From a virus: 64,000 bases of DNA. Made by a program: the position numbers and the translations under genes. Positions within the stretch are counted from its first letter, which is position 1; every line of letters starts with the position of its first letter. The notes under the pieces were generated by a model, which worked only from the letters and a program-made list of their open reading frames with translations, ran no database searches and was not told the DNA's origin. Of this stretch, positions 1-64,000 are shown piece by piece. Location of the stretch: positions 45,521 to 109,520 of the IMG/VR virus record IMGVR_UViG_3300005617_000004; one strand, 5' to 3'.

Positions 1-470
1 TGGCGGCCGCCCTTACGGAAGGTCACGCGGATGCCGCGCTTGCTGGTGGAACGATGCGCCTTGCGGCGGGATTTGCGGCGCTTGGCCATGTGATGTCTCC
101 GGTGAGGGTTGGACTTGGTGCCGGCGGCGTCTTTGACGTCGTCGAGGTAGTAGTCGGCAAGGGCCTTGGCGACTTCCTTGCGGTCGGCGGGCGAAAAGGA
201 GCCGTACGACCCGTTGCCGGAGCCGCCATGCTCCTTGGTGTACTTCTGCGCGCCCCAGTTGGCGGCGTACAACCAACCCTTGACGGCGAGCGCAGGGTCG
301 TACGTGCCCTTCTTCATCTTCTTGGCGAGATTCTTGATGATGGGCTGTATGCTCTGTCGGTACATGTCACCGTCGTTGACGATGAATAGCTCGAGCTCGC
401 GTGCCTCGTCGCTCGGGTTGCGACGCCGGCGCCGTGACTTCCTGCGCTTCGGGGCGGCGAAGAACCCCAT
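1..470 (-). CDS. Basic core/internal protein with NP motifs, truncated by the window edge and absent from the ORF track
   Basis: ATG at 470 reads MGFFAAPKRRKSRRRRRNPSDEARELELFIVNDGDMYRQSIQPIIKNLAKKMKKGTYD...TKSNPHRRHHMAKRRKSRRK and stays open to position 1. Confidence 0.8.
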   Translation of the reverse strand, partial: MGFFAAPKRRKSRRRRRNPSDEARELELFIVNDGDMYRQSIQPIIKNLAKKMKKGTYDPALAVKGWLYAANWGAQKYTKEHGGSGNGSYGSFSPADRKEVAKALADYYLDDVKDAAGTKSNPHRRHHMAKRRKSRRKAHRSTSKRGIRVTFRKGGR

Positions 471-473
471 GGC

Positions 474-974
474 TTACTTCCGGGCCCGGCGCGCAGCGCG
501 GGCGCTGATCTTGCGGACGACGCGGCGGCTCACCTTGCGACGGCCCTTGCGGACCTTGATGCGGCCGACGCGGAACCACTTGCCCTTGCGCTTGAACACG
601 CTGCCGACGCGCTTGCCCTTCGGGGGCTTCGGCAGCTTGCGGCGACGGACGGTGTGACGGGCCTTGCGGACGCGACGACCTTTGCGGCGAGCCATGGAAC
701 GCTTCTTTCCACGGCGCTTGCCGTGCTTGCGAGGGTTGGACTTGAGCAGCCGACGCAGCGCGACGCGCTGGGCGGCGGTGAGATGGCCGGGGTTGTGGTG
801 CCAGCGCCAGAACGCGAGCCGCGAGGCGGCGGCGCCCGCAGAAACCCGGCGGCCACGACGCGCGACGCGCTTGCCGCGACGCTTCGGATTACGGCGGCGC
901 ACGATGCGCACCGTGGCGATCTCGTTCTCGTTCGGGCGGGCGTTGCGACGATAACGGCGGTAGTGGCGTCTCAT
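474..974 (-). CDS. Protamine-like Arg/Lys-rich DNA-condensing core protein
   Basis: 166 aa, extremely basic, three NP motifs (RRRNPK, HHNPG, KSNPR), lies in an operon with its neighbours. Confidence 0.7.
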   Translation of the reverse strand: MRRHYRRYRRNARPNENEIATVRIVRRRNPKRRGKRVARRGRRVSAGAAASRLAFWRWHHNPGHLTAAQRVALRRLLKSNPRKHGKRRGKKRSMARRKGRRVRKARHTVRRRKLPKPPKGKRVGSVFKRKGKWFRVGRIKVRKGRRKVSRRVVRKISARAARRARK

Positions 975-1023
975 GGGTGTGTCACCTTAGCGAACGAGGG
1001 ATTGTTTTCCAGCACATACTGCT

Positions 1024-1485
1024 TCACCGGTAACGTTCTTCGAGCGCGTTCTTGTTCTGGGCCTTCAGCAAGTAGACGGTGCCGACCGTCAACACGCCGA
1101 TGGCGGTCATGGCCAGCAGGCGCTTGTTGTCGCGCAACGTTGCCGGCAGTGCCTGCATCGTGCCGGAGAACTTGTCGCGCATCTTCGGGTTGGACGACAT
1201 CACCAGCGCAGAACCGGCAACGCCCACCACCGCACCGATCAGGGCCAGCGACTTGCCGGTGGCGTCCTGCGTCGCCTGTGCGGCGGTCAGCTTCATGGTG
1301 CCGGGCTGCTCGTTGGTGAAGATGGCACGCGCGGCCGGGTTGGCGCGCAGCAGCATCAGGCCGCCCAAGATGCCGACGGTCGCGCCGCCCAGCGACAGGA
1401 CTCGGCCCCAGGCTTCACGCTTGGCGTCGTCGGCGGTCAGCTTCAGGGTGACCGGCTTGGTGAACTCGGGAGCCAGCAGTCCCAC
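1024..1485 (-). CDS. Virion membrane protein with three hydrophobic segments
   Basis: Three hydrophobic helices separated by short basic linkers containing NP. Confidence 0.65.
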   Translation of the reverse strand: MGLLAPEFTKPVTLKLTADDAKREAWGRVLSLGGATVGILGGLMLLRANPAARAIFTNEQPGTMKLTAAQATQDATGKSLALIGAVVGVAGSALVMSSNPKMRDKFSGTMQALPATLRDNKRLLAMTAIGVLTVGTVYLLKAQNKNALEERYR

Positions 1486-1488
1486 GGG

Positions 1489-1674
1489 TTACTTCCGCTT
1501 GGACCGGCGGCGCCACAGCCAGTAGCCGCCCCCAACCAGTGCCACCATCGTCAGGTAGCGCGTAACGCCGGGTACGCTGATGCCGCGGTGAACCACCAGG
1601 GGCTTCAACGTGACCGGGTCGACTTCGGTCACCGTCTGGGTGATGCCGATCTGATCAAGGAAAGGCGTCGGCAC
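1489..1674 (-). CDS. Small tail-anchored membrane protein
   Basis: C-terminus MVALVGGGYWLW followed by RRRSKRK. Confidence 0.7.
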   Translation of the reverse strand: MPTPFLDQIGITQTVTEVDPVTLKPLVVHRGISVPGVTRYLTMVALVGGGYWLWRRRSKRK

Positions 1675-1677
1675 GGG

Positions 1678-2025
1678 TTACTTCTTGAAGATCAGGAAGC
1701 CGATGCCTGCAGCGACCGCGACGAGGCCGAGGTTCTTGCCGCTGAGCAGCGAACCGATGTCGAACGCGCCCATGCCGGGCATGTAGCCGCCAGCCAGCGC
1801 GTCCTGGTACCCGACCTGCACTTCGGTCTGGTCCATGTCCTCGACGAGGCCCAGGCCGCTGAAGCCGGGCAGGAACTCACCGCCGGCACGCGGCAGCTTG
1901 CGGGCCACCGGCGACCGCAGCCGACGATCGGCGCGGGGGTCCAGGTTCCGCGCCGCGGGCGCGCGCAGGTGCTTCACCTGCGGGGACGACAGACGGCGCG
2001 CAGGAGCGGCATTGATGGACTGCAT
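1678..2025 (-). CDS. Tail-anchored membrane protein with GLG/GMG motifs
   Basis: Contains FSGLG and MPGMG; C-terminus LGLVAVAAGIGFLIFKK. Confidence 0.7.
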   Translation of the reverse strand: MQSINAAPARRLSSPQVKHLRAPAARNLDPRADRRLRSPVARKLPRAGGEFLPGFSGLGLVEDMDQTEVQVGYQDALAGGYMPGMGAFDIGSLLSGKNLGLVAVAAGIGFLIFKK

Positions 2026-2052
2026 GGGGTTGATCCTGGACAGGGTTGCTGG

Positions 2053-2080
2053 AGGGTATGTCAGTTTGGCCGAAACTCAA
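2053..2080 (-). promoter_or_regulatory. Sigma70-like promoter
   Basis: TTGAGT-N16-TACCCT on the minus strand, upstream of the ATG at 2025. Confidence 0.45.
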
Positions 2081-2089
2081 GCGTGCGCA

Positions 2090-3241
2090 TCAACGGAAGA
2101 ACAGGAACGCGCCGATGGCGGCCGCGGTGCCGAGCAGGCCGGCAGCGCCGGTCGACTCGGCGGGCTTGCCCTGCGCCGTGTTGATGACGCCGGTAACCTG
2201 ATCGCTGGAGGTGAACGCCGCGTCGACCATCTTGTCGCGGGCCTTGAGCTCCTGTGCGCGCTGGGCGAACTGCGGATCGCCGCGCAGCCCCTTGGCGATG
2301 TTGACCCGCACCGCCTCGTGGTACTCGGGGGTCGCGGTCATCGCCAGGGTTTTGTCGCGGAACTCATCCATGTCGCGCTTGGCGGCGGCGACCAGGGACC
2401 CGGTCTTGTTGCGGATCTCGTGCACCGCCTGCTGGCCGCTGAACGTCCGGCCGATGGCGTCGATGTCTTCGGCGAACATGTGGTACGGGTTCTGCAGCTT
2501 CTTCTCGAACATCAGGGCGACGCGCTTGCTGTTGCGGTCCCAGGCGTCGTTCCACTTCTTGGCCTTGGCTTCGCCCTTCTTGTCGCCGACCAGCCGCGCA
2601 CCGGCAGCGCCGGTCTTCAGGACCGCGTCACCGACGACTTGCACCGACTTGGTCTGCGCCTTCGCGACGGTGCCGGTCAGGAACTTCTTGATACCCAGGG
2701 CGCCGAGCCCTTCGAGCAGCTGGCCGGACGCCGCCAGCTGCTCGGCAGCCGCGTACTCCTGCTCCCCCACCTGATTCTTGGCCGCTTGCACGGTGGCCTG
2801 CGTGCGGCGCCCGTAGCCTTGGATCTCGTCCTTGGCGGCCTCGATCATCTTGTGGATCTGCTTCTTGGCGATCGACCCACCGACCAGGGTGCCGATGGCA
2901 ATCAAGGCCGCCACGACCCAGCCGACGATGGGCACCACGCTGGCGGCGGTCGCTGCGGTCATGCCGGCCGCCATGGCGGCTCCGGTGGCGACCGCAACGC
3001 CCGCAGCGGTGTCGAACAGCACACCCGCCGCGACGCTGACCGCCATCTGGGCCACCGCCTGTTCGGTTGCGGCCTCGATCATGCGCTTCTTGAGCAACGC
3101 CGCTTGGTCGTTCATGCTGGTCAGGGCCAGCTGCGGTTCCTGCGCGACCTCATCGGCACCCAAGAACTCCGGCTCGAGATACCGCCGGTAGCGCGGCAGC
3201 ATCAGCGAACGGCCCGCGGGGTCGACGAGGTACTGCGGCAT
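2090..3241 (-). CDS. Helical membrane-associated virion protein, possibly for DNA entry or membrane fusion
   Basis: 383 aa with a long Ala/Val hydrophobic hairpin (VPIVGWVVAALIAIG), coiled regions, LEGLG and a C-terminal TM ending FLFFR. Confidence 0.6.
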   Translation of the reverse strand: MPQYLVDPAGRSLMLPRYRRYLEPEFLGADEVAQEPQLALTSMNDQAALLKKRMIEAATEQAVAQMAVSVAAGVLFDTAAGVAVATGAAMAAGMTAATAASVVPIVGWVVAALIAIGTLVGGSIAKKQIHKMIEAAKDEIQGYGRRTQATVQAAKNQVGEQEYAAAEQLAASGQLLEGLGALGIKKFLTGTVAKAQTKSVQVVGDAVLKTGAAGARLVGDKKGEAKAKKWNDAWDRNSKRVALMFEKKLQNPYHMFAEDIDAIGRTFSGQQAVHEIRNKTGSLVAAAKRDMDEFRDKTLAMTATPEYHEAVRVNIAKGLRGDPQFAQRAQELKARDKMVDAAFTSSDQVTGVINTAQGKPAESTGAAGLLGTAAAIGAFLFFR

Positions 3242-3681
3242 TACTTGCGCCGCAGGAACAGGTACAGGGCGCCGAGGGCGACCGCGCCGCCGAGCACGAG
3301 CGCCGGGGTCGGGATGGTGGTGCCGCCGACCTGAAGGCCGCCACCAGCGTCCTGCGCGGTGATCTGAGCTTGTGCGGCGGCAGCGGCGGCCTTGACCGCG
3401 GCGGCTTCCGCACGCTTCGCGTCCTCTTCCTTGGTGCGGGCGCGCTTCTCGTCCATCTGCTGCTGACGCAGGGTGTAGGCGGTCGACCCGACGGTGGTCA
3501 GTGCTTGGATCAGGGGCCCGATCGACTCGACCCAGCCGAGGTCTTCACCGGGCAGGTTCGACGGGGCTTCAATGTTGCCGCGTCGGATGATCAGGCCCGT
3601 GTTGGTGGTCGGCCACACGCTGTCGCCGCCATGACGTGACAGGGACCGCGTCATGAACGCCGGGGTATTGCGATAGCCCAT
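3241..3681 (-). CDS. Tail-anchored membrane protein
   Basis: C-terminus LVLGGAVALGALYLFLRRK. Confidence 0.7.
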   Translation of the reverse strand: MGYRNTPAFMTRSLSRHGGDSVWPTTNTGLIIRRGNIEAPSNLPGEDLGWVESIGPLIQALTTVGSTAYTLRQQQMDEKRARTKEEDAKRAEAAAVKAAAAAAQAQITAQDAGGGLQVGGTTIPTPALVLGGAVALGALYLFLRRK

Positions 3682-3717
3682 GGTGCGCAGTGTGCGCAGT
3701 TATGGAGCAAAGGCAAG

Positions 3718-4077
3718 CTACCCCTCGGGGTATTCCTCGTTCTCCTCCTTCAGCACCTCGTCAATGTTCTCGTCCGCACCGGCTTCGGTGTCGACCGCGT
3801 CGCTCAGGTCCGAGTCGAAGGTCGGGTTGAGCTCCTGCTCGTTGGCGGCCGCGCCCTGGGGTGGCGGCCGCTCACCCTCGACGTCCACCGCTTGGTAGCA
3901 GGCGGCGCACTCGATGATCGCGTCGCCGTTCTTGTCCTGGACGGTGATGGCGGTGCCACGAGGCACTTGGGTCGGCGGCAGGGCTGCCCGCAGGCCGCAG
4001 ATGCAGACCCATTCGATACGGGTGTCGGGCGGCGGCATGCGCCGGACGGGCTTATCCAGCAGGTGGTAGATCGTCAT
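3718..4077 (-). CDS. Zn-ribbon protein with acidic tail
   Basis: CICG ... CAAC and a Glu/Asp-rich C-terminus. Confidence 0.55.
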   Translation of the reverse strand: MTIYHLLDKPVRRMPPPDTRIEWVCICGLRAALPPTQVPRGTAITVQDKNGDAIIECAACYQAVDVEGERPPPQGAAANEQELNPTFDSDLSDAVDTEAGADENIDEVLKEENEEYPEG

Positions 4078-4208
4078 GGTCGTCCTTCAGGAACAGGTCG
4101 CGGATGAGCCGCAGGGTGGTGTACATGCAGGCGTACAGCATCGCCAGGGTGGCGCCGGCGCACAGGATGGTCGTCACCAGCTGCGGGCTGATGTTGGGCG
4201 GTACGCGG

Positions 4209-4475
4209 TCAATCACGGTGGTAATGCTCGCCGCGCGGCCGCAGCTTGGCCAGGGTGGTGACGTCCTTGGCGATCGACGGGTCGTCCAGATACGCGCACA
4301 GCGCACGCTTCGTGGCGTCGTCGCGCTTGCTTTTCTCGTACTCGCCGCGCAGCCAATCGAGGTATAGCAGGCCGGCGTCGGTGCGGGCGATGTCGTCCAG
4401 CGCGGCGCCTTTGTAGCGGCCGAAGGTCAGGACGAAGCGGGTGGCTTCGGCGTAGGTCGTGGCGGTGGCGGGCAC
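4209..4475 (-). CDS. Small FGKYKG-motif protein (DUF3820 / ExoX C-terminal-like)
   Basis: LTFGRYKG...YLDWL. Confidence 0.6.
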   Translation of the reverse strand: MPATATTYAEATRFVLTFGRYKGAALDDIARTDAGLLYLDWLRGEYEKSKRDDATKRALCAYLDDPSIAKDVTTLAKLRPRGEHYHRD

Positions 4476-4484
4476 GTAGTGTTC

Positions 4485-5249
4485 CTAGGGGATTTCGCGG
4501 TGGAGATAACCGTTGAGAACGCAGCGGACCCAATGGCCGCTGCAGTGCGCTTCGTCGGCCAGCTGCATTTTCACCATGAAGTTCTGCATCGAAGGCAAGA
4601 ACAGCGGCGTACAGAGGGCCGCACGGTAGTTGTCGTCGCGGGCCTTGTACAACGACTCGAACGGAAGGTGGAGATGCCACTTCTCGCCGATCTGCACGAT
4701 GATCTCGGTCACCTTGCCGTGGTAGCGGTTAGTCAGCCCCAAGGTGTCTGCGCCGGAAGACAACTGGAACTCCAATTCCCACACGGTGTGCTTCTTCGGC
4801 CAGTAGAGTTGGCCGATGGTCGTCGGATAGGAACGCCCGTCTTCTGGGCGCGAGCGTCGCGGTTGGCCCCACTCGGTCTCTCCCGGGTGCGTGATATCAT
4901 CCGCGCGGCCGCCGCTGAAGAAGTAGAGCGTCTTGGTTCCTCGCTCTACTGGAACGGTATCCCACAACGGCTGCCATATAGTCTCCAGCTTGATATCTCC
5001 GCGCAGAGAATCCTTCCACTGGGTCAGGAGGCATCCGCAGTTGCCGGGGCCCCCTTTCGGAGGTGGAAACCGCTTCGGGTCCGGGAAGGCTCGCTGACGC
5101 TTCGGGTTGAGCGACGTCACGACGTCGGTTTCGGTCAGTGGCGCCGGGAGGCGGAACTTCGGTTCCTTGGCCAGCCGAGCGCGCTTCTCGGCTTTCTGTT
5201 GTGCTGGGGTGAGAGGAGGGCAGTCGTTTCGTTGGAGATAGCGGACCAT
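4485..5249 (-). CDS. Putative single jelly-roll capsid-protein paralogue
   Basis: Beta-rich C-terminal domain: IWQPLWDT..LYFF..GQL..IGEK..PLFLPSMQNFMV..LNGYLHRE. Confidence 0.4.
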   Translation of the reverse strand: MVRYLQRNDCPPLTPAQQKAEKRARLAKEPKFRLPAPLTETDVVTSLNPKRQRAFPDPKRFPPPKGGPGNCGCLLTQWKDSLRGDIKLETIWQPLWDTVPVERGTKTLYFFSGGRADDITHPGETEWGQPRRSRPEDGRSYPTTIGQLYWPKKHTVWELEFQLSSGADTLGLTNRYHGKVTEIIVQIGEKWHLHLPFESLYKARDDNYRAALCTPLFLPSMQNFMVKMQLADEAHCSGHWVRCVLNGYLHREIP

Positions 5250-5251
5250 GA

Positions 5252-5890
5252 TCAACTCCGGTAGATGGGAAAGCCACCCACAGGGCAGCCGTAGACGGCG
5301 GTATCGAAGGCGAAGGTGGGTTGGCCGGCGGACCACGCCTTGAGCTGCTTGGTGCTGATCTTCCAGCCCGGCATCGGCTCGTTCGGCTTGCCATTGCGCG
5401 ACGCGCTGCGGTAGTTCATCACCTGCAGTCGCTCGGTCGCAACGTAGTCGCGCACCGCCTCGTACGGCACGACGATGACCCGGTCGACGCCGACGGCCAT
5501 CGCACGGCGCAGGGCAAACAGGTCAGCGGAGTCCGACGCGCGGATGGTGTGGATCCAGAACACGTAGTGGAGTCGCACCCGGTTGCGGCGCACGAACCGC
5601 TCCGCGCGGTCCAGGATGTGCTCGTACAGGATGCCGTTCTTGCCCTTGCCGATCGACTTGCATTCCAGGTAATGCTTGCTGTCGACCTCGAGGTCGGGGC
5701 AGATGCCGGCACGGCCATCGGTGCACATGCGGCGGCCGCCGATCACCTTCGACACCGCCTCCTCGACGAAGTCACCGGTCGCGTTGCGACACTGGGCCCA
5801 GCTGTAGAACTCGACGTTGCCGACCCAGTCCCAGATGGGCAGCTGTGCACCGTCTTGCCGGCAGGCGGGGAGGCGGAGGGGCTCTACCAC
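5252..5890 (-). CDS. PD-(D/E)XK family nuclease
   Basis: E...ICPDLEVDSKHYLECKS motif; probable GTG start at 5890. Confidence 0.6.
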   Translation of the reverse strand: MVEPLRLPACRQDGAQLPIWDWVGNVEFYSWAQCRNATGDFVEEAVSKVIGGRRMCTDGRAGICPDLEVDSKHYLECKSIGKGKNGILYEHILDRAERFVRRNRVRLHYVFWIHTIRASDSADLFALRRAMAVGVDRVIVVPYEAVRDYVATERLQVMNYRSASRNGKPNEPMPGWKISTKQLKAWSAGQPTFAFDTAVYGCPVGGFPIYRS

Positions 5891-6051
5891 ACGTCGCCCC
5901 ACTCGAAGCTGCACGCCCACAGGTTGATCGCAAGGTGCCAGCCGTCGTAGTATTCGCGGTAGATGCCCGGTGTGACGCCGGGAAACCAGTAGAAGCGGAA
6001 CGTACCGTGGCGCACGAACCGCCAGAAGGAGGGCGTCTCGTTGGGGCTCAC
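5884..6051 (-). CDS. Small Trp-rich hypothetical protein (55 aa, not in the ORF track)
   Basis: GTG overlaps the upstream stop; reads MSPNETPSFWRFVRHG...FEWGDVW. Confidence 0.45.
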   Translation of the reverse strand: MSPNETPSFWRFVRHGTFRFYWFPGVTPGIYREYYDGWHLAINLWACSFEWGDVW

Positions 6052-6356
6052 CGCTGCCACCATGGCTTCTTACCCATCCATGGCGGGCGTCGGTCACCGC
6101 GGCGCTGCGTTGCATCTGGCGCTAGCGGGTACATCTCAAGTATGAGGGAGGGACGAGGCGTATCCCGCATGCGCTGCTCAAGCCGCCGCAATTCCTCTTC
6201 GAGTGGTGGAGGCACGTCATCCGCCGCGATCAACGCCGCTTCCTGCTCGGTGGCGCGGCGAAGGACGCCGGCCCGCATCAACTCCTCCAGAGTCTTGTAC
6301 TCTGGTTTCCAGGCGCCGGCGTTGGCGATCGCATAGACGACGCCGTCGGGGCCCAT
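6048..6356 (-). CDS. Hypothetical protein
   Basis: Translationally coupled to its neighbours. Confidence 0.55.
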   Translation of the reverse strand: MGPDGVVYAIANAGAWKPEYKTLEELMRAGVLRRATEQEAALIAADDVPPPLEEELRRLEQRMRDTPRPSLILEMYPLAPDATQRRGDRRPPWMGKKPWWQR

Positions 6357-6733
6357 TAGAACGGGGCGCTTTCAAGCGCCTGGACCTTCTCCACCCGGAG
6401 CTCGGCCTTGATGATCGGCATCAGCCACTTGCGGTAGATCGGAGATCCGAAGTTCTTGGCCCGCTGCTTGCGCCCCTCGCCGATCGCGCGGAGTGCGCGT
6501 ATCGTCATGATCCGCTTTACCCGGGTATCGGGTTTCCGGTGCCGCCGAACGCGGGCCGTCAGGTGCGCCGCGCACAGCTTCTGGTACCACTCCGGGTTCT
6601 CGCTGATCACCGTCCGGACCGCAGCCCCGACGTTCACTTCACGCTCGGCTGGGGTGAGGATCACCTCCAGCCGGTTCCGCTCCAACTCATCCGCCATCGC
6701 CAGGGCCATCCGTTGGATTGGTGTCTGCCGCAT
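6356..6733 (-). CDS. Basic hypothetical protein
   Basis: Coupled ORF, 125 aa. Confidence 0.6.
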   Translation of the reverse strand: MRQTPIQRMALAMADELERNRLEVILTPAEREVNVGAAVRTVISENPEWYQKLCAAHLTARVRRHRKPDTRVKRIMTIRALRAIGEGRKQRAKNFGSPIYRKWLMPIIKAELRVEKVQALESAPF

Positions 6734-7160
6734 GGGGATCCGGTTGTGGCGACTCCATAGTGGCTGTCAACTGCTTCTCGAAGAACGCCAGCAGGTCGGC
6801 GATCTTGCCGCCGTAGTAGTCGGCTTTGTTCTCGGGGTCCTGCGCCAGCATGTAGGTGCCCGGCTCCCAGCCGTCGAGATGGAATCCCTCGGCCAACGCC
6901 TGCAATTTCTTCTTGCCGAGCAGCTCACCGGTCTTGAACACCCAGGTCTGTACGTCTGTGTGAGACAGGATGAACGTCGCGTGCACAGCGTCGCGGTCGT
7001 CCAGGTGCCGCAGGGTCAGGTTCGGCACCGGCGCGTGGTCGATCAGCTCCCAGGCGACGCCGGCCACGGTGATCAGGCCGACCCGCTTGCCGGCGGGCGT
7101 GTCCTTGTAGGCAGGGATGGCGAGGGGATCGGCCTTGCGGCTGAGGAAGGGGATTTTCAT
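6687..7160 (-). CDS. Hypothetical protein, first gene of the leftward block
   Basis: 157 aa with typical codon usage. Confidence 0.6.
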   Translation of the reverse strand: MKIPFLSRKADPLAIPAYKDTPAGKRVGLITVAGVAWELIDHAPVPNLTLRHLDDRDAVHATFILSHTDVQTWVFKTGELLGKKKLQALAEGFHLDGWEPGTYMLAQDPENKADYYGGKIADLLAFFEKQLTATMESPQPDPHAADTNPTDGPGDGG

Positions 7161-7210
7161 GGGCGTACTAATTCCTGGGGTAATTCGGCCGTAATTCCGG
7201 GCCCTGAGAA

Positions 7211-7236
7211 GTTACGCAAGGGCTGCCTTGCGTAAC
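7211..7236. repeat. Perfect 11-bp inverted repeat (hairpin or operator)
   Basis: GTTACGCAAGG-GCTG-CCTTGCGTAAC. Confidence 0.75.
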
Positions 7237-7344
7237 CGCGTGCAGAGCGTATTTCCGACGTAAGTCCTTGGTATCAGTGAAGATAAGCCAAGAAATCGGT
7301 AGGCCGTCCTCGGCATTTCCCGCGATTTTTCCAGGGGTTTGGGG

Positions 7345-7578
7345 TTATTTCGGGGATTTCCCTGGGGTTTTTCCCGGGATTTTCCGCACCGGTGCCGCGG
7401 GCCCCGCCGATGCGAGCGCGGTGGTGGGGTCGGATACCACCTCCTCCGACGCGATCGGCACCAGTACCGCCACGGGCTTGCCGTACCGGATAATGGTGAC
7501 CCGCTCGTTGCGGAACTCCACGCTGTTGAGGATGCTGTTGAGCGTCTTGCGCAACTGCGAGGTGTTGGCTGACATCAT
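7345..7578 (-). CDS. Orphan Phd/YefM-family antitoxin-like DNA-binding protein
   Basis: NTSQLRKTLNSILNSVEFRNERVTIIRYGKPVAVLVP; no adjacent toxin gene. Confidence 0.8.
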   Translation of the reverse strand: MMSANTSQLRKTLNSILNSVEFRNERVTIIRYGKPVAVLVPIASEEVVSDPTTALASAGPAAPVRKIPGKTPGKSPK

Positions 7579-7621
7579 GGAGATGTACATCTACGGCAAG
7601 ATGTACGAAAGCAAGCCATTG

Positions 7622-7650
7622 TTGCAACTCTGGCCCCGGATGCGTAGCAT
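7622..7650 (+). promoter_or_regulatory. Promoter of the rightward structural block
   Basis: TTGCAA-N17-TAGCAT upstream of the ATG at 7705. Confidence 0.45.
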
Positions 7651-7704
7651 GCGCATCGTACACCTTTCCTCCGCGCTTATGCGCAAACCCCAAGGACGCT
7701 CACC

Positions 7705-8205
7705 ATGAGCCTGCTCGACATCACCGCCCAGGAACTCAACTCGCTGGCCGCACCGGTCCAGGCACAGGTCAAGGCCCTGCTGAACATCCGCCAGGGGCTG
7801 TTCGACATCCTCGGCGCGTTCCCGCAGGACAACGTCCTGCCCTACTTCTACAGCTGCCAGAACACCACGGCGGACAACACCGCGATCACCGCCAACGGCA
7901 CGGTGCAGAACTCGATCCGCATCAGCGCGGACTCGGCGTTCATCGCCATCTCGGTGCGCGGCACCTCGGACGGCGACTTCACCGCGTTCATGCGCCAGGA
8001 CGCCAGCGACCGGCAGCTGATGAACATCGCGGTCAACTCGAACGCGATCATGGGCACCGCCGAGCGCCCGGGCTTCTTCCACAAGCCGCTGCTGCTCGCC
8101 GCCTCGACCACGGTCAGCTTCGACTTCACCGACCTGTCGGGCTCCACGAACCAGCTGTGGTGGACCCTGGCCGGCTTCAAGGTGTACAACCGCAAGCTCG
8201 GCTAA
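7705..8205 (+). CDS. Putative single jelly-roll capsid/penton protein
   Basis: 166 aa with an all-beta pattern (ISADSAFIAISV..GTAERPG..KPLLL..LAGFKVY) and strongly biased codon usage. Confidence 0.55.
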   Translation: MSLLDITAQELNSLAAPVQAQVKALLNIRQGLFDILGAFPQDNVLPYFYSCQNTTADNTAITANGTVQNSIRISADSAFIAISVRGTSDGDFTAFMRQDASDRQLMNIAVNSNAIMGTAERPGFFHKPLLLAASTTVSFDFTDLSGSTNQLWWTLAGFKVYNRKLG

Positions 8206-8251
8206 TCCCGAGGCTTGCGCTTGATGGCCCTCGAAGCACCCTGGAGGCGTC

Positions 8252-8938
8252 ATGCCCCTTGATGAAGATGACAGCATCGTGTCGCATTCGCGTTACGACC
8301 AGTTGTTCGGCTCGCCGCCCACCGTCTCGCCCCTGGAACAACCAGGGGCGAAGGGGCGCATGCACTCTCGAGAAATCTTCGAGGGTGAGCCGCCGGGCAC
8401 CCTGCAGCCCGCGCCGCTGCTGACCCCCGTGCAGCGGGCGATCGTCGACGCAACCGTCGATCGTCTCGCCAAGATCGCGCGCAACACCAACTTCACCGCG
8501 TCGCTGCCCGCGCACTCGGTGCCGATGTACTGGTCCAACAACATCGACAAGTCGGCCACGGTCGTGGTGCCGGCCGCGGTGACCCCGTACCAGACGGTGG
8601 TCGAATACACCGCGCCGCCGAGCCGGTACGGCCGCATCAGCCAGTACGGGTTCGACGTCGCTGGGGGTGCCTATACCTACGACGGCTCCTTGCTGTGGCG
8701 GTTCATGCTCAACGGCGTGCCGGTGCAGGACCTGTTCGACATCGCCGAGCACCGCGGCTCCCTGGTGCAGCCGGCCGAGACCTTCATCATCGTGCCCATG
8801 GGCCAGAAGCTGCAGTTCCAGGTGGCACGTGCAGTCGCTGCCCTGGCAGACGACACGGTCGCCATGAAGTTCAAGGGCTGGGACTGGCTGCTGCGCCGCA
8901 ACGCAGAGGGCACCAAGTCGTCGATCACGGCGTTCTAA
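8252..8938 (+). CDS. Beta-sandwich virion protein, paralogue 1
   Basis: YTAPPSRYGRI..LLWRFMLNG..FKGWDW. Confidence 0.55.
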   Translation: MPLDEDDSIVSHSRYDQLFGSPPTVSPLEQPGAKGRMHSREIFEGEPPGTLQPAPLLTPVQRAIVDATVDRLAKIARNTNFTASLPAHSVPMYWSNNIDKSATVVVPAAVTPYQTVVEYTAPPSRYGRISQYGFDVAGGAYTYDGSLLWRFMLNGVPVQDLFDIAEHRGSLVQPAETFIIVPMGQKLQFQVARAVAALADDTVAMKFKGWDWLLRRNAEGTKSSITAF

Positions 8939-8950
8939 GAGGATCGCACC

Positions 8951-9475
8951 GTGGGCGAGCTGTCCATCCAAGATCAGGTGCTGGTCGCCGAGCTCCAGCG
9001 CGTGCTGCGCGACAGCAACGTGCCCTTCCGTCGGCCGTCGAACGAGCAGCCCACGTTCTGGTCGTACCCGGTCTGCGAGACCAACATCATCCCGCTGGCC
9101 AACGGCGGCTGGACCGACATCTTGACTCTGCGCGGGCTGCCGCAGTTCACGCAGCGGGTCGACAAGTACGTGGCGACCACGTTCGGCGACCAGTCGCTCA
9201 GCGGCGTCGAGTTCCGGTTCGTGTTCAACGGGACACTGGCCCCCAACATGACGCTGGCCAACGGCGTGGACCACAACAAGGTGACTCCCTCCACCTTCCC
9301 TGTGGTGTTCCAGACCACCTCCTTCCTGGTCGAGGAGAAGGACTACTTGATCCTGCAGGCCCGCAACACCAACGTCTTTCAGCAGCTGGTGTGCGCCGCC
9401 CTGACCGGCTGGCGCTACAACAACCCGAACAGCGTCGACAAGACTCAGCGCTCGGTGATCACCGATGATACCTAG
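8951..9475 (+). CDS. Beta-sandwich virion protein, paralogue 2
   Basis: VEFRFVFNG..LTGWRY. Confidence 0.55.
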   Translation: MGELSIQDQVLVAELQRVLRDSNVPFRRPSNEQPTFWSYPVCETNIIPLANGGWTDILTLRGLPQFTQRVDKYVATTFGDQSLSGVEFRFVFNGTLAPNMTLANGVDHNKVTPSTFPVVFQTTSFLVEEKDYLILQARNTNVFQQLVCAALTGWRYNNPNSVDKTQRSVITDDT

Positions 9476-10493
9476 CCCCCAGCAGCTGGCGTGGGCGCTC
9501 AGCAAGGTGCAGGGAGACCTGTCCCGGTGGCCGCAGGCCCGGTCGGCGAAGTTGATGTTCCACCAAGGCACGACGCCAGTGATTCTGGTCACCGGCGCAG
9601 CCCCGAAGCGCCCTGAGCAGCTGCCCAAGGCCGTCCGGGTGTTCGTCGACGCGCTGCCCTACAACGTCCGCATCCTGTGGAAGGGCCCCACCGACCCGCG
9701 CGCGTCGATGCCGATCCTGCCCTCGACACCGATGCAGGACAAGCAGCTCGACAACGACATGTGGGCAGGAGCCCCTGAAGTGGTCAATGCGCCGCTGAAG
9801 ATGTGGGGCCCGACCGAGCACCAGCCCGACCTGCCGATCGCCCAGGGTCCGCCGCTCGCCACCCAGGCCGAGTACCAGTTCGCTGCTTCCGTACGACTGC
9901 CGCAGTTCGCCACCCCGAACTTCTGGGCCAAGCCGTTCTACAAGACCGGCAACATCTGCTGCCCGCACTACGCGACCTTGACCCGCGTCTTCTCGTATCG
10001 GGTGCCGTCGGACTACCTGCTGATCATGACCGGGCTCAGCTACGAGTTCTCGGATCTCGTGACCTTCGACCAGTTCACCATGCACGTCCAGCGCGACGGC
10101 AACGAGCTCGGCCGCTGGAACGACATGCGCGCGCTCAACACGCCCGACCCGGCGGAGCAGTACGTGTTCGCCGGCCATTACCGGCCGTTCCCCTTCTACG
10201 GCCGGTTCGACCACGACCAGATGCTGTCCATCGCCGTGACCGTGCTGGGGCCGTATCCGTTCACCAAGACGCCGGCCGACACGCTCGGCGGCTGTGTCAC
10301 CGTCCACCCGTCCGGCTGGCTCGGTAGCCTGTACGACAACCGCGATGGCGGCGCACGGCCAGTTGACATGGGCGAATTGAACGACATTGCTTTGGGCGAA
10401 CCCAGCGATGACGGCGGATTCTCCCGTCTCCATGGTGGTGGCCACGCTCGTCAGGGTCAGTGGCAGCCCGATGACACAGGGACCAACGGATGA
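9465..10493 (+). CDS. Beta-sandwich virion protein, paralogue 3, with N-terminal extension
   Basis: FSYRVPSDY..MHVQRDG..PSGWLG. Confidence 0.5.
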   Translation: MIPSPQQLAWALSKVQGDLSRWPQARSAKLMFHQGTTPVILVTGAAPKRPEQLPKAVRVFVDALPYNVRILWKGPTDPRASMPILPSTPMQDKQLDNDMWAGAPEVVNAPLKMWGPTEHQPDLPIAQGPPLATQAEYQFAASVRLPQFATPNFWAKPFYKTGNICCPHYATLTRVFSYRVPSDYLLIMTGLSYEFSDLVTFDQFTMHVQRDGNELGRWNDMRALNTPDPAEQYVFAGHYRPFPFYGRFDHDQMLSIAVTVLGPYPFTKTPADTLGGCVTVHPSGWLGSLYDNRDGGARPVDMGELNDIALGEPSDDGGFSRLHGGGHARQGQWQPDDTGTNG

Positions 10494-11248
10494 GCGCCTG
10501 CCCTGATTGCCCGTCGACCTCCACCGCTCCGCCATGCGTAGCGCCAACGCCCCCGGACGGCTCGAATTGCTGCCTCAAGCTGCGCTACACGTGCACGCTG
10601 GTCGACGATGTCGCGACCTGGGAGCTCGACGCGGTCAACACCGAGTGCGTCGACAACGCGAGCTGCAGCCCGTACCTCGAGACCTGCACCGGTGACGAGT
10701 ACACGCTGGAGCAGCAGAACGGCTGCGTGTGCTTCGCGCTGCCGGATCCGCTGCCGGAGCCGTGCTGCGACCCGACCTGCGGCTCTACGACGACCACCAG
10801 CACCACGTCGACGACCAGCACCACGACCACGACGACCAGCACGACCACGACGACTACCACCACGACGACTACCACCAGCACAACGACTACCACCACGACA
10901 ACGACCACGACGACCACCGCCGGGGCGTGCCAGAGCTACTCGTTCTCCGACACCTTCACCATCGGAGGCGGCACCGAGCCGCACGACCGCACGTACACGC
11001 TGCCGTCGAACGCCTGCGCAGGCGCGGTCGAGTTCAGCATCAGCCCGAACGGGCAGCCGCCAGACGCGGGCGCCATCGTCTGCGTCACCTTTGATGGCGG
11101 ATCACCCATCTGCTCGGCCTGCATCACCTCTGGCGGCGGTCTGGTAGTGATACCGGCGGGCACCACCACCGTATTCATTTCCACCTCGGGAGGATGCAAC
11201 GACCCGCTGGGCCAAATTGAGAACGTGTTCATCACCATAACCGGCTAA
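10490..11248 (+). CDS. Cys-rich protein with a 45-residue Thr/Ser mucin-like stalk
   Basis: About 20 Cys split over two domains joined by a pure T/S tract. Confidence 0.75.
   Translation: MSACPDCPSTSTAPPCVAPTPPDGSNCCLKLRYTCTLVDDVATWELDAVNTECVDNASCSPYLETCTGDEYTLEQQNGCVCFALPDPLPEPCCDPTCGSTTTTSTTSTTSTTTTTTSTTTTTTTTTTTTSTTTTTTTTTTTTTAGACQSYSFSDTFTIGGGTEPHDRTYTLPSNACAGAVEFSISPNGQPPDAGAIVCVTFDGGSPICSACITSGGGLVVIPAGTTTVFISTSGGCNDPLGQIENVFITITG
10784..10918 (+). repeat. Low-complexity ACN-codon tract encoding poly-Thr/Ser
   Basis: 45 consecutive Thr/Ser codons with varied synonymous codons. Confidence 0.9.
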
Positions 11249-11257
11249 GGGGCGTTC

Positions 11258-12007
11258 ATGAGACCCTTCATCAGCGTCCTTTGCCCCACCTACGGCCGCA
11301 CCGCGCTGCTGTCGGAGCTCGTCGAGTCGTTCCAGCGCCAGACCTACGACGGTCGCGTCGAGCTGGTCATCCTGAACGACCGCAGCGACCAGGAGCTGCA
11401 ATACCAGGGCAGTAACCCGATCCGGATCATCAACGTGACCACCCGGTTCGAGACGCTGGGCCATAAGCGCAACGCGCTGGTCGACCTCGCCGACGGGTCT
11501 CATGTGTGCTTCTGGGACGACGACGACATCTACCTCGGCACCCACCTGGAGAAGCTCGCCGACCTGCTGGATGACATCGTTCCTCCGGTCAGCGGTGCCG
11601 CTGAAGCTCATCAATGGCAGATGCGCGCCGACGGTAGTGTGTTCATCCAGGGGTCGGGCCTGCTGCACTCGCTGCTGATCAAGAAGACCGCCATCGAAGC
11701 CGTGGGCGGGTTCCCCCTGACGGCCCAGCTGCAAGACGTCGGTCTGGTGCAGAAGCTCGTCAGGGCTCGGCTATTCCCGAACATCTACGGCGGCCGCGCT
11801 GCGACCATGCCGAGCACCCTGTACCGGGCGGCCGGCATCGACACCGCGCACGTCGGCGACTTCTCGGCCACCGAGGCGCATGACGGCTTTGTCGAGGCTG
11901 AATCGCAATTCTCTGAGCCGACCGGGCGTATCGTGCTCGTCCCTGAATGGCGAGAGAATTACGAGGCCAAGCTCCGCAAAGCCTGGGACGACTACATCCG
12001 GCAGTAA
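11258..12007 (+). CDS. Glycosyltransferase family 2 (GT-A fold)
   Basis: ISVLCPTYGR..ELVILND..LGHKRN..FWDDDD (DxD motif). Confidence 0.9.
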   Translation: MRPFISVLCPTYGRTALLSELVESFQRQTYDGRVELVILNDRSDQELQYQGSNPIRIINVTTRFETLGHKRNALVDLADGSHVCFWDDDDIYLGTHLEKLADLLDDIVPPVSGAAEAHQWQMRADGSVFIQGSGLLHSLLIKKTAIEAVGGFPLTAQLQDVGLVQKLVRARLFPNIYGGRAATMPSTLYRAAGIDTAHVGDFSATEAHDGFVEAESQFSEPTGRIVLVPEWRENYEAKLRKAWDDYIRQ

Positions 12008-12048
12008 TCGCCTATTGCGTTGCTCCATAGGATGCCTATGCCTGGGGC

Positions 12049-13758
12049 ATGCTGACCTTCTTCGTTTATGCGCTGGCGTGCGTCGGCGTACACCGGATCT
12101 GGAACTTCGAGTCGATCTTCCAGGGTCCACGTACGTGGCTGCTGCGCTACTGGTGGGCCAAGCCGGTGACCTGCCAAGCATGCAACGCCCTGTGGATTGC
12201 CGTGCTGCTCCTGCCGTTGGCGTACATCGCCTCCGCGCCGGGGGCGTGGCTGGCCCTGGAGGCGCTGGCCGCCTACCCGCTGGTGCGCGGTGTCCTGTGG
12301 GTCTACAAGATGGCGAGCCACTGGGAGGTTTCCGCTCGCCGGTCTGCGGGAGTGACGCGCGCCGTGGTTGAACCTCCGACGGATGCCGTCCGAAAACCAG
12401 CGCCCGCCGAGCCGCAACCTCCCACAGACGGTGGCTGCCGCGACTGTGAACGGAAGCGATCGGCTATCGTCGCTGAACAGACGCATGCCAAGGGCTTCGA
12501 TCGTCGCATCGTGCTGCTCACCACCCTGTCGGACTTCTCCCCCAGCTACAGCCTGACCAGCGTCATCTGCGACCAAGCCCGGATGCTGGCCGACAACCCG
12601 CGCTGGCTGGTGCAAATCTGGGTCAACGAGAACGCCAACCTCAAGCAGGCGCCGACAGACTTGCCGGAGAACGTCGAGATCCGCCGCATCGTGCCGCAGG
12701 TGCCGTGGGCCGACGACATCGTCAATACCGAGGGCGCGCAGCGCCTAGAGCGCGAACTCCGGTTGAAGCTGCTGCCCCTCGGCAACGCTACCATCATCGC
12801 GCACGACCTGATCTTCCAGAGCGCGTTTGTCACCTTCGCAGCTGCAATTCATCGTCTGGGGTCGATGCCTGGGTTCGCGTGGCTGCACGTGTGTCACAGC
12901 GCCGTCGGGGTGCGCCCTCCCGGGCTGGCGTTCCCGCGAGCCCTGCGCTACACGCTGCCCGAGGGCCACAAGCTGCTGTGCCTCAACGAAGCCGAACGTA
13001 CTCGCTTGGCGGCCTACTACGCCGCCCCTTCCGTGGAGGTGCTGGTGTGCCCGAACGCACGCGACATCACGGCGTTCGGGGCGTTCAGCGCCCAGGCGGC
13101 CGAGGTCATCCGTGCCGGGCGGTTGCACTTGGCCGACGTGGTCCAGGTGTATCCCCTGTCCACTACCCGCATGAAGGACAAGGGGGTCCATCATGTCATC
13201 AGGATCCTCGCGAATCTAGGCCGGCTGGGCCGCACGACACGACTGGTGCTGGTGAACGCGCACGCGAACGGAGCGGCGGAGAAGGCTGCCTTGGCCGACC
13301 TGCGACAGTACGTGGTCGAGCAGGGGCTGCCGCCGACCGCTCTGGTGGTCACCAGCGAGGTGCTGCCCGCCACCGAGGCGCAAGGAGTGTCGCAGGCGGT
13401 GGTTCGCGACCTGTTCTCGGTCAGCAACGTGTTCATCTTCCCGTCGGTCAGCGAGGCGTCGCCCCTGGTGCTGGTCGAAGCCGCTCTCAGCGGGTGCCTG
13501 ATCGTCACCAACGCGTCGTTGCCGGTGCTGAAGACGATCGTGCCCAACGGCTTGGCGATTACCGCGCATTTTGGCAGCACGTTGAACCCAGAGGCCGACC
13601 ATGGGGTCACCGAGACGGTCGCCGCGCAGATAGACGACGTCCTGACGCGGTCGAAGATCAACCTCGCCAAGCGCCACGTGCTCAAGCATTCCAGCTTCCT
13701 TGCAGTTGGATCGCAATTGCGATCCCTGGTCGAAGGAGTTCCGCTACGGGGTAAATAA
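12049..13758 (+). CDS. GT4-like glycosyltransferase (GT-B fold) fused to an N-terminal DUF1360-like membrane CxxC domain
   Basis: C-terminal VFIFPSVSEASPLVLVEAALSG (Ex7E motif); N-terminal TM segments with CQACNALW. Confidence 0.8.
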   Translation: MLTFFVYALACVGVHRIWNFESIFQGPRTWLLRYWWAKPVTCQACNALWIAVLLLPLAYIASAPGAWLALEALAAYPLVRGVLWVYKMASHWEVSARRSAGVTRAVVEPPTDAVRKPAPAEPQPPTDGGCRDCERKRSAIVAEQTHAKGFDRRIVLLTTLSDFSPSYSLTSVICDQARMLADNPRWLVQIWVNENANLKQAPTDLPENVEIRRIVPQVPWADDIVNTEGAQRLERELRLKLLPLGNATIIAHDLIFQSAFVTFAAAIHRLGSMPGFAWLHVCHSAVGVRPPGLAFPRALRYTLPEGHKLLCLNEAERTRLAAYYAAPSVEVLVCPNARDITAFGAFSAQAAEVIRAGRLHLADVVQVYPLSTTRMKDKGVHHVIRILANLGRLGRTTRLVLVNAHANGAAEKAALADLRQYVVEQGLPPTALVVTSEVLPATEAQGVSQAVVRDLFSVSNVFIFPSVSEASPLVLVEAALSGCLIVTNASLPVLKTIVPNGLAITAHFGSTLNPEADHGVTETVAAQIDDVLTRSKINLAKRHVLKHSSFLAVGSQLRSLVEGVPLRGK

Positions 13759-13785
13759 CGACCTACCGCCACTAACCCCTTCGGA

Positions 13786-13812
13786 TTGCATTATGGCAGC
13801 CATGCGTACCCT
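13786..13812 (+). promoter_or_regulatory. Promoter of fibre gene 1 with a very short leader
   Basis: TTGCAT-N15-TACCCT, six nt before the ATG at 13819. Confidence 0.35.
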
Positions 13813-13818
13813 GTGCGC

Positions 13819-16296
13819 ATGGCAAGTCTCATTTTTGCAGTAGACGCCAACACCCTTCTCGACACTCCAACGGCCTCCGGCCTCGAGACGCTGGCCAACG
13901 CGCAGTTCGCGGCGCTGTTGAGCGACATCGTCACCGGCGTGTCGTTCACGACCGACGATCAGTCGCGCACCAGCCGCGACTTGCGGCTGACGGTCACCTA
14001 CACCGATGGCGCGGCGGCCATCTCGACCCCCTTCCTGGTCAAAGCCTTCACCGGCCGCACGGTCGCCGACGTTGCGGCCGCAGCCAACGCCTTCACCGCG
14101 GCCCACACGACCTACTTCTTCTCGGGCCTGTTCACCCAGGTGCTGACCAACACCGCACGTCGCTCCACGATCGTGTACGGCCTGATCGTGTACAACACGT
14201 CGCTGACCGACGGCGCGTCGCACTATGCGGGCAGCGGTGCCGGCGGAGGTGGTGGAGGCACCGTTGGCGGCTCGGGCACCGCCGGCAAGCTCGCAGTGTG
14301 GACGTCGGGCACCGACATCGGCGACAGCGCGCTGACCGAAGCCACCAACACCATCACCTCGTCGAAAGAGCTCATCACCCTTGCCACCGCTGCTGCCCGC
14401 GCAGGCTTCAACCTGCCGCACGGCACGGCACCCAGCGCGCCCGTCAACGGCGACCTGTGGACCACGACCGCCGGGCTGTTCGCCCGCATCAACGGCGCAA
14501 CGGTGACGTACGGATCCGGCACCATCGGTGGCACCGCCGTGCTCAACCGAGTCGCGTACGGCTCGGGCGCCAACACCCTGCAGTCGTCGGCCAACCTGAC
14601 CTACAACGGCACGACCCTCTCAGTTGCAGCCGGCGGTCGCATGGGCGTCGGCTCGGCCGGCCTGACGTCGAACGGACTGACCCTCAGCATGATCGGCACG
14701 CTGAGCACCGCGGATCAGTCCGGGTTGAACGTGTTCGTGACGGGCAGCGTTGCTGCCACGGCGACGGTTACCGGCGTCGTGAGCGGCGCCGGCACGGCGA
14801 CGTCGGCCACCACCGCCGACGTCATGGCCTTCTGGGCGCTGCCCATCACGCCGGGCAGCGGCAGCACCATCACGCGCGGCACCGGCATCCACATCAGCGA
14901 CCCGACGGCCGGCACCAACCGCGCATGGCTCTCGCTGGGTACCAGCGTCAGCGTACCCTCCTACGTGGGCAACTTCGCGATCTACAGCGACATCGCGCAG
15001 CCGAGCTCGTTCGCGGGCACCATCGCCATTCTGGACACCACGACCACGTCGTTCACGACCGCGGGCGGCGGCTCGTTTGCCAAGCTGCTGCAGACGGTTG
15101 CCTCGGCCAGCGGGTCCGCGGGCTTCAATCTGCCGCACGGCGCTGCTCCTTCCGCGCCAGTCAACGGCGACCTGTGGACCACCACCACTGCGTTGTTCGT
15201 GCGCATCAACGGCGCGACGGTGCAGCTGGGTGGAGGCGGCCTCACCGGCTCCCTGACCGCCACGCGCGTCCCGTTCGCCAGCGGCGCCAGCACCCTGACC
15301 GACAGCGCGTTCATGACGTTCAGCACCGCAGCAGGGCTGGTGGTCAACCGGTCGGGTGCGGCCAACGTCACCATGCTCGGCTCGAACGCCGGCAACACGA
15401 CCATGACGGCGGTCGACTGCGTACTGATCGGCGACAATGCCGGCAACGCGATCACCTCGGGCGCGCAGTGCACGTTCCTCGGCAAGGACGCAGGCCTCGC
15501 CAACACACAGGGCAGCGGCAACACCTTCATCGGGTTCTCGGCCGGCGTGCTCAACGGCACCAGTGGCGCGCGCTCAGGCATCACCGCGGTCGGCTACAAC
15601 GCCGGCAGCATGAGCACCGGCGGCAGCAACACCTTCCTCGGTGCCACCAGCGGCGCGAACTCGGTCACGGGTACCGCCAACATCTTCATCGGCCGGTCGA
15701 GTGGCGACGGCACCGGCACCGCCGCCAGCAACCGGTTCGTAGCTGGCTCCGACTCGTACCCGGTCGCCGATGTCTGGTTCGGCCAGGGCGAGACGAACGC
15801 GGCTGCGGTCGCGTGGACCCTGCACGGCACCAACGGCGCGGGCGCCGACAAGGTCGGTGGCGCACTTCAGCTCGCTGGCGGCCAGGGCACCGGCACGGGC
15901 GTCGGCGGCAACATCGTGTTCCAGACGGCGATTGCCGGCGGGTCCAGCAGCACCCTCAACGCGCTGACCACTGGCCTGACCATCAATCAGCGCAAGACGG
16001 CGGACTTCGCCTATGGCCTTGTGCTGCCCGTCCGCACGGTGACCGCGACCACCGACACGGCCACCTACACCGACTACACCATTCAGTGCGACACGACATC
16101 CAACAACATCGCGCAGACCCTGCCGGCATCGCCCCCGACCGGTCTCGTCATCAACGTGAAGAAGACCGCCGCAGGCAACACGCTGACCATCACCGCCAGC
16201 GCAGGCAACATCGATGGCGCCGCGAGCGTCGTGGTGACGACCCTGAACCAGTCGTACTCGTTCCAGTACAACGGCACACAGTGGATCATCCTGTGA
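13819..16296 (+). CDS. Fibre/spike protein 1 (receptor binding)
   Basis: G/A/S/T-rich; Gly linker after an N-terminal domain of about 135 aa; duplicated AGFNLPHG..NGDLWTTT module; GxxAG beta-roll repeats; C-terminus YNGTQWIIL. Confidence 0.8.
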   Translation: MASLIFAVDANTLLDTPTASGLETLANAQFAALLSDIVTGVSFTTDDQSRTSRDLRLTVTYTDGAAAISTPFLVKAFTGRTVADVAAAANAFTAAHTTYFFSGLFTQVLTNTARRSTIVYGLIVYNTSLTDGASHYAGSGAGGGGGGTVGGSGTAGKLAVWTSGTDIGDSALTEATNTITSSKELITLATAAARAGFNLPHGTAPSAPVNGDLWTTTAGLFARINGATVTYGSGTIGGTAVLNRVAYGSGANTLQSSANLTYNGTTLSVAAGGRMGVGSAGLTSNGLTLSMIGTLSTADQSGLNVFVTGSVAATATVTGVVSGAGTATSATTADVMAFWALPITPGSGSTITRGTGIHISDPTAGTNRAWLSLGTSVSVPSYVGNFAIYSDIAQPSSFAGTIAILDTTTTSFTTAGGGSFAKLLQTVASASGSAGFNLPHGAAPSAPVNGDLWTTTTALFVRINGATVQLGGGGLTGSLTATRVPFASGASTLTDSAFMTFSTAAGLVVNRSGAANVTMLGSNAGNTTMTAVDCVLIGDNAGNAITSGAQCTFLGKDAGLANTQGSGNTFIGFSAGVLNGTSGARSGITAVGYNAGSMSTGGSNTFLGATSGANSVTGTANIFIGRSSGDGTGTAASNRFVAGSDSYPVADVWFGQGETNAAAVAWTLHGTNGAGADKVGGALQLAGGQGTGTGVGGNIVFQTAIAGGSSSTLNALTTGLTINQRKTADFAYGLVLPVRTVTATTDTATYTDYTIQCDTTSNNIAQTLPASPPTGLVINVKKTAAGNTLTITASAGNIDGAASVVVTTLNQSYSFQYNGTQWIIL
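14401..15222 (+). repeat. Internal 105-bp duplication in fibre 1 (14401-14505 and 15118-15222)
   Basis: AGFNLPHGTAPSAPVNGDLWTTTAGLFARINGATV versus AGFNLPHGAAPSAPVNGDLWTTTTALFVRINGATV. Confidence 0.85.
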
Positions 16297-16679
16297 GCTT
16301 TGCGCCCTTGAACGTCATCGGGTCCCTCAAGTCTGCCAACTTCAACTCGACGGCCGATCAAGCCATCCCAATCCAGCTGCCGGCCGGCTTCACCAAGTAC
16401 GTGGTGACCGGGCTGGTGGCGTACAATCCCAGCACGAGCCTGACTACTGCGGCTGGAGGCCTGTACAACGCCACCAGCAAACCCGCGGGCGGCATCCTGG
16501 TAGCCGCAGCGCAGGTGTACACCGCGCTCACCGCGGCGGGGAAGTTCTTGCCCGTGACGTTGGCCGCACTCGCTGGCACTGACCTGCAGACCGCGGCCAA
16601 CGTGTACTTGTCGCTCACTCTCGCGCAAGGTGGAGCCGCTACGGCCGACGTCGCGGTCCTCGGGTATTTCCTGCCATGA
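16293..16679 (+). CDS. Small beta-rich virion or fibre-associated protein
   Basis: GTG overlaps the fibre stop; reads MSFAPLNVIGSLKSANFNSTADQAIPI. Confidence 0.7.
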   Translation: MSFAPLNVIGSLKSANFNSTADQAIPIQLPAGFTKYVVTGLVAYNPSTSLTTAAGGLYNATSKPAGGILVAAAQVYTALTAAGKFLPVTLAALAGTDLQTAANVYLSLTLAQGGAATADVAVLGYFLP

Positions 16680-16960
16680 CCTACACTCCTGGTGGAAGCG
16701 TGGCGGTCCAAGTCAACTTCGGCACGACGTCTAATTTCTCGGTGCGGACGACCGTCACCGGCGTGCCATGGGTCACCGCCGGGTCCCATTTCACCGTCAC
16801 ACCCGCGGGCAGCACCGTCGATCACGGCGTTGAAGACGCGGTGATCGAGGGCCTCACCGGCGGTGTGGAAAACCCGATCGCTGGTACCGGCTTTGACCTC
16901 GTCGTATCCAGCCCCAACGGCTCCAAGGGCCTCTACGCCTTCAACGTGATAGGAAACTAA
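16676..16960 (+). CDS. Small beta-rich virion protein
   Basis: ATGA-coupled, Gly/Thr/Val-rich. Confidence 0.65.
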   Translation: MTYTPGGSVAVQVNFGTTSNFSVRTTVTGVPWVTAGSHFTVTPAGSTVDHGVEDAVIEGLTGGVENPIAGTGFDLVVSSPNGSKGLYAFNVIGN

Positions 16961-16961
16961 C

Positions 16962-18440
16962 ATGTCCGTCAATATCCAGGGTGGCAGCAGCACTACCAAC
17001 CAAGCGAACGTCACTGACAACAACCTGAACGTCACGTTGCCGTCGGTTTATGACGAGTCGGGCTACAACCGGCCGCTGGGTGAAGTCGACGCCGGACTCG
17101 TGCGTGGCACGCCGACGCTGTTGGCGCCTGAGGTGTCGGAAGACTTCCGCCAGCGCGCAGAGCTCGACACCCTGCTCGCCTACGACGATTTCAACTACGT
17201 GGCGCAGGACACCGGCAAGTACATCTTCCGCAACACCACCATGACCGGCTCGTGGGGCGGCGGCGCGTTCAGCACCAACGCGTCGGCCATCACCACGACC
17301 ACCACCGGCTGTCAGCTGCTGACCCGTCAGTATTTCCCGGTGTTCGGCGGTGCCGAGACCTACGCCTACTTCAAGCTCGGCTTCACCGGCACCTGGGCGG
17401 TCACCAACAAGACCATCGACATCGGCCTGATGACCGCGAACACGACCACCCCGTTCGCCCCGACCGACGGCGTGTTCCTGCGCGCCAACTCCACGGGTCT
17501 GTTCGGCGTCGTCAGCGTCAACGGTGTCGAGCAGACTTCGTCGCCCTTCGTGGTCTCCTCCGGCGGCATAGATTGGGTTCCTACCATCGGCACGTTCTAC
17601 GACTGCATCGTTACCTGCGGTGAAAACGTCGCCGTGTTCTGGATGGACCTGCGCGACGGCAACGGCTACGTGATGATGGCCCGCATCAGCACGGCTCCGG
17701 GTTCGGGCGCGCCTCTCTACGCCGGCGCTCTCCAGTTCGGCATCCGCGACGCCAACACTGGCACCACGTCAGCCGTCATGGGTGCCAAGATCAGCCGCTG
17801 GTCGGTGTCGCAGGGCGGCTACCACACGACCCGCCCGTGGGCCGAGCAGGTGATATGCGCAGGCATGAGCGGCGCGCAGGGTCAGCAAGGCGGTACGATG
17901 GGCTCGACGGCCCTGTACACCAACTCGCTGGCCCCGGGTGCCGGCGCGGTGATGACCAACACCACCGCGGCACTGGGCACCGGCCTGGGCGGTCAGTTCG
18001 CCGCCCTGCCGACCCTGGCGGCCAACACGGACGGCATCGTTTGCTCCTACCTGAATCCGGTGCCGACCACCGGCATCACTGGACGCGTGCTGGTGGTCAC
18101 CGGCATCAAGATTTCCAGCATTGTGACCACGGTGCTGGCGGGCAACGCGTCGCCGGTGGTGTACGCCTACTCGGCCGCCTGGGGACATGACGCACTGTCG
18201 CTGGCCACCGCCGAAGCGGCCACGACCAAGGCCCCGCGCAGAAAGGCTTTGGGCTTCCACCAGTTCGCAGCCGCGGCTGCGGTCTACACGTCAGGAGGCG
18301 CCGACATTTTCCTGCCGGTAGACGACATCGCGGTCAACCCGGGTGAATACTTCCAGATCGTCGCCAAGAACATCGGCGTGGTCACCACCACCGGCGTGAT
18401 CATGTTCCACATCTCCATCCAGTCGCACTGGGAGGCCTGA
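16962..18440 (+). CDS. Virion accessory or receptor-binding protein
   Basis: 492 aa, Thr/Gly/Ala-rich, beta-strand pattern. Confidence 0.6.
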   Translation: MSVNIQGGSSTTNQANVTDNNLNVTLPSVYDESGYNRPLGEVDAGLVRGTPTLLAPEVSEDFRQRAELDTLLAYDDFNYVAQDTGKYIFRNTTMTGSWGGGAFSTNASAITTTTTGCQLLTRQYFPVFGGAETYAYFKLGFTGTWAVTNKTIDIGLMTANTTTPFAPTDGVFLRANSTGLFGVVSVNGVEQTSSPFVVSSGGIDWVPTIGTFYDCIVTCGENVAVFWMDLRDGNGYVMMARISTAPGSGAPLYAGALQFGIRDANTGTTSAVMGAKISRWSVSQGGYHTTRPWAEQVICAGMSGAQGQQGGTMGSTALYTNSLAPGAGAVMTNTTAALGTGLGGQFAALPTLAANTDGIVCSYLNPVPTTGITGRVLVVTGIKISSIVTTVLAGNASPVVYAYSAAWGHDALSLATAEAATTKAPRRKALGFHQFAAAAAVYTSGGADIFLPVDDIAVNPGEYFQIVAKNIGVVTTTGVIMFHISIQSHWEA

Positions 18441-18461
18441 GCGCATCCTTGACTCCCTAGA

Positions 18462-18494
18462 AGTCTCCGTAGGGTCGAGGGGCCTACGGAGACT
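18462..18494. promoter_or_regulatory. 12-bp inverted repeat covering the RBS of the gene at 18497
   Basis: AGTCTCCGTAGG-N9-CCTACGGAGACT. Confidence 0.65.
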
Positions 18495-18496
18495 CT

Positions 18497-18970
18497 ATGG
18501 CTGGCCCCACCCCGCGCTTCTTCGTCGAACTCACCAGCACGCAGGCCTTTTGCCTCGCAAGCCTGCTGACCCGCGCCACCAACACGCCGGGCAGCCAGCA
18601 GACGCACCGCAGCCGAGTGCTGAACAAGCTGCACACCCAGCTGAAGGAGTTCAACGACGCGCGGCTGGGTCTCGTCAAGGCTCATGCCGTCCTCGACGAG
18701 GCCGGCGAGCCGGTTGTCAACGGCGACACGTACGCGCTGAAGGACAAGAAAGCCTTCGACGCCGCCTTCGATACCCTGCAGACGGAACTCAAGATCATCC
18801 TGGATGGCCGTACGGACGAGATCATGAACCGCGCGCTCGGTGCCGTGTACGAGATCCTGACCACCGACCAGTGCCCTGCGCTCCTGCCGCCGCAGCCTGG
18901 GCAGGCGTTCGAGCAGTCCGAGGCGTTCGTGTTCATGCAACTGGTGGACTCGTTTATCAAGACGTCCTAG
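18497..18970 (+). CDS. Fibre-associated chaperone-like protein
   Basis: Helical; LKEFNDARLGLVKAHAVLDEAGEPVVNGDTY resembles small proteins that follow phage fibre genes. Confidence 0.45.
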   Translation: MAGPTPRFFVELTSTQAFCLASLLTRATNTPGSQQTHRSRVLNKLHTQLKEFNDARLGLVKAHAVLDEAGEPVVNGDTYALKDKKAFDAAFDTLQTELKIILDGRTDEIMNRALGAVYEILTTDQCPALLPPQPGQAFEQSEAFVFMQLVDSFIKTS

Positions 18971-19173
18971 CCCCTACGCCCCGGTGTTGCATAAAGCAGT
19001 GCTGCGCATACCCTTTGCGCATGCTCCGGTGCCTATTTACCCGTGGATGGTCATCCATCCGCACGCGTATCCTTGCACCCGAAACACACCTCGGTAGCCG
19101 CTGCCTGCGTGACTACCGAGGCGCATCGTTGACATCCAGCCACCCCCGTTCCTGATCTACGGAGTCCTCTCCT

Positions 19174-19806
19174 ATGCCTCCAGGCGACACCACGCGGAAA
19201 AGCGGCGAGCATCGGGCCAGCAACTACAGCTCTGGTGAGTTCGTCACCTTCGGCCATCTGGAAGGGGTAATGGGTCAGCTGACCAACGCCCTCAACGGGA
19301 AAGCGACCAGCGGCGAGGTACAGCTGCTGATTCAAGCGGTGAGTCAAGTGACCCGCAACCAGGAGATCCACAGCGAACGCATGGAGAAGGGGCTGAGCGG
19401 CATCTACAGCCGCTGCCAGCAGATCGCTGAAGTCCAAAGCGAGGAGAAGGCCAAGCTGGCTACCGGCATCGAACGCTGCAACGGGCACCATATCGGTGTC
19501 GCCGACCTGTACGAGAAGCACGCGGCGCTGGACCAGAAGGTCGACGCCATCGTCACCGCCAACGAGGTCCGCACCGCACAAGAGACGCAAGCCGAGAAGC
19601 TCGCGCAGCCCAGTAAGACCATCATCGAGACGGTGGTCAGCAACCTCATCACGGCCGCGGTGGTCGCCGTCATCGGCATCGTCGGCGCCCTGTGGATCAA
19701 CTCCGAAGCGGCCGCGCGCGATAAAGAGCGCACCCGCGATGCGCATGAGACTCGCGATGCTGCTGCCGGGCACGCTCCTCAGCCCGCCCCCAGCACTGGA
19801 CCCTGA
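19174..19806 (+). CDS. Coiled-coil protein with one C-terminal TM (holin/hemolysin-like)
   Basis: Coiled coil followed by LITAAVVAVIGIVGALWI. Confidence 0.5.
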   Translation: MPPGDTTRKSGEHRASNYSSGEFVTFGHLEGVMGQLTNALNGKATSGEVQLLIQAVSQVTRNQEIHSERMEKGLSGIYSRCQQIAEVQSEEKAKLATGIERCNGHHIGVADLYEKHAALDQKVDAIVTANEVRTAQETQAEKLAQPSKTIIETVVSNLITAAVVAVIGIVGALWINSEAAARDKERTRDAHETRDAAAGHAPQPAPSTGP

Positions 19807-19808
19807 TC

Positions 19809-22628
19809 ATGCCTACCGCAGCTGTTATCGCCGCACAGAACGCCTCCATTACCGCCTCGGCCAGCGGCTCTGGTCTCGAGGATGAGGTCAATGCGCAGCT
19901 TGCGACGCTGCTGAGCCACATCGTGATGAGCCTGCAGATCAGCTCTGCTCAAGCGTCGTCGAAGCAGAACCATCTGCAGGCGGTCATCACCTATCAGGAC
20001 GGCGCAGCAACGATCGCCACGCCATTCGTGCTGAAGCTGTTCACTGGCCGCTCACTCGCCGACGCCGGTGCCGCGGTAGACGCGTTCATGGCGGCGAACA
20101 CCACGTATTTCTTCTCGCCGGTGAGCTTCAACGTCTCCGACGAGCCTCGCGCCGCGAAGCCGGTCGTCCTGGGCCTGCTGTACAACACCGACTACGCCGA
20201 TGGGCTGTCCCACTTCGGTGTCGGCGGATCCGGTGGCGGTGGTGGCGCTCCGAGCGGCCCCGCAGGTGGGGACCTCAGCGGCACCTACCCGGACCCGGAC
20301 GTCAGCGAAGGCCACATCCTGCCGACCGGCGCCGTGTCCACGCGGCTGCTGACCGAGTACCTCGCCGAGCCCTACAACACCTTGAACTTCGGCGGCTACG
20401 CCGACGGAGCGACGCACGCGCTCAGCGCCCCGGCCGCCGCCATCCTGAATGCGCAGTACGCGTCGATCGGGTTCCAGGGCATCTACGCCGCTGCGGCTGG
20501 CGACAGCGCCGACTGGGCGGCATTGCAGATCGCGCTGTACAAGTCGGCCTACACCGGCGCCGTAGTGCAGATCCCGATCGGCACGTCGGTCGTCAACCGT
20601 AACCTGACCTTGTACTGGGAGACGCCCAACCCCAACACCGCGCAGCCGGACCGGCCGATCGTATGCATCGTGCAGGGGTCGGGCCGCGGTTCGATCATCA
20701 AGGCCTACAACATCGGTGCAGGCCGCGGTGTATTCGAGATGTTGGGATCCACCAACCAGGACGCCGCCAACGTCAGCTTCCGTGACTTCACGGTCCTGCA
20801 GGACGTCTCGTGCAACGTCGGCTCCTACGCCTTCCGAGTCGGTGACGCGTGGTGCGGTTGGGACATGCACCGCGTGATCATGTACTGCGCCGGCGGCCTG
20901 CTGATGCGGGTAGCCAGCTCCTCGAGCTACGCGCAGCTGTGCACCACCATCCGCCAGTGTCAGATTTGGACCAACTACAACCAGACCTGGGGCATCTGGA
21001 GCGCTGTCGAGGTGTACGCCATCCAGGTGGAGACCGGTGGCGCGTTCTGGGACCAAGTCCTGATCCTGTCGTGTGCCATCAACGGCTGCTGCAACATCCG
21101 CGCGCACGTCATCAAGTTCATGCAGTGCAACATGTGGACGCAGTCTCAGCGTCCGCTGGGCACGTTCGGCTCCAACTGGAACATCGCGACCCACCTGGGA
21201 CGCCTCGACGCCGACACCTGCTACTTCGAGGATCATGCTCGGGCAATCGTGTGCACGTCCGACGACGCACCAATCGAGAACGTCACCATCCGCGGCTGCT
21301 GGTTCAGTGGTGTCCAGAACTCGGGCGGCCCGGCGGCCGACTACGCTATCGTCTGCGCGCCGAACCTGTGGGCCTTCGGTCCGATCACCATCGCCGACTG
21401 CGCTTTCCGCGACCAGCTGTACACCGGCGCCTCGGTGTTCGTGCCCAGCGTCTCGGCGTTCCTGTACAACAACTCCCGCATCGGTGTCACCTATACTGGC
21501 CTGCCTATCTCCGTGCTGGGCGACAGCGCGTCGCGTATCGTCAGGCTCGACCGCGACACGGCTGCGGCCTTCGACACGTTCGAGTTCGGCGACAATGTCC
21601 GCGCGCTATTCACCGAAGGCATCGTTGGACCGCTGGCCATCATCGAAGACACGGTCACGCAGGCCAGCGTCACGCTCACTAATCCCGATACCGCAGTCAG
21701 CAACGCCGCTAGCGCGGCTTTGATCGCGGCCTGCGGCGTCGCCCAGAGCCGTCAGATAGTGTTCGGACCGGCTCACGCGTCCTTCCCCAACCAAGTCTGG
21801 CTGTTCTCGACGGTCACCGGTGCCGCGCTGGTGCTCGGTGTCGGCGGCGCGAGCCGCGTTCAAGTCGACGACAATCAGGTGGCCGTCGCGCGCAGCTACG
21901 ACGGCAACTACGGGGTTACCGCATCGAACCCGCACGCCGGTTCCAACGCCTACGCGTTCCTGACCGCGTCCAACGGCACCAACAACATATCCATGGTCGC
22001 TTTCGGCACGGGCCATGCACTCGCAGGCCAGGGCTGGCTGTACACCGGGTCAGCGACGTTCCTGATCCTGGGCGTCGCCGGCGTCGAAGTGGCGCGTCTC
22101 GACTACAGCACGTTGCGCATGAAGATGCTCAACTACTCGGTGGTCGGCGGCGTCGGTTTCGAGGCGACCGCCTCGACTGCTGTTGGCAACACCGGGGCTG
22201 CGGTCTCCATCGTTCCGACCGGCGTCGGCGGCGTGGTGGTGCCGGCTGGCGTCTTCAAGGCCGGCAGCGGCCTGGAGATCGAGGCTTCCGGCTTCATCGA
22301 GACGGTCGGGGCCGAGAACATCACCTTCGCTATCATCATCCAGGGGCAGACGCTTGCCACCGTGGTGATCCCCGTGGCGGGCCTCGTCTCCTTCGTCGGG
22401 TACTTCCTGAAGATGTCGGTGGCGGTGCGCACGGCGGGCGCCGGCGGTACGCTCATCGGCCAGGGATATCTCATGTTCAACAACACCGCGCTGAACATCG
22501 TCGCCGGCTCGACGCAGGCGCTCGACACGACCGCGACTGCCCTGGTCGACGTGACGGTCCAGCACTCGGTGGTTGACCCCGGCAACGTGGTGTACACCAC
22601 CAACTACACCCAGAAGATCAAAAGCTGA
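19809..22628 (+). CDS. Spike protein 2 with a pectate-lyase-like beta-helix (putative depolymerase)
   Basis: Shared N-terminal anchor domain, PSGPAGGDLSGTYP linker, DWAALQIAL..GAVVQIPIG start motif and beta-helix repeats. Confidence 0.75.
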   Translation: MPTAAVIAAQNASITASASGSGLEDEVNAQLATLLSHIVMSLQISSAQASSKQNHLQAVITYQDGAATIATPFVLKLFTGRSLADAGAAVDAFMAANTTYFFSPVSFNVSDEPRAAKPVVLGLLYNTDYADGLSHFGVGGSGGGGGAPSGPAGGDLSGTYPDPDVSEGHILPTGAVSTRLLTEYLAEPYNTLNFGGYADGATHALSAPAAAILNAQYASIGFQGIYAAAAGDSADWAALQIALYKSAYTGAVVQIPIGTSVVNRNLTLYWETPNPNTAQPDRPIVCIVQGSGRGSIIKAYNIGAGRGVFEMLGSTNQDAANVSFRDFTVLQDVSCNVGSYAFRVGDAWCGWDMHRVIMYCAGGLLMRVASSSSYAQLCTTIRQCQIWTNYNQTWGIWSAVEVYAIQVETGGAFWDQVLILSCAINGCCNIRAHVIKFMQCNMWTQSQRPLGTFGSNWNIATHLGRLDADTCYFEDHARAIVCTSDDAPIENVTIRGCWFSGVQNSGGPAADYAIVCAPNLWAFGPITIADCAFRDQLYTGASVFVPSVSAFLYNNSRIGVTYTGLPISVLGDSASRIVRLDRDTAAAFDTFEFGDNVRALFTEGIVGPLAIIEDTVTQASVTLTNPDTAVSNAASAALIAACGVAQSRQIVFGPAHASFPNQVWLFSTVTGAALVLGVGGASRVQVDDNQVAVARSYDGNYGVTASNPHAGSNAYAFLTASNGTNNISMVAFGTGHALAGQGWLYTGSATFLILGVAGVEVARLDYSTLRMKMLNYSVVGGVGFEATASTAVGNTGAAVSIVPTGVGGVVVPAGVFKAGSGLEIEASGFIETVGAENITFAIIIQGQTLATVVIPVAGLVSFVGYFLKMSVAVRTAGAGGTLIGQGYLMFNNTALNIVAGSTQALDTTATALVDVTVQHSVVDPGNVVYTTNYTQKIKS

Positions 22629-23209
22629 TGAGCGAACCCCTGTGGGCCATCGCCGCTGTCGCCCTGCTCGGCGTGACCTTCTGGTTCGCGCATGCCCCAG
22701 CCCCGTCGATCGCGGGCGACGTTGCGGTCGACACCTCTACCCACTTCCACCTCTGGCGAGGCGCCAACGATGCTGACGGTACGTATCAGGTGCGCGATGG
22801 CGCTGATCAGCTGGTGTCTGCTTTTCACGTGCGGTACAACCGGGTGTCAGAAGTCCCGCTCGACCGCCCCGCTGACGCCGCCCACTACCGCGGCCACTAC
22901 GACCGCGACTACTACGCCGCCGAGCCCGCTTTCGACATCGGCGTCTGGACCGGCTACGCCCGGTTCGGCGGCGACAACCGCCACTGGCAGTCCGGCGTCC
23001 GGTGCAGCCCCCTCCGCCTCCTGTACGGCACCATCGGCACCGATCTCGCCCTCTCGCAAGACGCAGCCGGTGCCGGCATCTCCCTCTACCCGCCGCCCGA
23101 CTATTTCGGCGCCCCCTGGGAGCATTTCGGATTGGGCGCTTGGTACATGGCTCCTTTTGATGGCGGCAGCCCTAGCTGGGTGTACGGCCTGTCATTCTCT
23201 GCTCACTAA
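22628..23209 (+). CDS. N-terminally anchored protein with amphipathic beta-strand C-terminus (lysis/spanin-like?)
   Basis: N-terminal TM; FGLGAWY..WVYGLSFSAH. Confidence 0.5.
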   Translation: MSEPLWAIAAVALLGVTFWFAHAPAPSIAGDVAVDTSTHFHLWRGANDADGTYQVRDGADQLVSAFHVRYNRVSEVPLDRPADAAHYRGHYDRDYYAAEPAFDIGVWTGYARFGGDNRHWQSGVRCSPLRLLYGTIGTDLALSQDAAGAGISLYPPPDYFGAPWEHFGLGAWYMAPFDGGSPSWVYGLSFSAH

Positions 23210-23222
23210 CCCTGGAGGTTCT

Positions 23223-23573
23223 ATGAACTTCGGCGCCGCGTTCTCCGCTCTGTTCACCAAGGCCAAGGATGAGGTCGCCAAGGCCGACATCCCGCACCGC
23301 AACTGGTCATCCCTGCGATGGCTCGGCTTGCTGGCGGTGGTCGCGCTGGTGGTGTACAACGCCGCCTCGCACCTGCTGGCCGACGCGTCTCTGCAGCTGA
23401 TCGCCCACTGCTTCGTCATCTGGCTGGTGTGCAACACGGTGACCCGCGCAGTCACCACCGCCGCCAACGCCTGGAGCCGTGTGCGCATCACCGAAATCCT
23501 CGACAAGGACAACGAGATCACCCCCGGTGAGCAAGCGATCCTCGAGAAGCTGGATGCGCAGCCGGACAAGTAG
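23223..23573 (+). CDS. Two-TM holin-like protein
   Basis: Two hydrophobic helices and a charged C-terminus. Confidence 0.5.
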   Translation: MNFGAAFSALFTKAKDEVAKADIPHRNWSSLRWLGLLAVVALVVYNAASHLLADASLQLIAHCFVIWLVCNTVTRAVTTAANAWSRVRITEILDKDNEITPGEQAILEKLDAQPDK

Positions 23574-23634
23574 ACCCCTGCCGCTGGCTTTTTCGTCAAC
23601 CCGAGCCAGAATGGCTCGATCCTGAGGAGTCATC

Positions 23635-24033
23635 ATGGCACGCTCGTTCATCACTTCCGAGAAGCCCGGCTCTGCCGCCTTCATCCTGGACATCAACACC
23701 CAGCTGGCGCTGCTGACCGACCCCACCATCCGTGGTATCGAGTTCAACATCGACGAGCGCCAGCGGCGCAACCAGCGCCAGTACAGCGGCGTGATCAGCT
23801 ACGACACCGCCGGCGCGTCCCTGGCGACCCCGTTCCTGCTGAGCGTGCTGGAGGCCGGCACCATGGCGGAGCTCAACACCGCCCTGGCAGCGTTCATCGC
23901 AGCCAACCCGACCTACTTCTACTCGCACTCGGTCTACAAGTTCCTGTACACCGGCGCCCGCGATCCCCGCTACATCGCCCTGACGCTGTACAACACGACC
24001 GGCGGCGCCGACGCCAACTACCTGCCCTTCTAA
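23635..24033 (+). CDS. Stand-alone copy of the fibre N-terminal anchor domain
   Basis: ATPFLL..AFIAANPTYFYS..LYNT matches the N-termini of both fibres. Confidence 0.75.
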   Translation: MARSFITSEKPGSAAFILDINTQLALLTDPTIRGIEFNIDERQRRNQRQYSGVISYDTAGASLATPFLLSVLEAGTMAELNTALAAFIAANPTYFYSHSVYKFLYTGARDPRYIALTLYNTTGGADANYLPF

Positions 24034-24046
24034 GCGGAGCTGAGTC

Positions 24047-24613
24047 ATGGCTGACAACACCGCTGCCTTCATGGCCCTGGACCGCGAGTCACAGGGTGCC
24101 ATCGCGCCCTACCAGTCTGGCGTCGACATGACCGGTGCGCGCTCCTCGATGCTGGCTCTGCTGAGCAAGATCAACGTGATGTTCCCCTGGGCGCCTCCAG
24201 GCCTGTCGTCGATCGGCTCGCGGGTGTTCGACCTCGGCGCCTTCCCCCGTCTGCGCGCGTACCTGCCCGGTGGCGGAGCGCGGCCTGCGTGGCTGGCCGA
24301 CGAAGCCAAGTACCAGCAGTGGCGCAAGATGATCGAGCAGCTGTACCGACCGATCGACACGGCGTTCCTGAAGCAGAACTCGGCCCTCACCGCGGCGGAG
24401 ACCCAGGCGGCGGCCAACAACGTAGCCTTCTGGGACGACGTCTACAAGACGACCGACACCATCAACATGGCGAGCCCGCTGCGCATCGGCATGAACCTGC
24501 GCGAGTCGTACGAGAGCAGCCCGAAGACCTTCACCGCCGTCGTGGCTGCCGGAGCGCTGGCAGTGACCGGCATCTTCGCCTACTTCATGTTCCGCAAGCC
24601 GCGCCGCAAGTAA
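24047..24613 (+). CDS. Tail-anchored membrane protein
   Basis: C-terminus VVAAGALAVTGIFAYFMFRKPRRK. Confidence 0.7.
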   Translation: MADNTAAFMALDRESQGAIAPYQSGVDMTGARSSMLALLSKINVMFPWAPPGLSSIGSRVFDLGAFPRLRAYLPGGGARPAWLADEAKYQQWRKMIEQLYRPIDTAFLKQNSALTAAETQAAANNVAFWDDVYKTTDTINMASPLRIGMNLRESYESSPKTFTAVVAAGALAVTGIFAYFMFRKPRRK

Positions 24614-24622
24614 CCGCGACCC

Positions 24623-25216
24623 ATGCCGAACGCGTACCGCTTCATTGAGGCCTGCGCGCTTCTGCCGTTGCTGTACGTCTCCGCGGCCGAGCCCAACACG
24701 ATCCTGTGCCTGGGTACCCACGCCGAGAAGCTCGCCGCGGATTGCCTGCGCTGGCGTGACGTCGCCAAAGTCTACCTGCTGTCGACCCCCATCATCCTGC
24801 GGGACAAACGGATCGAAGTGAACCTGCCCGCCGCCGGCAGCTGTGCAGCTGTGCTGACGTCGCCCGACGAACCCGCCGAGATCCACACGGCCGCGCTCAA
24901 GGCCGACGGAGTGTTCTGCGCCTCCACCATGAACCAGATCGCCGTCCCCGCCATGCTGCGGCAGGTGCGCGGCTTGTTCCCCCGTGCGGTCACCCCCTGG
25001 CGCGATTACCTGCCCGAGCCGATCTTCGGCGCGCTGGCGTCGCCGCGTGGCGTGCCCACCCGCAAACGCTCACCGCCGACCAGCGCGCGGCACCTGAGCG
25101 ACAAGTACCTGCCCTTCCTGTTCACCTTCGCCGCTGACGAAACCCCACTGGTTTTCGGGCCTCCGGCGGATAAGAAAGCTGCTGTCCCCGAGGTGCCGCG
25201 TGCCCAACCTGCTTGA
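24623..25216 (+). CDS. Degenerate spermidine-synthase-like protein
   Basis: Y..E...PLL..EPNTILCLG..ALKADGVF..LFP..PW..FGALAS; the GGGDG motif is missing. Confidence 0.45.
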   Translation: MPNAYRFIEACALLPLLYVSAAEPNTILCLGTHAEKLAADCLRWRDVAKVYLLSTPIILRDKRIEVNLPAAGSCAAVLTSPDEPAEIHTAALKADGVFCASTMNQIAVPAMLRQVRGLFPRAVTPWRDYLPEPIFGALASPRGVPTRKRSPPTSARHLSDKYLPFLFTFAADETPLVFGPPADKKAAVPEVPRAQPA

Positions 25217-25628
25217 CGTTCTCCGCGGCGCGACGTCGTCGATGCCGAACCTGATCAACACGGTGGTGCCGGCAACGCCTCGCCGCCGCGCGGACGTGGC
25301 AGTGCACGACGGCTACGCGGTGGCCGACGCCTGGGTGAAGGCAAAGCCAGCCGTATTCGTCGCCGGGCTCGCCGGCATGGCCTTGTCGCTCGGTGCCCTG
25401 TACCTGCGCCGCGGCAAGGGCGTCGAGTCGATCGCCATGTACGCGGGCACGTTCGCGGCCTCCGCTGGCGTGGCCTGGGTCGCTCGGCCCGGCGCCAATG
25501 GTGCCGTGTCACCGGGTGCGTCACCCAACACCGACAAGGTACTGGCATGGCTCGACGCGCGCGCCGCCAAGCTCGACAAGACCGAGCCCGGATGGCAGGA
25601 AGCCGCCGAGCGGCGGATGCTGAGCTGA
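25200..25628 (+). CDS. Two-TM membrane protein
   Basis: FVAGLAGMALSLGALYL and MYAGTFAASAGVAWV. Confidence 0.6.
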   Translation: MPNLLDVLRGATSSMPNLINTVVPATPRRRADVAVHDGYAVADAWVKAKPAVFVAGLAGMALSLGALYLRRGKGVESIAMYAGTFAASAGVAWVARPGANGAVSPGASPNTDKVLAWLDARAAKLDKTEPGWQEAAERRMLS

Positions 25629-25630
25629 GC

Positions 25631-26044
25631 GTGGCCCGGTTCGGCAAGTCCTTTCGGATTCGGTCACCGGTCGGCCCGGTCTACCGCGTCGATGGCGCGA
25701 AGGTGCGCCGCAAGCACACCGACTTCATCGGTGGAGGCCATGCTTTGGTCTACGGCTTCGTTCCGGGCGAAGAAGTCTGGGTCGAGAAGATGGCCGGCGG
25801 CGCCGTCGAAGAACGCTACCTGCTCGCGCATGAGATGGTCGAGATCGCCCTGATGCGGATCCTCGGCTGGAAGTACGACAGGGCGCACGCAGCAGCCAAC
25901 CGCGCCGAACGGCGGCTCCGCAAGGACGACTGCCCGCTCAAGGTCTTCACCGCAGTCCTGCGGCGCCATATGCCCGGCCGCTATCAGCTGGACGTCGATC
26001 GGGTTGCACTGCAATTCCACAAGGCCTATAAGGGCTACCGATGA
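25631..26044 (+). CDS. Putative zincin-like metallopeptidase
   Basis: DFIGGGH..EVWVE..LLAHEMVE..YDRAH; GTG start at 25631. Confidence 0.5.
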   Translation: MARFGKSFRIRSPVGPVYRVDGAKVRRKHTDFIGGGHALVYGFVPGEEVWVEKMAGGAVEERYLLAHEMVEIALMRILGWKYDRAHAAANRAERRLRKDDCPLKVFTAVLRRHMPGRYQLDVDRVALQFHKAYKGYR

Positions 26045-26196
26045 GCCGTACCCGCAAACAACCCTACCGCAAGTCCCGCCGGTTCGACGCCACCTGCCGC
26101 TGCCACGGGTCCTGCTCCTACTGCCGCGGCAACCGCCTGCACCAGCAGACCAAAGCCCAGGTCGGTGTCCGCGTACAGCTGCAGGAGCTGGCGTGA
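26041..26196 (+). CDS. Small basic Zn-binding protein (51 aa, not in the ORF track)
   Basis: MSRTRKQPYRKSRRFDATCRCHGSCSYCRGNRLH. Confidence 0.6.
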   Translation: MSRTRKQPYRKSRRFDATCRCHGSCSYCRGNRLHQQTKAQVGVRVQLQELA

Positions 26197-26388
26197 AGCA
26201 CCCCCGCCGCTTGCGCACGCCCACCCGCACCATCGTGTCGACCAACCCGCCCCGGGTCACCCGCGCAGTCGAACCGATCCCCAAGACCTGGGACACCCCA
26301 CCCCGGCCACCCGCCGGCAAGCGTCGTTGACCCGCCTGCCCCCGTGGCTAGGCTATGCACACTCGCTCAACCGTACCTGAGGCACACC

Positions 26389-26730
26389 ATGGACCAGCCC
26401 GACCCGCACGACCAGCTGCTGCTCACCGAGCGGCCGACCACGATCGTGACCCAGCACACCGCGGCCCACGACTCCATGCCGTCCCCCTACGGCTCGCAGG
26501 AGGATGAGGAAGCCCTGTTCTCGCAGGTCGGCGATGACGCCGGCTTCGCCCAGAACGCGGCCGCCAGCATCAACACCCGCAGCCAGACCGAAGACCGCGT
26601 CCCCGCGGTCATGCGCGAAGGCCCGGGACCCGGCGCGATCTCGATCATCCCGGCCGGCATGGACGGCAAGACGGTCGCCATCCTGGCGGGCCTCGGTCTC
26701 GGCATCGCGTACCTGCTGACCCGGAAGTAA
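26389..26730 (+). CDS. Tail-anchored membrane protein
   Basis: C-terminus VAILAGLGLGIAYLLTRK; TTGACC-N16-TAGGCT promoter upstream. Confidence 0.7.
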   Translation: MDQPDPHDQLLLTERPTTIVTQHTAAHDSMPSPYGSQEDEEALFSQVGDDAGFAQNAAASINTRSQTEDRVPAVMREGPGPGAISIIPAGMDGKTVAILAGLGLGIAYLLTRK

Positions 26731-26734
26731 TTCC

Positions 26735-26977
26735 GTGGACAACTACCTGAGCGGCACGTACCTGGGTGACCTGTCGGACGACATGGGGGATGATCTCAGC
26801 GCCGACAACGCCACCACCGCGTTGTCGCCCGCGCGCGGCGAGCGCCCGCCCGCCGAGTACGTGACGCTGCCCGGCGGCATCATGATGGAGAAGAAGGCCT
26901 TCTATCTCGCCGTCGCCGTCCTGGCCGCCATCGCCATCTACCTCGCAACCCGCAAGAAGAAATCCTCGAGCGAATGA
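26735..26977 (+). CDS. Tail-anchored membrane protein
   Basis: C-terminus FYLAVAVLAAIAIYLATRKKK. Confidence 0.7.
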   Translation: MDNYLSGTYLGDLSDDMGDDLSADNATTALSPARGERPPAEYVTLPGGIMMEKKAFYLAVAVLAAIAIYLATRKKKSSSE

Positions 26978-27327
26978 CGCAGCCGTTCGTCAACCAGCAG
27001 CAAATGCTCCAGGGTCTCGGCGCGGTGCTGTCGACCCCGCTGGCACGTGGCGCGATGAAATACTGGTGGGTGACGGTTCCGCTGGGCGGCCTGGGCTGGT
27101 ACTACTGGCAGCAGCGCGCGAAGGAAGGCAAGGCCAACGTCGGCCAGCTGGTGCACGACATGGTGCCCGCTGTCGGTCTGGTGGCCACCGCCTTGACCCT
27201 CAACGCCATCCTGGCGGCCAAGGAAGCCGGCAAGCCCGCACCCGTCTCCGTGCTGCCCGCTGGCCCCATCAGGGACGCTGACTTCACTGCCCCCGGTCCC
27301 GTCTCGGCCGACATCGCTTCGTCGTAA
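26974..27327 (+). CDS. Membrane protein with LQGLG motif
   Basis: YWWVTVPLGGLGWYYW plus a second hydrophobic helix. Confidence 0.65.
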   Translation: MTQPFVNQQQMLQGLGAVLSTPLARGAMKYWWVTVPLGGLGWYYWQQRAKEGKANVGQLVHDMVPAVGLVATALTLNAILAAKEAGKPAPVSVLPAGPIRDADFTAPGPVSADIASS

Positions 27328-27337
27328 GGACCACGCC

Positions 27338-27718
27338 ATGCAGCTCCGCCGCCAGTCGCTCACCAACGACGCCCACCCTTCGATCGACCCCGTCACCAGC
27401 TCCGGCCGCGGCACCGCGCACCGGGTCGACGGCAACGGCCTCGAAGCCGACCGCCGCAACGTGATCTCGGTCGCCAAGGGCCGCAAGATCGACGGCGCGC
27501 CGATCACCGAGGAGAAGACCGACCTCGTCACCGTGGGCCGCGCCCAGGTGCTGGCCCGCAGCGGCAACGACGCCGGGCAGCACGAGGAAGAGTGGGAAGG
27601 CGATGACGGTAACTTCGACGAGCTCGCGGCCGCCGACGTGTCCTCGACGGTCAAGACCACCCACGTGCTGACGCTGGTCGGCGTGGCGGCACTCCTGTGG
27701 TGGGCGTGGAAGAAGTAA
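27338..27718 (+). CDS. Tail-anchored membrane protein
   Basis: C-terminus VLTLVGVAALLWWAWKK. Confidence 0.7.
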   Translation: MQLRRQSLTNDAHPSIDPVTSSGRGTAHRVDGNGLEADRRNVISVAKGRKIDGAPITEEKTDLVTVGRAQVLARSGNDAGQHEEEWEGDDGNFDELAAADVSSTVKTTHVLTLVGVAALLWWAWKK

Positions 27719-27930
27719 TGGACACCCAACAGCTGCTGGCGAGCGCCCAAGAACTCCTGAACGAGGGCAAGAACAACGCGTCGATGCAGTTCCTGGTCGA
27801 AGGTGGCGACATAGCCAAGGCCATGAAGAGCTGCCAGGAGAGTCATCGGCTGCCCGAGCTGAGCATCGAGCGCGCGTTGTACGTCGGCGCCTACATGGAC
27901 ACGATCCACCGACTCTCGAAGGCGAAGTAA
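27718..27930 (+). CDS. Hypothetical protein
   Basis: TAATG-coupled to the upstream gene. Confidence 0.55.
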   Translation: MDTQQLLASAQELLNEGKNNASMQFLVEGGDIAKAMKSCQESHRLPELSIERALYVGAYMDTIHRLSKAK

Positions 27931-28429
27931 TGGTCGTCGACGAAAGTTTCCTCAGCAGGCCGCGCCGTCGCGTCTACAAGCTCTGGCGCTATCCGGGCGT
28001 GCCGATTCCGTGGCGTCTGCGGCGCGTCTATTCAAGTGATCCGCAGAAGTGCAGAAAGTGAGGCGCCTCTGAAGTAACCTAACCCCGACATCCTTGACAA
28101 GCCGCCAGTGCCGGAAGGCCCGACGCGGCATACCGTCTACGGGGTTACTGTTCTTCCGCGCCGCCCCATCTGCGCATCCGGAAATCGCCACAACTGCCGC
28201 TGCAAATCGTCTGCCTGCTCCCGGAACAGCCGCCGATACGCGGCCTCCATCGCCTCCGCTGACAGCACCGCCTCCGGCACGCCCAGCGTGAACTCCTCGT
28301 AGATCGTCAGTCCGCTGCCGCTCAGCGCCGGTTGGTTGTAGGGCTTGAGCTTCCACTCGTCGGGCGGGTCGCCGATGATGCCGGCCGCGATCATCTCGCG
28401 CTGCCGCAGGATCAACCGATCCGCCTCAC

Positions 28430-29260
28430 TCAAGGCGTCAACCCCAACGCCAGCAACTGCGCGTTGTCCCGGCTGTACTCGGTCCACGGGCCGTTGGGCC
28501 CGTACGACGACCCGGACCACAGCAGCTGCCCATGGTACCGGGCGAGCCGCCGCACGTAGTAGGGCTTGCCGCGCTGCGGTGCTGCGACGGTGACGAGCTC
28601 GAAATACCGGTCATAGGGAGACCGCCGGATCTCGCTCTCCTGCGGGCACTCCGGCTCCTCGCTCTCGTACTGCGGGACGCCGTCGTCCGTCGCCTCGTTC
28701 GGGTCTTCCATGAAGCTGCGGCCGCGGTACATGCCGCTGGTGGGCCCCACCGGGCCCGGCGCCAGCCGCTCGACGTCGGCATCGCTCGCCCACCGCCACG
28801 TGGCCGGGTCGCCGAACCAGCTCGGATCCTTCGCGTACTTCGCCAGGATCGTGATGAAGTCCGCCGGTACCAGCGTGTGGCCGTTGGTCGTGAACACGAC
28901 CTTCTGCTTGAGCGGCAGGTCCACGCTGCCGCGGTGCGCCAGCAGGTCGATGAACTTCTCGAAGTCGATGGAGATGGACCCCGACAGCTCTTCCGGGTCC
29001 ATCTCCCGGTGGGTGACCATGCCGCGCTCTTCGACGGCCATCGCCTCCGACTTGCGGCCACCGGTCACCATGTCGATGTAGGCGCGCAGACCGTCCTTGT
29101 CGTCCCGGCTCATCCACCAGAACGAGCGTGGAATCTCGTAGGACGAGAACTGCAACGCGTTCACCACCTTCCAGCCCGCCTTGATCGGCATCATGGAGTA
29201 GCAGCGGTAGCCCCAGGCGAGGTCGGTCGGCCGGCGTGACGGGAACAGTTTTCCTTTCAT
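28430..29260 (-). CDS. Hypothetical protein
   Basis: ATG at 29260 overlaps the upstream stop; typical codon bias. Confidence 0.65.
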   Translation of the reverse strand: MKGKLFPSRRPTDLAWGYRCYSMMPIKAGWKVVNALQFSSYEIPRSFWWMSRDDKDGLRAYIDMVTGGRKSEAMAVEERGMVTHREMDPEELSGSISIDFEKFIDLLAHRGSVDLPLKQKVVFTTNGHTLVPADFITILAKYAKDPSWFGDPATWRWASDADVERLAPGPVGPTSGMYRGRSFMEDPNEATDDGVPQYESEEPECPQESEIRRSPYDRYFELVTVAAPQRGKPYYVRRLARYHGQLLWSGSSYGPNGPWTEYSRDNAQLLALGLTP

Positions 29261-29781
29261 GGGATGCACACCAGGGTCGTCTCCAGCGACTGGCCCTCCC
29301 GCTGCGCATAGGACGTCGTCACCTTGACGGTCTCGAGCTTCAGCATGCCGGTCTCGACCCACTGCCGGACCCGGCTGTAGGCCTTCACCACGACCAGCGC
29401 GTCCCGCACGCAGGCGTCGAGCCGGTCTTGTGCGACGGTGCGCGCCCGGTTCTTGAACAGCTCGAACGCCTCGGTCAGCCGACGCGTGTCGGCGTCCTCC
29501 GACCCATTGCCGGTGGCGGCCGCGGCGACGCGCGCCAGCTCCTCCGCGCTGTCAGCCAAAGCGATCGGCACCTGCACCAGCGGCACGGTGACCGGGTCCA
29601 ACGCCACATAGATGCTGTCGATCGGCCGATACAGGGCCGTCGTCGGCGGCGGCACCTTGAACAGCAGCGAGAAGCAGAAGCTGTCTCCCCACCTTGATAC
29701 GCCGAGGCTCAAGTCGAACGTCACGTGGCCCAGGTCCGCCCCCGCGACGCTGCCGGGCCGAAGTGCCAGAATGCGCGGCAT
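29257..29781 (-). CDS. Hypothetical protein
   Basis: Coupled ORF, 174 aa. Confidence 0.65.
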   Translation of the reverse strand: MPRILALRPGSVAGADLGHVTFDLSLGVSRWGDSFCFSLLFKVPPPTTALYRPIDSIYVALDPVTVPLVQVPIALADSAEELARVAAAATGNGSEDADTRRLTEAFELFKNRARTVAQDRLDACVRDALVVVKAYSRVRQWVETGMLKLETVKVTTSYAQREGQSLETTLVCIP

Positions 29782-29790
29782 GTCGACCTC

Positions 29791-31743
29791 TCAGATGGGC
29801 GACGGGGGCGGGATCTTGGCGCCGGCCGGCGGAGCAGGCTGCGCCGGGGGCGCGATGGTCGCGTCTGCCGGCGGCGCGATGGCGGACGTGACGTCGGTTG
29901 CCAGGGTGGCGGCCACCGGCGGCTTCTGGGGCGGCAGGTCGTCCGGATTGGTGTGCTTGGCCAGGGCCGCCTCGTCGGCCTGCTCCCGTGCCTGCTGCGC
30001 CTGGAGACGCCGCTGCACGAATATGCCCGACTTGATGACCGATGCTTCGGCGAGCTTCTCGGTGGCCTCGCCGCTGACCAGCAGCCGGACGTCTTCAATC
30101 ACGTCGCGCAGGAAGCCCTGGTTCTCCTCGTCGGTGATCCACTGCAGGATCGTGGCGTTGCCGAGGGCTGCGCCCATGCCGGCCTGCATGACCGCCTCCT
30201 CGTTCTTGGCCTTGACCGCGTCGAGCATCGCCGGCGGCATCCACTCGACGATCCACTTGATGGCGTTCCACCGCTCGTTGGGCCGCACGATGCCCAGCGA
30301 CAGCTTCCGGGCGAGCAGCAGCGTGCCTTCGATGCGCTTGACGTCGGTGTAGGTGGCCGGGTCCTTCTTGGGCCGCTCGGGGCGCTGGACGCGGCGACGT
30401 GCCGGGGCCTGCGCATCGGCCGCGGGGGCTGATGCCGGGTTCGCCGCCACCTCGGGCGCCGGCTGCTTCACGCTGGGCCGGCGAGGCTGCGCAGGAGCGG
30501 CGGGTGCCGCGGGCTGCGGGGCATCAGGGGCCGCAGCGGGCTGCGCCTGCTGTTGCTGCTGGACGGCGGCGATGATCGGGCCGGCGATCTTGGCGATGCT
30601 GCTGAGCGTCGACTCCTCTTCGACCTTCGGCTGCGTCTTCATGTCCATCGTCTCTTTGAGCGTGGTCATGAGATTCTTGAACACAAGGCTGGTGGCCTCA
30701 GCCTGCATCTGCGCCGAGGTGCTGGCGCCGCTGGCCTGCAGCTGCATCGCCTGCCGGGTCATCTCGCCGTTGAGCTTCATCATGTTCTCGAACATGACCG
30801 CGTCGCTGCCCTTGTTGGTCAGGCTGCCCTTGACGAGCTCCAGCAGGATGGTCATCTCAGCGCTGGCGGCCTTGTCCTTGGGCATGAACAGCTGTTGGAT
30901 CACCGGCAGCACCAGCGGGATCATGGTCATCAGAGTGGTGCGGAACTCGGCGCGGCGCTGCCGGTCGCGTTCCTCCGCCTGAGCGGCGAGCGCCTGGGCA
31001 GCCTGCTGCTGGCTCTGCTGCATCTGCATCATGACCGCCATCTGCTGCTGGCTGGCCTGCTGCATCGTCATCATCAGGGTCATGGTCTCGTTGCTGCGCT
31101 TGCTCTCCTCCTGGCGCTCGGCGCGCAAGGCCCCGCCGACAGCGGCGAGGTCCAGTGGGGCCGGGGCGGGCGGCAATGGCGCGGGCGGGGGGAACGAGGT
31201 CTGCACTGGCATGGTGCCGTAGTCGGGCGTGTCGTCGACCTCCTCGCCTTCGACCTCTTCTTCTTCGCCGGGCTCGCCGACCTGCAGCTCCCACGCGGGC
31301 GGGTTGGCGACGGGCTTGTTGGTCTTGTCGTACCACTGGCACTTGTACAGGCCTGCGGGCGCGGTCTCGGGCAGCTTGTTCAGCACCAGCTCGTCGAGCA
31401 CGTCGTCCGACTGGTCCGGCGCGACACCGTTCAACGCCGACTCCACGTGGCTCGACAGCAGAGTCAGCACCGGCTTGCCGCGCGACCGACCGGTCGCCGG
31501 GTCGAGCTTGAAGATGTGCAGCTTGTCGTCCTTCGCGCGATTCGGGCTCAGGCCCTCCAGGCGCCGCTCGGCGGCGGTGCGCTGTACCCGGGCTTCCTGT
31601 GCCGCCGGATCGAGCGACGGCCGACCGACCGGGTTGCCTGCTGGCGCCTGAGGGCGCGGGACCGGTTGATAGCCGCCCGGGATACCGGGAGAGGCCAAGG
31701 GCACCGTGGACGGGATGGGCGGGAGGCCGGCGGGTTCGCTCAT
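29791..31743 (-). CDS. Large Pro-rich and Met/Gln-rich scaffold-like protein
   Basis: 650 aa; MTLMMTMQQASQQQMAVMMQMQQ; Pro-rich termini. Confidence 0.7.
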   Translation of the reverse strand: MSEPAGLPPIPSTVPLASPGIPGGYQPVPRPQAPAGNPVGRPSLDPAAQEARVQRTAAERRLEGLSPNRAKDDKLHIFKLDPATGRSRGKPVLTLLSSHVESALNGVAPDQSDDVLDELVLNKLPETAPAGLYKCQWYDKTNKPVANPPAWELQVGEPGEEEEVEGEEVDDTPDYGTMPVQTSFPPPAPLPPAPAPLDLAAVGGALRAERQEESKRSNETMTLMMTMQQASQQQMAVMMQMQQSQQQAAQALAAQAEERDRQRRAEFRTTLMTMIPLVLPVIQQLFMPKDKAASAEMTILLELVKGSLTNKGSDAVMFENMMKLNGEMTRQAMQLQASGASTSAQMQAEATSLVFKNLMTTLKETMDMKTQPKVEEESTLSSIAKIAGPIIAAVQQQQQAQPAAAPDAPQPAAPAAPAQPRRPSVKQPAPEVAANPASAPAADAQAPARRRVQRPERPKKDPATYTDVKRIEGTLLLARKLSLGIVRPNERWNAIKWIVEWMPPAMLDAVKAKNEEAVMQAGMGAALGNATILQWITDEENQGFLRDVIEDVRLLVSGEATEKLAEASVIKSGIFVQRRLQAQQAREQADEAALAKHTNPDDLPPQKPPVAATLATDVTSAIAPPADATIAPPAQPAPPAGAKIPPPSPI

Positions 31744-31816
31744 GGGGAGTTCCTCAGGGGGTCGGAGGTTACGCAGCCGGCGTTACGCTGGCAACTGGCG
31801 GTAAACGGCACAAAAG

Positions 31817-33610
31817 TTACGCAGCCCGTAGGAGGTTGAGGTAGTAGTCTTTTCCTTCCTTGTGGACGAACTGAGCCGTGGAGTCCTTCTGCAGGACGTT
31901 CTCGTAGACCGCCTTGTCAATTCCGTTCTCCGTAAGAAGATACGTATAAGAACACGGGTGGTTCTGGCCGATACGATGGATACGGTCCTGGCTCTGTTTC
32001 CACTCGATATAGTTGTAACTTAGCCCGCAGTAGATGTTATCGTAACATGGCACACCCGACTCGTTGCCGATGAGCGTCTCACCTTCGCTCATGCCCAGCT
32101 GACGTACGAAAACGGTGATGCTGGGGTCGTGGTTCCAGTTGTGCGCGTCGGCGTCACGCTGCCGCTGGGAGACGTCGCCGTCGACGTGCACGGCCTTGAT
32201 GCCGCGCGCCCTCAGCCCCGCGATCACCTGCGCGATCTCGTACTTGAAGTAGCACCAGACGATCACCTTGCGGCCTGACAGCGTGTCGGTCAGCATCTCG
32301 AACAGGGTGTCGGTCTTGACGTTGTTGAAGGGCCGCCCCTGCCGGTCGTCCGCCAGCACAAAACCCTGGCATACCTGCAACAGCTTCATCATGCGGGCGC
32401 TGGCCTGCTCGACCGTCACCTCGGCGTCCTGGATGTAGGCCACCGCTTCGTTCTTCAGGGTGTTGTAGTACCGCTCCTGGTCTGCCGTCATCTCCAGGTA
32501 CAGCGGGGTGTGGGTCTTCTTCGGCAGGAACGGCAGCACCTCTTCCTTGGTGACGAAGTGGGTGGACTCCGCCATCGCTGCGGCAATGGCTTGAGCAGCG
32601 CCTTCGTTCGGGATATTCTTGACGAATTGCCCGCGGTGCTCGGCGCGGAAAAACTTTTCGAGGAATGCCGTCTTGCTGGCGCCGAGCGCTTTGCCGCCGT
32701 CCAGGATCAGCAGCGGGTAGAAGATGCTCTCCAGGCTGTTGGCGATCGGGGTGCCGGACAGGCCGAGCTTCTTCTTGGCGCGCGACGCCAAGGTCAGGGA
32801 GAACTGCGTACGGTTGGTGTTGTTCGACAGCTTGTGGCACTCGTCGAAAATGATCCCTCCATAGCGGTTGTGGGCCACGAACTTGAGGCCGTCGTAATTG
32901 CAGACGTGGTAGTGGGTCGGTGTCGCGGCGAGGCGCTTCTTCTTGGTCGGCTCGCCGCGGATCAGGATCGACGACGCATTCTGCCAGTGCGACAACTCGA
33001 ACTGCCACGTCTTCATCACCGACTTCGGGCACACGACCAGCACGCCGCCTTGGACGCCCCACTGCCCGTCGTGCACCGCCGGCGACATGGGCTCGATGAG
33101 CCCGTTGCGGTACCAGCCGCCTGACGCATCGGTAGCGCCGCGGCTTTTGCCGACACCGGGGTCTTCCGCCATCAGCAGTCCACTGACGCGCTGCGACCAG
33201 TGGTAGTCGACCTGCTGGTGGTACAGCGGCGGGCACGGCACCTCGACGCCTTCTTTGATCTGCGTCATGCGCGTGACGTACGCGTCGAGCGGCGGCTTGT
33301 CACGGATGATCCGCTCCATCGCGAGCCGCACCTGATGCTCGGCGTCGGACTGCTTGAGATGCGCCTCGGCGAACTCCTTGAGGCCGTCCCGCCACTCGAT
33401 GGTCTCGCCGGTTTCGCGGGCTACCTTAGCAAGAGCTACCAACGCCGCCGGCGTGGTCGGGAAGTCCCAGGCAGACTTCTCGCCTACCCACCGAGCGGGC
33501 GAACCGACGCGCTGCAGTTTGTACTTCATCGTCTCCGAATAGAGCGACTGCTCGACGCGGAAGTGCACCGCCTTGGAGCGGGTGATGTGCTGATACGCGA
33601 TGAGGGTCAC
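31817..33610 (-). CDS. SNF2-family (SF2) helicase/ATPase
   Basis: EDPGVGKS (Walker A), VVCPKS, DECH, LSGTPI, QSQDRIHRIGQ; GTG start at 33610. Confidence 0.9.
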   Translation of the reverse strand: MTLIAYQHITRSKAVHFRVEQSLYSETMKYKLQRVGSPARWVGEKSAWDFPTTPAALVALAKVARETGETIEWRDGLKEFAEAHLKQSDAEHQVRLAMERIIRDKPPLDAYVTRMTQIKEGVEVPCPPLYHQQVDYHWSQRVSGLLMAEDPGVGKSRGATDASGGWYRNGLIEPMSPAVHDGQWGVQGGVLVVCPKSVMKTWQFELSHWQNASSILIRGEPTKKKRLAATPTHYHVCNYDGLKFVAHNRYGGIIFDECHKLSNNTNRTQFSLTLASRAKKKLGLSGTPIANSLESIFYPLLILDGGKALGASKTAFLEKFFRAEHRGQFVKNIPNEGAAQAIAAAMAESTHFVTKEEVLPFLPKKTHTPLYLEMTADQERYYNTLKNEAVAYIQDAEVTVEQASARMMKLLQVCQGFVLADDRQGRPFNNVKTDTLFEMLTDTLSGRKVIVWCYFKYEIAQVIAGLRARGIKAVHVDGDVSQRQRDADAHNWNHDPSITVFVRQLGMSEGETLIGNESGVPCYDNIYCGLSYNYIEWKQSQDRIHRIGQNHPCSYTYLLTENGIDKAVYENVLQKDSTAQFVHKEGKDYYLNLLRAA

Positions 33611-33843
33611 AGGAGTTTCGTCGCGATGTCGACGGCCGCGGCGTGAATGACAGCCGCTTCGCTGTCCCGCCGGCGCTTCTCCGCAGGCGAGATCACCCCG
33701 CACTCTGGGCAGAACCGCACCTCGTTGCCGTACTCGCCATTTCCGACGGTAAACTCGCCGGTTTTCTCGTCTTCCGTGCATTCTTCGATCGCACGCTGGA
33801 AGCCGCGCGGCTGCGGGAGGGTCATCGAACAGTGATGGCTCAT
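33607..33843 (-). CDS. Small CxxC protein
   Basis: RFCPECG. Confidence 0.5.
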   Translation of the reverse strand: MSHHCSMTLPQPRGFQRAIEECTEDEKTGEFTVGNGEYGNEVRFCPECGVISPAEKRRRDSEAAVIHAAAVDIATKLL

Positions 33844-33909
33844 CGTGTCACCTTGGCAGAGACTAGCGCGGCGCGTGCCGGAGAAAATTACCGAGGACGG
33901 TACCGAACT

Positions 33910-34437
33910 TCACAGGGAAGCAGGTCGTTTCGACTTGATCGCGTCGGCCCACGCGATGATCAGGTCGTCATGGAACTTCTTGGTGGCGACGACGGAGGGC
34001 GAATCCGCTGGCTGCTCTTGCGGGATCCAGAACCGGGAGGAAGAGTCGGGCAGCATCCGCTCTTCCGCGCCAATCAGCGATGCCGTGTGTAGCCGCGCAC
34101 AGGCGTACTTGGTGCCCCCACACAGTGTCAGGTTGAACGCAGGGACCAAGCAACTCTCGAACGCTTTTCCAGGGGCGATGCTCATCAGCCGATGACGGAC
34201 CGTCCCGATGCTGGCGATTTCCGACACCCGTATCTTCGCCGATCCCTGTGGCGACTTGTCGTCCGCCAGCCACGTGTCGACGATGTCGCCGACCGCTGCG
34301 GCCCGCGCCTTCAGCTCCTGGTCCTGAGCGCATGCGTAATGCGCGTACTCGACATTGTGGCCATTCCCGTGAAGGATGACTCGAACCCCAGTGAGGTCGA
34401 ATTGGAGACCGCAAAGGCAACAAATAGTGTCGTTCAT
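33910..34437 (-). CDS. Hypothetical protein with N-terminal Cys/His
   Basis: CCLCG..HYAC. Confidence 0.45.
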   Translation of the reverse strand: MNDTICCLCGLQFDLTGVRVILHGNGHNVEYAHYACAQDQELKARAAAVGDIVDTWLADDKSPQGSAKIRVSEIASIGTVRHRLMSIAPGKAFESCLVPAFNLTLCGGTKYACARLHTASLIGAEERMLPDSSSRFWIPQEQPADSPSVVATKKFHDDLIIAWADAIKSKRPASL

Positions 34438-34612
34438 TTCTTTTTCCTCTTCGCATCCACCTCGCGCCAGAAAAAGTAGCTGCCGTCCTCTTCGCCGAAG
34501 TCCTTCTCCTTCCGCGCGCACTTGTCGCAGTAGGGGTGCGTGCCGGCGAACTGCGTCACGCGCTCCCAGGCGACGGGCTCGAAACAGTAGTCCTCTGAAC
34601 AGCTGTCGATGG

Positions 34613-35254
34613 TCATGGTTTCTTCCCCGCGTCTCTCATCTTGGCCCCGTTCTCCGCTGCGCGCCGCAGCCGGTCCTTCTGCGCCTCCGACCACCCGGCG
34701 ACGTTCACCCGGATGTCGGTCCATTCCTTGCCCTGCTTGAGGGCGCTGGTCCGGGTCCGATACCGCAGGTCGAGGTGCACCACGAAGTAGTGCTGGTTGC
34801 TCAGCCGCATGTTGCCGCCGGTGTCGTCGACCTCCCACGCACGGTCGGGATAGCTCACGCCCATGTACTCGTCAACCAGCACCTTCGACCCGTACGGTAT
34901 CAGCTGCGGGTCGGCGGCGATGCCATAGGGGTGGGCGACCGCGGTATCCCGCTGCTTCCAGGCCGTCTGGCGCAGGGGCTTGCCGTCGGGCCCCACGGGC
35001 GCATCCGGATCGTGATCGGTGTAGGCGGTGAGCACCGCCGGCACCAGCATCCACTCCTCGACCGGGTGAAACACCGCGGGCCCGAGGGGTGGCGACTCCG
35101 GGGCTGAAATAGCCACCGGGTTCGTTTGGGCCAGTACCGGCACGCTGTGGCTCGACACCGGAATCCCGGTGTCGAGGGTCTCGGACGGCCACAACACCGC
35201 GGCGCCGGTGAGGCCCAACAGCAGGAAGAGCAGGATCGTTTCGCGGTAGGTCAT
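34613..35254 (-). CDS. Membrane-anchored 3D-domain (MltA-like) cell-wall enzyme
   Basis: N-terminal TM; LTAYT..IAADPQLIPYGS..DDTGG..LDL. Confidence 0.8.
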   Translation of the reverse strand: MTYRETILLFLLLGLTGAAVLWPSETLDTGIPVSSHSVPVLAQTNPVAISAPESPPLGPAVFHPVEEWMLVPAVLTAYTDHDPDAPVGPDGKPLRQTAWKQRDTAVAHPYGIAADPQLIPYGSKVLVDEYMGVSYPDRAWEVDDTGGNMRLSNQHYFVVHLDLRYRTRTSALKQGKEWTDIRVNVAGWSEAQKDRLRRAAENGAKMRDAGKKP

Positions 35255-35387
35255 AGGGGTGTTACTGGGGCTGCGTAACCGGCAGCGGATTTGTGGGTTG
35301 GTTCCATACTACAAGCCCTCGGGGGTTCAAACGGGGTGTATGTCGGCAAGGCGGACGGCACGTTCTCCGGCTGGTCAGTGTAACTCC

Positions 35388-36089
35388 TTATCGGACAACG
35401 ACTATGCTCTCCTGGTGTACGGTCACTCCGGGAATGACCTTCCCTGCCAGGGCGTCCTGGGTGATGCGCGCCATATCAGGAATCAGGTATTCGCGCGGCA
35501 GCAGCTGTGCGTTGACCACCTCGACGCGGGGGCGGCGTTGGAGGGGCGCCTCGATCGGGTCCGGCACGGTCATCGCCACCAAAGGCGCGGTGGGTCGGCT
35601 GGTGTCCAGTGCCGCGGCGATCTCGGCCGTCTGCCGTGCAAGCTCGTCGGCCCGCAGCTGCGCGTTGCGGGCGATCAGGTACGTGCCCTGCTGGTGCTTA
35701 CCCTCGTCCATGATGTCCTGCAGCCGCGCCAGCAGGGGCTTCGCCGCCGCGTCGATCTTGGTGCAGGCGTCCAGGTAGGGGGCCTTTACTCGCTGCCGGC
35801 AGGCTTCCAGGTCGTTCCAGACGGTCTTGGCCGCCTTGACCACCTTCTGCACCGCCGTCAGGGTGGTCTGGTCGACGATGGCCGGCGCGTCGATCAGCGC
35901 CTGCTCGCGCTCCCCTACCCGGGCGATCAGCTCCTGGTTCGCGACCACCGCGTACACCGGCATCGCCGGCGTGGCAACCACGACGTGTGCCGGCTCAGTA
36001 CACCCGGCGATCAGGTGCCGCTCGACGTCCGGCTCCTCGACCTCGATGTAGGTGTCGCTCTCCGGGTGGTACAGGGTCTTCTTGCTCAT
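35388..36089 (-). CDS. Gp157/Gam-like coiled-coil protein
   Basis: Coiled coil followed by LLPREYLIPD..GKVIPGV. Confidence 0.55.
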   Translation of the reverse strand: MSKKTLYHPESDTYIEVEEPDVERHLIAGCTEPAHVVVATPAMPVYAVVANQELIARVGEREQALIDAPAIVDQTTLTAVQKVVKAAKTVWNDLEACRQRVKAPYLDACTKIDAAAKPLLARLQDIMDEGKHQQGTYLIARNAQLRADELARQTAEIAAALDTSRPTAPLVAMTVPDPIEAPLQRRPRVEVVNAQLLPREYLIPDMARITQDALAGKVIPGVTVHQESIVVVR

Positions 36090-36092
36090 GGG

Positions 36093-36464
36093 CTACAGCG
36101 TACCCTCCCAGATGCTCTTGCCACCAATGTCCATGCTGAACCCATGCCCGTAGTAGCCGTTGTGGTGGTTGAACAGGGTCAGGTAGACGTGCTCGCCGGC
36201 CGGGTCGATCAGCCGGAACTGCACGTGCGCCGTTTCGGGGTCCACGTCCTGCAGGTCGCAATACCCGGTGTCGAACGAGAACAGCGCCATCGCGAGGTTG
36301 ACCCCGTCGAGCTGCGCCACCCCTTCATCGCCGATCACCGTACCGTCCGACCGCTTGAGCGACCAACCGAACGACTCACAGCAGCTCTGGCCCATGTCGA
36401 ACCCGACCAGCACGTTGTGGTCGTCGACGAAGTTGACCTTGTTGTCCTTATTGAAAACCCGCAT
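36093..36464 (-). CDS. Conserved phage protein
   Basis: QSCCE..HNGYYGH. Confidence 0.6.
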   Translation of the reverse strand: MRVFNKDNKVNFVDDHNVLVGFDMGQSCCESFGWSLKRSDGTVIGDEGVAQLDGVNLAMALFSFDTGYCDLQDVDPETAHVQFRLIDPAGEHVYLTLFNHHNGYYGHGFSMDIGGKSIWEGTL

Positions 36465-36479
36465 GGCAGCCTCCTTGGG

Positions 36480-36514
36480 CTATGGAGAGCCTAGTGAGTC
36501 GATACGGGTGTCAA
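36480..36514 (-). promoter_or_regulatory. Promoter with CTCCNTAG tandem box
   Basis: TTGACA..CTCACTAG-GCT-CTCCATAG then AAGGAGG RBS. Confidence 0.6.
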
Positions 36515-36518
36515 TGGG

Positions 36519-36965
36519 CTATTTCTGCCCCAGCCAGCCGTGGATATGGGCCAGCAGCTTCGCTCGCGGCAGCCCGCAAGCTTCCAGCATCTTGATCGCC
36601 GCACAGCCTTCCAAGGCCATCGCCAGTAGAAAGTGCTCGGTGTCGACGAGATAATGGCCAAACCCCGCGCGGTCCCATGCTTCTATGTCGGCCGCGTAGA
36701 GCACCTTCTCAGCAATCGGCGCGAGGTCGAGCGGCGGCTTGTTGCGCGACAGGGGAATCTCCAACAGCAGAAGCTGGTGCAGCACCTGCGCACCGGTGAT
36801 GCCAAGTTCCTCCAGGATGCTCTTCGCGTTGTTGTGGGTGTCGCCCATGATCGCCGCCAGCAGGTGCTCGGTGCCGACCACCGGATGCTTGAGCCGCACG
36901 GCGTCGGACATGGCGAGCGCGCAGATACGCTTGCTGGCGTCGGTGAACTTGTCGGCGGAGATCAC
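36519..36965 (-). CDS. Stand-alone Clp N-terminal (ClpA/B/C repeat) domain protein
   Basis: DKFTDASKRICALA..VGTEHLL, and a second repeat VDTEHFLLAM; no AAA+ domain. Confidence 0.85.
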   Translation of the reverse strand: MISADKFTDASKRICALAMSDAVRLKHPVVGTEHLLAAIMGDTHNNAKSILEELGITGAQVLHQLLLLEIPLSRNKPPLDLAPIAEKVLYAADIEAWDRAGFGHYLVDTEHFLLAMALEGCAAIKMLEACGLPRAKLLAHIHGWLGQK

Positions 36966-36968
36966 TGG

Positions 36969-37649
36969 TCACCACGCAAACGCAAGCCCGAACCGCACGT
37001 CGCGGTCGCAGGCGGTGACGGACGCCGTCGGGCATCCGATAGGGGTCATCTTGCCGACGAGCGCCAGGGTGATGCCGACCTTGCCCACCTCGTCGTGGTA
37101 ATGGCGTGCCGCGCCGGCATAGTCATGGCCCCACCAGCTGCGAGCCCAGACCTCCACCGCGACGTCCGCCCACGAGCCGCCGCAGCCGACCCGGCCCCAG
37201 CCGGAGTCGCCGCGATACGCGCCGTCCGCAGTCAGGTAACCCCAGTGCAGGTGCGCGCCGACCGTTGGCCGCAGGGTCGGCTCCTTGTCGTACGCGTAGG
37301 CGCAGGAGTACACCGCGTCGCCGTTCATCCGGTGCCAGCCGGCCTGCAGTCGCTTGCCGCCCAGGTTGCCCTGGTAGAAGGCTCCGAGGGTGAAGTCGGC
37401 CCAGGACGACATCGGCGACACGATCTCGACCGCCGCCTCGTCGACGCGGGTCTCGGCCTGTCGGTCGGTGATCACGGTATAGGTGCCCCACGCCATATAG
37501 GCGGGACGGCCCTCGGGCTTGCACTGGTGCCACACGAACGCGTCGAAGGTGTTGCGGTCGTCGGTCGCGTCGTCCTCGGTGGCGCCGAAGCCGGTGTCGA
37601 CGGCTGGCAGCGAGCACGCCAGCAGGAGCAAGAGCCCGGACCGGATCAC
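36969..37649 (-). CDS. Secreted, possibly outer-membrane beta-barrel-like protein
   Basis: Signal peptide, Gly/Trp-rich alternating strands, C-terminus VRFGLAFAW. Confidence 0.45.
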   Translation of the reverse strand: MIRSGLLLLLACSLPAVDTGFGATEDDATDDRNTFDAFVWHQCKPEGRPAYMAWGTYTVITDRQAETRVDEAAVEIVSPMSSWADFTLGAFYQGNLGGKRLQAGWHRMNGDAVYSCAYAYDKEPTLRPTVGAHLHWGYLTADGAYRGDSGWGRVGCGGSWADVAVEVWARSWWGHDYAGAARHYHDEVGKVGITLALVGKMTPIGCPTASVTACDRDVRFGLAFAW

Positions 37650-38236
37650 AGCGACTCGATCATGCGGCGCAGCTGAGCCGCGACCGCCTCGCTCTCGGCG
37701 ATCTTGGCCAGGATCTCGGTCTTGGTGAACAGGGGCTGCCGGACGGAGGGCTCGGCCGTGAAGGGAACCTTGCCGTGCACCGAGGCCAGGGGAGCAATCA
37801 AGACTGCACCTCCGGGTCCCGCGTTGTCAGCCGCGTCTGCGCCGAACTCCGGCTGTGGCACATCATCGCCCACCACCTGCTTGATCGCGCCCGGCCCATA
37901 GGCGTGCACGCCGCCGATGTTGTCGGTCCAGCCCAGCGTAGCGGCGTCGACGCCGGCCGCCATCAGCGCCTCCGCGTACCCGACCTGCTTCGCTCCGCTG
38001 TGGGGCTGCAAGCTGAGCTCGGTCAGCGGGATCGTCGCGCGGTATGCCTCGGGCAGCTGGAGCTCGGCAGGCGGCTGTCCCTCGCGCTCCGGGTAGAAGC
38101 CGACGTCGGCAGTCTGGTCCGCGAAGTTGACCTCGTAGACCTTGGCCTTCATCTGAACCGTCGGATCCTCGTTGTCGCGGATATAGACGTCGCTGCCGAT
38201 CTTGGTGGGGACTTTGACGTTGAGGGGTTTGGTCAT
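37646..38236 (-). CDS. Hypothetical protein with SH3-like N-terminus
   Basis: IGSDVYI..AKVYEV..ADVGF. Confidence 0.5.
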   Translation of the reverse strand: MTKPLNVKVPTKIGSDVYIRDNEDPTVQMKAKVYEVNFADQTADVGFYPEREGQPPAELQLPEAYRATIPLTELSLQPHSGAKQVGYAEALMAAGVDAATLGWTDNIGGVHAYGPGAIKQVVGDDVPQPEFGADAADNAGPGGAVLIAPLASVHGKVPFTAEPSVRQPLFTKTEILAKIAESEAVAAQLRRMIESL

Positions 38237-38622
38237 GGGGTCACTTCTCTGCGAGGCAGTCGCCGCTGGTGTTGTAGGGGTCCATGCTGAGCGGGCAGGT
38301 GCGGCGCGCGTCACAGGTCTCGCAGGTGTAGACGTGGCCGTCTTTGTCGGCGTAGTCTGCGTGATCGGGAAACTCGGTCAGCAGCTCGGCCTTCATGCGC
38401 GCGAGGTCTTCGTCGGTATGGGGAAGGGTCACGGCTTCCATCTCCATTGCCGCTGATTGTCGGCGTCCAGGTAGTATTCGGCCTTGCCGGCTTTGACAGC
38501 GTCAGTACGCCAGCGCTCCGACACCCACGTGCCTGTAAGCAGGAACACCGCCATGCTAGTGACGGCGACGAGGACGACGGCATTCGTTATACTAACGCCA
38601 GGAGGATTGTTCGCGTCGTCGC

Positions 38623-39306
38623 TCACTCCACCCTCCCGCCAGCCTTCTGATACGCGTCGAGCCACGCCTCGAACAGGTCGGTGCCCTCCGGGTACGGGCA
38701 GGTGACCTCCAGGTCCTTCGGACCCTTGGCCGCAGCCCGGCCGTACGCCTTGGCTTCGGCGATAGCCTCCGGCGGCGACGCGGCCGGCATATTGCCGCCA
38801 CCGGCGCCGAACCCTTCCATCCACTTGGTGTACGGCAGGGTCCCCGGCCGCATCGGGCAGGCGCTGGCCAGCCGGCCGAGCTTGGCGGCATCGACACCCA
38901 TGCCGAACGCGACGTCGCCCGAGATCGCGCGGCCAACGCCGACCCCGGTGCTGCCGATCATCGCCGCGAAGTCGCCGCCCGAGCCGAGGTAGCTGCCGTT
39001 ATCGGGCCGGGTGGTCACCAGAGCGTGCCCGGGTCCCTCGTCATCATCGTAGACGATCGCCGCGCGCTTGGGCTTCTCCGGCTCGGTGACGGCCACCGCC
39101 CGCGACGCCGATTCGGTCGACAGCTCGATCTGCTCGACGGTGACCAGCTTGCCCGTCTTCGGGTGCGGCACCTTCGCCTCCTTGCGGGCGATGATGGCGA
39201 AACCCTCCTTCTCCATCAGCTTGTCGAGCTGCTTGGGGGACAGGACGTCGAGGGCTTTACCTTCGCCGTAGTGCTGCGGGCTGACGTAGACGAGTTTGGT
39301 GGGCAT
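38623..39306 (-). CDS. Protein with two C-terminal Rmf/CrpP-like motifs
   Basis: G..AA..G....CP..GT....W..G occurs twice (CPMRPGTLPYTKWMEGF; CPYPEGTDLFEAWLDAY). Confidence 0.5.
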   Translation of the reverse strand: MPTKLVYVSPQHYGEGKALDVLSPKQLDKLMEKEGFAIIARKEAKVPHPKTGKLVTVEQIELSTESASRAVAVTEPEKPKRAAIVYDDDEGPGHALVTTRPDNGSYLGSGGDFAAMIGSTGVGVGRAISGDVAFGMGVDAAKLGRLASACPMRPGTLPYTKWMEGFGAGGGNMPAASPPEAIAEAKAYGRAAAKGPKDLEVTCPYPEGTDLFEAWLDAYQKAGGRVE

Positions 39307-39308
39307 GG

Positions 39309-39503
39309 TCAGGGGGCCTTGATCGTGGGCGGGATGAGGGCGAGCTTGCTGGAACAGAACGACCACAGCAGCTCCTTGGAGCCATACCGGTCGAACTTGA
39401 TCAGAACCGTCGTGCCGCCAGGAACCTTCCGTAGGCTCTTCACGGTGCCCTCGTCGAAGATCGTGTGCGTCACGCGGTCACCGGGCTTGGGAAGGGCGTC
39501 CAT
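39309..39503 (-). CDS. Stand-alone PcrA/UvrD C-terminal Tudor-like domain
   Basis: PGDRVTHTIFDEGTV..VLIKFDRYGSKELLWSF. Confidence 0.7.
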   Translation of the reverse strand: MDALPKPGDRVTHTIFDEGTVKSLRKVPGGTTVLIKFDRYGSKELLWSFCSSKLALIPPTIKAP

Positions 39504-39544
39504 CGGTGTCTCTCCATAGTCCTATAACGGTTGACCGGCGAGCG

Positions 39545-40054
39545 TCAAGCCTTCGTCGCGGCCTTAGCTGCGATCTCGGCAATCAGCCGGGTTTCGAGCG
39601 CATTGAAGGCGTCGTTGATCTTGTCGAGGTCGAATTGATCGCCCTCGAACTCGGTCTCTGCTGTGTCGGCGCCACGAAACAAAACGGCCCACTGCAGACA
39701 GCTCATGCAGCGTTTCACTGGAGGAGTCGCTCGCGGTTCGGCCTTCTTGATCTCGGCGGAGAGACGGCGGCCAAACTCGCTCTCATCGTCAGAAACCGTC
39801 ACGTCCGGTTGCAGCGCGCGGCCTAGGCTGTGCTGCACGCAGAGATACACAGACAGCAACGGGGTGCCCTTATAGACCAACAGAACGTCCCGCTCGGCGC
39901 GCAGGTCGCTTGGCTTCTCCCCCTCGTTCTCGGGCCGCAGGTCGTACCAGTCGAGCTTTGCTTCTTTGCAGAGCTGCCTGATGAAACCGACGAGCTGCGC
40001 GTAGAAGCTCTTGCTGTAATCGTGCGATGCGTTGCTGTAGCTGAAATCGCCCAT
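39545..40054 (-). CDS. Hypothetical protein
   Basis: AAGGAG RBS, 169 aa. Confidence 0.55.
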   Translation of the reverse strand: MGDFSYSNASHDYSKSFYAQLVGFIRQLCKEAKLDWYDLRPENEGEKPSDLRAERDVLLVYKGTPLLSVYLCVQHSLGRALQPDVTVSDDESEFGRRLSAEIKKAEPRATPPVKRCMSCLQWAVLFRGADTAETEFEGDQFDLDKINDAFNALETRLIAEIAAKAATKA

Positions 40055-40087
40055 GTCAGGACTCCTTGGTTGGTTGAGCTGCGAGCG

Positions 40088-40429
40088 TCAAGAGTCGCGA
40101 GACCGGGCGGCTTTCGCGTCAGTAATGGTCTGCTGCACCATTCGTTCGACCGCTTTCTCTCCCTTAGCGCGAAGAGCGACCAGCCCGAAATCCTCCACCC
40201 CGGCCCGGGCCCAGGCTTCCGCCTGCCGCAGCTCGTCGACCCACATGTACGCGCGGACCTTGAAGGGATCCGCCGAGGTGGCTGACGGCAGCTTCAGCCA
40301 CATATCCTCGCCCATGATGAACAAGGCCTGCAGGGCTTCTCGCGCCGGCAGCGCGTTGACAGCCGACGCCTTCGCCACCAGAGGCGCGCGGGTTGGCGTC
40401 GTGTACAGGGTGTAGACGAAGAACTTCAT
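40088..40429 (-). CDS. Hypothetical protein, MKFFVYTL family copy 1
   Basis: ATG at 40429. Confidence 0.55.
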   Translation of the reverse strand: MKFFVYTLYTTPTRAPLVAKASAVNALPAREALQALFIMGEDMWLKLPSATSADPFKVRAYMWVDELRQAEAWARAGVEDFGLVALRAKGEKAVERMVQQTITDAKAARSRDS

Positions 40430-40667
40430 GCTTTGACTCCAGGTTGATTGACGATCTTGCCACACCAGACGCAGACGTCGCCCTGGTACTGGCGCGTAGC
40501 GCCCCCGGCTGTCAGGATGACCTCGGCCTTATGCGCGGAATCAGCGAAGAACGCCAGGGATTCAAGCGTAGCAGCGTCTACTAGAGGCGCGCTACCGCGC
40601 CCCGTTGAGTACCGCGCCTCGAACCGATGCTGCTGGCCGCCATTGTAGCAGCGAGAAGGAAAGAGCT

Positions 40668-41039
40668 TCATCCGCCGAGGCTCCCGAAGAGGTTCGCCAG
40701 CGATTCATCTCGGTCTCGCACCATCTTCACGTGCTTCGTCACCTCCGCTACCGACTCCGGCGTCATGACGTCCGGCACCTGCTCGTTGAAGTCCTGCGCC
40801 GTCTTGGCGGTCAGCATCTGCGCATAAGGCAGAAGTTCGGTGACCAGATAGCGCTCGACCACGAAAGTCGTACTGGGCGTAGACGCCGGCAAGCACAGGC
40901 AGAGCTTGCCCTGCTTCAACACCATCATCGACAGGATCTCGCGCAGCGGCTGGGCGCTGACATACTCCGACGAGGCGTGGTAGGCGTGGGCCTCGCCGCC
41001 AGATGGCAGTTTGGCCAGCGTATAGACGAAGAACTTCAT
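40668..41039 (-). CDS. Hypothetical protein, MKFFVYTL family copy 2
   Basis: ATG at 41039. Confidence 0.55.
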   Translation of the reverse strand: MKFFVYTLAKLPSGGEAHAYHASSEYVSAQPLREILSMMVLKQGKLCLCLPASTPSTTFVVERYLVTELLPYAQMLTAKTAQDFNEQVPDVMTPESVAEVTKHVKMVRDRDESLANLFGSLGG

Positions 41040-42734
41040 GCCTCGTTTTTCCTTATAACGCGAAATCCGGAGTGAGAGATGATAAGCACCGCAAGCAGAA
41101 ACCACCACGGTGACCATGCGCGCTGATCGACCAGATAGGCGGTGCCGGCGAGTACCCCGCCGTCGAACACCAGCATGAGCGCGTACGCACCCAGCGTCAT
41201 GCCAGCCACAGCAGCCACCAGCGCTTCTTCGTCGACACGGGGGTGATCGGGAAATCGGTCGCGAGAAGTGGCGGCGGCATGACAGCCGGGGTGGGGTCAG
41301 CGATGGGGGCGTTCGGGTCGAACCGGATGAACGCGGTCAGCATCCGGGCCTGTGCCGCCGCCGTGTCGAACGGGTAGAGACCCTCGCTCAGAGTTGCGGC
41401 GCGGACCTCAGGTCCCGGACTGTACACAGCCCAGAACTTCGCCCAGAGATCGGGGTTTTCCCGGTCGTGCTCGTTGGCGCTCGCCAGCAATGACACGAAC
41501 CAGTAGCCCGCATCCTGCTCTACCGCGTCCATGGCCCCATCGAAGCCGGCCTCGCGCGCACTGTCGTTGAGATACTGTCCCATCAGCTCCTCCGCCAGAA
41601 TTGCCACCACCGCTTCAACGGCGGGGCCGGTGCGATGACCAGGAACCGGTCGGGCCGGACGGCTTCGACCGGGTTGCCGTCGTGCATGACGACCGACCAC
41701 AGGCCGTCCGGCTCCAGCCGCGCCAGCACCGCACGCTCACTGACGTACCGGCGCCAGAACGTAGAGTCCTGGTTGTCGGCGGAGACCTTGACCAGCAGGG
41801 TACAGCCGGGGGTGGGAGGGATCATTCGCGGACCGCCTTCCGAACGGCGGCGAGGATGGCGGCGTCCTCCTTGAGGTGGCGGATTGCGCTCCCGACGAGA
41901 AGGGAAAGATTCCAGTCTCGGAGCCCCGCTCCGGTGAGACCGACCGCGGCGCGCAGGTCGATGATCTGCTGCACGTCTGGCATCGCTGCGCGGAGCGCGT
42001 CGCGTTCTGCCGTCACCGCTTCCAGCGCGGCAGTCAGCGAGGCTTTCCAGTCGGATCCCTCCACCGACTGATTGACGCCCTTCAGGGTCAAGGTCACACC
42101 CGCCTCCCAGGCGAAAAAGTGCTGCCACCGCTCCTGGATATGCTGGATCGCGGCCAAGGGGGTGTCGGCGTCGATCTCTTCCGTCCGGTCATACGGGCCG
42201 GTCGGCAGGATCTTGCGGTCGATGGAGAAGGTGACGGCGTAGCGGGGCATGGTGGTATCCTTCAGCGCTTGGACTGATTCAGCAAGGCGCGCAAGTTTTC
42301 GGTCGAATGGTGAACCAGCTCTGCGGCCTTGATGCGGAGTTCCTGCTGGACCTTGTCGTTGATGCGGTTGCATTCGGCGTACCAGACACCGAAATCACTC
42401 GAAGATGACTCTGGCGGCGTGGGGTTCTGCTGCTCCAGCTCACGCTGATACTGTGCCACCAGGGCGTCGACCAGCTGCGAGCGATCACACTGGTTGCTGT
42501 CGAACCCGGCGTCCTGCTGCCCTGCGTGCATTCCGGCAGGCTGTTCGGGCAGAAAAGGTGCATGGGGACTGTCGGGGCCTTCCGGGTTCGGCTCGGTACG
42601 GCCGAGAAAGTCGAGGTTCTCGAACTCATTCTTGCCGAGCCGGGGGCGACGCCGGCGCAGCAGGAACACCACGGCCAGCAGCAGAGGGAGGGCGAGCGCG
42701 GCCAAGACGTAGATGGCGAACATGGTGGGATCCT

Positions 42735-43175
42735 TCAGTGCGCCGGCGTCTGCTGCGGGGCCTTCACGCGCCGCTCGCGCGTGCCGGCTTCCATCAGCGG
42801 GATACCCGCCTCGGTCGGGACGTAGATCACGTCGTTGCGGCCTTCGTGCAGGTTGTTGATCCACAGGTAGTGCAGGTACAGCTCGTTGTTCTCGAGCGAC
42901 TTGCCGATGATCTCGTTGGCCTGCGCCACGCCGCGAGCGCGGGCCACCTCGGCTTCGGCCAGCATCTTGGCGGAGTCGAGCTTCGCCTGTGCCTCCAGCA
43001 CCGCCACGCGGCGCGTGCTCTCGGCCTTCATCAGGTCGCCCTGGCCTTCCTTGTCCTTCAGATACACGCTGTAGGAGGGGCAGCCGGTCAGGCACCCGAT
43101 GATCAGGCCCAGCACCAGGACGATGGTCAGGGTAATGGTGATCTCGCCTTCGGCGCGACGGGGGAGGTTCGGCAT
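42735..43175 (-). CDS. SPFH/band-7-like membrane protease subunit
   Basis: N-terminal TM, AEAEVARARGVAQANEII..YLHYLWI..VIYVPTEAGIP. Confidence 0.75.
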   Translation of the reverse strand: MPNLPRRAEGEITITLTIVLVLGLIIGCLTGCPSYSVYLKDKEGQGDLMKAESTRRVAVLEAQAKLDSAKMLAEAEVARARGVAQANEIIGKSLENNELYLHYLWINNLHEGRNDVIYVPTEAGIPLMEAGTRERRVKAPQQTPAH

Positions 43176-43444
43176 GGTGTGGTCCTAGGAGCTCTTGGTG
43201 TTGTCGAACATGCAGTTGGTGAAGGAGGTGCCGTTGGTCGCGCACAGGCTGCTGAGGGCTTCCAGGGCGGCGGTCTTCGCCGCGTCGCACGCCGGAGACG
43301 CCAGGATATCGTTGATCGCCGCCCGGGCCTCCTGGATCGTGTCCTTGTGGGCTCCGACGTGGACGAAGGGTTGTACGGCGCGCTTGGCCATGGGAGACTC
43401 CGTAGGAGGTATGGACAGCAGTCCTATTGAGCGGCTAGGGAGGG

Positions 43445-43873
43445 TCAAGAGGGAAGTTTCTCGCTCACTATGGGAGTCAAGGACTGCCCATCCCAGGTGC
43501 CAATGGAACCGTCCCGGCGCAAGGCAGCGAGAACAGGACACAGATGGACGAGGCCCCCATGCTGGTCGGTGTGAAGGTTCAGTGTCTCCAGAGACATGAT
43601 CACGTACCCTTCCGGAAGCCCATACGCCGGGCCGCGCAGGATGTAGACGACGCGGCGCCAGAGTTCCTTGCCGGTGTAGTGCGGTTCGAGATAGACGTCG
43701 ACGACCGCCATTCCTGGCGGCGCGGGTGGATTGCCGCCCGGGAACCACTCCCGCAGCCGCAGCACGTCGCCCACCGCGAACCCGCGGTCATCCTTGCGGA
43801 GGTCCCAGGGCTTGATGCCTTGACCGATGGCGGCGAAGACGTCGGGGTGGGTTTTCAGGTCGTGGAGTTTCAT
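43445..43873 (-). CDS. ASCH/DUF3850 domain protein
   Basis: HDLKTHPDVF..KPWDLRKDDRGFAVGDVLRLREW..GYVIMSL. Confidence 0.8.
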   Translation of the reverse strand: MKLHDLKTHPDVFAAIGQGIKPWDLRKDDRGFAVGDVLRLREWFPGGNPPAPPGMAVVDVYLEPHYTGKELWRRVVYILRGPAYGLPEGYVIMSLETLNLHTDQHGGLVHLCPVLAALRRDGSIGTWDGQSLTPIVSEKLPS

Positions 43874-43874
43874 G

Positions 43875-44489
43875 TCAGCACGAGCACGTGAAGCTGAAGT
43901 TCTCGTCGTCGAAGTCGACCGTGCACCCAAGCACGATCTCGGCATGGTATTTCAGCTCCACCTCGTCGACCAAGTCACCGCGACTGTGCATGTCCCTACC
44001 GGAATAGTGAATCTCCTTGTTCCTGAGGCCGTCCAGCAGGCGTGCGTACGCCACGTCAGCGTCGTCATACGGACTGGTGCGAGCGGCGTACTGCCGCAGC
44101 CAGGACTTCGACACTTCCTTGTCGTCTCGGCTCTGCTGATCCACCTTGTCCACCGCCGGGAACGCCGGGTGGGTCCACTCGTGGCGCAGGGTGGTGACTT
44201 GGCCCTGGTAGAGGCAGAGCCAGAAGGTCTGGCCGATCTCGACGGTCTTGGGCAAGAACGGGTCGACGATGCCGACTGCCGTGGTAGAGCCGGCGACATC
44301 GCCATAAGCCTCCGCGTTCGTGCCGTCGTGCAGGATGGATACGTGCATTCCGGGGCGCAGCCGCTCGCGCGCCTTCACCGGCACCACCGCGATGTGGATC
44401 GCGTCGCGCTGGTTCTGCTCGCCGAGCTTGGTGATCAGTTCACCGAGCCGAGCCTCCTTAGTCTTATTGCGGTTGAAGGGGTCGTTCAT
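43875..44489 (-). CDS. Conserved phage protein
   Basis: RDAIHIAV..GIVDPFL..LRHEWTHPAF..FTCSC. Confidence 0.6.
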   Translation of the reverse strand: MNDPFNRNKTKEARLGELITKLGEQNQRDAIHIAVVPVKARERLRPGMHVSILHDGTNAEAYGDVAGSTTAVGIVDPFLPKTVEIGQTFWLCLYQGQVTTLRHEWTHPAFPAVDKVDQQSRDDKEVSKSWLRQYAARTSPYDDADVAYARLLDGLRNKEIHYSGRDMHSRGDLVDEVELKYHAEIVLGCTVDFDDENFSFTCSC

Positions 44490-45571
44490 GGTTACTTCTT
44501 TCCGAGCACTTGCCGCTCGTAGATGCTGTCGACTGTGTCTGGCTCGATCGTCGTGCTGAGCAAGGGGCCCAGCTGGATACACGACATGGCGTGGCCCATC
44601 GACCCATACGACTTCTCGACGACACTGATGCTCGGATGGCTCTCGAGATAATTGTCAGCGTAGTCGGCCAGATGCTGCGCCATCTCCGGCTTCAGGTCGC
44701 CACGCTGGATAGCGCGGGCAATCCCGTTCGGGTCAACCTTGTAGCCGACCTGCAGTCCGTCCGGGCCGTAGACCGCGCAGCCGAGATTGGTGCACTCACC
44801 GACGCGCCGGTGGTTGACGGCGCGGAGGATGAGGTATTTGCCCCAGATGCGGTCGGTCATCGTACCCTCTTGAGCGTGTTGCGCCATATCCAGAAGTGGA
44901 ACACGACCTTCTGGCCGATCGCCAGCGAGTCAACGATCTCCATAGCCTTGCGGGCGTGCACCAGAGACACCCCGCGATGGTGTTTGTGCTCCAGCGCTCG
45001 GTTCCTCTGCACGAACCGGTCCAGGCTCTGCAGGCGCGACCACCTACCTTCCTCGGAGTCGAACACCTTGAAGGCGCGGTGCTTACCGGTCTGGCGCTTG
45101 AACCGGCCGTGCGGGACGGCGGTGAAGAAGCCGAACAGGCCGTTGTCGTAGTGGCCGACAGTCTTCAGCAGGCGCATGCCGGGCAGGAAGGGCTTGCGGT
45201 ACGAGGCGCGGCGCTTGTGGACCATCTCGGTGAGGAGCACGTCGAACTCGGTCTCCGATATGGCCGGCAGCGGGTTCGGCTGCTCGGCGGCGATGGAACC
45301 ATCGGGGTTGATAACGACGTCGGTCATTCGAGATCCTTCGCCGCCTTCTCCAGCCGCTTCGCGCGATTGATGGTCGCCTTCGAGCACGGCTCGATCCACG
45401 ACTGCGCGTGCGCGTGGCTCGCGTTCATGGCGCGCAGCTGCTTGGCGGTGTTCTTGAGGAGACAGATCAGCTTGGCGTGGGGGTTGACGTGCTTGTAGAC
45501 CGGCGGCCCGGGGTACAGCAGACTCGCGAAGTTCGTTGGTGCGTATCTGCGGTGTGACATGGCGAGCTCCA

Positions 45572-45883
45572 TCAGGGGTTATAGGCTTCGATGCGGCGAT
45601 GCTTCTCGTCCGTGGTGTGACCGTCCCACGTGTACAGCTTCGTCGGCAGGTGGACGAGTTGCGGCAGCATGTCCTTCGGGAGATGCCACGACGCCTGCCC
45701 GGTCGGCAATTCGATGATCACGACGGGCCAGTCGGGCTCCTGTGGATCGACTTCGACGGAGGCGGGGAAGAGCTTCGACAGCAGGACGACAAGGCGGTTG
45801 CGCTCGTCGTAACCTTGGTCGATCTTGCGAACGAGGTCGTTGACGGCGGCCTGGATGTCGCGTACGCGGGGGTCGTCGGTCAT
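45572..45883 (-). CDS. WDGH-motif phage protein
   Basis: LPTGQASWH..WDGHT. Confidence 0.6.
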   Translation of the reverse strand: MTDDPRVRDIQAAVNDLVRKIDQGYDERNRLVVLLSKLFPASVEVDPQEPDWPVVIIELPTGQASWHLPKDMLPQLVHLPTKLYTWDGHTTDEKHRRIEAYNP

Positions 45884-46136
45884 GCTGGTGTCCTCGGTGG
45901 TGCCGGCAGCTTCGCCCAGCCGAGCACCTCGCGCGCCTCGTCGATGTAGGCGGCGCACTGGGCGCAGTGGTGGTCGCCGCCGTTGTGGGCGTGCATCGCG
46001 GGGGAGCCGGAGGCGACGTGTTCGAGGGCGACGCGGAGGGCTACCGGCACGGTACCCGTTCCCTGGCACGCTACGCAGGTCATCTGAAGACCTTGGATCT
46101 TCCGTACGCCGTGGCCGAAGCAGATGAGGCACTTCT

Positions 46137-46364
46137 TCATACCGGCCTCACCCAATTCGTCCACACGCCCTTGAGCCAGGACAGGGTGTACAGGATGCTC
46201 AGCGCGAAGATGCCCCACTGCTCGGCCTGCCACGTGGTGTAGAACCAGAACGGCTGGGAGGCGAGGCCGAACAGGCAGGCGAAACGGCGGACGCTGGCGC
46301 GGCTGTCCTGCGTCAGGTAGATGGCGATCACGCCGAGGACGCCGAGGGCGAGCTGGGCGATCAT
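46137..46364 (-). CDS. Small multi-TM protein (PnuC-like fragment)
   Basis: FGLASQPFWF..QWGIF. Confidence 0.55.
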   Translation of the reverse strand: MIAQLALGVLGVIAIYLTQDSRASVRRFACLFGLASQPFWFYTTWQAEQWGIFALSILYTLSWLKGVWTNWVRPV

Positions 46365-46627
46365 ATCGTCTTCGTCGCCGGATTGTTCGTCGCCGGAATG
46401 CGGCGACGCGCCAGCATCATGGCGTCGGCGACGGCGTACGCATTTGCGGCGATCTTCTCGTGGTGGTTGTCCTGCGACGCCCCCGGCATCATGAGGGTCG
46501 CCGCTATCTTCGCGGCGAAGTAGTCCCGAAGGTCCATACCGGCGTAGTGCACGGGCTCCATGTGGGCGGTGAGACCGGTGCGCTCCATGCGCGTGGTCGG
46601 GAACGCTGGTTGGCGGGGCAGGCTCAT
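46361..46627 (-). CDS. Conserved phage protein (GMxLRDYFAA family)
   Basis: PAFP..GMDLRDYFAAK..AYAVADAM. Confidence 0.7.
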   Translation of the reverse strand: MSLPRQPAFPTTRMERTGLTAHMEPVHYAGMDLRDYFAAKIAATLMMPGASQDNHHEKIAANAYAVADAMMLARRRIPATNNPATKTI

Positions 46628-47211
46628 GACGGCTTCACTCCATTGGTGTACACCTGTGAGGGCTTCTTCCACTCCGCGTTCAGCTGGACGCGGCGCGCGA
46701 CGAACCAGTACAGCACCGATTTGCCGCCGTTGCGCTTCGGCGCATCGCAATCATTCCCGGCTTGCGTGGTACACCACGCGTCCTCGATACGAAAACCGTT
46801 GCCGATGAAAAACGCCTGGATCATCTTGTAGTCCGTGACGTGGATCCCATGCCCCTCCCACCCCGCCACCGGCGACTGCCCGATGAAGTGGCCGCCGAGG
46901 CGCACCATGGACGCGGCGTTGACGTACGCCTGATGCGCGTCCCAGACGTGCTCCAGGGTGCCGAGATTGAAGACGGTCTCGAAGTGCTCCTCCAGGATGC
47001 GGAACGGGCTTGCGAGAGTGACGCCGTCTCGCTTGCGCCACAGGGGCTCCCCCAGATTGCACTCGTAGTCCCCACCGTCCAGGTCGAGCGTCTTGTACTC
47101 GCACGGGAACCGGAAGCTGCTTGTGTTGGTCTGGCGACCGAGCATCAGCATGTCGGGGTGGCAGTATTTCCGGAGACGGGTGAAGGACTGCAGGTGGTCG
47201 TTGGTGATCAT
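46624..47211 (-). CDS. Class I SAM-dependent methyltransferase-like protein
   Basis: FETVFNLGTLEHVWD..MVRLGGHFI. Confidence 0.65.
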   Translation of the reverse strand: MITNDHLQSFTRLRKYCHPDMLMLGRQTNTSSFRFPCEYKTLDLDGGDYECNLGEPLWRKRDGVTLASPFRILEEHFETVFNLGTLEHVWDAHQAYVNAASMVRLGGHFIGQSPVAGWEGHGIHVTDYKMIQAFFIGNGFRIEDAWCTTQAGNDCDAPKRNGGKSVLYWFVARRVQLNAEWKKPSQVYTNGVKPS

Positions 47212-47637
47212 GTGTCGGAGTTCCTGAAGAACCGGTCCATGGTGTAGCTGAAGACGAGCCAGACTGCCACGAATACCGCGATAGCGGTGCCGAGGCGGTA
47301 CGAGACGTAGAGGAAGGCGCTCATCCGAGAAACTCCAGCGCCTGATTGTGGTCGGAAATCTCCGCCGCGTACTCCGGGTACAGGGCCGGCGCCTTGTCGG
47401 GGCAACGCTTCAGCGCGTGCAGCAGGCCGCAGGTGCAAAGTAGGTGGTGCTTGTGGTAGAACTCGCAGTCGACGTCGTGGATCAGGAAGCTGCTTGCCGC
47501 GGTAGTGCGGCGCCAGTGCGAGAAGTGGTCATCGGCGGCGTACTGCGCGAGAACCTGCGCGAAACTCTCACGGGTGAACGTCGGCTGCCGGAACAGTGAC
47601 GTGATCTGGGTGATGGCGCGGTTGAGGGCTTCTTGGT

Positions 47638-47988
47638 TCACGTGATGTCCTTCGGCGGCTTCGGCTCAGGCCGCCAGTGCGTCGGGCGAATCGGCCCGTG
47701 GTACTCACCGCGCGCAACGCCGTCGTCGGCGTCCCAGAACGCCGAGCACACCGCGGCCGCGTAACGGCAGCCGTCGAACTCGCCGGCCGGGTGGTAGAAC
47801 ACGTAGCAACCCGACGGCGGCTTCTGGTCGGACAGCTTGGTCCAACCGTCGTTTACTGCAGCCACGTACTCGTCGTGGCTGACCCACGCGCCCGTCGGCG
47901 ACTCTTCCATGCTGGTAAGGATCGGGATCCGACCGTGGCCGTTGATGGTCAGGTACAGCTCGGCGAGGTTGTAGCGTTTGACGGTCAT
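47638..47988 (-). CDS. DUF551-like phage protein
   Basis: GWTKLSDQKP..PTHWRPEPKPP. Confidence 0.55.
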   Translation of the reverse strand: MTVKRYNLAELYLTINGHGRIPILTSMEESPTGAWVSHDEYVAAVNDGWTKLSDQKPPSGCYVFYHPAGEFDGCRYAAAVCSAFWDADDGVARGEYHGPIRPTHWRPEPKPPKDIT

Positions 47989-48629
47989 ATGATGCCCAGG
48001 TACCAGTTACGCTTCCGCTGTGCGCTAACCGCCAGCGCGATAGCCGAGCCGCCGACATAGCCCGGGTCGGAGCTGCAAGCATTGTCGAGAGCGCGGAACG
48101 CTGCCATCGCTCGCTTCCGGAAGAACCGCAGCCGGGCTTCCTGGCGGGCGACGATGGCGCACTGGTGGAGGGCTTCGCGGTCGGCGGGGGTGATCATGAC
48201 TTCTTCACCTTTCTCGGCTCCATGAGGTCGATGACCCAGTCCAGGGACTCCAGGTAGCAGCCATAGTCGCGACGCTTGCGCGCAGACTTCTGCGCAAAGC
48301 CTTCCTCGGCGACTTCGCTGCGCTTGCGCCGGACCGCAGCGACGAGTGCGCGGCATTTGCGCTGGTAGGGGCTCACGACTTGTCCTCCACGACCTTGAGG
48401 TTCTTCTCCAGGTCGTCGATCTGGGCGCCGATCATCCCGTCGTGCGCGCCCTTCTTGGACTCGGCGAAGGCCTTGATCAGCTTCTTCTCGTCGGAGAAGC
48501 CCACCTTCATGCCGACGTTGGTGCCATTCTTCAGCCGGAAGACGATGTGCAGGTTGAAGCCCTCGTCGGACGACTCGGTGTAGAGCAGCACCTGCCGGTC
48601 GCGGAGGGTGTGGATGTGGGCGAAGTCGT

Positions 48630-48863
48630 TCATGGCGCCACCACGAACCGCGTCACGCCCGGCCGCGCTTCGTCGGACCACATCGCCAGCGGCCGCACCC
48701 AGGTGTTGCCCTGCGGGTCGCGGTAGGCCACGACAAGTTCGCCGGTCTCGGAGTGGTGGCCGACGCCGTCCACGGTGTAGAACTCACCAGGATGCTTCCA
48801 GTGGGTCCAACGGGAGCCGCGCTGGGGAGCGTTGGCGGGGATAGGAGCAGGGCTGGTGAGCAT
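48630..48863 (-). CDS. DUF1653 family protein
   Basis: HWK..Y.V.GVGHHSETGELVVAYR..WVRPLAMW. Confidence 0.75.
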   Translation of the reverse strand: MLTSPAPIPANAPQRGSRWTHWKHPGEFYTVDGVGHHSETGELVVAYRDPQGNTWVRPLAMWSDEARPGVTRFVVAP

Positions 48864-49030
48864 CTCAGTTCTCGGGGTTGTAGGTGGGCGCGTTCAGGTA
48901 CTGGGACTCGGGGGAGGTCGGATCGGCCAGCTGCTTGGCGACGGTGTCGAGCGCGGCCGCGAGTGCCTCGGTGAAGCGGCCAGCGATACAGACCGAGCGC
49001 TGTAGCTCGGGGGAGGGGTGATCGTTCATG

Positions 49031-49678
49031 TCAGTTCTCCGTCAGTCTGACGAGGTAGAAGCGCCGGCCCTCGATCTCGACGTACGGGTACATGCGCGCC
49101 GCCACGCCGTCGAGGGTGCCGGGTTGGCTGGCGCGGTGCATGGCGTGGAAGACCGACTGCCCCAGGGTGAAGCCGGACGTCGGCAACCGGTCCTCGGGCT
49201 CGTACTGCACGCGCAGTGTCGGCCGCTGGCCCGAGCCGCCGCACTCCCGGCACTTGTCGCCGTCCGGGTTGCCGCCGTCGGCGTCGATGGTGGATTGGTC
49301 GGTGCCGGAGCCGATGCACGCAGGGCAAGCGGTCTCCACGGCCTTGGCGCGCATAATGTGGTCGGAGGTGGCCATCATCGCATTCGCGAACCACCCCGTC
49401 ATCGTGTCGACGTCCGCGGCGATGTGGGGCAGGATGCTGATATGCTCGACGAAGGACTTGGCCCAGGCGTGGGCGTCGGTGCTGCCAAGCGGAGGCTTGG
49501 CAGGTTCGGGCCTGATGCGGTAGTTCTCAGGCGCGTCGTCGAACTCCAGGCCGCCGCCATACGCGATCCAAGTGAACGCGCCCGCAGCGTCCAATGGACC
49601 ACTACGATGTTCGATCGTCTTACCCGCGGCGAACGCCAGGAAGATCGGCAGCAGGGCTCTGGCTTGGTCGGGGGTCAT
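49031..49678 (-). CDS. Mosaic phage protein with DnaJ-type CxxCxGxG motifs
   Basis: YRIRPEP; CPACIGSG; CRECGGSG. Confidence 0.55.
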   Translation of the reverse strand: MTPDQARALLPIFLAFAAGKTIEHRSGPLDAAGAFTWIAYGGGLEFDDAPENYRIRPEPAKPPLGSTDAHAWAKSFVEHISILPHIAADVDTMTGWFANAMMATSDHIMRAKAVETACPACIGSGTDQSTIDADGGNPDGDKCRECGGSGQRPTLRVQYEPEDRLPTSGFTLGQSVFHAMHRASQPGTLDGVAARMYPYVEIEGRRFYLVRLTEN

Positions 49679-51163
49679 GTCAGGAATCCTTGTTGAGCTT
49701 GACGCCCCGAATGTCCGCGATGTCCTGCGCCAGTTGCTGCACTACCGCGCGTTTGACCCGCAGCCGCTTCTGGTGTGCCTTCCGGAACCGCTCCGCGGCG
49801 CGCTTGGCGGCTGCCAGGGCGAGGTCCATACTCGCGTAGCCGGAGCGGCGCCAGCGCCTGAGAACCGCGGCCGACCAGCACTCACAGACCACGGCGGAGT
49901 AGGTGGAGCCGCGATTGAGGTAGGCGCGGGGCCGGAAGGAAATGGGGCGGGTCATGGCTTCTCCGCCGCACTCGGCCTGATCACCGGCGACGGTGGCGTC
50001 ACCTGCACCGGCCGGCTCAAGTCATTGATCTTTGCTAGGTTCCAGGTGTAGACACTGGACACCGCGTAACAGCACCAGGGGACCGTGAGCCATGAGCAGA
50101 GGAGCGAGACGGTGAGCGCCGCGGCGACTTTCCTGCGCCACGTGTTCTTCGGCCGCCACTTGGCATACGCGGCGTCGTATGCGGCGCTCTCCTCCTTGTA
50201 GCTGCTGTAGCCGTACATGGACGGCTTCACGGGGGCGCCGCAGTGGAGAACGGCGACTACCCCCACTGCCTGCGCCGTCGCAGCGAAGAAGATCGCGAGA
50301 TTGAGAGTGGTGTTGTCGATTTCCATGGTCAGGTCTCCTTTGTCGGAGGCAGGAGCGCGACCATGGCGCGCAGGTTGGCGAGGGGTATGTCGGAGCGGCC
50401 GTGACCTGAAAATACGCGGCAGAGGCGGCGTTCAAGCTGCTCGGCCTCTTTGTCGTCGAGCCACTCCTGCTCGGAAGCGAACAGGTAGTGATCAGCGGTG
50501 TAACCGTTGCTGCGTTGGGCCCAGTCGCTGAGGTGGTAGCCGACCCCTTCGTAGTGCAGCGGGTCGTTAGCCTGCTTACAGAAGAAGTATTTGCGGCCGA
50601 CCTTGACGACGATAACCGGGGTCAACTTCTGCTCGCAGCGACGGGCGGCGTTGCCGACGTTGAGGTCGTACAGGGTCTGGCCGACGGTGGGAGTGGGACG
50701 GGCCACGACTCAGCGCCCCTGCTCGCGGTCGGCCTGCGCGATCTCGGCGCGGTGGACTTTGGCGTAGTCGCGGGCCAAGCCGACCACGGCTAGCATGATG
50801 CCACACAGCATCATCCAGATGCAGAACAGCTGCCCGAACAGTCCACCGGTGCTGGTGATCGACACCTCCCGCCTCTCCGCGTCGTTGGTCATGGCTGGGC
50901 TCCTTCTGGCACGGGTTCTAACGCGCCGCTATGGAGTGCAAGGGGTAATCTAGGGAGAGGCTAGGGAGCGGGCAGAACCCAGGCAGTCCACTCGGCGTAG
51001 GTGCATGTCTTGCGCGCCGGCTTGCGTTTGAGGCCGCGCCCAGCGAGGTAGTAGATGTCCCCGCCGAGATTGGCGTCATACGGGCGGCGCCATTCGAGAC
51101 GATGCGTGACCGGGTTGCGACCGCGGTAGAGTTCCTCCATAACGATGCCGTGGTAAACGCGGG

Positions 51164-52453
51164 TCATAGGGATGCCTCCACCCGCGCCATGCGCCGCTCG
51201 ATGTCCTTGACGTATTCGTCCTCGCGCTCGGCCAGGATCACGTTGAAGCCCTCCAGCAGGGCAGCTTCGCCGGTGGTGCCGGAACCAGCGAAGGGGTCGA
51301 GAATGGTGCCGCCCGGCGGGGTGATGAGACGGGAGAGGTAGCGCATCAGGGCGATGGGTTTGACGGTTGGGTGTTTGGAGCCTTCGAGCTCCTTCTTGGT
51401 GGCCTTCGAGCTGTAGTGGAAACGATGAAACTGCTCCTCGTCGGTGTAGGGGCACGACTTGAAGAAGCGTGCAGCGCTTGTCTCGGTCTCGACGCGCGGG
51501 GTTGAGGTATGGCGGCGATCCATGACCCCGTAGCAATTCTGGTCTGAACCTCCGGCCCGGAGACTCGGTTCGTTGCCGGTAAGACCGCCCTGCTGGCCCT
51601 TCGCGTCAGGGAACGCCGCGAGCACCTCGTCACTGCCGTCGTGCAAGACGTTGGCGGGGAAGCGGCTGGTCGGCACCTTGATCAACCCCTGCGCATACGC
51701 GCCCTTCTGCCCTTCGCTGACCTGCCCGATGCGCCCATCGCCGCCCGCCTTGCCAGACGACCCGAGGCGGTTCCATTCCTCTTGCGATGGTGTCTCGTCG
51801 CCCCAACCGACACGACTCGCTTCAATATTGATCCCGCCCACGCCCCACCGCAGCACGTTCGCCGCCACCGTCGGCTCCGAGCACGGCTTGCGCGCAAGGA
51901 TGATCGGCTCGTAGGCCGGCTTCAGCGCGGTGCCCCAGCCGTCCCACTGCTTGGCGGCGTCGGTGGAAGGGGCGGTGATCTGACACTCCTTCTCGCGCTG
52001 CTCGGGGGTCTTCGAGGTGAAGCCCTCGCCGAACGCCTCGCCGCCTGCGCAAGCATTCAAGTGGTAGCCCGGCTGCCCGAGCTTGCTGCCGACCACCTCC
52101 CGCTCCGCGCCCGCCGCCTTGTCGATCGCCTTCGAGATGTCCATGCTCTTCGGGAAGCCCGTGCCGAACATCCACATGAGCGAGTCGCGGAGCTCGAACC
52201 CCGCGTCCTCGATCGCGACGGCGAGGCGGTGGTACAGCCGCGGCGCGCCAAAGCACACGAGGTGCGCGCCGGGCTTGAGCACACGGTACGTTTCCTTCCA
52301 GAAGGCGACGTCAAACGCGATGCCGCTGTTGTCCCAGCCCTTCCCCATGAAGCCGAGCTCGTAGGGCGGGTCGCTGACCAGCGAGTCGAGGGAATTGTCC
52401 TCAATCGACGCGAGCATCTCGCGGTTGTCGCCGTGCCACAGGTCCCAGGTCAC
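51164..52453 (-). CDS. DNA N6-adenine/N4-cytosine methyltransferase (beta class)
   Basis: DPPY; HPTVKP; LDPFAGSGTTG. Confidence 0.92.
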   Translation of the reverse strand: MTWDLWHGDNREMLASIEDNSLDSLVSDPPYELGFMGKGWDNSGIAFDVAFWKETYRVLKPGAHLVCFGAPRLYHRLAVAIEDAGFELRDSLMWMFGTGFPKSMDISKAIDKAAGAEREVVGSKLGQPGYHLNACAGGEAFGEGFTSKTPEQREKECQITAPSTDAAKQWDGWGTALKPAYEPIILARKPCSEPTVAANVLRWGVGGINIEASRVGWGDETPSQEEWNRLGSSGKAGGDGRIGQVSEGQKGAYAQGLIKVPTSRFPANVLHDGSDEVLAAFPDAKGQQGGLTGNEPSLRAGGSDQNCYGVMDRRHTSTPRVETETSAARFFKSCPYTDEEQFHRFHYSSKATKKELEGSKHPTVKPIALMRYLSRLITPPGGTILDPFAGSGTTGEAALLEGFNVILAEREDEYVKDIERRMARVEASL

Positions 52454-53214
52454 GGCGTCACTTCCACCAGCAACTGGCTGTCGAACTTCGGGTTCTCCTT
52501 CGCGGTGTAGCCGCGTGGATTGCAGACGACGCGCGTCTCGCCGACCATGTAGTCGCAGCTGCTATGCGTGTGGCCATGAATCCACAGCTTGATGTTCGGC
52601 GTCATCAGGTCTTCACAGTTGGAGCAGAAGTAGGGGTTGAGTTCACTGGCGGCAAATTGCGGGTCGATCGACTTGGGGCTGGGCAGGAAGTGGGTGATGA
52701 AGACGGTGGGAACGTCAGTATCGCAGTACAGGCGCAGGTGCTTGCGTGCTTTCATGTGCGAGAAGACCGCATGTGCCGGCTCGAAGTTGGTGATCCGATG
52801 GAAGTCGGAGATACCTTGAGCTGCGAGACGCTTGGCGAGTTCGGGGTTGGACGCGGTCTTCCCCTCGTGCACGAACGGCAAGCTGAAGTCGGTCCACAGC
52901 GTGGCGCCGACGAACCGGATGCCGTCGATCAGCTCGTGCGGGCGCCGGTCGAGCCGGATCACGTTGGGAAAGGGGTGGAATAGCGTTTCGAGTTCGGCGT
53001 CCACCAACGGAAAGGTGTTCAGGTAGTATTCGTGGTTGCCGGGGATGTAGAGCGTCGGCTTGCCGTCGGTCTGCTTGAGCAGGGTGCGGAACCGATCGTA
53101 GCTGCGTTGAGTGGTGATGTCGCCGGCAAGCACGATGACGTCGGCGTCGGGGTGGGGTTTGAGGGTGAAAGACTGGGCTTCGAGGTGCAGGTCGGAGAGG
53201 ATGTGGAGTTTCAC
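52450..53214 (-). CDS. Calcineurin-like metallophosphoesterase
   Basis: SDLHLE, LAGDI, GNHEYY, HGHTH, NPRGY. Confidence 0.92.
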   Translation of the reverse strand: MKLHILSDLHLEAQSFTLKPHPDADVIVLAGDITTQRSYDRFRTLLKQTDGKPTLYIPGNHEYYLNTFPLVDAELETLFHPFPNVIRLDRRPHELIDGIRFVGATLWTDFSLPFVHEGKTASNPELAKRLAAQGISDFHRITNFEPAHAVFSHMKARKHLRLYCDTDVPTVFITHFLPSPKSIDPQFAASELNPYFCSNCEDLMTPNIKLWIHGHTHSSCDYMVGETRVVCNPRGYTAKENPKFDSQLLVEVTP

Positions 53215-53446
53215 GCGCGGTATCCCGGGTTGATGTTCGCCCGCTTCTCAGGTGGCCATGACGTGACCTCGCGCGACGCGGCGTCGAGGCGACGGTATAG
53301 CCAGTTGTCCGGGCGAGTCGGGTGCCGGAGAACGCGGCCGGTGCCGCTACAAGGGCAGCCGGAGAGCACTTGGCCAATGACATAGCCGCGGCCTTTGCAG
53401 GTCGGGCAGGTGGTGAGTTCGCACCACCATTCGAGGGTAGGGCGGC

Positions 53447-53962
53447 TCATTTGCGGAGTGCCTCTCGGAGACGCTGCGCGGTCTTAGTAGTCACATGGAA
53501 CTCCGCACAGCCGCCCGGGTCGCTCGTCTGATACCGCGTCACCTGATGGACGGGTTTCTCCGGCGACACCACCTCTCGGCCCATCAGCCGATACCGCTCT
53601 TCGGTTATCAGCTTGAGCGCCCCGACGAAGCCGATGCGCTCGATCTTCCGCCGTTTTCCAGGGCGTACAGCGTTTGACGCCCAACCCGCGCCTCCGGCAA
53701 TCGCCTGCACGATGTCAAGCGTGTCGCCGTCCTTGAAGACCGTCTTCATGCCGTCGAGGAACCGGATGTCTTCTTCGCCGACGAACAGGTTGAACCAGCG
53801 GCGCGGCTTGGCGCCGTCGAGCAGCTTGTCCTTGATGCCGGGGTAGTGGCGGTCGAGGTAGGCGATGGCGTCTTCGACGGAGTCGGCGTAGAGGTGGAGG
53901 ACGGGCTGGTCGGCGACGAGAGGTCGCAGGGTAGAGGGGATGGAGACGGTGATGTAGTTCAT
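53447..53962 (-). CDS. MoaD/ThiS ubiquitin-like protein with an 80-aa extension after the di-Gly
   Basis: VSIPSTLR..NLFVGEEDIRFLDG..KDGDTLDIVQAIAGG, then the frame continues. Confidence 0.8.
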   Translation of the reverse strand: MNYITVSIPSTLRPLVADQPVLHLYADSVEDAIAYLDRHYPGIKDKLLDGAKPRRWFNLFVGEEDIRFLDGMKTVFKDGDTLDIVQAIAGGAGWASNAVRPGKRRKIERIGFVGALKLITEERYRLMGREVVSPEKPVHQVTRYQTSDPGGCAEFHVTTKTAQRLREALRK

Positions 53963-54630
53963 CGCGGCTCCTCCGGGAAGAATCGCTTGAATACCCCGTC
54001 CGGATTATCGACCAAGTCCTGCGTGAACATCCAAGTATGGAGCCACGTACCGTCCATCAACGGCAAATGTGACAAGAAAGGCAGTTCGTTGCGATTACCG
54101 TTTTTATCGCGGAACGAGAACCCGTCGCGCTTTATCATAGCCTCCAGCTTCAGCACGTCGATGTCGTAGAGCGCGATCTTGTGAGCGGCACAAAACCGCC
54201 GTTTTTGCGGGGTTATTGGCGTCGTAGCGGTAAGCTCAAACACCGCTGTCAATCCAAGATTACTCTCGCAGGCGACGTCAAATATGAACATGGGCTTGAG
54301 GTTGACCTCCAACGCGGCCTCGGGAGTTGGATAGCACCACGACTCATTTTCGTGCAACCAGTTCTGGGCGCCGAACTTTATCCCTAGCTGCGTCCACGAA
54401 AACGTACGACCCTTCGCCTTATGTGGACCCGGGTAGACATACTCAACCACAACGTGCCCGTTGGCGTGGTCGCTGCGAATGGGGCCATAGCCGGTCCAGA
54501 GCCGTTTGATAACACTCTGCACGACCAACTTGGCGTCGAAGTGCGCGTCGGACTCGCGGTTTCTGAACGCGGTCTTCTGGCGGTACTCCGCCGCAGACAT
54601 TCCATAGGGGTAGTCGCCATCATCGTTCAT
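53959..54630 (-). CDS. CoiA-like PD-(D/E)XK nuclease
   Basis: ESDAHFDAK..E..FDVAC..VFELTAT; visibly more AT-rich than flanks. Confidence 0.45.
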   Translation of the reverse strand: MNDDGDYPYGMSAAEYRQKTAFRNRESDAHFDAKLVVQSVIKRLWTGYGPIRSDHANGHVVVEYVYPGPHKAKGRTFSWTQLGIKFGAQNWLHENESWCYPTPEAALEVNLKPMFIFDVACESNLGLTAVFELTATTPITPQKRRFCAAHKIALYDIDVLKLEAMIKRDGFSFRDKNGNRNELPFLSHLPLMDGTWLHTWMFTQDLVDNPDGVFKRFFPEEPR

Positions 54631-57600
54631 TTTCCATACCTCCTGGACATGATTTCTGGTTTGCTGAACACAGGCATTCCTGGCGCCCACGACGGTGCGA
54701 TTCGCATCTCGCGCTCCAGCCAGTCACGCCAAGCGATACCGTGCTGCTCGGGAACTTCCAGCACGACTTCGTCGTGCACGTGGAAAGCGATCGGCGCTCC
54801 GGCGCGATCTACCCGCAGCATGACGTCGGCGAGCAGGTCGCGGCAGAAGCCCTGTACCGCGTTCTCGTAAATCTTACCGCCGTAGGTGCGACGCTGCAGA
54901 ACCTTGCCGTTGACCGCGTTGTCATAGACGATCACCTTTCGCCAGTCGGCATAGGGGTCGCGCTCCATGCGCGCGTTCCAATAGGTGATGGGTCGCCCGC
55001 TAGGCAGAATCATCTCCACACGATCCGGGTGCTTGACGAAAGTCAGCTTCCCGCATTGGCGCACCGTCGTGCGGTTGTTCTCCAACACGAGCTTGAACAT
55101 CTCTTCACAGGCCCACCAAGACTTCTGCACCTTCTGGTACTTCGACCGGTATCCGTCGATGATGGTCTGAGGGTCGATCCCAAGCCCTACAAGGTCAACG
55201 CCGAGCGGGCCGGCCATCCGAAGCACAGCGTTTGCGCCGCCGCCAAAACCCGCGCTAAGGATTCCAATCTTACCCCCTCCGCGCTCGCGCTTGGTAACGG
55301 TCAGGGGGTTCTTGCCGAAGATGGTGCCGGCCAGAATCTGGTAGGTGTCAGGAACGTTCGGGTCTTTGCCTTCGGGGTGAGCTTCATCGGCAGCATCCTT
55401 CCGGCGATAGTCGATGAGACCATCCTCGTCGTCGGCCAGCCACAGTACGCCGCGCGCTTCTACCGAAGCGAAGTCACCAACCACAAACACGTTGCCCGGC
55501 GCCGGCACAATGATGCCGCGAATCAGGGACCCGAGCAGCTCGTAAGGCGGCTGGTCCTTGCACAGCTCAACAAACCGGGCCCGGTCCTTCTCTTCAATGG
55601 CGGCCGCAGCCGCGGCGAGGTCAAACTCCTCGTTGGGCCTCTTCATGTTCTGAACCTGGATCTGATACCCGCTCCACCGACCTGTTGACGCACCACAGTA
55701 CCGCAGCTGCCCCTTAGCCCGTCCGTCGGCCGACACGCATTTCAACGCTTTCTCGACCTTGGCCAACGCGGCTCGCGACACGGTCAGCCGGCACTTGATG
55801 GCCTCTACGACTTCGTGTGAGATGGGGCCGACCTGCTCGGGGTCTGTCTTCCGTTCCTCCTGCTCCTCGTACATCTCCACGACGGCCCGCAGCGAAGTCA
55901 CGGTCGTATCTTCGAGTTGCGCGTGCGGGGGTAGGTTCTGGTTCAGCTGCTCGCGCAAGAACTCTACGCGGGTGAGGTCGGCCCGGGTGATCGCGCCGCC
56001 CGTTACCTTCTCAATCTGCGCGCCGGCCAGGGCCTTGAACTCATCGTCGAAGTCCCGCAGCGTCGCGGCGAACTCTTTATCGATGCAGATACCCCAGTAG
56101 TTGATCTTGTGGTGCAGGTCGCACACCTCCTGCTCCCACGCCGGGCTGGCGTCGAGGCCGAACTTCTGCGCGATCCAGTAGCTGATGTCGGTGTCGCGGA
56201 AGTTGTAGCTCAAGATGCTCTGAATCATGAAGTCTGTGAGCTCCGGCAGCTCGCCCGTCTTGGGGTCGGGGCCCCATATCTGGCTGATGAACCGCTTGCC
56301 GGCCACGTCCTTGCCTAGGCCGAACAGCGTCAACCCAGCCTCGTCGGCGCCGGCGGCCAGCCCCTTGGACAAGGTGCGGTCCATCGTGTCGCGCCACGCG
56401 ATCGGCTCCGGCAGCTTCAAGGTGCGGGTCCAGATGGCGCGCTCGAACCCGACGTTATGTGCTACGATCACACACCCAGACGGGTCGGTCACCATGTCGT
56501 GCAAGAAGTCAATGCCGTGCTCATACTCGACGCCCTCCGGCATCGTCAGGTTGTACTTGCTCGTGGTCCAGTAGATCCGACGTCCCTCTACGATGATGGC
56601 GGCGCACATGACCTTGGTGGAGGCATCCTCCGCGTACACGTAGCTGCCATGCTGGGGTAGGTTGCAAGCTGACTGGGTCTCGAAGTCCAAGTACACAATC
56701 AGCGGGTCGGTGTACTCGTCGGGGTCCAGCACGAGGGGCTCCTGGTCGCCGAGTGCGGTGAGTTCCTGAAGCGCTTCGACAGCGACTACGGCCGCCCCCT
56801 CCGCGGAGGTTTCGACGGGCGGCCGTGGCTTCGGGGGCCACGTGTTGAACAGCTCCGCGTTGACGCTGCGGGTGCGTGACCGTGCGCGGCCTCCCTCCGC
56901 CATCCGAACGTAGGAGCGTGCGCCCCAGTTCCGGATCTCGAACTCGACGGTCTTTATACCGTCCTTGAACGCGTACATTTTGGGCAGGTGCAACTGGAAC
57001 GGGTCCAACACGTGCTTCAAGCTCTCCGCGGCGTGCAGCCTGTCTTCGTCGCGCTGGCCACTGCTGCCCTTACCCAGGGACTCGACCAGCAGCTGGCACG
57101 TAGCGCCGACGGTGCCGGCCTTGTTCCAGTCGATGAAGCGGGCACCGCGGCCGACGCGCTTCTGGGTCGTCGCATCCTCCTCGGGGCTGCCGGCGATACG
57201 CTCGATCAGCTCGACCACCAAATCGCGGATGGCTTCGTGGGTATCGGTTCTGTCGACCTCCTCCTCAAGCCTCGGGATCTTCAGCATCTGCATCTTGACG
57301 GCGAACGACGTCTCGCAGTCGGCCGGGAAATACTCGTCTACGACCCAGGAGTGCAGGGCCTGCGCTGCCTGGGTGAGCTCCGGCGACGACATCCACCACT
57401 TCTCGACCATATGGCCGATCTTCTCCCAGCTGGTGGTCAACCGGGTCTCTAGGCGCAGCAGGTGCACGCGCCGACCAAACTGCTGATCATGCGAGAAGAA
57501 CGCAGGGATACGCCAGTCGGTGAATATCACCGCATTATTGAACGGGGGGCTCTCCGCGCCCTTGTAGTTCTTATAGTGGGTGAACGCGGCGCGGTTCAGC

Positions 57601-59525
57601 CGGGTAGCGAATGTGTGCAAATACTGGTAGTCGGCGGGCTTCTTGGCGAAGTCGTCGAACACCAAGAGCCGCGACAGCCGCATCGCGTCGCCGACCGACT
57701 GGTTCAGCCGGTCCTCCTGGATGCCGGACATGTCCTGAAACAGCTCGCCATACATCTCGGTCACCACGCGGATGGTGGTGGTCTTGGCGGCTTCGGTCGG
57801 GCCCGTGGCCCACAGCATCGGAGGCGGCCCTTCGCCGGACTCGGCGCAGCCCATAGCGATGATCAGAGCCTTGAGGTACAAAACGTTGATTCCGGGAAAA
57901 TGTGCTTCAATCGCCGCCTCTGCGCTGGCCAGCGGCATGCGGTGTTTAGGGGCCACGTAGGTAACCCGGTCTTGCGTGGTACGTACTCTCGGCTTACACC
58001 GGATGATGCCGTTGTTGAACGTATCACGATTGTGGTGTAGAAATATGGGCTCGAACAAGTACGGCTGGATCGGGATCCAGCCGGGCAGTCGGCCATTGTT
58101 GGTGTGCGCCGTCACATACGCCTGCATCGGCTTGAGCGCGTCTTCCTCTTTATCGTAGTGCTGGCATGATGGAAGGATGGCCACGTCCTTGCTGGCCAGC
58201 CGCTGAGCCTCCAACAGCGTGTCCTTGTGCAGCCACTGGCTCTCACCGCGGACGAAAAAGAAGGGGTGGAACGCGGCCTTGATACGCTTGACGCTATCCT
58301 TTCCGGCGTCGATGGACTCCTTATGCGTGGCCTTCAGCTGCGCCGAGTACACGTGCTCCCGTAGTGAGGCGGGTAGGTTAGGAAACAGCTCCGCGAACAG
58401 GTAGCCGACATGCTCCGCATGAACAATGTTCTCAAACGCGAGGCGAATCGGCGCCAACGCGTAGCTGTTTTCGAGCGCCAACCCGTGCTTGCGCCGCAGG
58501 CTGCCCCACGTCATAAGGCCGCGTCCGAGGCGCCCATGGCACGAATGGCAATACAAGCCCTGCTTGCTGTCGACGAACACCGGGGTGGCACTGGTCGACA
58601 CGTGGTCCGGGTCTATGGAGCAGTATGAATGGGGGAGCCGCTCTCCGCCTTTGAGCCCGAGCAGTTCCATGATCTCGGCAACCTCTTCCTCGGTCGCCTC
58701 GGCTTTGGAGAACCGCTCCAGCACCTTGAAGTTCTCATCGGGGAGGCTCTCAACTACACGTCCGCAGCGCTGACCTTTCTGGGTAGAGCCCGGGTGCCGT
58801 GTACGGTTGATCACTTCGACCGTGCCGCGAGCCCGCAGAACCGGAATCAAAGTGAGAAGCTGTGCAGCAGCGGCAGCGGCGAGTTCCTGCGCGGTGTAGC
58901 GGTCGTTCGGCGTGGAGGTGTAGATCGCCTTGATGCCGCCGCCCTGCGTGCGCCACCAGCACACAGGTGCGGGTGCGAGATTGCGGCCGAGGTCGTCGAG
59001 GCTCTCGACCGTCATCCGCTCCGGCGCTTCGTGGTCGTGGAAGTCTACGTCCAAGCAGGCCAGGAACGGCAGCGTGTCGGCATCCCATTCCAGTAGTGTG
59101 TCGGGTGCTTCGATCTGCTTGCGCAAGATTGCCGTCATGGCGGCAGCGGTGTTGATCTCTTCGTAGACCAGCGCCTCTTTTTTCGTCTGCCGAATAGTCC
59201 GCTGGCTCAGCTGATACGGTGGTGTGGGCTTCCAGGTTTTTTCGGCTGGCGCAGCTGTTTCCGCCTTCTTCTGCTCGGCGATCTCGGCCAGCCAGCCTTT
59301 GTACAGACGGGTCAAGTGTAGAAACTCGCCGGGCCCTATATTGATCTCGCGCTCGAGCTGGCGCGCGGCGGCGCCGCCGCCCATGTTGAACGCGGAGAAG
59401 AAACGCTCCTGCCCTTGGGAGTCTTGGTAGTCGATCCGGACGAAATCAGGAAAGCCTTTGTCTGCGGGGCTGAGTTGCAGCGTCCGACCTCCGGTGAGGT
59501 CGACAATCAAAGGCTCGATCAGCAT
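54627..59525 (-). CDS. Fusion of AEP-like primase, Zn finger, SF3 helicase, 3'-5' exonuclease and family A DNA polymerase
   Basis: LDVDFH, RTQGGGIK, RHPGS, CHSC; GPTEAAKTT, LLVFDDF, RRV; LDFETQS, AHNVGFER; TGRWSG, DFASVEAR, ENAVQ, HVHDE. Confidence 0.85.
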   Translation of the reverse strand: MLIEPLIVDLTGGRTLQLSPADKGFPDFVRIDYQDSQGQERFFSAFNMGGGAAARQLEREINIGPGEFLHLTRLYKGWLAEIAEQKKAETAAPAEKTWKPTPPYQLSQRTIRQTKKEALVYEEINTAAAMTAILRKQIEAPDTLLEWDADTLPFLACLDVDFHDHEAPERMTVESLDDLGRNLAPAPVCWWRTQGGGIKAIYTSTPNDRYTAQELAAAAAAQLLTLIPVLRARGTVEVINRTRHPGSTQKGQRCGRVVESLPDENFKVLERFSKAEATEEEVAEIMELLGLKGGERLPHSYCSIDPDHVSTSATPVFVDSKQGLYCHSCHGRLGRGLMTWGSLRRKHGLALENSYALAPIRLAFENIVHAEHVGYLFAELFPNLPASLREHVYSAQLKATHKESIDAGKDSVKRIKAAFHPFFFVRGESQWLHKDTLLEAQRLASKDVAILPSCQHYDKEEDALKPMQAYVTAHTNNGRLPGWIPIQPYLFEPIFLHHNRDTFNNGIIRCKPRVRTTQDRVTYVAPKHRMPLASAEAAIEAHFPGINVLYLKALIIAMGCAESGEGPPPMLWATGPTEAAKTTTIRVVTEMYGELFQDMSGIQEDRLNQSVGDAMRLSRLLVFDDFAKKPADYQYLHTFATRLNRAAFTHYKNYKGAESPPFNNAVIFTDWRIPAFFSHDQQFGRRVHLLRLETRLTTSWEKIGHMVEKWWMSSPELTQAAQALHSWVVDEYFPADCETSFAVKMQMLKIPRLEEEVDRTDTHEAIRDLVVELIERIAGSPEEDATTQKRVGRGARFIDWNKAGTVGATCQLLVESLGKGSSGQRDEDRLHAAESLKHVLDPFQLHLPKMYAFKDGIKTVEFEIRNWGARSYVRMAEGGRARSRTRSVNAELFNTWPPKPRPPVETSAEGAAVVAVEALQELTALGDQEPLVLDPDEYTDPLIVYLDFETQSACNLPQHGSYVYAEDASTKVMCAAIIVEGRRIYWTTSKYNLTMPEGVEYEHGIDFLHDMVTDPSGCVIVAHNVGFERAIWTRTLKLPEPIAWRDTMDRTLSKGLAAGADEAGLTLFGLGKDVAGKRFISQIWGPDPKTGELPELTDFMIQSILSYNFRDTDISYWIAQKFGLDASPAWEQEVCDLHHKINYWGICIDKEFAATLRDFDDEFKALAGAQIEKVTGGAITRADLTRVEFLREQLNQNLPPHAQLEDTTVTSLRAVVEMYEEQEERKTDPEQVGPISHEVVEAIKCRLTVSRAALAKVEKALKCVSADGRAKGQLRYCGASTGRWSGYQIQVQNMKRPNEEFDLAAAAAAIEEKDRARFVELCKDQPPYELLGSLIRGIIVPAPGNVFVVGDFASVEARGVLWLADDEDGLIDYRRKDAADEAHPEGKDPNVPDTYQILAGTIFGKNPLTVTKRERGGGKIGILSAGFGGGANAVLRMAGPLGVDLVGLGIDPQTIIDGYRSKYQKVQKSWWACEEMFKLVLENNRTTVRQCGKLTFVKHPDRVEMILPSGRPITYWNARMERDPYADWRKVIVYDNAVNGKVLQRRTYGGKIYENAVQGFCRDLLADVMLRVDRAGAPIAFHVHDEVVLEVPEQHGIAWRDWLEREMRIAPSWAPGMPVFSKPEIMSRRYGK

Positions 59526-59549
59526 GGAGTCTTCCCTGAGAGGCGACTC

Positions 59550-59634
59550 GGCTTCCGAAGCACCACCCCACCAGGGTCGGTTGCCGCCGACCTACCCCGG
59601 GAAGGGAGGGCGGTGTGGCAGTGCTTCGGAAGCC
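59550..59634 (-). ncRNA. Structured 5' leader of the replicase gene
   Basis: 14-bp perfect stem GGCTTCCGAAGCAC / GTGCTTCGGAAGCC enclosing a GGTCGG/CCGACC hairpin. Confidence 0.55.
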
Positions 59635-59666
59635 GAATGGCTGGTAGGCAGTACCAGCGTGGTCGC

Positions 59667-59694
59667 ACTATGGCGCCTCGGTTGAGAACGTCAA
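59667..59694 (-). promoter_or_regulatory. Promoter of the replicase gene
   Basis: TTGACG-N16-CATAGT. Confidence 0.6.
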
Positions 59695-59699
59695 GGGTG

Positions 59700-60240
59700 C
59701 GGCCGGGGGTGGACCGGTGACTCTAGGTACCGGGCTGGAGAGTTGCAAGGTTGTGTTTGTCTTGGTGCGGTCTGTTTCGTCCTACCAGAGTGTGGTAAGC
59801 GCCGATTGTGCTAGCTCTCGGCTATCGGGGCTGCTTTGTAGTCTACGGCAGTCTATTTTCGACTACTCAATACCTAAGCCCCGGTGTAACAAGCACCTGA
59901 TAGCGACTGCTACAGCGCACAATTGGCACTTGTGCAGTCAAGTGGTTTATTCACAGGATGTTATCCTCGACTGCTACAATACTACTAAAACGATTCCTGA
60001 GTTTCCCTCTGCTGGGGGTTGTATGTATCGGTTCAATCGTTACGGTGCCGCGCTTTCGCTGCCGCCTCCACCTCCCCACAAGTAACAATAGGGGGTCATT
60101 TTGTAGCGGTCGCACCTAACCCCTTTTCGCGACTGCGCGTAGGTCAGTTGTGCAGTCGTTGTGCGAACCCTGTGCAGTCGCACCCATACCGACAACCCGC
60201 TTGCAATCTACTGTAGACTGACTTAGACTGGCGGAAAATC
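59700..60240. other. Putative replication origin / divergent control region
   Basis: Largest non-coding, AT-enriched stretch; repeated GACTGC/GCAGTC; lies between divergent blocks. Confidence 0.55.
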
Positions 60241-60594
60241 ATGCCCACCACGAAACAAGTCCCCATCCAGTTCACCAAAGACCAGTTGACCCGCCTGCGG
60301 TCACTCTCGTCCGAGTCCGGCCGATCCATCGCCGCCCTCGTCCGCGACGCCGTCGACCGCATGCTGGCCCCTTCAGCAGGCGTTCCTGCCGAAGCCCTGT
60401 GGCTGATCCTGCGCGACCCGGCGCACTGGCAGACCTTCAAGGAGATCGCCCTCCAGCACGAGGCCGCCAACGCGCCCCCGCCAGCGCCCACGACGTGGCG
60501 ACACCGGAAGTCTGATGATGTTCCGCCACGCCCCGCACGTGTTGTACCGCCGCCTCCGCCCGAAGGCCCCATGCCCTGCCCGTTCACGTCATGA
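60241..60594 (+). CDS. Ribbon-helix-helix (CopG-like) regulator
   Basis: KQVPIQFTKDQLTRLRSLSSESGRSIAALVRDAVDRML. Confidence 0.8.
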   Translation: MPTTKQVPIQFTKDQLTRLRSLSSESGRSIAALVRDAVDRMLAPSAGVPAEALWLILRDPAHWQTFKEIALQHEAANAPPPAPTTWRHRKSDDVPPRPARVVPPPPPEGPMPCPFTS

Positions 60595-60869
60595 GCTCCT
60601 CCAACTTCACCCCCTCCACCCTCGGCCATTGGGGCAACGCCCCGGTCGAGCAGGTCAAGCGCCCCAACGTCGAGCGGCAACGCATCCTCGCGTGGTTGGC
60701 GCTCAATGGCCCCGCGTCGATCGCCGCTGTCCACTGGGGCGCCGGCGTCGCTGGCCCAGGCTGGACCCAGCACAAGACCGGCAGCGCCCTGTCGTCGATG
60801 GTGCACTACGGGTACGTGGCGAAGATAGCGGGCGGGTTGTTCAAGACGACGCAGAAAGGGAAGCCTTGA
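60591..60869 (+). CDS. Small winged-helix-like protein
   Basis: RILAWLALNGPAS..LSSMVHYGYV. Confidence 0.45.
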   Translation: MSSSNFTPSTLGHWGNAPVEQVKRPNVERQRILAWLALNGPASIAAVHWGAGVAGPGWTQHKTGSALSSMVHYGYVAKIAGGLFKTTQKGKP

Positions 60870-61065
60870 CCAGGAAGGAGCGCACCCTGATCAACGCCGT
60901 GCTGAAGTGGTGCGCTGCAGACCTGACGCCGACCACCCACCCCTATCACGACAACTACGGCGAGGGGGAGCTGTACGACGCGATGCAGAACGCCGCAGTC
61001 GACGTGATGGCCGAACGCGACCACGGCATCGAGCACTACTTCTCTGCGCCGCCCAGAACTACGCC

Positions 61066-61093
61066 TTGACACGCTACCGAGCTGCTCCATAGT
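61066..61093 (+). promoter_or_regulatory. Promoter with CTCCNTAG box
   Basis: TTGACA-N16-CATAGT. Confidence 0.65.
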
Positions 61094-61111
61094 CCAGAAC
61101 GGAGCCTGACC

Positions 61112-61762
61112 ATGACGCAAATCGAATTGGAGCAGCAGGCCTACGCGTGGCAGATGGTCGTCGAGGCGCTGGAAAAGGAGGGCCCGATCCCTGCGGTGGT
61201 CGGCGAGACGATGACCAAGGCCGTCTGCGACCAGATCCGCGCGCTGCAGCAGGAGCGCCGCCGCAACGACATCCTGGCCCACGATCTCGGGGTGGCCAAG
61301 GAGCGGATCGAGAAGCTCTTGGAGGAGCGCGACGAGCTGAAGCAGCGCCTGGACCTGTCGATCCAGGCCAACGGCGACCTGACCGACGAGCGCGACGCCC
61401 TCAAGGCCCAACTCGCCGACGCTCACGCAATCGAGTTCCACAGCAACGGCCTGCTGCGCTCCGCCTACAGCATCGCCGCCCGGCAAGGTGTGCAGACCAA
61501 CTGGAACGCGTTTTCGACGCAGGTGTTCGCGCACCTGAGGGCCCACAACCCGTATCGGAGCGATGTGGCTGCGGCGCCCACCAGCGTCCAGCTCAAGCCC
61601 GGTGACAAGGTCACCAAGTCCAAAGGATTCAAGTTCCCCGGCATCGTGGTCTCCCTGTTCACCACCTCCGCTGGTGCCGAGCGGGTAGTGGTCGAGGCGG
61701 ATCACCCCGACTTCGCTGGGATGCTGCACATCTACAACCCCGAGCAGCTGGAGAAGCGATGA
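61112..61762 (+). CDS. Coiled-coil protein with C-terminal DfrB (R67 DHFR)-like SH3 domain
   Basis: GDKVTKSKGFKFPGIVVS..VVVE..GMLHIYNPEQLE. Confidence 0.55.
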   Translation: MTQIELEQQAYAWQMVVEALEKEGPIPAVVGETMTKAVCDQIRALQQERRRNDILAHDLGVAKERIEKLLEERDELKQRLDLSIQANGDLTDERDALKAQLADAHAIEFHSNGLLRSAYSIAARQGVQTNWNAFSTQVFAHLRAHNPYRSDVAAAPTSVQLKPGDKVTKSKGFKFPGIVVSLFTTSAGAERVVVEADHPDFAGMLHIYNPEQLEKR

Positions 61763-62157
61763 CCCTTTACCGCAAGAAGCCTGTCCCGGTGGCGGCGTCG
61801 CAGTGGTTCAAGGATGGCGATCATCCCGCGGTGCAATTCCTTGCTGCCGATTCCCGCTTTCGACAGCTGGCGGGCATGCGCCCAGAGCAGGGCTGGTGCC
61901 CGACGCTTGAGGGTGGCCACGTCGTCACCCCCGGCGACTGGATCATCACCGGCGTTCGTGGCGAGCACTACCCGTGCAAGCCCGACATCTTCACCGAGAC
62001 GTACGAGCTGGCCACAGGAGAGCCCTCCGACGCCGACATCGACAAGGCCGTCGAGGCGTGGAACGCGACAGCAGGCCACCCGCAATTCGCGCACCTGATC
62101 CACAACCGTTTCGAGCGTGAGCAGATGCGCGCGGCATTGAAGGCGGTGCACTCATGA
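61759..62157 (+). CDS. Conserved phage protein (YRKKPV..TLEG..GDWII..YPCKPDIF family)
   Basis: Motif match. Confidence 0.75.
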   Translation: MTLYRKKPVPVAASQWFKDGDHPAVQFLAADSRFRQLAGMRPEQGWCPTLEGGHVVTPGDWIITGVRGEHYPCKPDIFTETYELATGEPSDADIDKAVEAWNATAGHPQFAHLIHNRFEREQMRAALKAVHS

Positions 62158-62661
62158 CCGCCCCACGCTGCCCCGTCTGCGGCGGCCGTATGCTGCGACG
62201 CCACACGTCCGAGCAGGAGACTCGGGTGCTGGTGATTTGGTGGTGCGCCGGTATCGACAAGCATCTGGTGCTCCACAACCTCACCCTTACGCAGACGAAG
62301 AAGGACAAGCCATGAAGCCGCTGATCAAAGACGGCCTCATCATGCGCGACGAGCACGGCAACTGGACAGCGCACTCAGTGCCACTGCGCTGCCGCAAGGA
62401 CGTGTACATGCCTGTGCTGGAGGTGCTCCTCACGCAGGGACCGCAGACCGTCGAGTCGTTGTTGGTGTTGGTCGGCACCGCGCGGTTCGGGTTGAAGCCC
62501 GCTCTAGGGTTGCGCTGGTGCCTGGAAGACCTGGAGAAAGTCGAGTGCGCGCGGGTTGATGGGCTGCGCTGGGTTGCTATCCGCAACCGCGATCGAAAGA
62601 TGAAGGGCTGGCCGTTTCCGGCTGACCATCCTCTGTTCGGCGCCTACCCGAACCATTCGTG

Positions 62662-62688
62662 AGCCCCTCATTCTGGTGGGGCTATTTC
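62662..62688 (+). terminator. Possible intrinsic terminator
   Basis: AGCCCC..GGGGCT followed by a short ATTTC tract. Confidence 0.3.
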
Positions 62689-63362
62689 CTGCTGCCTGCC
62701 GCCTTCACCGACGACGGCACCGTCCAGATCCACGACGTCCACGGCAAGGTGTTCTTCCAGTGCCCGTCGATCGACGCTGGCCTCCACTACGTCGACACCT
62801 GTCTCGCCGAGCGCCAGCAGTGCGCCGCCCCGTGACCTGCTCCTGCGGTCGGCCGGTCTCCGCCCAGGAGGTCGCCCTGCTGCACACCGCCGCGGTCGCC
62901 ACCGCCGTCAAGCGTGGTCAGCCGCCCGCCTCAGTCCTGACCCTGTGCGACGACTGCGGCGCCACCTTCGGCCTGATCCTGGGCGACGACGGGTACAACC
63001 TGCTGCAGCTGCCGGAGCCAGGGGTCCTGGCGCATAAACACACAAACTCGGTCAATTGAGGGGGTTAGGAGGCTTGTGTGATACACTCGGTCTGGTGGTG
63101 GCCGAGAAAAGACTATGGAGAGGCTAAGGAGCTGTATCTTTCGGGCATCACTCGCACGGAGCCCGCCATGGACGCCACGATCAAAACCGCCACCTGCCCG
63201 CACTGCAACCGCAAGGTCGAGCTGGAGAGCAGCTACAACGAGTGCGCCTGCGAGATGATCGCCTTCAACCTGTTCGGCCAGAAGCTCAAGACCCACGCCG
63301 ACGCGCAGGCGATCGAGCTGGGCTTCGACAACTGATCACCAGAAGCCTAGAAAGGGCACCCC

Positions 63363-63731
63363 ATGACCAGAACCCGCTACTGCTCCGAGTGTGAAGCCTG
63401 CGAACGCAAGGAGGTCGCCACGGTCTGCCTGAGCTACCGGAACGACAACAACCACTTCATCCGGAAGAAGCACGTGTGCAGCGACCACGCCGAGATGCTG
63501 GTCAGCGACTACCCTGACGCGGCCCAGCGCGACCTGCTCCCGCGCACCAAGGAAGAGGCCCAGGCCTGGGTGCCGCTCATGACGCCCAACTACCTGGAGA
63601 TCGTCGAAGGTCGTCGTGTCGGGATGCCGACCCTCGACCGCGACGACCCGATCCAGGTGGCGGCCGGGATCCTGAGCGGCAAGCCGGTGTCGTGGATGAC
63701 CTCGCGCCGCCGGCGTTTGTGCTTGACTTGA
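63363..63731 (+). CDS. Cys/His-rich early protein
   Basis: CSECEAC..HVCSDH. Confidence 0.55.
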   Translation: MTRTRYCSECEACERKEVATVCLSYRNDNNHFIRKKHVCSDHAEMLVSDYPDAAQRDLLPRTKEEAQAWVPLMTPNYLEIVEGRRVGMPTLDRDDPIQVAAGILSGKPVSWMTSRRRRLCLT

Positions 63732-63751
63732 CTCCCTAGAGGCTCCATAGT
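63723..63751 (+). promoter_or_regulatory. Promoter with CTCCNTAG tandem box
   Basis: TTGACT-N17-CATAGT containing CTCCCTAG-AGG-CTCCATAG. Confidence 0.65.
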
Positions 63752-63781
63752 CTCGTAACCGAAGCCTGGAAAGGGCACCAC

Positions 63782-64000
63782 ATGGAACTCGCCACTGCCT
63801 TACCTATTGCCCGCGGCCTCGATGAGCACATCTTCTACTCGCCGACCAAGGCGAAGACGGTGTGTACGAGCCACGTCCTGGCGGCGTTCGGCATCGACCC
63901 GAGCACCTACCGCTACAGCGGCCACCACGTGCAGCGCGTGGCGATCCTCAACCGGAACGGCTACTGCGTCCGCTCACGCCTGTCCGCCCTGAAGGGTGAT
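63782..64000 (+). CDS. Hypothetical protein, truncated by the window edge
   Basis: ATG at 63782 reads MELATALPIARGLDEH and stays open to the end. Confidence 0.55.
   Translation, partial: MELATALPIARGLDEHIFYSPTKAKTVCTSHVLAAFGIDPSTYRYSGHHVQRVAILNRNGYCVRSRLSALKGD

Follow-up and report, generated by a model that had tools for sequence, protein, structure and literature searches.

The locus examined here raises the question of what kind of virion is built by a virus with a 109,520-bp record in which one block of genes codes for small membrane proteins, protamine-like proteins, beta-sandwich proteins, and fibers. A sequence-only reading of the window (the whole 64,000-nucleotide stretch of DNA that was analyzed) had assigned positions 1-27930 to the structural genes of an unusually large tailless virus with an internal membrane. 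Its observations were confirmed here and its interpretation was largely supported. We consider it fairly likely that 1-27930, together with ~10 kb upstream of the window, forms the virion module of a complete 109-kb tailless bacterial virus. The record has a direct terminal repeat of 110 bp and a CheckV completeness of 100%, and we propose that the genome is circularly permuted or terminally redundant. Its size is 2-10 times that of any described phage of the tailless, jelly-roll, membrane-containing build.

Gene calling by codon score on the whole contig yielded 185 genes, and those of the virion block differed from the remainder in their use of the TAA stop codon (26 of 55 genes versus 9 of 130 elsewhere). 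The genome also codes for 33 tRNAs, PolA, helicases, methylases, and a serine recombinase. Homologs were identified on many contigs of 80-115 kb, and two contigs of a Planctomycetota MAG were syntenic with the whole genome. These observations suggest that the virus belongs to a real lineage, the host of which is probably a member of the Planctomycetota. The core module is also found in ~25-kb elements integrated in chromosomes of Planctomycetota, where it is accompanied by an ATPase that resembles gp40 of SSIP-1 (E = 2e-9), a cultured, tailless Salisaeta phage. A second link to SSIP-1 was found in the N-terminal domain of g072 (an 855-aa transglutaminase-like protein), which matched the structural protein gp34 (E = 6e-15); both proteins combine a transglutaminase core with a C-terminal TM anchor. 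Sequence links of g064 to SSIP-1 gp45/gp46, and of the double-barrel family described below to gp47, were weak or not significant. The earlier assignment to a poorly described jelly-roll lineage is made more specific by the ~25-kb elements and by the gp34 and gp40 links; an internal membrane and an icosahedral shell are predicted features of the virion.

Eight small proteins ending in a TM helix and basic residues had been reported from 1-27930. All eight were found, and four more are encoded just upstream of the window. Tail anchors were confined to the virion block (12 of 55 proteins in g064-g118 versus none of the other 130; Fisher p = 1.9e-7) and were retained in homologs, in the small integrated elements, and in SSIP-1 gp34, gp41, and gp53. 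On the minus strand, g078 (1489..1674) has a C-terminal TM helix followed by RRRSKRK (...WRRRSKRK), whereas g079 (1678..2025; conserved in relatives) ends in FLIFKK and g081 (3241..3681) in LFLRRK. On the plus strand, g109 (24047..24613) ends in FRKPRRK, g114 (26389..26730) in LLTRK, and g117 (27338..27718) in WAWKK, and the small protein g115 (26735..26977) has a C-terminal TM helix followed by RKKK (TRKKK). In the 383-aa protein g080 (2090..3241, minus strand), a long helical region accompanies two internal TM helices, and the anchor at the C-terminus (FLFFR) is retained by homologs; g080 had no Pfam or PHROG match and may be a membrane scaffold or size-determining protein. Further membrane proteins are g077 (1024..1485, minus strand), with 2-3 TM helices and 52-54% identity in L004 and the MAG, and those encoded at 22628-23209, 23223-23573, and 26974-27327. 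A conserved 212-aa protein inside the virion block, g086 (5252..5890, minus strand), is 54% identical in relatives and had no Pfam match.

Protamine-like proteins, also noted in the sequence-only reading, were recovered at 474..974 (g076; minus strand, 166 aa, 43% K+R, pI 12, with a homolog in the MAG contig) and at 1..470 (3' part of g075; minus strand, 214 aa, start upstream of the window), with two more upstream. The g075 protein (pI 11.8) is Arg/Lys-rich and of core type; its middle part is short and globular, and the MAG relative has a conserved counterpart. The genome codes for four or five Arg-rich "NPRRR" proteins, and four highly basic proteins are adjacent in the virion block. The NP dipeptide occurs in the protamine-like proteins at 5-10 times expectation.

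The beta-sandwich genes reported at 4485, 8252, 8951, and 9465 held up through a model for 8252, hhalign paralogy, and an HMM family match. Both candidates that were folded, g093 and the g064 family to which the gene at 4485 belongs, are predicted to be single jelly rolls, with structural scores that are modest (Z 7.9-9.8). The AF2 model of g093 (8252..8938, plus strand; pLDDT 77) comprises N-terminal helices and an eight-stranded single jelly roll, and its best matches in VIA-align were HHIV-2 6h82_b (Z 9.8, rmsd 3.3, 113 aa) and SPV1 6oj0_Z (Z 9.6, rmsd 2.1, 106 aa). The same match list contains the tailed phages KHP40 (Z 9.6) and Pam1 (Z 9.1). Homologs of g093 numbered 45, and we propose that it is a capsid-associated or vertex subunit. 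Its paralog g094 (8951..9475, plus strand) was identified by hhalign (probability 98%, E = 3e-14) and by the A1 profile (E = 3.5e-9), and the C-terminal half of the 342-aa protein g095 (9465..10493, plus strand) is paralogous to both g093 and g094 (hhalign probability 94% and 90%). Jelly rolls are also known as cement proteins and fiber tips in tailed phages.

The g064 family comprises three paralogs (g064, g066, and g085), two of which lie upstream of the window. The third, g085 (4485..5255, minus strand), joins an N-terminal extension to the jelly-roll domain of the family (blastp 4e-10; A2 profile E = 2.1e-15). Foldseek placed SPV1 6oj0_Z first among matches to the family model (pLDDT 79, pTM 0.73), with E = 1.5e-4 versus 5.7e-3 for the second match. 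In VIA-align, SPV1 6oj0_T had Z 7.9 over 142 aa and was followed by SPMV, HHIV-2, HCIV-1, STIV A223, and P23-77 VP17/VP16. Several jelly-roll families are adjacent, and their order is fixed across distant relatives.

The best conserved gene of the block, and the one with the strongest codon bias (GC3 0.98), is g092 (7705..8205, plus strand), which codes for a protein of 166 aa that we propose to be the main shell protein. It is not a paralog of g093, g094, and g095, the remaining small beta proteins, and belongs to a separate family. Homologs were found in 119 clusters, and a profile search extended these to 1183 clusters of a large unnamed family in which 137 of the best 150 clusters have two tandem domains. 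Most members are thus double-barrel proteins, whereas g092 appears to have one barrel; a jelly-roll fold is suggested for it by its strand pattern and the family architecture. A protein with the tandem domains, 292-300 aa in length, is encoded in both chromosomal small elements (E-values per domain, 1e-9 to 1e-16). Three copies of this protein were predicted to assemble into a ring (score 0.89, versus 0.01 for the best of three controls) in which barrel 2 of one copy contacts barrel 1 of the next; runs had at least 78% of contacts in common and partner pLDDT was at least 83. When the tool was calibrated, 20 of 30 solved pairs and 1 of 23 single chains attained this mark; these counts apply only roughly here, because the prediction was made with three copies and an alignment of our own. 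Members of the double-barrel family had no capsid-family match in Pfam or PHROGs; their only four Pfam matches were to unrelated domains (E = 2e-4 to 3e-3, 1-2 members each).

Fibers, too, had been predicted. The 836-aa g099 (13786..16296, plus strand), which has internal repeats, and the 939-aa fiber or spike g105 (19809..22628, plus strand; blastp 47% over 117 aa with g099) share an N-terminal anchor domain of ~115 aa, and g108 (23635..24033, plus strand) is a stand-alone copy of it (blastp 3e-24 and 5e-11 among the three). Between the jelly-roll genes and the fibers are g096 (10490..11248, plus strand), a Cys-rich protein with a long, mucin-like Thr/Ser run and a conserved N-terminal part; g097 (11258..12007, plus strand), a family-2 glycosyltransferase (PF00535, E = 4.8e-12); and g098 (12049..13758, plus strand), in which an N-terminal membrane domain precedes a GT1/GT4-type glycosyltransferase (PF00534 and PF13692, just under cut-off). 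The match of g096 to Mucin was weak, sub-threshold, and due to composition only; g096 is likely a glycosylation substrate. The g098 gene adjoins capsid genes throughout the lineage and is 35-45% identical in seven loci. The 492-aa, beta-rich g102 (16962..18440, plus strand) is absent from the syntenic MAG contigs and had no Pfam or PHROG match; it is probably a variable host-recognition part and not a capsid protein.

Pfam and PHROG scans of ~80 proteins, among them all of at least 279 aa, yielded no match to terminase, portal, HK97 capsid, tail proteins, or an FtsK/HerA ATPase. The lack of tailed-phage hallmarks reported for the 64 kb extends to the whole 109.5-kb record, in which six-frame searches for TerL_ATPase, Terminase_6N, Phage_portal, Phage_capsid, and FtsK_SpoIIIE returned zero matches; the same searches gave matches in control genomes. 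The flanking 45.5 kb, searched as called proteins and in six frames, thus lacks a detectable terminase, portal, or HK97 capsid, and also the FtsK/HerA (A32-like) packaging ATPase that had been expected there. The gp40-type ATPase profile likewise found nothing in six frames of this genome, the MAG relative, or related loci, which suggests that the 100-kb lineage is without the ATPase of its small relatives.

In SSIP-1 and the small integrated relatives, the gp40-type ATPase adjoins the capsid genes. Since these have the ATPase and this genome does not, the assembly route may differ, or an unrecognizable motor may exist. In the latter case, a tailless jelly-roll virus would fill a preformed, membrane-lined shell as its relatives do, by means of an unrecognized ATPase or a recruited helicase, and the Arg-rich proteins would merely neutralize charge. 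To our knowledge, all well-studied PRD1-type viruses package by an ATPase, and three helicase-type ATPases are available in the genome (candidates are the SF1 helicase g027, the SNF2 protein g123, and the SF3-like module of the 1632-aa replicase). However, all three are within replication blocks, outside the virion block, neither the gp40-type profile nor FtsK_SpoIIIE found a match, and the four adjacent basic proteins agree with a nucleoprotein core of the kind found in SPV1, a virus that lacks a packaging ATPase (PMC8459092). We regard such a motor as possible but unlikely.

Less probable again is a very divergent tailed phage (Caudoviricetes) with an HK97 capsid, portal, terminase, and tail genes beyond HMM detection; its jelly-roll proteins would then act as cement or decoration or in receptor binding. 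The genome size (109 kb), the 33 tRNAs, PolA, the helicases, and the methylases are typical of large tailed phages. In the structural comparisons, jelly-roll cement proteins and fiber tips of tailed phages came close to the scores of membrane-virus capsid proteins. Moreover, ESM Atlas clusters of both families are labeled Uroviricota wherever any label exists, although this labeling is automatic. Yet few conserved unassigned proteins remain for the head and tail roles. The unassigned proteins of at least 350 aa are g072 (with a transglutaminase core, an acidic tail, and a TM anchor), g122 (650 aa, helical and low-complexity), g080 (three TM helices), g036 (half Ala/Pro-rich), g073 (Arg-rich), g009 and g102 (neither with a conserved counterpart in the MAG relative), and the fibers g099 and g105. 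The sole canonical Walker A motif in six frames is that of a helicase, and the six-frame HMM searches were negative. The core module also occurs inside elements of ~25 kb, which are too small to accommodate head and tail genes, and the sequence link is to the tailless SSIP-1. An element without a regular shell, either plasmid-like or vesicle-borne, or a pleomorphic enveloped virus with jelly-roll surface lectins, would suit the missing packaging ATPase, the many membrane proteins, the serine recombinase, and the glycosyltransferases, but is highly improbable given the fixed order of adjacent, conserved jelly-roll families, a double-barrel relative predicted as a ring-like trimer as in shell capsomers, fibers with a shared anchor domain, the SSIP-1 structural-protein link, and Pfam and PHROG scans (~80 proteins, with a minority of the small ones) that named no conjugation or partition gene except one weak ParB-like match (E = 0.009).

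For the favored tailless virus, we envisage an outer shell of small jelly-roll proteins with g092 as the main subunit, in which the g064/g066/g085 family and the g093-g095 paralogs would serve as penton, peripentonal, or under-shell subunits. A lipid layer below the shell would hold about a dozen proteins, each anchored by its C-terminal TM helix with a basic tail, and the Arg-rich NPRRR proteins would condense the DNA. The two fibers may insert at vertices via their shared N-terminal domain, and the virus-encoded glycosyltransferases may decorate a surface protein. Assembly would then proceed around a nucleoprotein core and not by ATP-driven filling of an empty shell.

Among known systems, SPV1 (Portogloboviridae) is the best structural match of the g064-family model (6OJ0 chains Z and T) and ties with HHIV-2 6h82_b as best for g093. 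In SPV1, the outer shell consists of single jelly rolls and lies over further shell-associated proteins and a lipid layer, the circular dsDNA is condensed by a basic protein without a packaging ATPase, and a glycosyltransferase and many small membrane proteins are encoded (PMC8459092). The glycosyltransferase, the many small membrane proteins, and the lack of a packaging ATPase recur in the present virus, for which a similar shell, lipid layer, and DNA condensation are predicted. The SPV1 shell has T=43 and its DNA is A-form. In contrast to the present virus, SPV1 has a hyperthermophilic archaeal host and a 20-kb genome, shares no sequence similarity, and matches with Z of only 7.9-9.6.

Viruses of the vertical single beta-barrel type from the Sphaerolipoviridae, Simuloviridae, and Matshushitaviridae (SH1, HHIV-2, HCIV-1, SNJ1, and P23-77) resemble this virus in having small jelly-roll capsid genes side by side and an internal membrane with many small proteins, as predicted here. 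Their capsid proteins appear near the top of the structural match lists (HHIV-2, Z 9.8 and 7.0; HCIV-1, Z 6.8; P23-77 VP17, Z 6.4). However, their genomes are 16-31 kb, they share no sequence similarity, and their conserved packaging ATPase, upstream of two capsid genes, is absent here. A resemblance to the double jelly-roll phages (Tectiviridae PRD1/Bam35, Corticoviridae PM2, Autolykiviridae, and FLiP) lies in the relatives of g092, which are 230-380 aa long, have two barrels, in one case with a predicted ring trimer, and adjoin a single-barrel protein and an ATPase in the classic layout of these phages. Unlike them, g092 is a one-barrel protein, no Pfam model of their capsid proteins matches, and their genomes are 9-15 kb.

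The virion of SSIP-1 is icosahedral (T=49), measures ~100 nm, and contains an internal membrane, and the dsDNA genome is circular and 44 kb in size (PMC6260650, PMC6356626); its gp40 is a predicted packaging ATPase (PMC4124505). It shares with this virus a circular genome, several structural proteins with a terminal TM helix, and, with flanking genes compared by eye, a gene order of a Gly/Tyr-repeat membrane protein, ~210-aa beta proteins, and a ~256-aa protein, the last of which weakly matched the double-barrel family. The present genome is 2.5 times larger and without a gp40-type ATPase, it has a single-barrel protein, g092, in place of the ~260-300-aa proteins of SSIP-1 (gp47) and of the small elements, and it adds protamine-like proteins, the 33 tRNAs, and a replicase of its own.

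The virus record spans 109,520 bp at 64.7% G+C, with the window covering bases 45521-109520, and its first 110 bases recur as its last 110. The collection classifies it as a record with direct terminal repeats and a CheckV completeness of 100%; together, these features allowed the genome to be treated as whole and the 45.5-kb flank to be searched. A raw list of open reading frames (418 in the window) was useless at this G+C content, and genes were therefore called with a codon-score model trained on long ORFs of high GC3. This call comprised 185 genes at a coding density of 91% under the standard code.

The sequence-only reading had noted no terminase, portal, HK97 capsid, tape measure, or sheath gene in 64 kb, and this absence extends to the entire 109.5-kb record. 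Pfam and PHROG scans of approximately 80 proteins, including all those of at least 279 aa, revealed no match to terminase, portal, capsid, tape-measure, sheath, or tube families. The scans named replication and accessory genes only: an SF1 helicase, an SNF2 helicase, a 1632-aa PolA fusion, a methylase, a phosphoesterase, a serine recombinase, two glycosyltransferases, and a transglutaminase core. We also searched all six frames of the complete record, flank included, reading through stop codons and with control genomes that matched. These searches returned 0 matches for the HK97-fold major capsid (PF05065, Phage_capsid, at HMM sensitivity only), the large terminase (PF03354 and PF03237; TerL_ATPase and Terminase_6N), and the portal (PF04860, Phage_portal, with other portal families covered via the protein scans only). 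No match to hallmark families was detected in related records, where one 34-kb fragment was covered. Megablast of window positions 1-20000 against known phages yielded no match, and a tblastn search of 50,697 phage records was equally empty for the fibre g105, for g064 and g092, and for a pair of double-barrel proteins.

Few conserved, unassigned proteins are of sufficient size to be considered for such roles: g072 (a transglutaminase core with a long acidic tail and a TM anchor), g080 (three TM helices), g036 (half of it Ala/Pro-rich), g122, and the fibres. An assignment of g122 as terminase or portal is unlikely, as its sequence is low-complexity, Gln/Ala/Pro-rich, and helical, with no P-loop. 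The 492-aa protein g102 was rejected as a double jelly-roll or large capsid protein given that it is missing from a syntenic relative binned in a Planctomycetota metagenome-assembled genome (hereafter, the MAG relative). Recoding of TAG as a hider of long genes was rejected because TAG terminates only 21 of the 185 genes, the next gene follows in frame (3-45 nt on) after just five of them when approximately seven would be expected by chance, and 91% of the genome is coding. Examples of such pairs, all on the (-) strand, are g085 followed by g084 (4209-5255), 36093-36464/35388-36089, and 43185-43391/42735-43175.

A cluster of 33 tRNA genes that together specify most amino acids lies upstream of the window (L002:8901-16615; genome 26.9-34.6 kb), in a stretch of lower G+C that appears as a 4.5-kb 'non-coding' gap in the gene call. 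Two HNH endonuclease-like genes (g054 and g055) lie within the array. One of the tRNAs, named tRNA-Pyl by ARAGORN, has a CUA anticodon and thus resembles an amber suppressor; with the in-frame TAG pairs, read-through fusions could be produced, the count of pairs being at chance level. A serine recombinase is also encoded (L002:5449-6411 (+), genome 23449-24411; Resolvase domain E = 1.8e-22) and is kept in the MAG relative. Its presence here and beside the small integrated relatives described below hints at integration or dimer resolution.

The genes that we assign to the virion form a block, g064-g118, at genome 35.5-73.5 kb (window -10 kb to 27.9 kb). All 12 proteins with a C-terminal hydrophobic helix and, after it, a short basic tail are encoded in this block (12 of 55 genes vs. 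0 of 130 elsewhere; Fisher p = 1.9e-7). Eight of these fall within positions 1-27930 and carry the endings quoted in the sequence-only reading. Homologs of g072 and g080 on other contigs keep the tail-anchor ending, and it is also found in small proteins of the integrated relatives and in gp34, gp41, and gp53 of the tailless Salisaeta phage SSIP-1. The protamine-like proteins noted earlier are four adjacent products, g073-g076, two of them in the window, with 23-43% K+R and a pI of 11.5-12. They feature a repeated NP-basic motif, with the NP dipeptide 5-10x above expectation. The fibres are likewise borne out as two long, Gly/Ala/Thr-rich proteins (genes at 13786 and 19809) that have approximately 115 N-terminal residues in common with each other and with a 132-aa protein at 23635. 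Stop codon usage also sets the block apart: TAA ends 26 of its 55 genes vs. nine of 130 elsewhere, where TGA predominates. High late expression would fit this shift, and so would an origin separate from that of the other genes. Two further well-conserved genes are interspersed with those for late membrane proteins: g110 (24623-25216 (+)) and g112 (25592-26044 (+), with an HExxE-type motif), with 57 and 55% identity, respectively, in the MAG relative.

Candidate shell proteins were evaluated by structure prediction. The model of g093 (gene at 8252; 41 homologs, pLDDT 77) comprises N-terminal helices and an eight-stranded sandwich. Against all of the PDB, it is led by HHIV-2 (6h82_b, Z 9.8) and Sulfolobus polyhedral virus 1 (SPV1; 6oj0_Z, Z 9.6), with tailed-phage cement proteins (9.6 and 9.1), GOLD domains, and satellite-virus coats close behind. 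The predicted fold of g093 is a jelly roll, but the structural ranking is non-discriminating. A second family comprises the paralogs g064, g066, and g085, the last being the gene at 4485; g064, upstream of the window, is its simplest member. Its model is all-beta (68 homologs, pLDDT 79, pTM 0.73). Foldseek returned a single match under E = 0.001, SPV1 6oj0_Z (1.5e-4), and an exhaustive aligner placed SPV1 6oj0_T first (Z 7.9 over 142 residues, the whole model), followed by SPMV, HHIV-2, HCIV-1, STIV A223, P23-77 VP17 and VP16, and FLiP. The scores for this model are modest, yet shell proteins of membrane-containing viruses dominate the list. Sequence searches of the PDB were uninformative for g085, g099 (the fibre at 13786), g105, and the A2 and A3 profiles. 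Separately, g066 (L003:1300-2349 (+), genome 37300-38349) joins a BrnA-like ribbon-helix-helix region and a CxxC...CxxC zinc ribbon to a g064-type jelly-roll domain, such that a capsid-like barrel is attached to a DNA-binding head; it is transcribed opposite to its neighbors.

Five beta-sandwich genes had been put forward as jelly rolls. The models uphold this for 8252 and the 4485 family, and profile comparison (98%, 94%, and 90%) identifies 8951 and the C-terminal half of 9465 as paralogs of 8252. The same comparison showed that neither the 7705 protein nor the 4485 family is a paralog of 8252.

No other protein of the block is as well conserved as the 7705 protein, g092, which is 46-72% identical across all related loci; its GC3 is 0.98, and per residue it has the highest codon score of the virion genes. 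Its eight evenly spaced hydrophobic strands after an N-terminal helix would fit a jelly roll. A profile of 58 orthologs searched against 1.84 billion representatives recovered 1183 clusters. Among the best 150, a handful are orthologs of 166-226 aa, and these are followed by proteins of 220-380 aa (137 of the 150) that match the profile twice. In the 137 members scanned, this two-barrel family had no Pfam capsid-family match and no PHROG match; its only four Pfam matches are marginal, to unrelated domains, in one or two members each. Comparison of the double-barrel family with g064 (E = 0.02) and g093 (E = 0.008) was not significant. In the ESM Atlas, only unnamed clusters were found, and chance-level leads to PM2 P2_N/P2_C (0.78) and DUF6143 (0.80) were not used.

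When three copies of a two-barrel member were submitted to complex prediction, the score was 0.89, compared to 0.01 for the best of three controls. Calibration of the method, which transfers only approximately to this case, had 20 of 30 solved pairs and one of 23 single chains reaching this mark. The trimer runs had at least 78% of contacts in common, with a partner pLDDT of at least 83, and barrel 2 of each copy touches barrel 1 of the next. Such contacts correspond in geometry to a pseudo-hexameric capsomer; a trimeric fibre tip, however, might pass this kind of prediction as well.

The three capsid-like families have many unnamed homologs, repeatedly on contigs of 80-115 kb. One such relative, assigned to a Planctomycetota MAG of bog origin, comprises contigs of 62 and 29 kb that are syntenic with the whole genome and have 64 of the 185 proteins in common with it. 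An 83-kb contig of the lineage (proteins P0134 / P0222) is binned in a MAG labelled Okeania sp. (a cyanobacterium), where the g092 homolog is annotated as a 'DUF930 domain-containing protein'; the binning and the annotation alike look mistaken. A profile search detected the g064 family in six of 401 Planctomycetota genomes, and in two of them the matching gene is part of a complete chromosome (9.3 and 9.5 Mb). There, a compact block, of low G+C like the host and with a serine recombinase nearby, encodes in order a transglutaminase-core protein, an unknown protein of 430-615 aa, two tail-anchored proteins, a Gly/Tyr-repeat membrane protein like g065 (by eye), a g064-like protein, a 292-300-aa protein with two g092 domains, a protein of approximately 185 aa, and a 277-287-aa zinc-ribbon and P-loop ATPase. 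We read these blocks as integrated elements of approximately 25 kb with unmapped ends. That elements of this size hold the core suggests that the virion module exists alone, since they leave too little room for head and tail genes.

When the g064 model was compared with predicted viral structures, an unnamed entry of 211 aa came out on top, which led us to examine SSIP-1. This phage is tailless and approximately 100 nm in diameter (T=49), with an internal membrane, a circular 44-kb DNA, two presumed single-barrel capsid proteins, and a genome with almost no database relatives (PMC6260650, PMC6356626, PMC4958249). SSIP-1 gp34 matches g072 (BLASTP 32% over 107 aa, E = 6e-15; phmmer 3.4e-14), and gp40, the predicted packaging ATPase of SSIP-1 (PMC4124505), matches the small-element ATPase (E = 2e-9). 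The match of gp47 to the two-barrel profile is weak (E = 1.5e-5 in a 31-protein set; hhalign probability 33% over 36 columns), that of gp46 to the g064 profile is not significant (E = 0.03), and gp45 has no match to the latter. The proposal of a large member of a poorly described jelly-roll lineage is supported, and it is sharpened by the tie to gp34 and by the small elements.

The sequence-only reading had pointed to the flank as the place to seek an FtsK/HerA (A32-like) packaging ATPase, and none emerged there: PF01580 (FtsK_SpoIIIE) had 0 matches in six frames of the record, and a motif scan of all six frames detected a single canonical Walker A motif, that of the helicase g027, which likewise leaves no terminase candidate. 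The small elements do carry a P-loop ATPase (L047:5803-6636 (-) and L048:5783-6646 (-)), with an N-terminal zinc ribbon, a RecA/KaiC-like P-loop, and a KNR(F/H)G motif; its match to Pox_A32 is not significant (E = 0.02). It recalls RadA/Sms rather than FtsK/HerA, and SSIP-1 gp40 is of the same type. A profile of this gp40-type ATPase matched nothing in the genome, the MAG relative, or the related loci, which favors condensation by Arg-rich proteins. The DNA may be condensed by such proteins and the particle assembled around that core, as in SPV1 (PMC8459092). We consider this and a motor that is hidden or borrowed about evenly balanced.

In the proposed particle, the tail-anchored proteins would enter a lipid patch after translation, with their large N-terminal parts directed toward the shell and their basic tails toward the DNA. 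The g092 protein would form the facets, and pentons and linking subunits would come from the g064 family and g093-g095. Fibres would dock through their common N-terminal domain, g072 may assist entry as an enzyme carried in the virion that cuts cell wall or protein, and the GT2 and GT4 enzymes may add sugars to the shell or to the Thr-rich Cys protein. Collectively, we tentatively suggest, while regarding the full combination as somewhat doubtful, that this is the first bacterial jelly-roll membrane lineage to have expanded to 95-115 kb, carrying 33 tRNAs and a replicase of its own, that in expanding it lost a packaging ATPase kept by its 25-44-kb relatives, that its membrane and shell are wrapped around NPRRR-condensed DNA, and that its main shell protein is the one-barrel version of an otherwise two-barrel family. 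If true, the single-to-double jelly-roll transition, a subject of long discussion, or its reversal would have taken place inside one sequence family.

The tailless membrane-containing viruses so far described from bacteria and archaea have genome sizes of approximately 9-44 kb. To our knowledge, large jelly-roll-virus genomes occur only among viruses of eukaryotes. The small size of other jelly-roll lineages was treated as a puzzle in a recent review (PMC13598248), and a widespread bacterial lineage of approximately 100 kb with this build, represented by dozens of contigs from soil, bog, and other metagenomes, would change this picture. The g092 family (>1000 clusters) and the g064 family (>100) are unnamed and capsid-like, the window's own proteins matched neither Pfam nor PHROGs, and virus-detection pipelines based on profile libraries likely miss or mislabel viruses that encode them. 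One- and two-barrel forms in a single family bear on the origin of double jelly-roll capsid proteins, and the absent ATPase set against the protamine-like proteins offers a way to test how assembly mechanisms differ among viruses that are structurally close.

Our in silico analyses support a new large-genome branch of tailless, membrane-containing jelly-roll phages with a distant tie to SSIP-1. Two traits of this branch are unusual: it lacks a packaging ATPase, and it encodes the one-barrel version of a protein that otherwise has two barrels. With respect to double jelly-roll viruses, g092 has one putative barrel and its relatives have two in tandem, with no known capsid family matched. A possible likeness to SH1/P23-77-type viruses lies in two modelled families that match HHIV-2, HCIV-1, and P23-77 proteins at Z 5.4-9.8; a packaging ATPase adjoining the capsid genes, a feature of that group, was not found by the Walker A, gp40-type, or FtsK searches. 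The Portogloboviridae (SPV1) provide the best structural match for the g064 model and a tied best for g093, with no sequence homology; basic proteins and the lack of a detected ATPase may be a further likeness. SSIP-1 and the small elements have the gp40-type ATPase, whereas the 109-kb genome is without it. SSIP-1 gp34, a structural protein, and g072 both combine a transglutaminase core with a C-terminal TM helix.

What the first reader, a model, noticed from the sequence alone, without database searches (positions are those of the whole stretch)
10490..13758. Candidate virion glycosylation cassette: Cys-rich mucin-like protein, GT2, and a CxxC-membrane-domain GT4 fusion
Seen: directly after the capsid-like genes there is a protein with two Cys-rich domains (about 20 Cys) joined by 45 consecutive Thr/Ser residues. 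Varied codons in the tract suggest selection on the protein rather than slippage. It is followed by a GT2 and then a GT4 whose N-terminus is a membrane domain with CQAC (DUF1360-like) and a second CRDC in the linker. Known: Thr/Ser tracts are the classical O-glycosylation acceptors of mucins, and membrane CxxC domains act in disulfide relays. Inference: this is a self-contained module that folds and O-glycosylates a mucin-like stalk on the virion at the viral membrane, giving a glycan shield or adhesin.
Basis: partly seen in the sequence, partly recalled or inferred. Interest (0 to 1): 0.85.

Follow-up and report, generated by a model that had tools for sequence, protein, structure and literature searches.

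The report
Poly-threonine virion protein with glycosyltransferases
An uncultivated 110-kb virus encodes a cysteine-rich protein with a 45-residue threonine/serine stalk. It is followed by a sugar-transferring enzyme that keeps this position across the whole virus clade, so the virus probably sugar-coats one of its own surface proteins, though no sugar has been shown.

Summary
Gene 10490-11248 encodes 252 aa with 20 Cys and an unbroken 45-residue Ser/Thr run. Gene 11258-12007 is a GT2. Gene 12049-13758 is a GT-B/GT4 enzyme with an invariant EX7E motif, behind a 100-aa helical, probably membrane domain and two invariant CxxC motifs.

Across about 11 divergent lineages of the same uncultivated clade, a Cys-rich protein with a Ser/Thr tract lies directly upstream of the GT4 fusion in 9. 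It lies 2.3 kb upstream in one and was not seen in one. The GT2 is optional: a relative rated complete has none.

- Self-glycosylation of a surface appendage is the best reading (about 0.45), by analogy with mycobacteriophage virions and serine-rich-repeat adhesins.
- The disulfide-relay idea is not supported. Charge distribution puts both CxxC motifs in the cytoplasm, and a variant without the membrane domain keeps both, which suggests a Cys4 metal site.
- "Capsid-like" neighbours and a "viral membrane" remain untested.

Earlier notes of this scan describe similar poly-Thr/GT cassettes in other phages, with different enzymes. I did not check them.

Verdict: a new variant of a known kind.

The parts
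10490..11248 (+). Cys-rich, poly-Thr protein (252 aa, no signal peptide). Its start overlaps the stop of the upstream gene by 4 nt.
   Evidence: ORF. 20 Cys and a 45-residue Ser/Thr run. AF2 model: mean pLDDT 79.7, two folded beta domains joined by a disordered tract. Homologs lie at the same position in relatives.
10490..10783 (+). N-terminal Cys-rich module (residues 1-98, 14 Cys). This is the conserved part of the protein.
   Evidence: Eight Cys and W44 are invariant in 7 divergent loci. The profile finds only 51 clusters among 1.84 billion proteins. Residues 21-100 have pLDDT above 90 and are all-beta. No Pfam match.
10784..10918 (+). 45-residue Ser/Thr tract (39 Thr, 6 Ser): the proposed O-glycosylation acceptor and stalk.
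   Evidence: pLDDT about 43, so predicted disordered. Tract length ranges from about 10 to 102 residues in relatives. Indels between near-identical strains fall only here.
10925..11245 (+). C-terminal beta-sandwich domain (residues 146-252, 6 Cys): the variable, probably distal part.
   Evidence: VIA-align gives Z 8-10 to GOLD, pre-peptidase C-terminal, collagen-binding and CBM51-type sandwiches. Foldseek matches are weak. C-terminal regions of 40 relatives fall into at least 6 unrelated groups plus 9 singletons.
11258..12007 (+). GT2 (GT-A) glycosyltransferase, 249 aa, with DDDD at residues 87-90. Accessory, not conserved across the clade.
   Evidence: PF00535 E 4.8e-12. Best PDB sequence matches are PglI, GalT1, an unnamed glycosyltransferase (5tze, 5tz8) and SpsA, over the nucleotide-binding half only. 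Present in L004, L006, L007, L026 and L033. Absent from L002/G001, L008, L014, L015, L020 and L024.
12049..13758 (+). Fusion protein (569 aa): helical membrane-type domain, disordered linker, then a GT-B/GT4 glycosyltransferase.
   Evidence: 46 full-length homologs at 38-100% identity. AF2 mean pLDDT 92.1.
12049..12348 (+). N-terminal helical domain (residues 1-100) with about three hydrophobic helices; DUF1360-like only at lead level.
   Evidence: Helices 2-20, 22-31, 35-41, 46-59 and 64-100 at pLDDT 86-96. Hydropathy peak 1.87 at residues 45-63. Lys+Arg distribution indicates N-terminus out and C-terminus in. DUF1360 tests.
12172..12183 (+). First CxxC (C42-Q-A-C45), at the predicted cytoplasmic start of the second hydrophobic helix.
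   Evidence: C42 and C45 are invariant in 45 of 45 homologs. Topology.
12436..12447 (+). Second CxxC (C130-R-D-C133), at the start of the helix that leads into the GT-B domain.
   Evidence: C130 and C133 are invariant in 45 of 45 homologs. Kept in the L017-type variant, missing in L011.
12496..13755 (+). GT-B fold, GT4-type catalytic domain (residues 150-569), with EX7E at E469/E477 (nt 13453-13479).
   Evidence: Foldseek matches to MshA, sucrose-phosphate synthase, glycogen synthase, WaaG, BshA and PimB', E 1e-9 to 6e-12. E469, E477, R374 and K378 are invariant. PF13692 matches 45 of 45 homologs and PF00534 42 of 45.
7705..10493 (+). Function unknown.
   Evidence: No Pfam or PHROG match. Same order in L002, L008, L015, L017, L020, L033 and L034. 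GC3 of 0.98 for the first gene is the highest in the genome.
13786..16296 (+). Context: downstream fibre-like protein (836 aa) whose roughly 130-aa N-terminal domain recurs in two other window genes.
   Evidence: BLASTP of the N-terminal domain against the 939-aa protein (19809-22628) gives E 8e-29, and against the 132-aa ORF (23635-24033) E 6e-14. Homologs follow the GT4 fusion in nearly all loci.

Best explanation
This is a conserved late-gene pair, plus one accessory gene, of an uncultivated clade of viruses of roughly 100 kb.

The 252-aa protein is read as a virion surface appendage with three parts:
- a conserved Cys-rich N-terminal module, probably the end that docks on the particle;
- an extended Ser/Thr stalk;
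- a swappable C-terminal beta-sandwich, probably a binding domain.

The 569-aa enzyme is anchored in the host cytoplasmic membrane by its N-terminal helical domain, with its retaining GT4 catalytic domain in the cytoplasm. There it uses a host nucleotide sugar to put the first sugar on Thr/Ser of the stalk before assembly. Where present, the soluble GT2 extends that glycan. The four invariant Cys (two CxxC) most likely form a cytoplasmic Cys4 metal site that ties the catalytic domain to the anchor. The many Cys of the substrate would oxidise to disulfides after release.

Shown here: gene anatomy, folds, catalytic motif, conservation, and conserved adjacency.

Inferred: the acceptor, the timing, virion location, membrane topology, and metal binding.
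For: Adjacency is conserved.
- A Cys-rich protein with a Ser/Thr or Thr/Pro tract lies directly upstream of the GT4 fusion, or of GT2 plus GT4, in 9 of about 11 lineages that have enough upstream sequence. GT4 identity to the window in these runs from 34 to 94%.
- It is 2.3 kb upstream in one further lineage.
- L033 and L034 also carry it after the fourth upstream gene.

The block looks like one transcription unit.
- Intergenic distances are a 4-nt overlap, then 9, 41 and 27 nt.
- No promoter-like or terminator-like site lies inside it.
- This is unlike a lysogenic-conversion moron.

The enzyme looks active.
- AF2 pLDDT is 92 with a GT-B fold.
- EX7E (E469/E477), R374 and K378 are invariant in 45 homologs.

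The substrate candidate is unique and well placed.
- It is the only Ser/Thr-dense protein in the genome.
- The tract is predicted disordered between two folded domains.

The protein has the architecture of an appendage.
- The N-module is conserved while the C-terminal domains fall into at least 6 unrelated groups.
- The C-domain is a binding-type beta-sandwich.
- In relatives, tandem copies of the same module follow an N-terminal domain that weakly resembles the fibre anchor domain (hhalign 74%, E 2.8e-5). That anchor domain is used three times in this window.

GT2 behaves as an optional extender.

Precedents.
- Phage-encoded glycosyltransferases glycosylate capsid and tail-tube proteins of mycobacteriophages (Freeman 2023, as cited in PMC11256854 and PMC12619734).
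- From my own knowledge: GT4 enzymes start the cytoplasmic O-glycosylation of serine-rich-repeat adhesins, and further glycosyltransferases extend the glycan. PMC6291802 shows only that several glycosyltransferases, some with GT4 domains, are encoded in those clusters.
Against: - No glycan, virion proteome or host is available. Everything rests on gene context within one virus clade, and there conserved order alone could explain the adjacency.
- The nearest solved structures (MshA, WaaG, PimB', BshA, glycogen and sucrose-phosphate synthases) act on small molecules, lipids or glycans, not proteins.
- An integral membrane anchor is more usual for enzymes with membrane-bound acceptors.
- L011 has the GT4 fusion with no Thr-rich gene in the 870 bp upstream.
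- About 20 of 55 members of the Cys-module family have no Ser/Thr tract. Their gene context could not be fetched.
- The similarity to the fibre anchor domain is weak: hmmsearch E 0.16-2 when scaled to a database of one million.
Confidence: 0.45

Rival explanations
1. The GT4 fusion, with the GT2 where present, acts on a membrane-bound acceptor: a glycolipid, a lipid-linked glycan or an envelope polymer. It might remodel the host envelope during infection or lysogeny, or build glycolipid for a virus membrane. On this reading the poly-Thr tract is only a flexible linker, and the adjacency reflects conserved gene order.
For: - The enzyme carries an integral membrane-type anchor.
- Its structural neighbours include the lipid and LPS enzymes WaaG and PimB'.
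- The GT2's best sequence matches act on lipid-linked glycans, for example PglI, TuaG and EpsD.
- The genome encodes a serine integrase, so lysogeny is possible.
- L011 keeps the enzyme without an adjacent Thr-rich gene.
Against: - The genes sit inside the late structural block with no promoter-like or terminator-like site of their own, not beside the integrase.
- No flippase or GT-C partner, as found in Gtr-type conversion systems, was seen next to them.
- The immediate Thr-tract neighbour persists down to 34% GT4 identity, while the genes around the pair vary.
Confidence: 0.25
2. The enzymes glycosylate other virion proteins, such as the four abundant upstream proteins or the fibres, as in mycobacteriophage capsids. 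The poly-Thr protein is not the acceptor, or not the main one.
For: - In mycobacteriophages the acceptors are capsid and tail-tube subunits.
- The GT genes lie between conserved structural-looking genes and fibre genes.
Against: - No other protein of this genome has a Ser/Thr-dense stretch.
- The closest and most constant neighbour of the GT4 fusion is the Thr-tract gene.
Confidence: 0.1
3. One reading: the CxxC membrane domain together with the linker CxxC is a disulfide relay that oxidises the 20 Cys of the neighbouring protein while the GT domain glycosylates it, so the enzyme both folds and coats its substrate.
For: - Four Cys in two CxxC motifs are invariant in 45 homologs.
- The neighbouring protein has 20 Cys, with 8 invariant Cys in the N-module, a spacing typical of disulfide-rich domains rather than zinc knuckles, and no signal peptide.
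- The genome has no Erv1/ALR or thioredoxin match, so no other viral oxidase was recognised.
Against: - Lys+Arg counts put both CxxC motifs on the cytoplasmic side, unlike DsbB or VKOR, whose active CxxC faces the periplasm (my own knowledge).
- The L017-L019 variant lacks the DUF1360-like domain but keeps a CxxC at residues 4-7 of a soluble N-terminus and also the second CxxC. That fits a Cys4 metal site.
- No quinone-binding or flavin-binding feature was identified.
Confidence: 0.1
4. The glycosyltransferases modify the virus DNA, as the T4 glucosyltransferases do.
For: Many phage glycosyltransferases act on DNA (as reviewed in PMC12619734).
Against: - The enzyme is membrane-anchored.
- No thymidylate-synthase or hydroxymethylase family match was found in the genome.
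- The genes lie in the structural block rather than the replication block.
Confidence: 0.02

Closest known systems
Mycobacteriophage virion O-glycosylation (Che8, Rita; Freeman et al. 2023 Cell Host Microbe, known here only through citations in PMC11256854 and PMC12619734)
   Same: Phage-encoded glycosyltransferases are thought to decorate the phage's own virion proteins in the host cytoplasm, producing a glycan coat.
   Different: - There the acceptors are the C-termini of capsid and tail-tube subunits, and the GT genes lie near the far end of the genome.
- Here the candidate acceptor is a separate modular protein with an internal 45-residue tract, encoded directly upstream of the enzymes.
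- Here the enzyme is a membrane-anchored GT4 fusion.
Serine-rich-repeat adhesin glycosylation of Gram-positive bacteria (GtfA/GtfB and extending transferases; PMC6291802, PMC6973325, PMC5207161)
   Same: From my own knowledge: a long Ser/Thr-rich tract is O-glycosylated in the cytoplasm, first by a GT4-family enzyme and then by a variable set of further transferases. This matches the conserved GT4 plus optional GT2 seen here. The gene cluster sits next to the substrate gene.
   Different: - No GtfB-like partner and no accessory Sec export genes are present, and this enzyme has a membrane anchor.
- GtfA was not among the top 50 structural matches.
- This is an analogy, not membership.
Poly-Thr / Cys-module fibre proteins paired with GT27- or GT60-like glycosyltransferases in phages of Planctomycetota
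   Same: The same theme: small Cys-rich modules on Thr-rich linkers, with a glycosyltransferase as the constant neighbour. One relative of the present virus was binned with a Planctomycetota MAG.
   Different: - Those notes describe GT-A enzymes resembling animal mucin-type transferases, in tailed prophages.
- Here the constant enzyme is a GT-B/GT4 with a membrane domain, in a clade without recognisable tail genes.
- I could not compare the sequences. The notes are unchecked AI leads and are not counted as evidence.
DUF1360 (PF07098) small membrane proteins of bacteria and phages
   Same: About 100 aa, helical and hydrophobic. Look-alike clusters are small viral proteins of 104-117 aa. Four of 45 homologs give weak HMM matches.
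   Different: - The window protein itself does not match the model.
- Here the domain is fused to a glycosyltransferase and accompanied by a second CxxC.
- The family has no known function. Only two papers mention it.
DsbB / VKOR membrane thiol oxidases
   Same: A CxxC at the start of a membrane helix plus a second Cys pair in a loop.
   Different: - The predicted topology puts both motifs in the cytoplasm.
- There are three helices rather than four or five.
- There is no sequence match.
- The Cys pair survives replacement of the membrane domain.

Membership tests
CAZy GT4 / GT-B retaining glycosyltransferases (Pfam Glycos_transf_1, Glyco_trans_1_4) | Two-Rossmann-domain GT-B fold | tested here: met
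   AF2 pLDDT 92.1. Foldseek E 6e-12 to 1e-9 to MshA, WaaG, BshA, PimB' and glycogen and sucrose-phosphate synthases.
CAZy GT4 / GT-B retaining glycosyltransferases (Pfam Glycos_transf_1, Glyco_trans_1_4) | Pfam model match above the curated cut-off | tested here: inconclusive
   The window protein scores 24.8 against 26.4 and 25.3 against 27 bits, just under the cut-offs. At E up to 0.1, PF13692 matches 45 of 45 homologs and PF00534 42 of 45.
CAZy GT4 / GT-B retaining glycosyltransferases (Pfam Glycos_transf_1, Glyco_trans_1_4) | EX7E catalytic / sugar-binding motif in the C-terminal domain | tested here: met
   E469-x7-E477 is invariant in 45 homologs, as are R374 and K378.
CAZy GT4 / GT-B retaining glycosyltransferases (Pfam Glycos_transf_1, Glyco_trans_1_4) | Glycosyl transfer activity and identity of donor and acceptor | not testable with these tools
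   Needs an enzyme assay.
GT2 (Pfam PF00535, GT-A) | Pfam match above the cut-off, and an Asp-rich (DxD-type) motif | tested here: met
   46.6 bits against 23.3. DDDD at residues 87-90, read from the translation, and also present in the L033 homolog.
DUF1360 (PF07098) | HMM match at or above the 21-bit cut-off | tested here: not met
   The N-terminal 150 aa gives no match at E up to 10, nor does the whole genome. Four of 45 homologs match weakly, best E 0.0017. The Atlas look-alike scored 0.82, a lead only. Resemblance is possible; membership is not shown.
Mucin-like O-glycoprotein | Long Ser/Thr-rich, disordered tract | tested here: met
   45 consecutive Ser/Thr, pLDDT about 43. The Pfam Mucin match is weak and compositional only (17.5 against 34.7 bits).
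Mucin-like O-glycoprotein | Glycans attached to the tract | not testable with these tools
   Needs mass spectrometry.
Mucin-like O-glycoprotein | Entry into a secretory pathway (signal peptide) | tested here: not met
   The N-terminus MSACPDCPSTSTAPP has no hydrophobic core (by inspection, no predictor was run). Any glycosylation would have to occur in the cytoplasm.
Phage virion glycosylation systems (mycobacteriophage type) | Phage-encoded glycosyltransferase(s) together with a virion protein that carries the glycan | tested here: inconclusive
   The glycosyltransferases are present. Virion location of the candidate acceptor is inferred from gene position and architecture only.
DsbB/VKOR-type membrane disulfide relay | Redox CxxC on the extracytoplasmic face of the membrane | tested here: not met
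   Mean Lys+Arg counts are 5.2 in loop 15-41 and 2.0 in residues 87-101, against 0.09 at the N-terminus and 0.31 in turn 63-66. This puts CxxC-1 at the cytoplasmic face. It is a prediction, not an experiment.

The most novel reading that the evidence does not exclude
The fusion enzyme does two jobs for one substrate. A cytoplasm-facing, membrane-embedded CxxC domain, with the linker CxxC as a shuttle, would oxidise the disulfide-rich modules of the neighbouring protein inside the bacterial cytoplasm, while the attached GT4 domain glycosylates its threonine stalk. That would be a viral 'fold-and-coat' machine, in a virus lineage of about 100 kb that lacks every recognisable tailed-phage structural gene.
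Probability: 0.07. Interest if true: 0.85.

Novelty: new variant of a known kind. Interest (0 to 1): 0.55.

Why it matters
Glycosylation of phage particles was shown experimentally only recently, and only in mycobacteriophages. This cassette would extend it in three ways:
- to an unrelated, uncultivated clade of soil and bog viruses;
- to a different enzyme, a membrane-anchored GT4 fusion family with no annotation;
- to a different kind of acceptor, a dedicated stalked appendage built from a new Cys-rich module family (only 51 clusters in 1.84 billion proteins).

The substrate and enzyme genes are adjacent and small. The prediction can therefore be tested directly by co-expression and mass spectrometry, without culturing the virus.

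A glycan-coated, domain-swapping stalk would matter for host recognition, resistance to proteases, and particle stability in soil. The invariant Cys4 feature and the DUF1360-like anchor could also give a first functional handle on a domain of unknown function that is common in phages.

Tried and rejected
Tools and searches that gave nothing:
The gene context of the 46 GT4 homologs and of the Cys-module proteins without tracts could not be fetched. Context comes only from the search for related loci.
- The single-protein scan of viral contigs with the GT4 fusion found nothing, as did the scan with P0080. Alignment A3 had no stretch conserved enough to scan with.
- Megablast of 7700-18500 against GenBank phages: no match.
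- PDB sequence search with the GT4 fusion: only chance-level matches.
- Stand-alone relatives of the N-terminal domain: none by word-indexed search among shorter proteins.
- The Atlas held no structure for either protein queried.
- The Cys-module profile was not found in 300 sampled genomes of the phylum of the MAG that holds L027, so the host remains unknown.
- Freeman et al. 2023 (PMC10527164) is not held. It is cited second-hand.

Ideas rejected or left open:
- DsbB/VKOR-like relay: rejected on predicted topology and on the L017 variant.
- Viral Erv1/ALR or thioredoxin: none found.
- DNA-modification route: no thymidylate-synthase family match.
- The N-terminal Cys module was never searched alone for a known fold. 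I do not claim that the module is a new fold.
- My GC3-based gene picker wrongly preferred antisense ORFs across the poly-Thr gene. The + frame is accepted because its protein sequence is conserved in distant relatives.

Full report
**Where this is.** The window is bases 45521-109520 of a 109,520-bp IMG/VR virus record with direct terminal repeats, rated complete. GC content is about 65%. The genome has no close relative among GenBank phages.

The finding lies in a block of co-oriented + strand genes running from about 7705 to about 27000. In order these are:
- four conserved genes of 166, 228, 174 and 342 aa (7705-10493);
- the Cys-rich poly-Thr gene (10490-11248);
- a GT2 (11258-12007);
- the GT4 fusion (12049-13758);
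- an 836-aa fibre-like gene (13786-16296).

Spacing is a 4-nt overlap, then 9, 41 and 27 nt. No promoter-like or terminator-like site was found inside the block. That scan is a consensus scan and is weak evidence for an unknown host.

- The 252-aa protein has 20 Cys and an unbroken run of 45 Ser/Thr at residues 99-143.
- With Ser+Thr at 12% in this proteome, the chance of such a run is about 1e-41 per position. No other protein of the genome has a Ser/Thr-dense stretch.
- The Thr codons are mixed (ACG 17, ACC 17, ACT 3, ACA 2), while the genome strongly prefers ACC (62%).
- Tandem Repeats Finder still sees imperfect 18-33-nt units. A strain about 98% identical (L004) differs by two in-frame indels, both inside the tract.
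- So composition is held by selection while length drifts by slippage.

**The Cys-rich protein.** An AF2 model built on 33 homologs shows three parts:
- a small all-beta N-terminal module (residues 21-100, pLDDT above 90);
- a disordered tract (pLDDT about 43);
- a seven-strand beta-sandwich (residues 146-252, pLDDT 80-95).

The C-domain aligns to GOLD, pre-peptidase C-terminal, collagen-binding and CBM51-type sandwiches at Z 8-10. Foldseek matches are weak. This is a common binding-type fold and nothing more specific.

The N-module has eight invariant Cys and one invariant Trp in seven divergent loci, with no Pfam match. Its profile finds only 51 clusters among 1.84 billion representative proteins. 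The Cys spacing (x6, x17, x5, x6, x12, x13, x3) and the even count look like a disulfide-rich domain rather than zinc knuckles. That is inference. There is no signal peptide.

**Family architecture.**
- Of 55 family members inspected, 30 have a Ser/Thr run of 6 or more, and 22 have a 20-residue window that is at least 70% Ser/Thr. About 20 have no tract.
- Tracts range from about 10 to 102 residues. They are TTT-type, TS-type or TTPP-type.
- The C-terminal regions of 40 short members fall into at least 6 unrelated groups plus 9 singletons.
- L033 combines an L002-type N-module with a window-type C-domain.
- This pattern is typical of phage receptor-binding proteins: a conserved proximal module, a variable linker, and swapped distal domains.
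- Longer relatives (for example P0075, P0080, P0081) carry three or four tandem modules behind an N-terminal domain. That domain resembles the N-terminal domain of the window's fibre in a profile-profile comparison (hhalign 74%, E 2.8e-5, aligned in register). A plain HMM search supports it only weakly.
- The fibre domain itself occurs three times in the window (E 8e-29 and 6e-14).
- Together this makes a virion appendage the best guess for the Cys-rich protein. It is not shown.

**The GT4 fusion.** Forty-six full-length homologs (38-100% identity) keep the same architecture.

The AF2 model has mean pLDDT 92.1. It shows:
- five helices in residues 2-100;
- a disordered linker (residues 102-128);
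- a helix starting at C130;
- a GT-B domain.

Foldseek matches MshA, sucrose-phosphate and glycogen synthases, WaaG, BshA and PimB' at E 6e-12 to 1e-9. E469-x7-E477, R374 and K378 are invariant, so the enzyme looks active. These neighbours act on small, lipid or glycan acceptors, and the fold says nothing about a protein acceptor.

C42, C45, C130 and C133 are invariant in all 45 aligned homologs.

The 'DUF1360-like' label stays at lead level. The window protein has no match to the Pfam model. Four of 45 homologs match weakly. The Atlas score was 0.82. No stand-alone relatives were found.

**Topology and the CxxC pair.** Mean Lys+Arg counts across the 45 homologs are as follows:

| Segment | Mean Lys+Arg |
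|---|---|
| N-terminus | 0.09 |
| Loop 15-41 | 5.2 |
| Turn 63-66 | 0.31 |
| Residues 87-101 | 2.0 |

By the positive-inside rule the N-terminus is outside and the catalytic domain is in the cytoplasm, as a nucleotide-sugar enzyme requires. Both CxxC motifs then face the cytoplasm.

A distant group (L017-L019) replaces the membrane domain with a different N-terminus, yet keeps a CxxC at residues 4-7 and the second CxxC. L011 lacks the second CxxC.

I therefore read the four Cys as a Cys4 metal site, roughly 50% likely, rather than a DsbB/VKOR-like relay, about 10%. The genome has no Erv1/ALR or thioredoxin match. How the substrate's Cys are oxidised remains open; oxidation after lysis is the simplest answer.

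**Conserved pairing.** Related loci came from viral, metagenome and genome collections. I analysed them by BLASTP against the window's proteins and by inspection.

| Position of the Cys-rich Ser/Thr-tract gene | Lineages |
|---|---|
| Immediately upstream of the GT4 fusion, or of GT2 plus GT4 | window/L004, L006, L002 group, L008, L012/L014, L015, L020 (one small Cys-rich ORF between), L013/L024/L025, L005 |
| 2.3 kb upstream | L017/L018 |
| None within 870 bp | L011 |

L033 and L034 also carry the gene after the fourth upstream gene, before their contigs end.

The GT2 is present only in window/L004, L006, L007, L026 and L033. G001, the complete 96.8-kb relative that holds L002, has no PF00535 match at all. 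The constant pair is therefore tract protein plus GT4 fusion, and the GT2 is an accessory.

All these loci belong to one virus clade with conserved gene order. The pairing is therefore suggestive and not proof of an enzyme-substrate link.

**Mechanism proposed.** The anchored GT4 domain places the first sugar on Thr/Ser of the stalk in the cytoplasm. GT2, where present, extends the glycan. The glycosylated, stiffened stalk holds a swappable binding domain away from the particle.

This parallels serine-rich-repeat adhesins, where from my own knowledge a GT4 starts the glycan and variable transferases extend it (related reading: PMC6291802; PMC6973325 and PMC5207161). It also parallels mycobacteriophage virion glycosylation (as cited in PMC11256854, and PMC12619734). 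I put this at about 0.45.

The main rival, about 0.25, is a membrane-bound lipid or glycan acceptor. The anchor and the structural neighbours favour it. Gene position and the constant Thr-tract neighbour speak against it. DNA glycosylation is very unlikely: the enzyme is membrane-anchored and no hydroxymethylase-type gene was found.

**Context left open.** About 30 proteins of this genome were scanned against Pfam or PHROGs. None matched a capsid, portal, terminase or tail family. The matches found were replication and recombination genes:
- a DNA helicase;
- a serine integrase;
- an SNF2 helicase;
- a DNA methylase;
- a 1632-aa family-A polymerase.

The terms 'capsid-like' and 'viral membrane' in the finding could not be tested.

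One relative's contig was binned in a Planctomycetota MAG. The Cys-module was not found in 300 other sampled genomes of that phylum.

**Earlier notes of this scan.** They describe poly-Thr / Cys-module fibre proteins paired with GT27- or GT60-like enzymes in phages of Planctomycetota. This is the same theme with different enzymes. I could not compare the sequences and do not count those notes as evidence.

**Verdict.** The features are real and strongly non-random, and the gene pair is conserved. Glycosylation of the virus's own stalked protein is plausible but unproven. The disulfide-relay part is not supported. I class this as a new variant of a known kind, phage virion glycosylation, involving two unannotated protein families.

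Noticed in passing
window 7705-10493: The four conserved upstream genes have no Pfam or PHROG match. The first has GC3 of 0.98, the highest in the genome, which hints at very high expression. Genes 2, 3 and 4 give weak cross-matches in relatives (E 1e-3 to 5e-7), so they may be paralogs. The Atlas look-alikes of gene 1 are unannotated viral clusters.
   Followed up: partly
window 13819-14268, 19809-20220, 23635-24033: One N-terminal domain of about 130 aa is shared by the 836-aa fibre, the 939-aa protein and a stand-alone 132-aa ORF (BLASTP E 8e-29 and 6e-14). In related viruses a weakly similar domain precedes tandem Cys-rich modules (hhalign 74%).
   Followed up: partly
whole genome G000 (window and L028-L030): None of about 30 proteins scanned, most of them among the largest, matched a terminase, portal, capsid or tail family. 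The virion type of this 110-kb clade is unknown.
   Followed up: partly
L029:2912-4411 (genome 22912-24411, outside the window): A 499-aa serine recombinase/integrase (phrog_95, E 2e-34), so the virus may be temperate.
   Followed up: no
window 54627-59525 (- strand): A 1632-aa protein whose last roughly 400 residues match family-A DNA polymerase. The first roughly 1200 residues are unassigned.
   Followed up: no
L017:8544-10487, L018:9617-11488, L019:410-2308: A variant of the GT4 enzyme in which the membrane-type N-terminal domain is replaced by a soluble-looking domain and an Ala/Ile-rich hydrophobic stretch. A CxxC at residues 4-7 and the second CxxC are both kept.
   Followed up: partly
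L033:12707-13462 compared with L002:9212-9997 and window 10490-11248: Domain shuffling across the poly-Thr linker: L033 joins an L002-type N-module to a window-type C-terminal domain. The linker may act as a recombination joint.
   Followed up: partly
L027 (PLEW01000002.1, 62 kb): A contig binned in a Planctomycetota bog MAG matches the IMG/VR virus behind L002 in every gene compared (identical BLASTP results). It is probably a virus fragment in the bin and is only a weak host hint.
   Followed up: partly
L020:6353-8035 and L015:6674-9661: Large relatives of the Cys-rich protein (560 and 995 aa, 51 Cys each) string several module types on poly-Thr or Thr/Pro linkers. L015 adds a roughly 540-aa N-terminal region of unknown fold.
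   Followed up: no

Follow-up and report, generated by a model that had tools for sequence, protein, structure and literature searches.

Organization and integrity of the locus

The window analyzed here, a stretch of 64,000 nucleotides, comes from the complete 109.5-kb (~110 kb) genome of an uncultured bacterial virus. Its minus strand, on which all the features described below lie, carries at 54627..59525 one open reading frame of 1632 residues plus stop, uninterrupted as judged from the translation and from full-length homologues. An earlier note on this DNA had proposed such a frame, with the domain order primase, zinc site, SF3 helicase, exonuclease and family A DNA polymerase (PolA). The stop-free translation bears out the frame, every motif that the note listed was found at the position given, and the domain order is supported. 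As to the identity of the domains, fold and profile evidence gives the SF3 and PolA assignments good support, and the archaeo-eukaryotic-type (AEP) primase assignment has moderate support.

At least 12 independent metagenomic proteins, drawn from JGI, ENA, Logan and NCBI assemblies, are full-length, collinear fused relatives with 44-80% identity. The 1632-residue fusion is thus not an assembly artefact. Continuity across the junction at 56700-56900, which had been set as a check on the proposal, is supported by these fused relatives and by three other IMG/VR contigs, where single unbroken tblastn segments span residues 1-1632. Conservation counts given below rest on 98 diverse homologues, among which the motifs are kept beyond chance expectation, with C302, C326, C329, G575, K581, Q682, R685 and R686 present in 98/98.

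A predicted AEP primase domain and zinc site

The N-terminal ~900 residues (the N-module) fold confidently in AF2 models (pLDDT 91). Apart from a sole row at chance level (T4_RIIA1, E 0.19), residues 1-940 gave no Pfam or PHROG match at E<=10, whether scanned whole or in three pieces, and the whole protein has no match in the PDB by phmmer. Ten diverse relatives gave Prim-Pol (E 0.03-0.07) and AAA matches, all of them sub-threshold. The first 95 residues (59241..59525; pLDDT ~90) form a four-stranded sheet and a long helix in the AF2 models with no informative fold match, and a role in DNA binding or oligomerisation would be our guess.

Residues ~100-265 (58731..59228) are predicted, with moderate confidence, to form a divergent AEP primase domain. 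The assignment draws on motifs, Foldseek, VIA and ESM comparisons. Four AEP motifs can be placed in this region, namely motif I (LDVDFHD, residues 158-164, 59034-59054), motif II (QGGGIKAIY with Lys199, residues 194-202, 58920-58946), motif III (VE, 58812-58826) and motif IV (TRHPGS, residues 242-247, 58785-58802). The metal-ligand triad DxD...E is nearly invariant (D159 in 97/98, D161 in 96/98 and E237 as E or D in 95/98), and the motif IV arginine is kept in 85/98 homologues. Canonical AEP motif II reads sGxGxH with a histidine; in this family the motif is GGG-x-[RHK], where 42 of the 98 sequences have R at position 199, 39 have H and 15 have K. The position is therefore basic in 96/98, as expected for a phosphate contact.

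Structural comparisons point in the same direction, each with a weak signal. The best PDB matches of the AEP region by Foldseek are the CAPP Prim-Pol, the S-2L PrimPol and RepB', all weak (E 6.6e-3, prob 0.87), and the nearest ESM clusters are RepB_primase, BT4734-like_N, Prim-Pol and AEP-TOTE. By VIA, LigD-pol and Prim-PolC score Z 6.0-6.2 over 136-150 residues, the same level as generic RRM folds. A wide VIA-align search with residues 1-360 likewise scored generic RRM/ferredoxin folds equal to AEPs, so that the fold score alone is no proof of an AEP. The domain is followed by a zinc-binding module (residues ~295-346, 58488..58643) with the ligands H299, C302, C326 and C329, of which the histidine is found in 97/98 homologues and the three cysteines in 98/98.

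A D5-type SF3 helicase module

D5-type SF3 primase-helicases (SaPI5, vaccinia D5 and the ASFV PrimPol) match residues ~360-760. Within this span, a helical bridge or D5N-like collar (residues ~358-530, 57936..58454) aligns with the D5N domains of vaccinia D5, MPXV E5 and SaPI5 Pri-Rep, and leads into the SF3 ATPase core (residues ~535-700, 57426..57923). The core contains Walker A (GPTEAAKTT, residues 575-583, 57777-57803), in which G575 and K581 are found in 98/98 and T/S582 in 96/98 homologues, while 53 homologues have G and 37 have A at position 580. Walker B (57642-57668) follows the pattern hhhh[DN][ED] at 620-625, with VFDD at residues 622-625. SF3 motif C (sensor 1) is usually T/S-N; here the motif (57513-57530) reads FTD at residues 668-670, with T669-D670, and across the family position 670 is taken by D in 72 of 98 sequences and by E and N in 12 each. 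The residues Q682, R685 and R686 after motif C are invariant (98/98), and the arginine pair (57462-57485) is, from its position, a putative arginine finger. Lys199, the Walker A motif and the FTD motif had been singled out as departures from the usual motifs; among the 98 sequences they are ordinary family variants.

The fold evidence is more specific here than in the primase region. The AF2 model used has a pLDDT of 90.8, a PDB profile search of the core region matched P-loop ATPases, and the best Foldseek matches of the helicase region are all AEP-SF3 primase-helicases. By VIA, the D5-type structures score Z 12.8-13.4 over 232-290 residues (SaPI5 7ola, Z 13.4 over 252; D5 8hwh, Z 12.8 over 284; ASFV 8ww6, Z 12.8 over 232), as compared with shorter generic AAA+ matches of Z 10-11.7 over ~145 residues. 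Consistent with this, the nearest ESM clusters are DUF5906, VapE and Pox_D5 (score 0.97). The C-terminal domain of the module (residues ~705-897, 56835..57413) consists of helices and a beta-hairpin in the AF2 model and aligns in part with the C-terminal region of the ASFV PrimPol (model residues 487-857). By analogy with D5/P4-alpha (PMC4889955), it may contain a candidate origin-binding winged helix.

The linker, the exonuclease and the polymerase

The helicase is joined to the exonuclease by a flexible linker (residues ~898-938, 56712..56834; pLDDT 43-66) that differs in length and sequence among relatives (alignment A1). Its DNA is the GC-richest stretch (71.5% GC), with a single inverted repeat of 10 nt; iterons are absent, and a replication origin at this site was rejected for this genome. 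An internal translation start in the linker was also rejected, since the GGAGG found there is not followed by an ATG, GTG or TTG in frame.

Residues ~939-1632 comprise a 3'-5' exonuclease and a family A polymerase with complete catalytic motifs. The proofreading exonuclease (residues ~939-1165, 56031..56711), whose motifs are conserved in alignments A1 and A5, has Exo I (DFET, residues 947-950, 56673-56690), Exo II (HNVGFE, 56430-56459) and Exo III (YNFRD, 56187-56207). The exonuclease consensus is DxE for Exo I and Yx3D for Exo III, and Nx2-3(F/Y)D for Exo II, where Klenow has an aspartate. Here, Exo II carries a glutamate in place of this aspartate, and the glutamate is conserved in all relatives. 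The polymerase (residues ~1166-1632, 54630..56030) has motif A (DFASVEAR, 55449-55478), motif B (RGGGKIGILSAGFG, 55236-55283) and motif C (HVHDE, residues 1582-1586, 54765-54782), whose D..E, R..K.. and HDE signatures are invariant in alignment A5.

Profile searches agree with these motifs. Residues 940-1632 match phrog_17 at 5.4e-68, Pfam DNA_pol_A (PF00476) is matched at 41.4 bits (E 1.2e-10), above its cut-off of 34.3, and the profile of A5 finds Pol I and Taq in the PDB at 1e-17 to 3e-20 (Pol I, 2.7e-20). The polymerase part has 1693 phage PolA matches. Pol I/Taq and Prex scored similarly, which singles out no PolA subfamily, cluster #8 or other.

Family distribution and fusion history

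The N-module belongs to a family of 479 clusters at 50% identity, found in metagenomes only. A tblastn search of 50,697 phage and 72,556 plasmid records gave no match to it; a pattern scan across 185,579 species genomes returned one short MAG contig, and P0017 and P0058 were not found in IMG/VR. The family has thus been missed by Pfam, PHROGs, cultured phages and plasmids, and its members are now unannotated or labelled only 'DNA polymerase'.

Across its family, the N-module is mostly stand-alone. Three unfused relatives have a PolA gene downstream on the same strand; in L006 and L012 it adjoins directly, whereas 4 kb separate it from the N-module gene in L009. On the family tree, fusion or fission has occurred about six times, with fused forms in about six lineages, and PolA is present in 9/9 of the distant fused forms tested. 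About six such events within one family allow a 'Rosetta stone' argument, namely that the primase-helicase acts in physical association with PolA.

Role of the fusion and alternative readings

We consider it probable that this gene is the virus's replicase and arose when two neighbouring genes fused end to end, one for an AEP-primase / Zn-finger / D5-type SF3-helicase protein and the other for a proofreading family A DNA polymerase, the two halves being joined by a flexible linker of ~40 residues. A search of the genome found no second homologue and no other polymerase, PolB, DnaB helicase or Toprim primase; the 1632-residue protein is therefore very probably the virus's replicase. The one-polypeptide replisome of the earlier note is retained in this respect, as the replicase reading fits best. 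Its stronger form, a complete replisome in one chain, is not, since searches of the genome for an SSB, a flap nuclease and an ATP-ligase came back empty.

By analogy with other D5-type proteins, the SF3 part would form a hexameric ring, which would load at an origin, probably in the repeats of low GC content that lie immediately upstream of the gene (59800-60250), and travel 3'->5' along the leading-strand template. AEP domains on the ring would prime the displaced strand, and the tethered PolA domains would proofread as they elongate both the leading strand and these primers. The host or unrecognised viral genes would supply primer removal, ligation and the coating of single-stranded DNA. A more far-reaching version is possible but rather doubtful: a self-sufficient one-chain engine, whose hexamer would carry out origin recognition, unwinding, priming (with Arg, His or Lys as the base of AEP motif II) and the proofread copying of both strands, and whose large uncatalogued primase-helicase family would provide the usual replicase in a clade of uncultured viruses of 90-110 kb, possibly tailless with a jelly-roll capsid.

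Among the alternatives, the one that survives best, though we regard it as improbable, is that the protein is a polyprotein precursor, cut in the linker so that the primase-helicase and the proofreading polymerase come apart and act as in the split-gene relatives. PfPREX undergoes proteolytic processing (PMC7689252), the linker is disordered and variable, and most family members are split. Yet the linker has no visible conserved cleavage-type motif, there is no in-frame internal start codon with an SD sequence, and maintenance of the fusion across 44-80% identity suggests selection on the tether itself.

Less probable still is an AEP-like domain with an origin-binding or structural role and no working primase, priming being left to the host, transcription or recombination. 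The replacement of the canonical motif II histidine by lysine, the lack of a sequence-profile match to any AEP family and fold scores not above background would suit such a domain. However, residues of the kind that inactivated domains usually lose are retained in the acidic triad (95-97/98) and in the motif IV arginine, and the always basic character of position 199 (R/H/K) fits a phosphate contact. The related proposal of partly inactive domains repurposed for origin binding is not supported, given the conservation of all the catalytic positions across the family.

A repair or damage-tolerance enzyme, such as a Pol theta-like helicase-polymerase or a PrimPol, is very unlikely. Helicase-PolA fusions of the Pol theta type do work in repair (PMC10201439), but viral SF3-primase fusions are replicative (PMC4889955), the exonuclease motifs are intact, and in the complete genome no DNA polymerase, replicative-type helicase or primase was found besides this protein. 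Finally, an assembly or sequencing error that fused two adjacent genes is effectively refuted, for although both genes adjoin or overlap in split relatives, the full-length fused relatives (at least 12) span four data sources and the junction is open in three other viral contigs.

The gene gives a natural one-chain combination of predicted primase, helicase, proofreading exonuclease and polymerase, which is rare, and the protein is possibly a candidate enzyme for primer-free isothermal DNA amplification.

Comparison with known systems

The apicoplast PREX, which the earlier note had offered as the analogue, shares the functional order primase, helicase, exonuclease and PolA (PMC10201439, PMC7689252), but it combines a Toprim primase with a DnaB-like (SF4) helicase, and the genome studied here gave no match to Toprim_4 or DnaB_C. 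This analogy is incomplete, and closer precedents are found among phages (PMC7689252, PMC4889955), along with AEP-PolA fusions (PMC10201439). The best structural matches to residues ~100-860 are vaccinia D5 / MPXV E5, the ASFV C962R PrimPol and SaPI5 Pri-Rep. These D5-type proteins share the order AEP, (Zn), D5N collar, SF3 core and C-terminal domain, but identity is only 9-13% and none of these AEP-SF3 primase-helicases has a family A polymerase.

The PolA polyprotein of the Pyrovirus (Thermocrinis Octopus Spring virus) OS3173, encoded by ORF36, is nearly equal in size at 1606 residues (PMC7689252) and likewise places a primase and/or an SF3-like (DUF927) helicase before a 3'-5' exonuclease and PolA. 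In its relatives, the helicase part is either fused or a separate gene, and its replication module includes an SF2 helicase and a PD-(D/E)XK nuclease, as does that of our relative L009. In contrast, the N-module here has no DUF927 or other Pfam match (residues 1-940, E<=10) and represents a different sequence family, the virus is 110 kb as opposed to the 37-42 kb of OS3173-type tailed phages, and its PolA does not side with the Prex/Aquificae type over Pol I.

Pas55 of Actinoplanes phage phiAsp2 has a DnaG-type primase, an SF3 helicase and a C-terminal PolA in the same order (PMC4889955). Its primase is Toprim-like (Pfam DUF3854) as opposed to AEP, and similarity to the 1632-residue protein by BLASTP is confined to the PolA motifs (E 4e-4). 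From its published description, gp55 of Lactococcus phage 1706 joins an AEP, an SF3 helicase and a replicative polymerase in one protein (PMC4889955), but this polymerase is of family B (PolB) rather than family A. The AEP-PolA fusions of the 'Hot Spring 1' PolA cluster #8 (Verrucomicrobia, Planctomycetota and Nitrospirae) place an AEP before an exo-proficient PolA and are likened here by description, with no SF3 helicase mentioned in that account (PMC10201439). PolA-SF3 and AEP-SF3 fusions of eukaryotic viruses are without exonuclease, and mutual compensation between helicase and exonuclease has been suggested (PMC11071308); unlike the eukaryotic-virus fusions surveyed there, the protein described here retains both. 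The 1632-residue fusion is real and conserved, but comparable fusions are known from other phages and it introduces no new principle.

The fused gene and its relatives

The replicase gene at window positions 54627-59525 (-) runs for 1632 codons without a stop and lies on a complete IMG/VR virus record of 109,520 bp with direct terminal repeats. Every motif named for it in an earlier note was found where that note had placed it. Twelve full-length relatives (1611-1797 aa, 44-80% identity) were recovered by a word-indexed search; their assemblies come from JGI, ENA, Logan and NCBI, and some of the contigs measure 97-110 kb. These relatives align end to end, varying in length and sequence only at residues ~898 to ~938, the linker between helicase and exonuclease. 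Because of these end-to-end alignments, and because the gene is a single unbroken tblastn segment in three further IMG/VR contigs, an assembly artefact can for practical purposes be excluded as the source of the fusion.

The N-terminal module is a predicted primase-helicase

Residues 1-940 matched no family in Pfam or PHROG. An exhaustive phmmer search placed relatives of the primase-helicase module (the ~900 N-terminal residues) in 479 representative clusters, of which 389 scored below 1e-10; the majority are stand-alone proteins, 800-950 aa long. The AlphaFold2 model of the N-terminal half, built from an alignment of 98 family members, is confident (pLDDT 90.8, pTM 0.79). Its best Foldseek matches in the PDB are without exception AEP-SF3 primase-helicases or SF3 helicases (ASFV PrimPol, MPXV E5/vaccinia D5, SaPI5 Pri-Rep, NrS-1 CTR, PriRep1, AAV Rep40 and papillomavirus E1).

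For the helicase part, VIA-align matched residues ~366-760 to SaPI5 (Z 13.4, 252 aa), D5 (Z 12.8, 284 aa) and ASFV PrimPol (Z 12.8, 232 aa) over longer stretches than to generic AAA+ proteins, and by language-model features residues 360-900 most resemble DUF5906, VapE and Pox_D5 clusters (score 0.97). Invariant residues are the Lys of Walker A, the acids of Walker B, Q682, R685 and R686. The Walker A sequence GPTEAAKT, previously regarded as deviant, is instead a common family variant, with position 580 being Gly in 53 sequences and Ala in 37. Apart from the replicase, one helicase was found in the genome, a 654-aa SF2 protein at window 31817-33781 (-) (Helicase_C, 27.5 bits).

A separate model of residues 1-360 (pLDDT 92.7) gave weak Foldseek matches to AEPs, with CAPP Prim-Pol at the top (E 6.6e-3, prob 0.87) together with S-2L PrimPol, RepB' and NrS-1, while its top BFVD matches are VirE-like, primase and PrimPol proteins. 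With VIA-align, only LigD-pol, Prim-PolC and CAPP cover both sub-modules (130-150 residues, Z 5.9-6.2); on the core alone, generic RRM folds equal the AEP scores. The language-model look-alikes of residues 95-360 (RepB_primase, BT4734-like_N, Prim-Pol and AEP-TOTE) are all AEP families, and the domain at residues ~100-265 probably belongs to the AEPs. Between 95 and 97 of the 98 sequences retain D159, D161 and E237, and position 199, where motif II has its His, is basic in 96 (Arg 42, His 39, Lys 15). Arg243, six residues past motif III, agrees in position with an Arg reported for many AEPs as "motif IV" (PMC5862659). The earlier note had raised possible domain inactivity; judged from these residues, the primase catalytic machinery looks intact rather than degenerate. 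The zinc finger proposed there is upheld as a predicted site of four invariant residues (H299, C302, C326 and C329), but H308, one of the ligands first suggested, is not conserved.

The C-terminal half is a predicted family A polymerase

The C-terminal half matches Pfam DNA_pol_A above the cut-off, PHROG 17 "DNA polymerase" at 5e-68 (residues 940-1632) and, by tblastn, the PolA of 1693 cultured phages at ~29% identity. A single profile built from seven relatives reached Prex at 8e-14 and Pol I, Taq and Klenow at values between 1e-16 and 3e-20. The exonuclease motifs are kept (Exo I DFE; Exo II NVGFE, with Glu where Asp is usual; Exo III YNFRD), and Pol motifs A, B and C are conserved. These features indicate an ordinary proofreading family A polymerase. 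In what we take to be the Klenow numbering of motif B (window 55236-55283), the F762 position is Leu, which the relatives keep, and the Y766 position is Phe, which is Phe or Tyr among them.

Fusion and fission of a gene pair

In two unfused metagenomic loci (L006 and L012) the PolA gene lies immediately 3' of the primase-helicase gene, and in a third (L009) the two genes share a strand, with PolA 4 kb downstream. The PolA of unfused relatives is of the same type, with 28% identity to that of the window. Among 153 representatives no shorter than 700 aa, 22 (14%) are fused forms, and PolA was present in nine of nine distant or truncated fused forms scanned. On a FastTree tree of the N-terminal module the fused state requires six changes, to be taken as "several" given the approximate support. 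The replicase thus appears to be a classic gene-pair fusion, occurring or reverting repeatedly.

Contig JGI24126J20157_1000003 (305,596 bp) carries one locus three times (L009, L010 and L013) at a spacing of exactly 90,794 bp and so probably consists of concatenated copies of a ~90.8-kb virus genome. The replication module on this contig comprises, in order, an SF2 helicase, a PD-(D/E)XK nuclease, the unfused primase-helicase, a thymidylate-synthase-like gene and PolA (1011 aa).

Neighbouring genes and candidate origin

Genes neighbouring the replicase encode, among others, an N6/N4 DNA methylase, a metallophosphoesterase and a ThiS-like protein. The last, a ThiS/MoaD-like ubiquitin-fold ORF near the replication genes, lies at window 53447-53962 (-) (Pfam ThiS, 4e-7). 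A 243-aa ORF at 53959-54690 (-), whose earliest start shares 64 nt with the replicase 3' end, has 77% identity to its counterpart in the relative L002 and no match in Pfam or PHROG.

The linker-coding DNA was considered as an origin and set aside: no other part of the replicase gene is as rich in GC, and iterons are absent from it. It holds a perfect 10-nt inverted repeat (ACGGCCGCCC / GGGCGGCCGT, 19 nt apart, window 56788-56826) that is probably meaningless given 71% GC. Upstream of the gene, GC falls to 48.5-50% in the intergenic stretch 59800-60100, and short repeats containing GACTGC/GCAGTC occur in both orientations across 59800-60250, making this region the more plausible candidate origin. 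An imperfect inverted repeat of 30 nt at window 59543-59641 (83% complementary, arms 39 nt apart) sits in the 5' leader, between a promoter-like site at 59694-59667 (-) and the ATG.

Role in replication and comparison with known fusions

The genome encodes no second homologue of the replicase and no PolB, DnaB or Toprim, so the fused protein is its only candidate replicase; yet it also lacks a recognisable OB-fold SSB, flap nuclease and ATP ligase, and the protein would therefore not be a complete replisome. By analogy, its putative mechanism is modelled on D5, ASFV C962R and T7 gp4/gp5.

Kazlauskas et al. (2016; PMC4889955) described two phage helicase-primase-polymerase fusions, 1706 gp55 (AEP, SF3 and PolB) and phiAsp2 Pas55 (DnaG, SF3 and PolA). 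The Pas55 sequence, examined here, contains DUF3854 (Toprim-like) and PolA, and the PolA motifs are all that it shares in sequence with the window's replicase. The OS3173 polyprotein (1606 aa) joins a DUF927 helicase/primase region to an exonuclease and PolA; related viruses have these parts either in one protein or separately (Palmer et al., 2020; PMC7689252). Czernecki et al. (2023; PMC10201439) drew attention to bacterial AEP-PolA fusions and to PREX. The window's replicase follows the same logic and order as these published fusions but differs in its primase-helicase family, which is absent from Pfam, PHROGs, cultured phages and plasmids. It is thus a known fusion principle built from an unlisted primase-helicase family, in a 110-kb virus.
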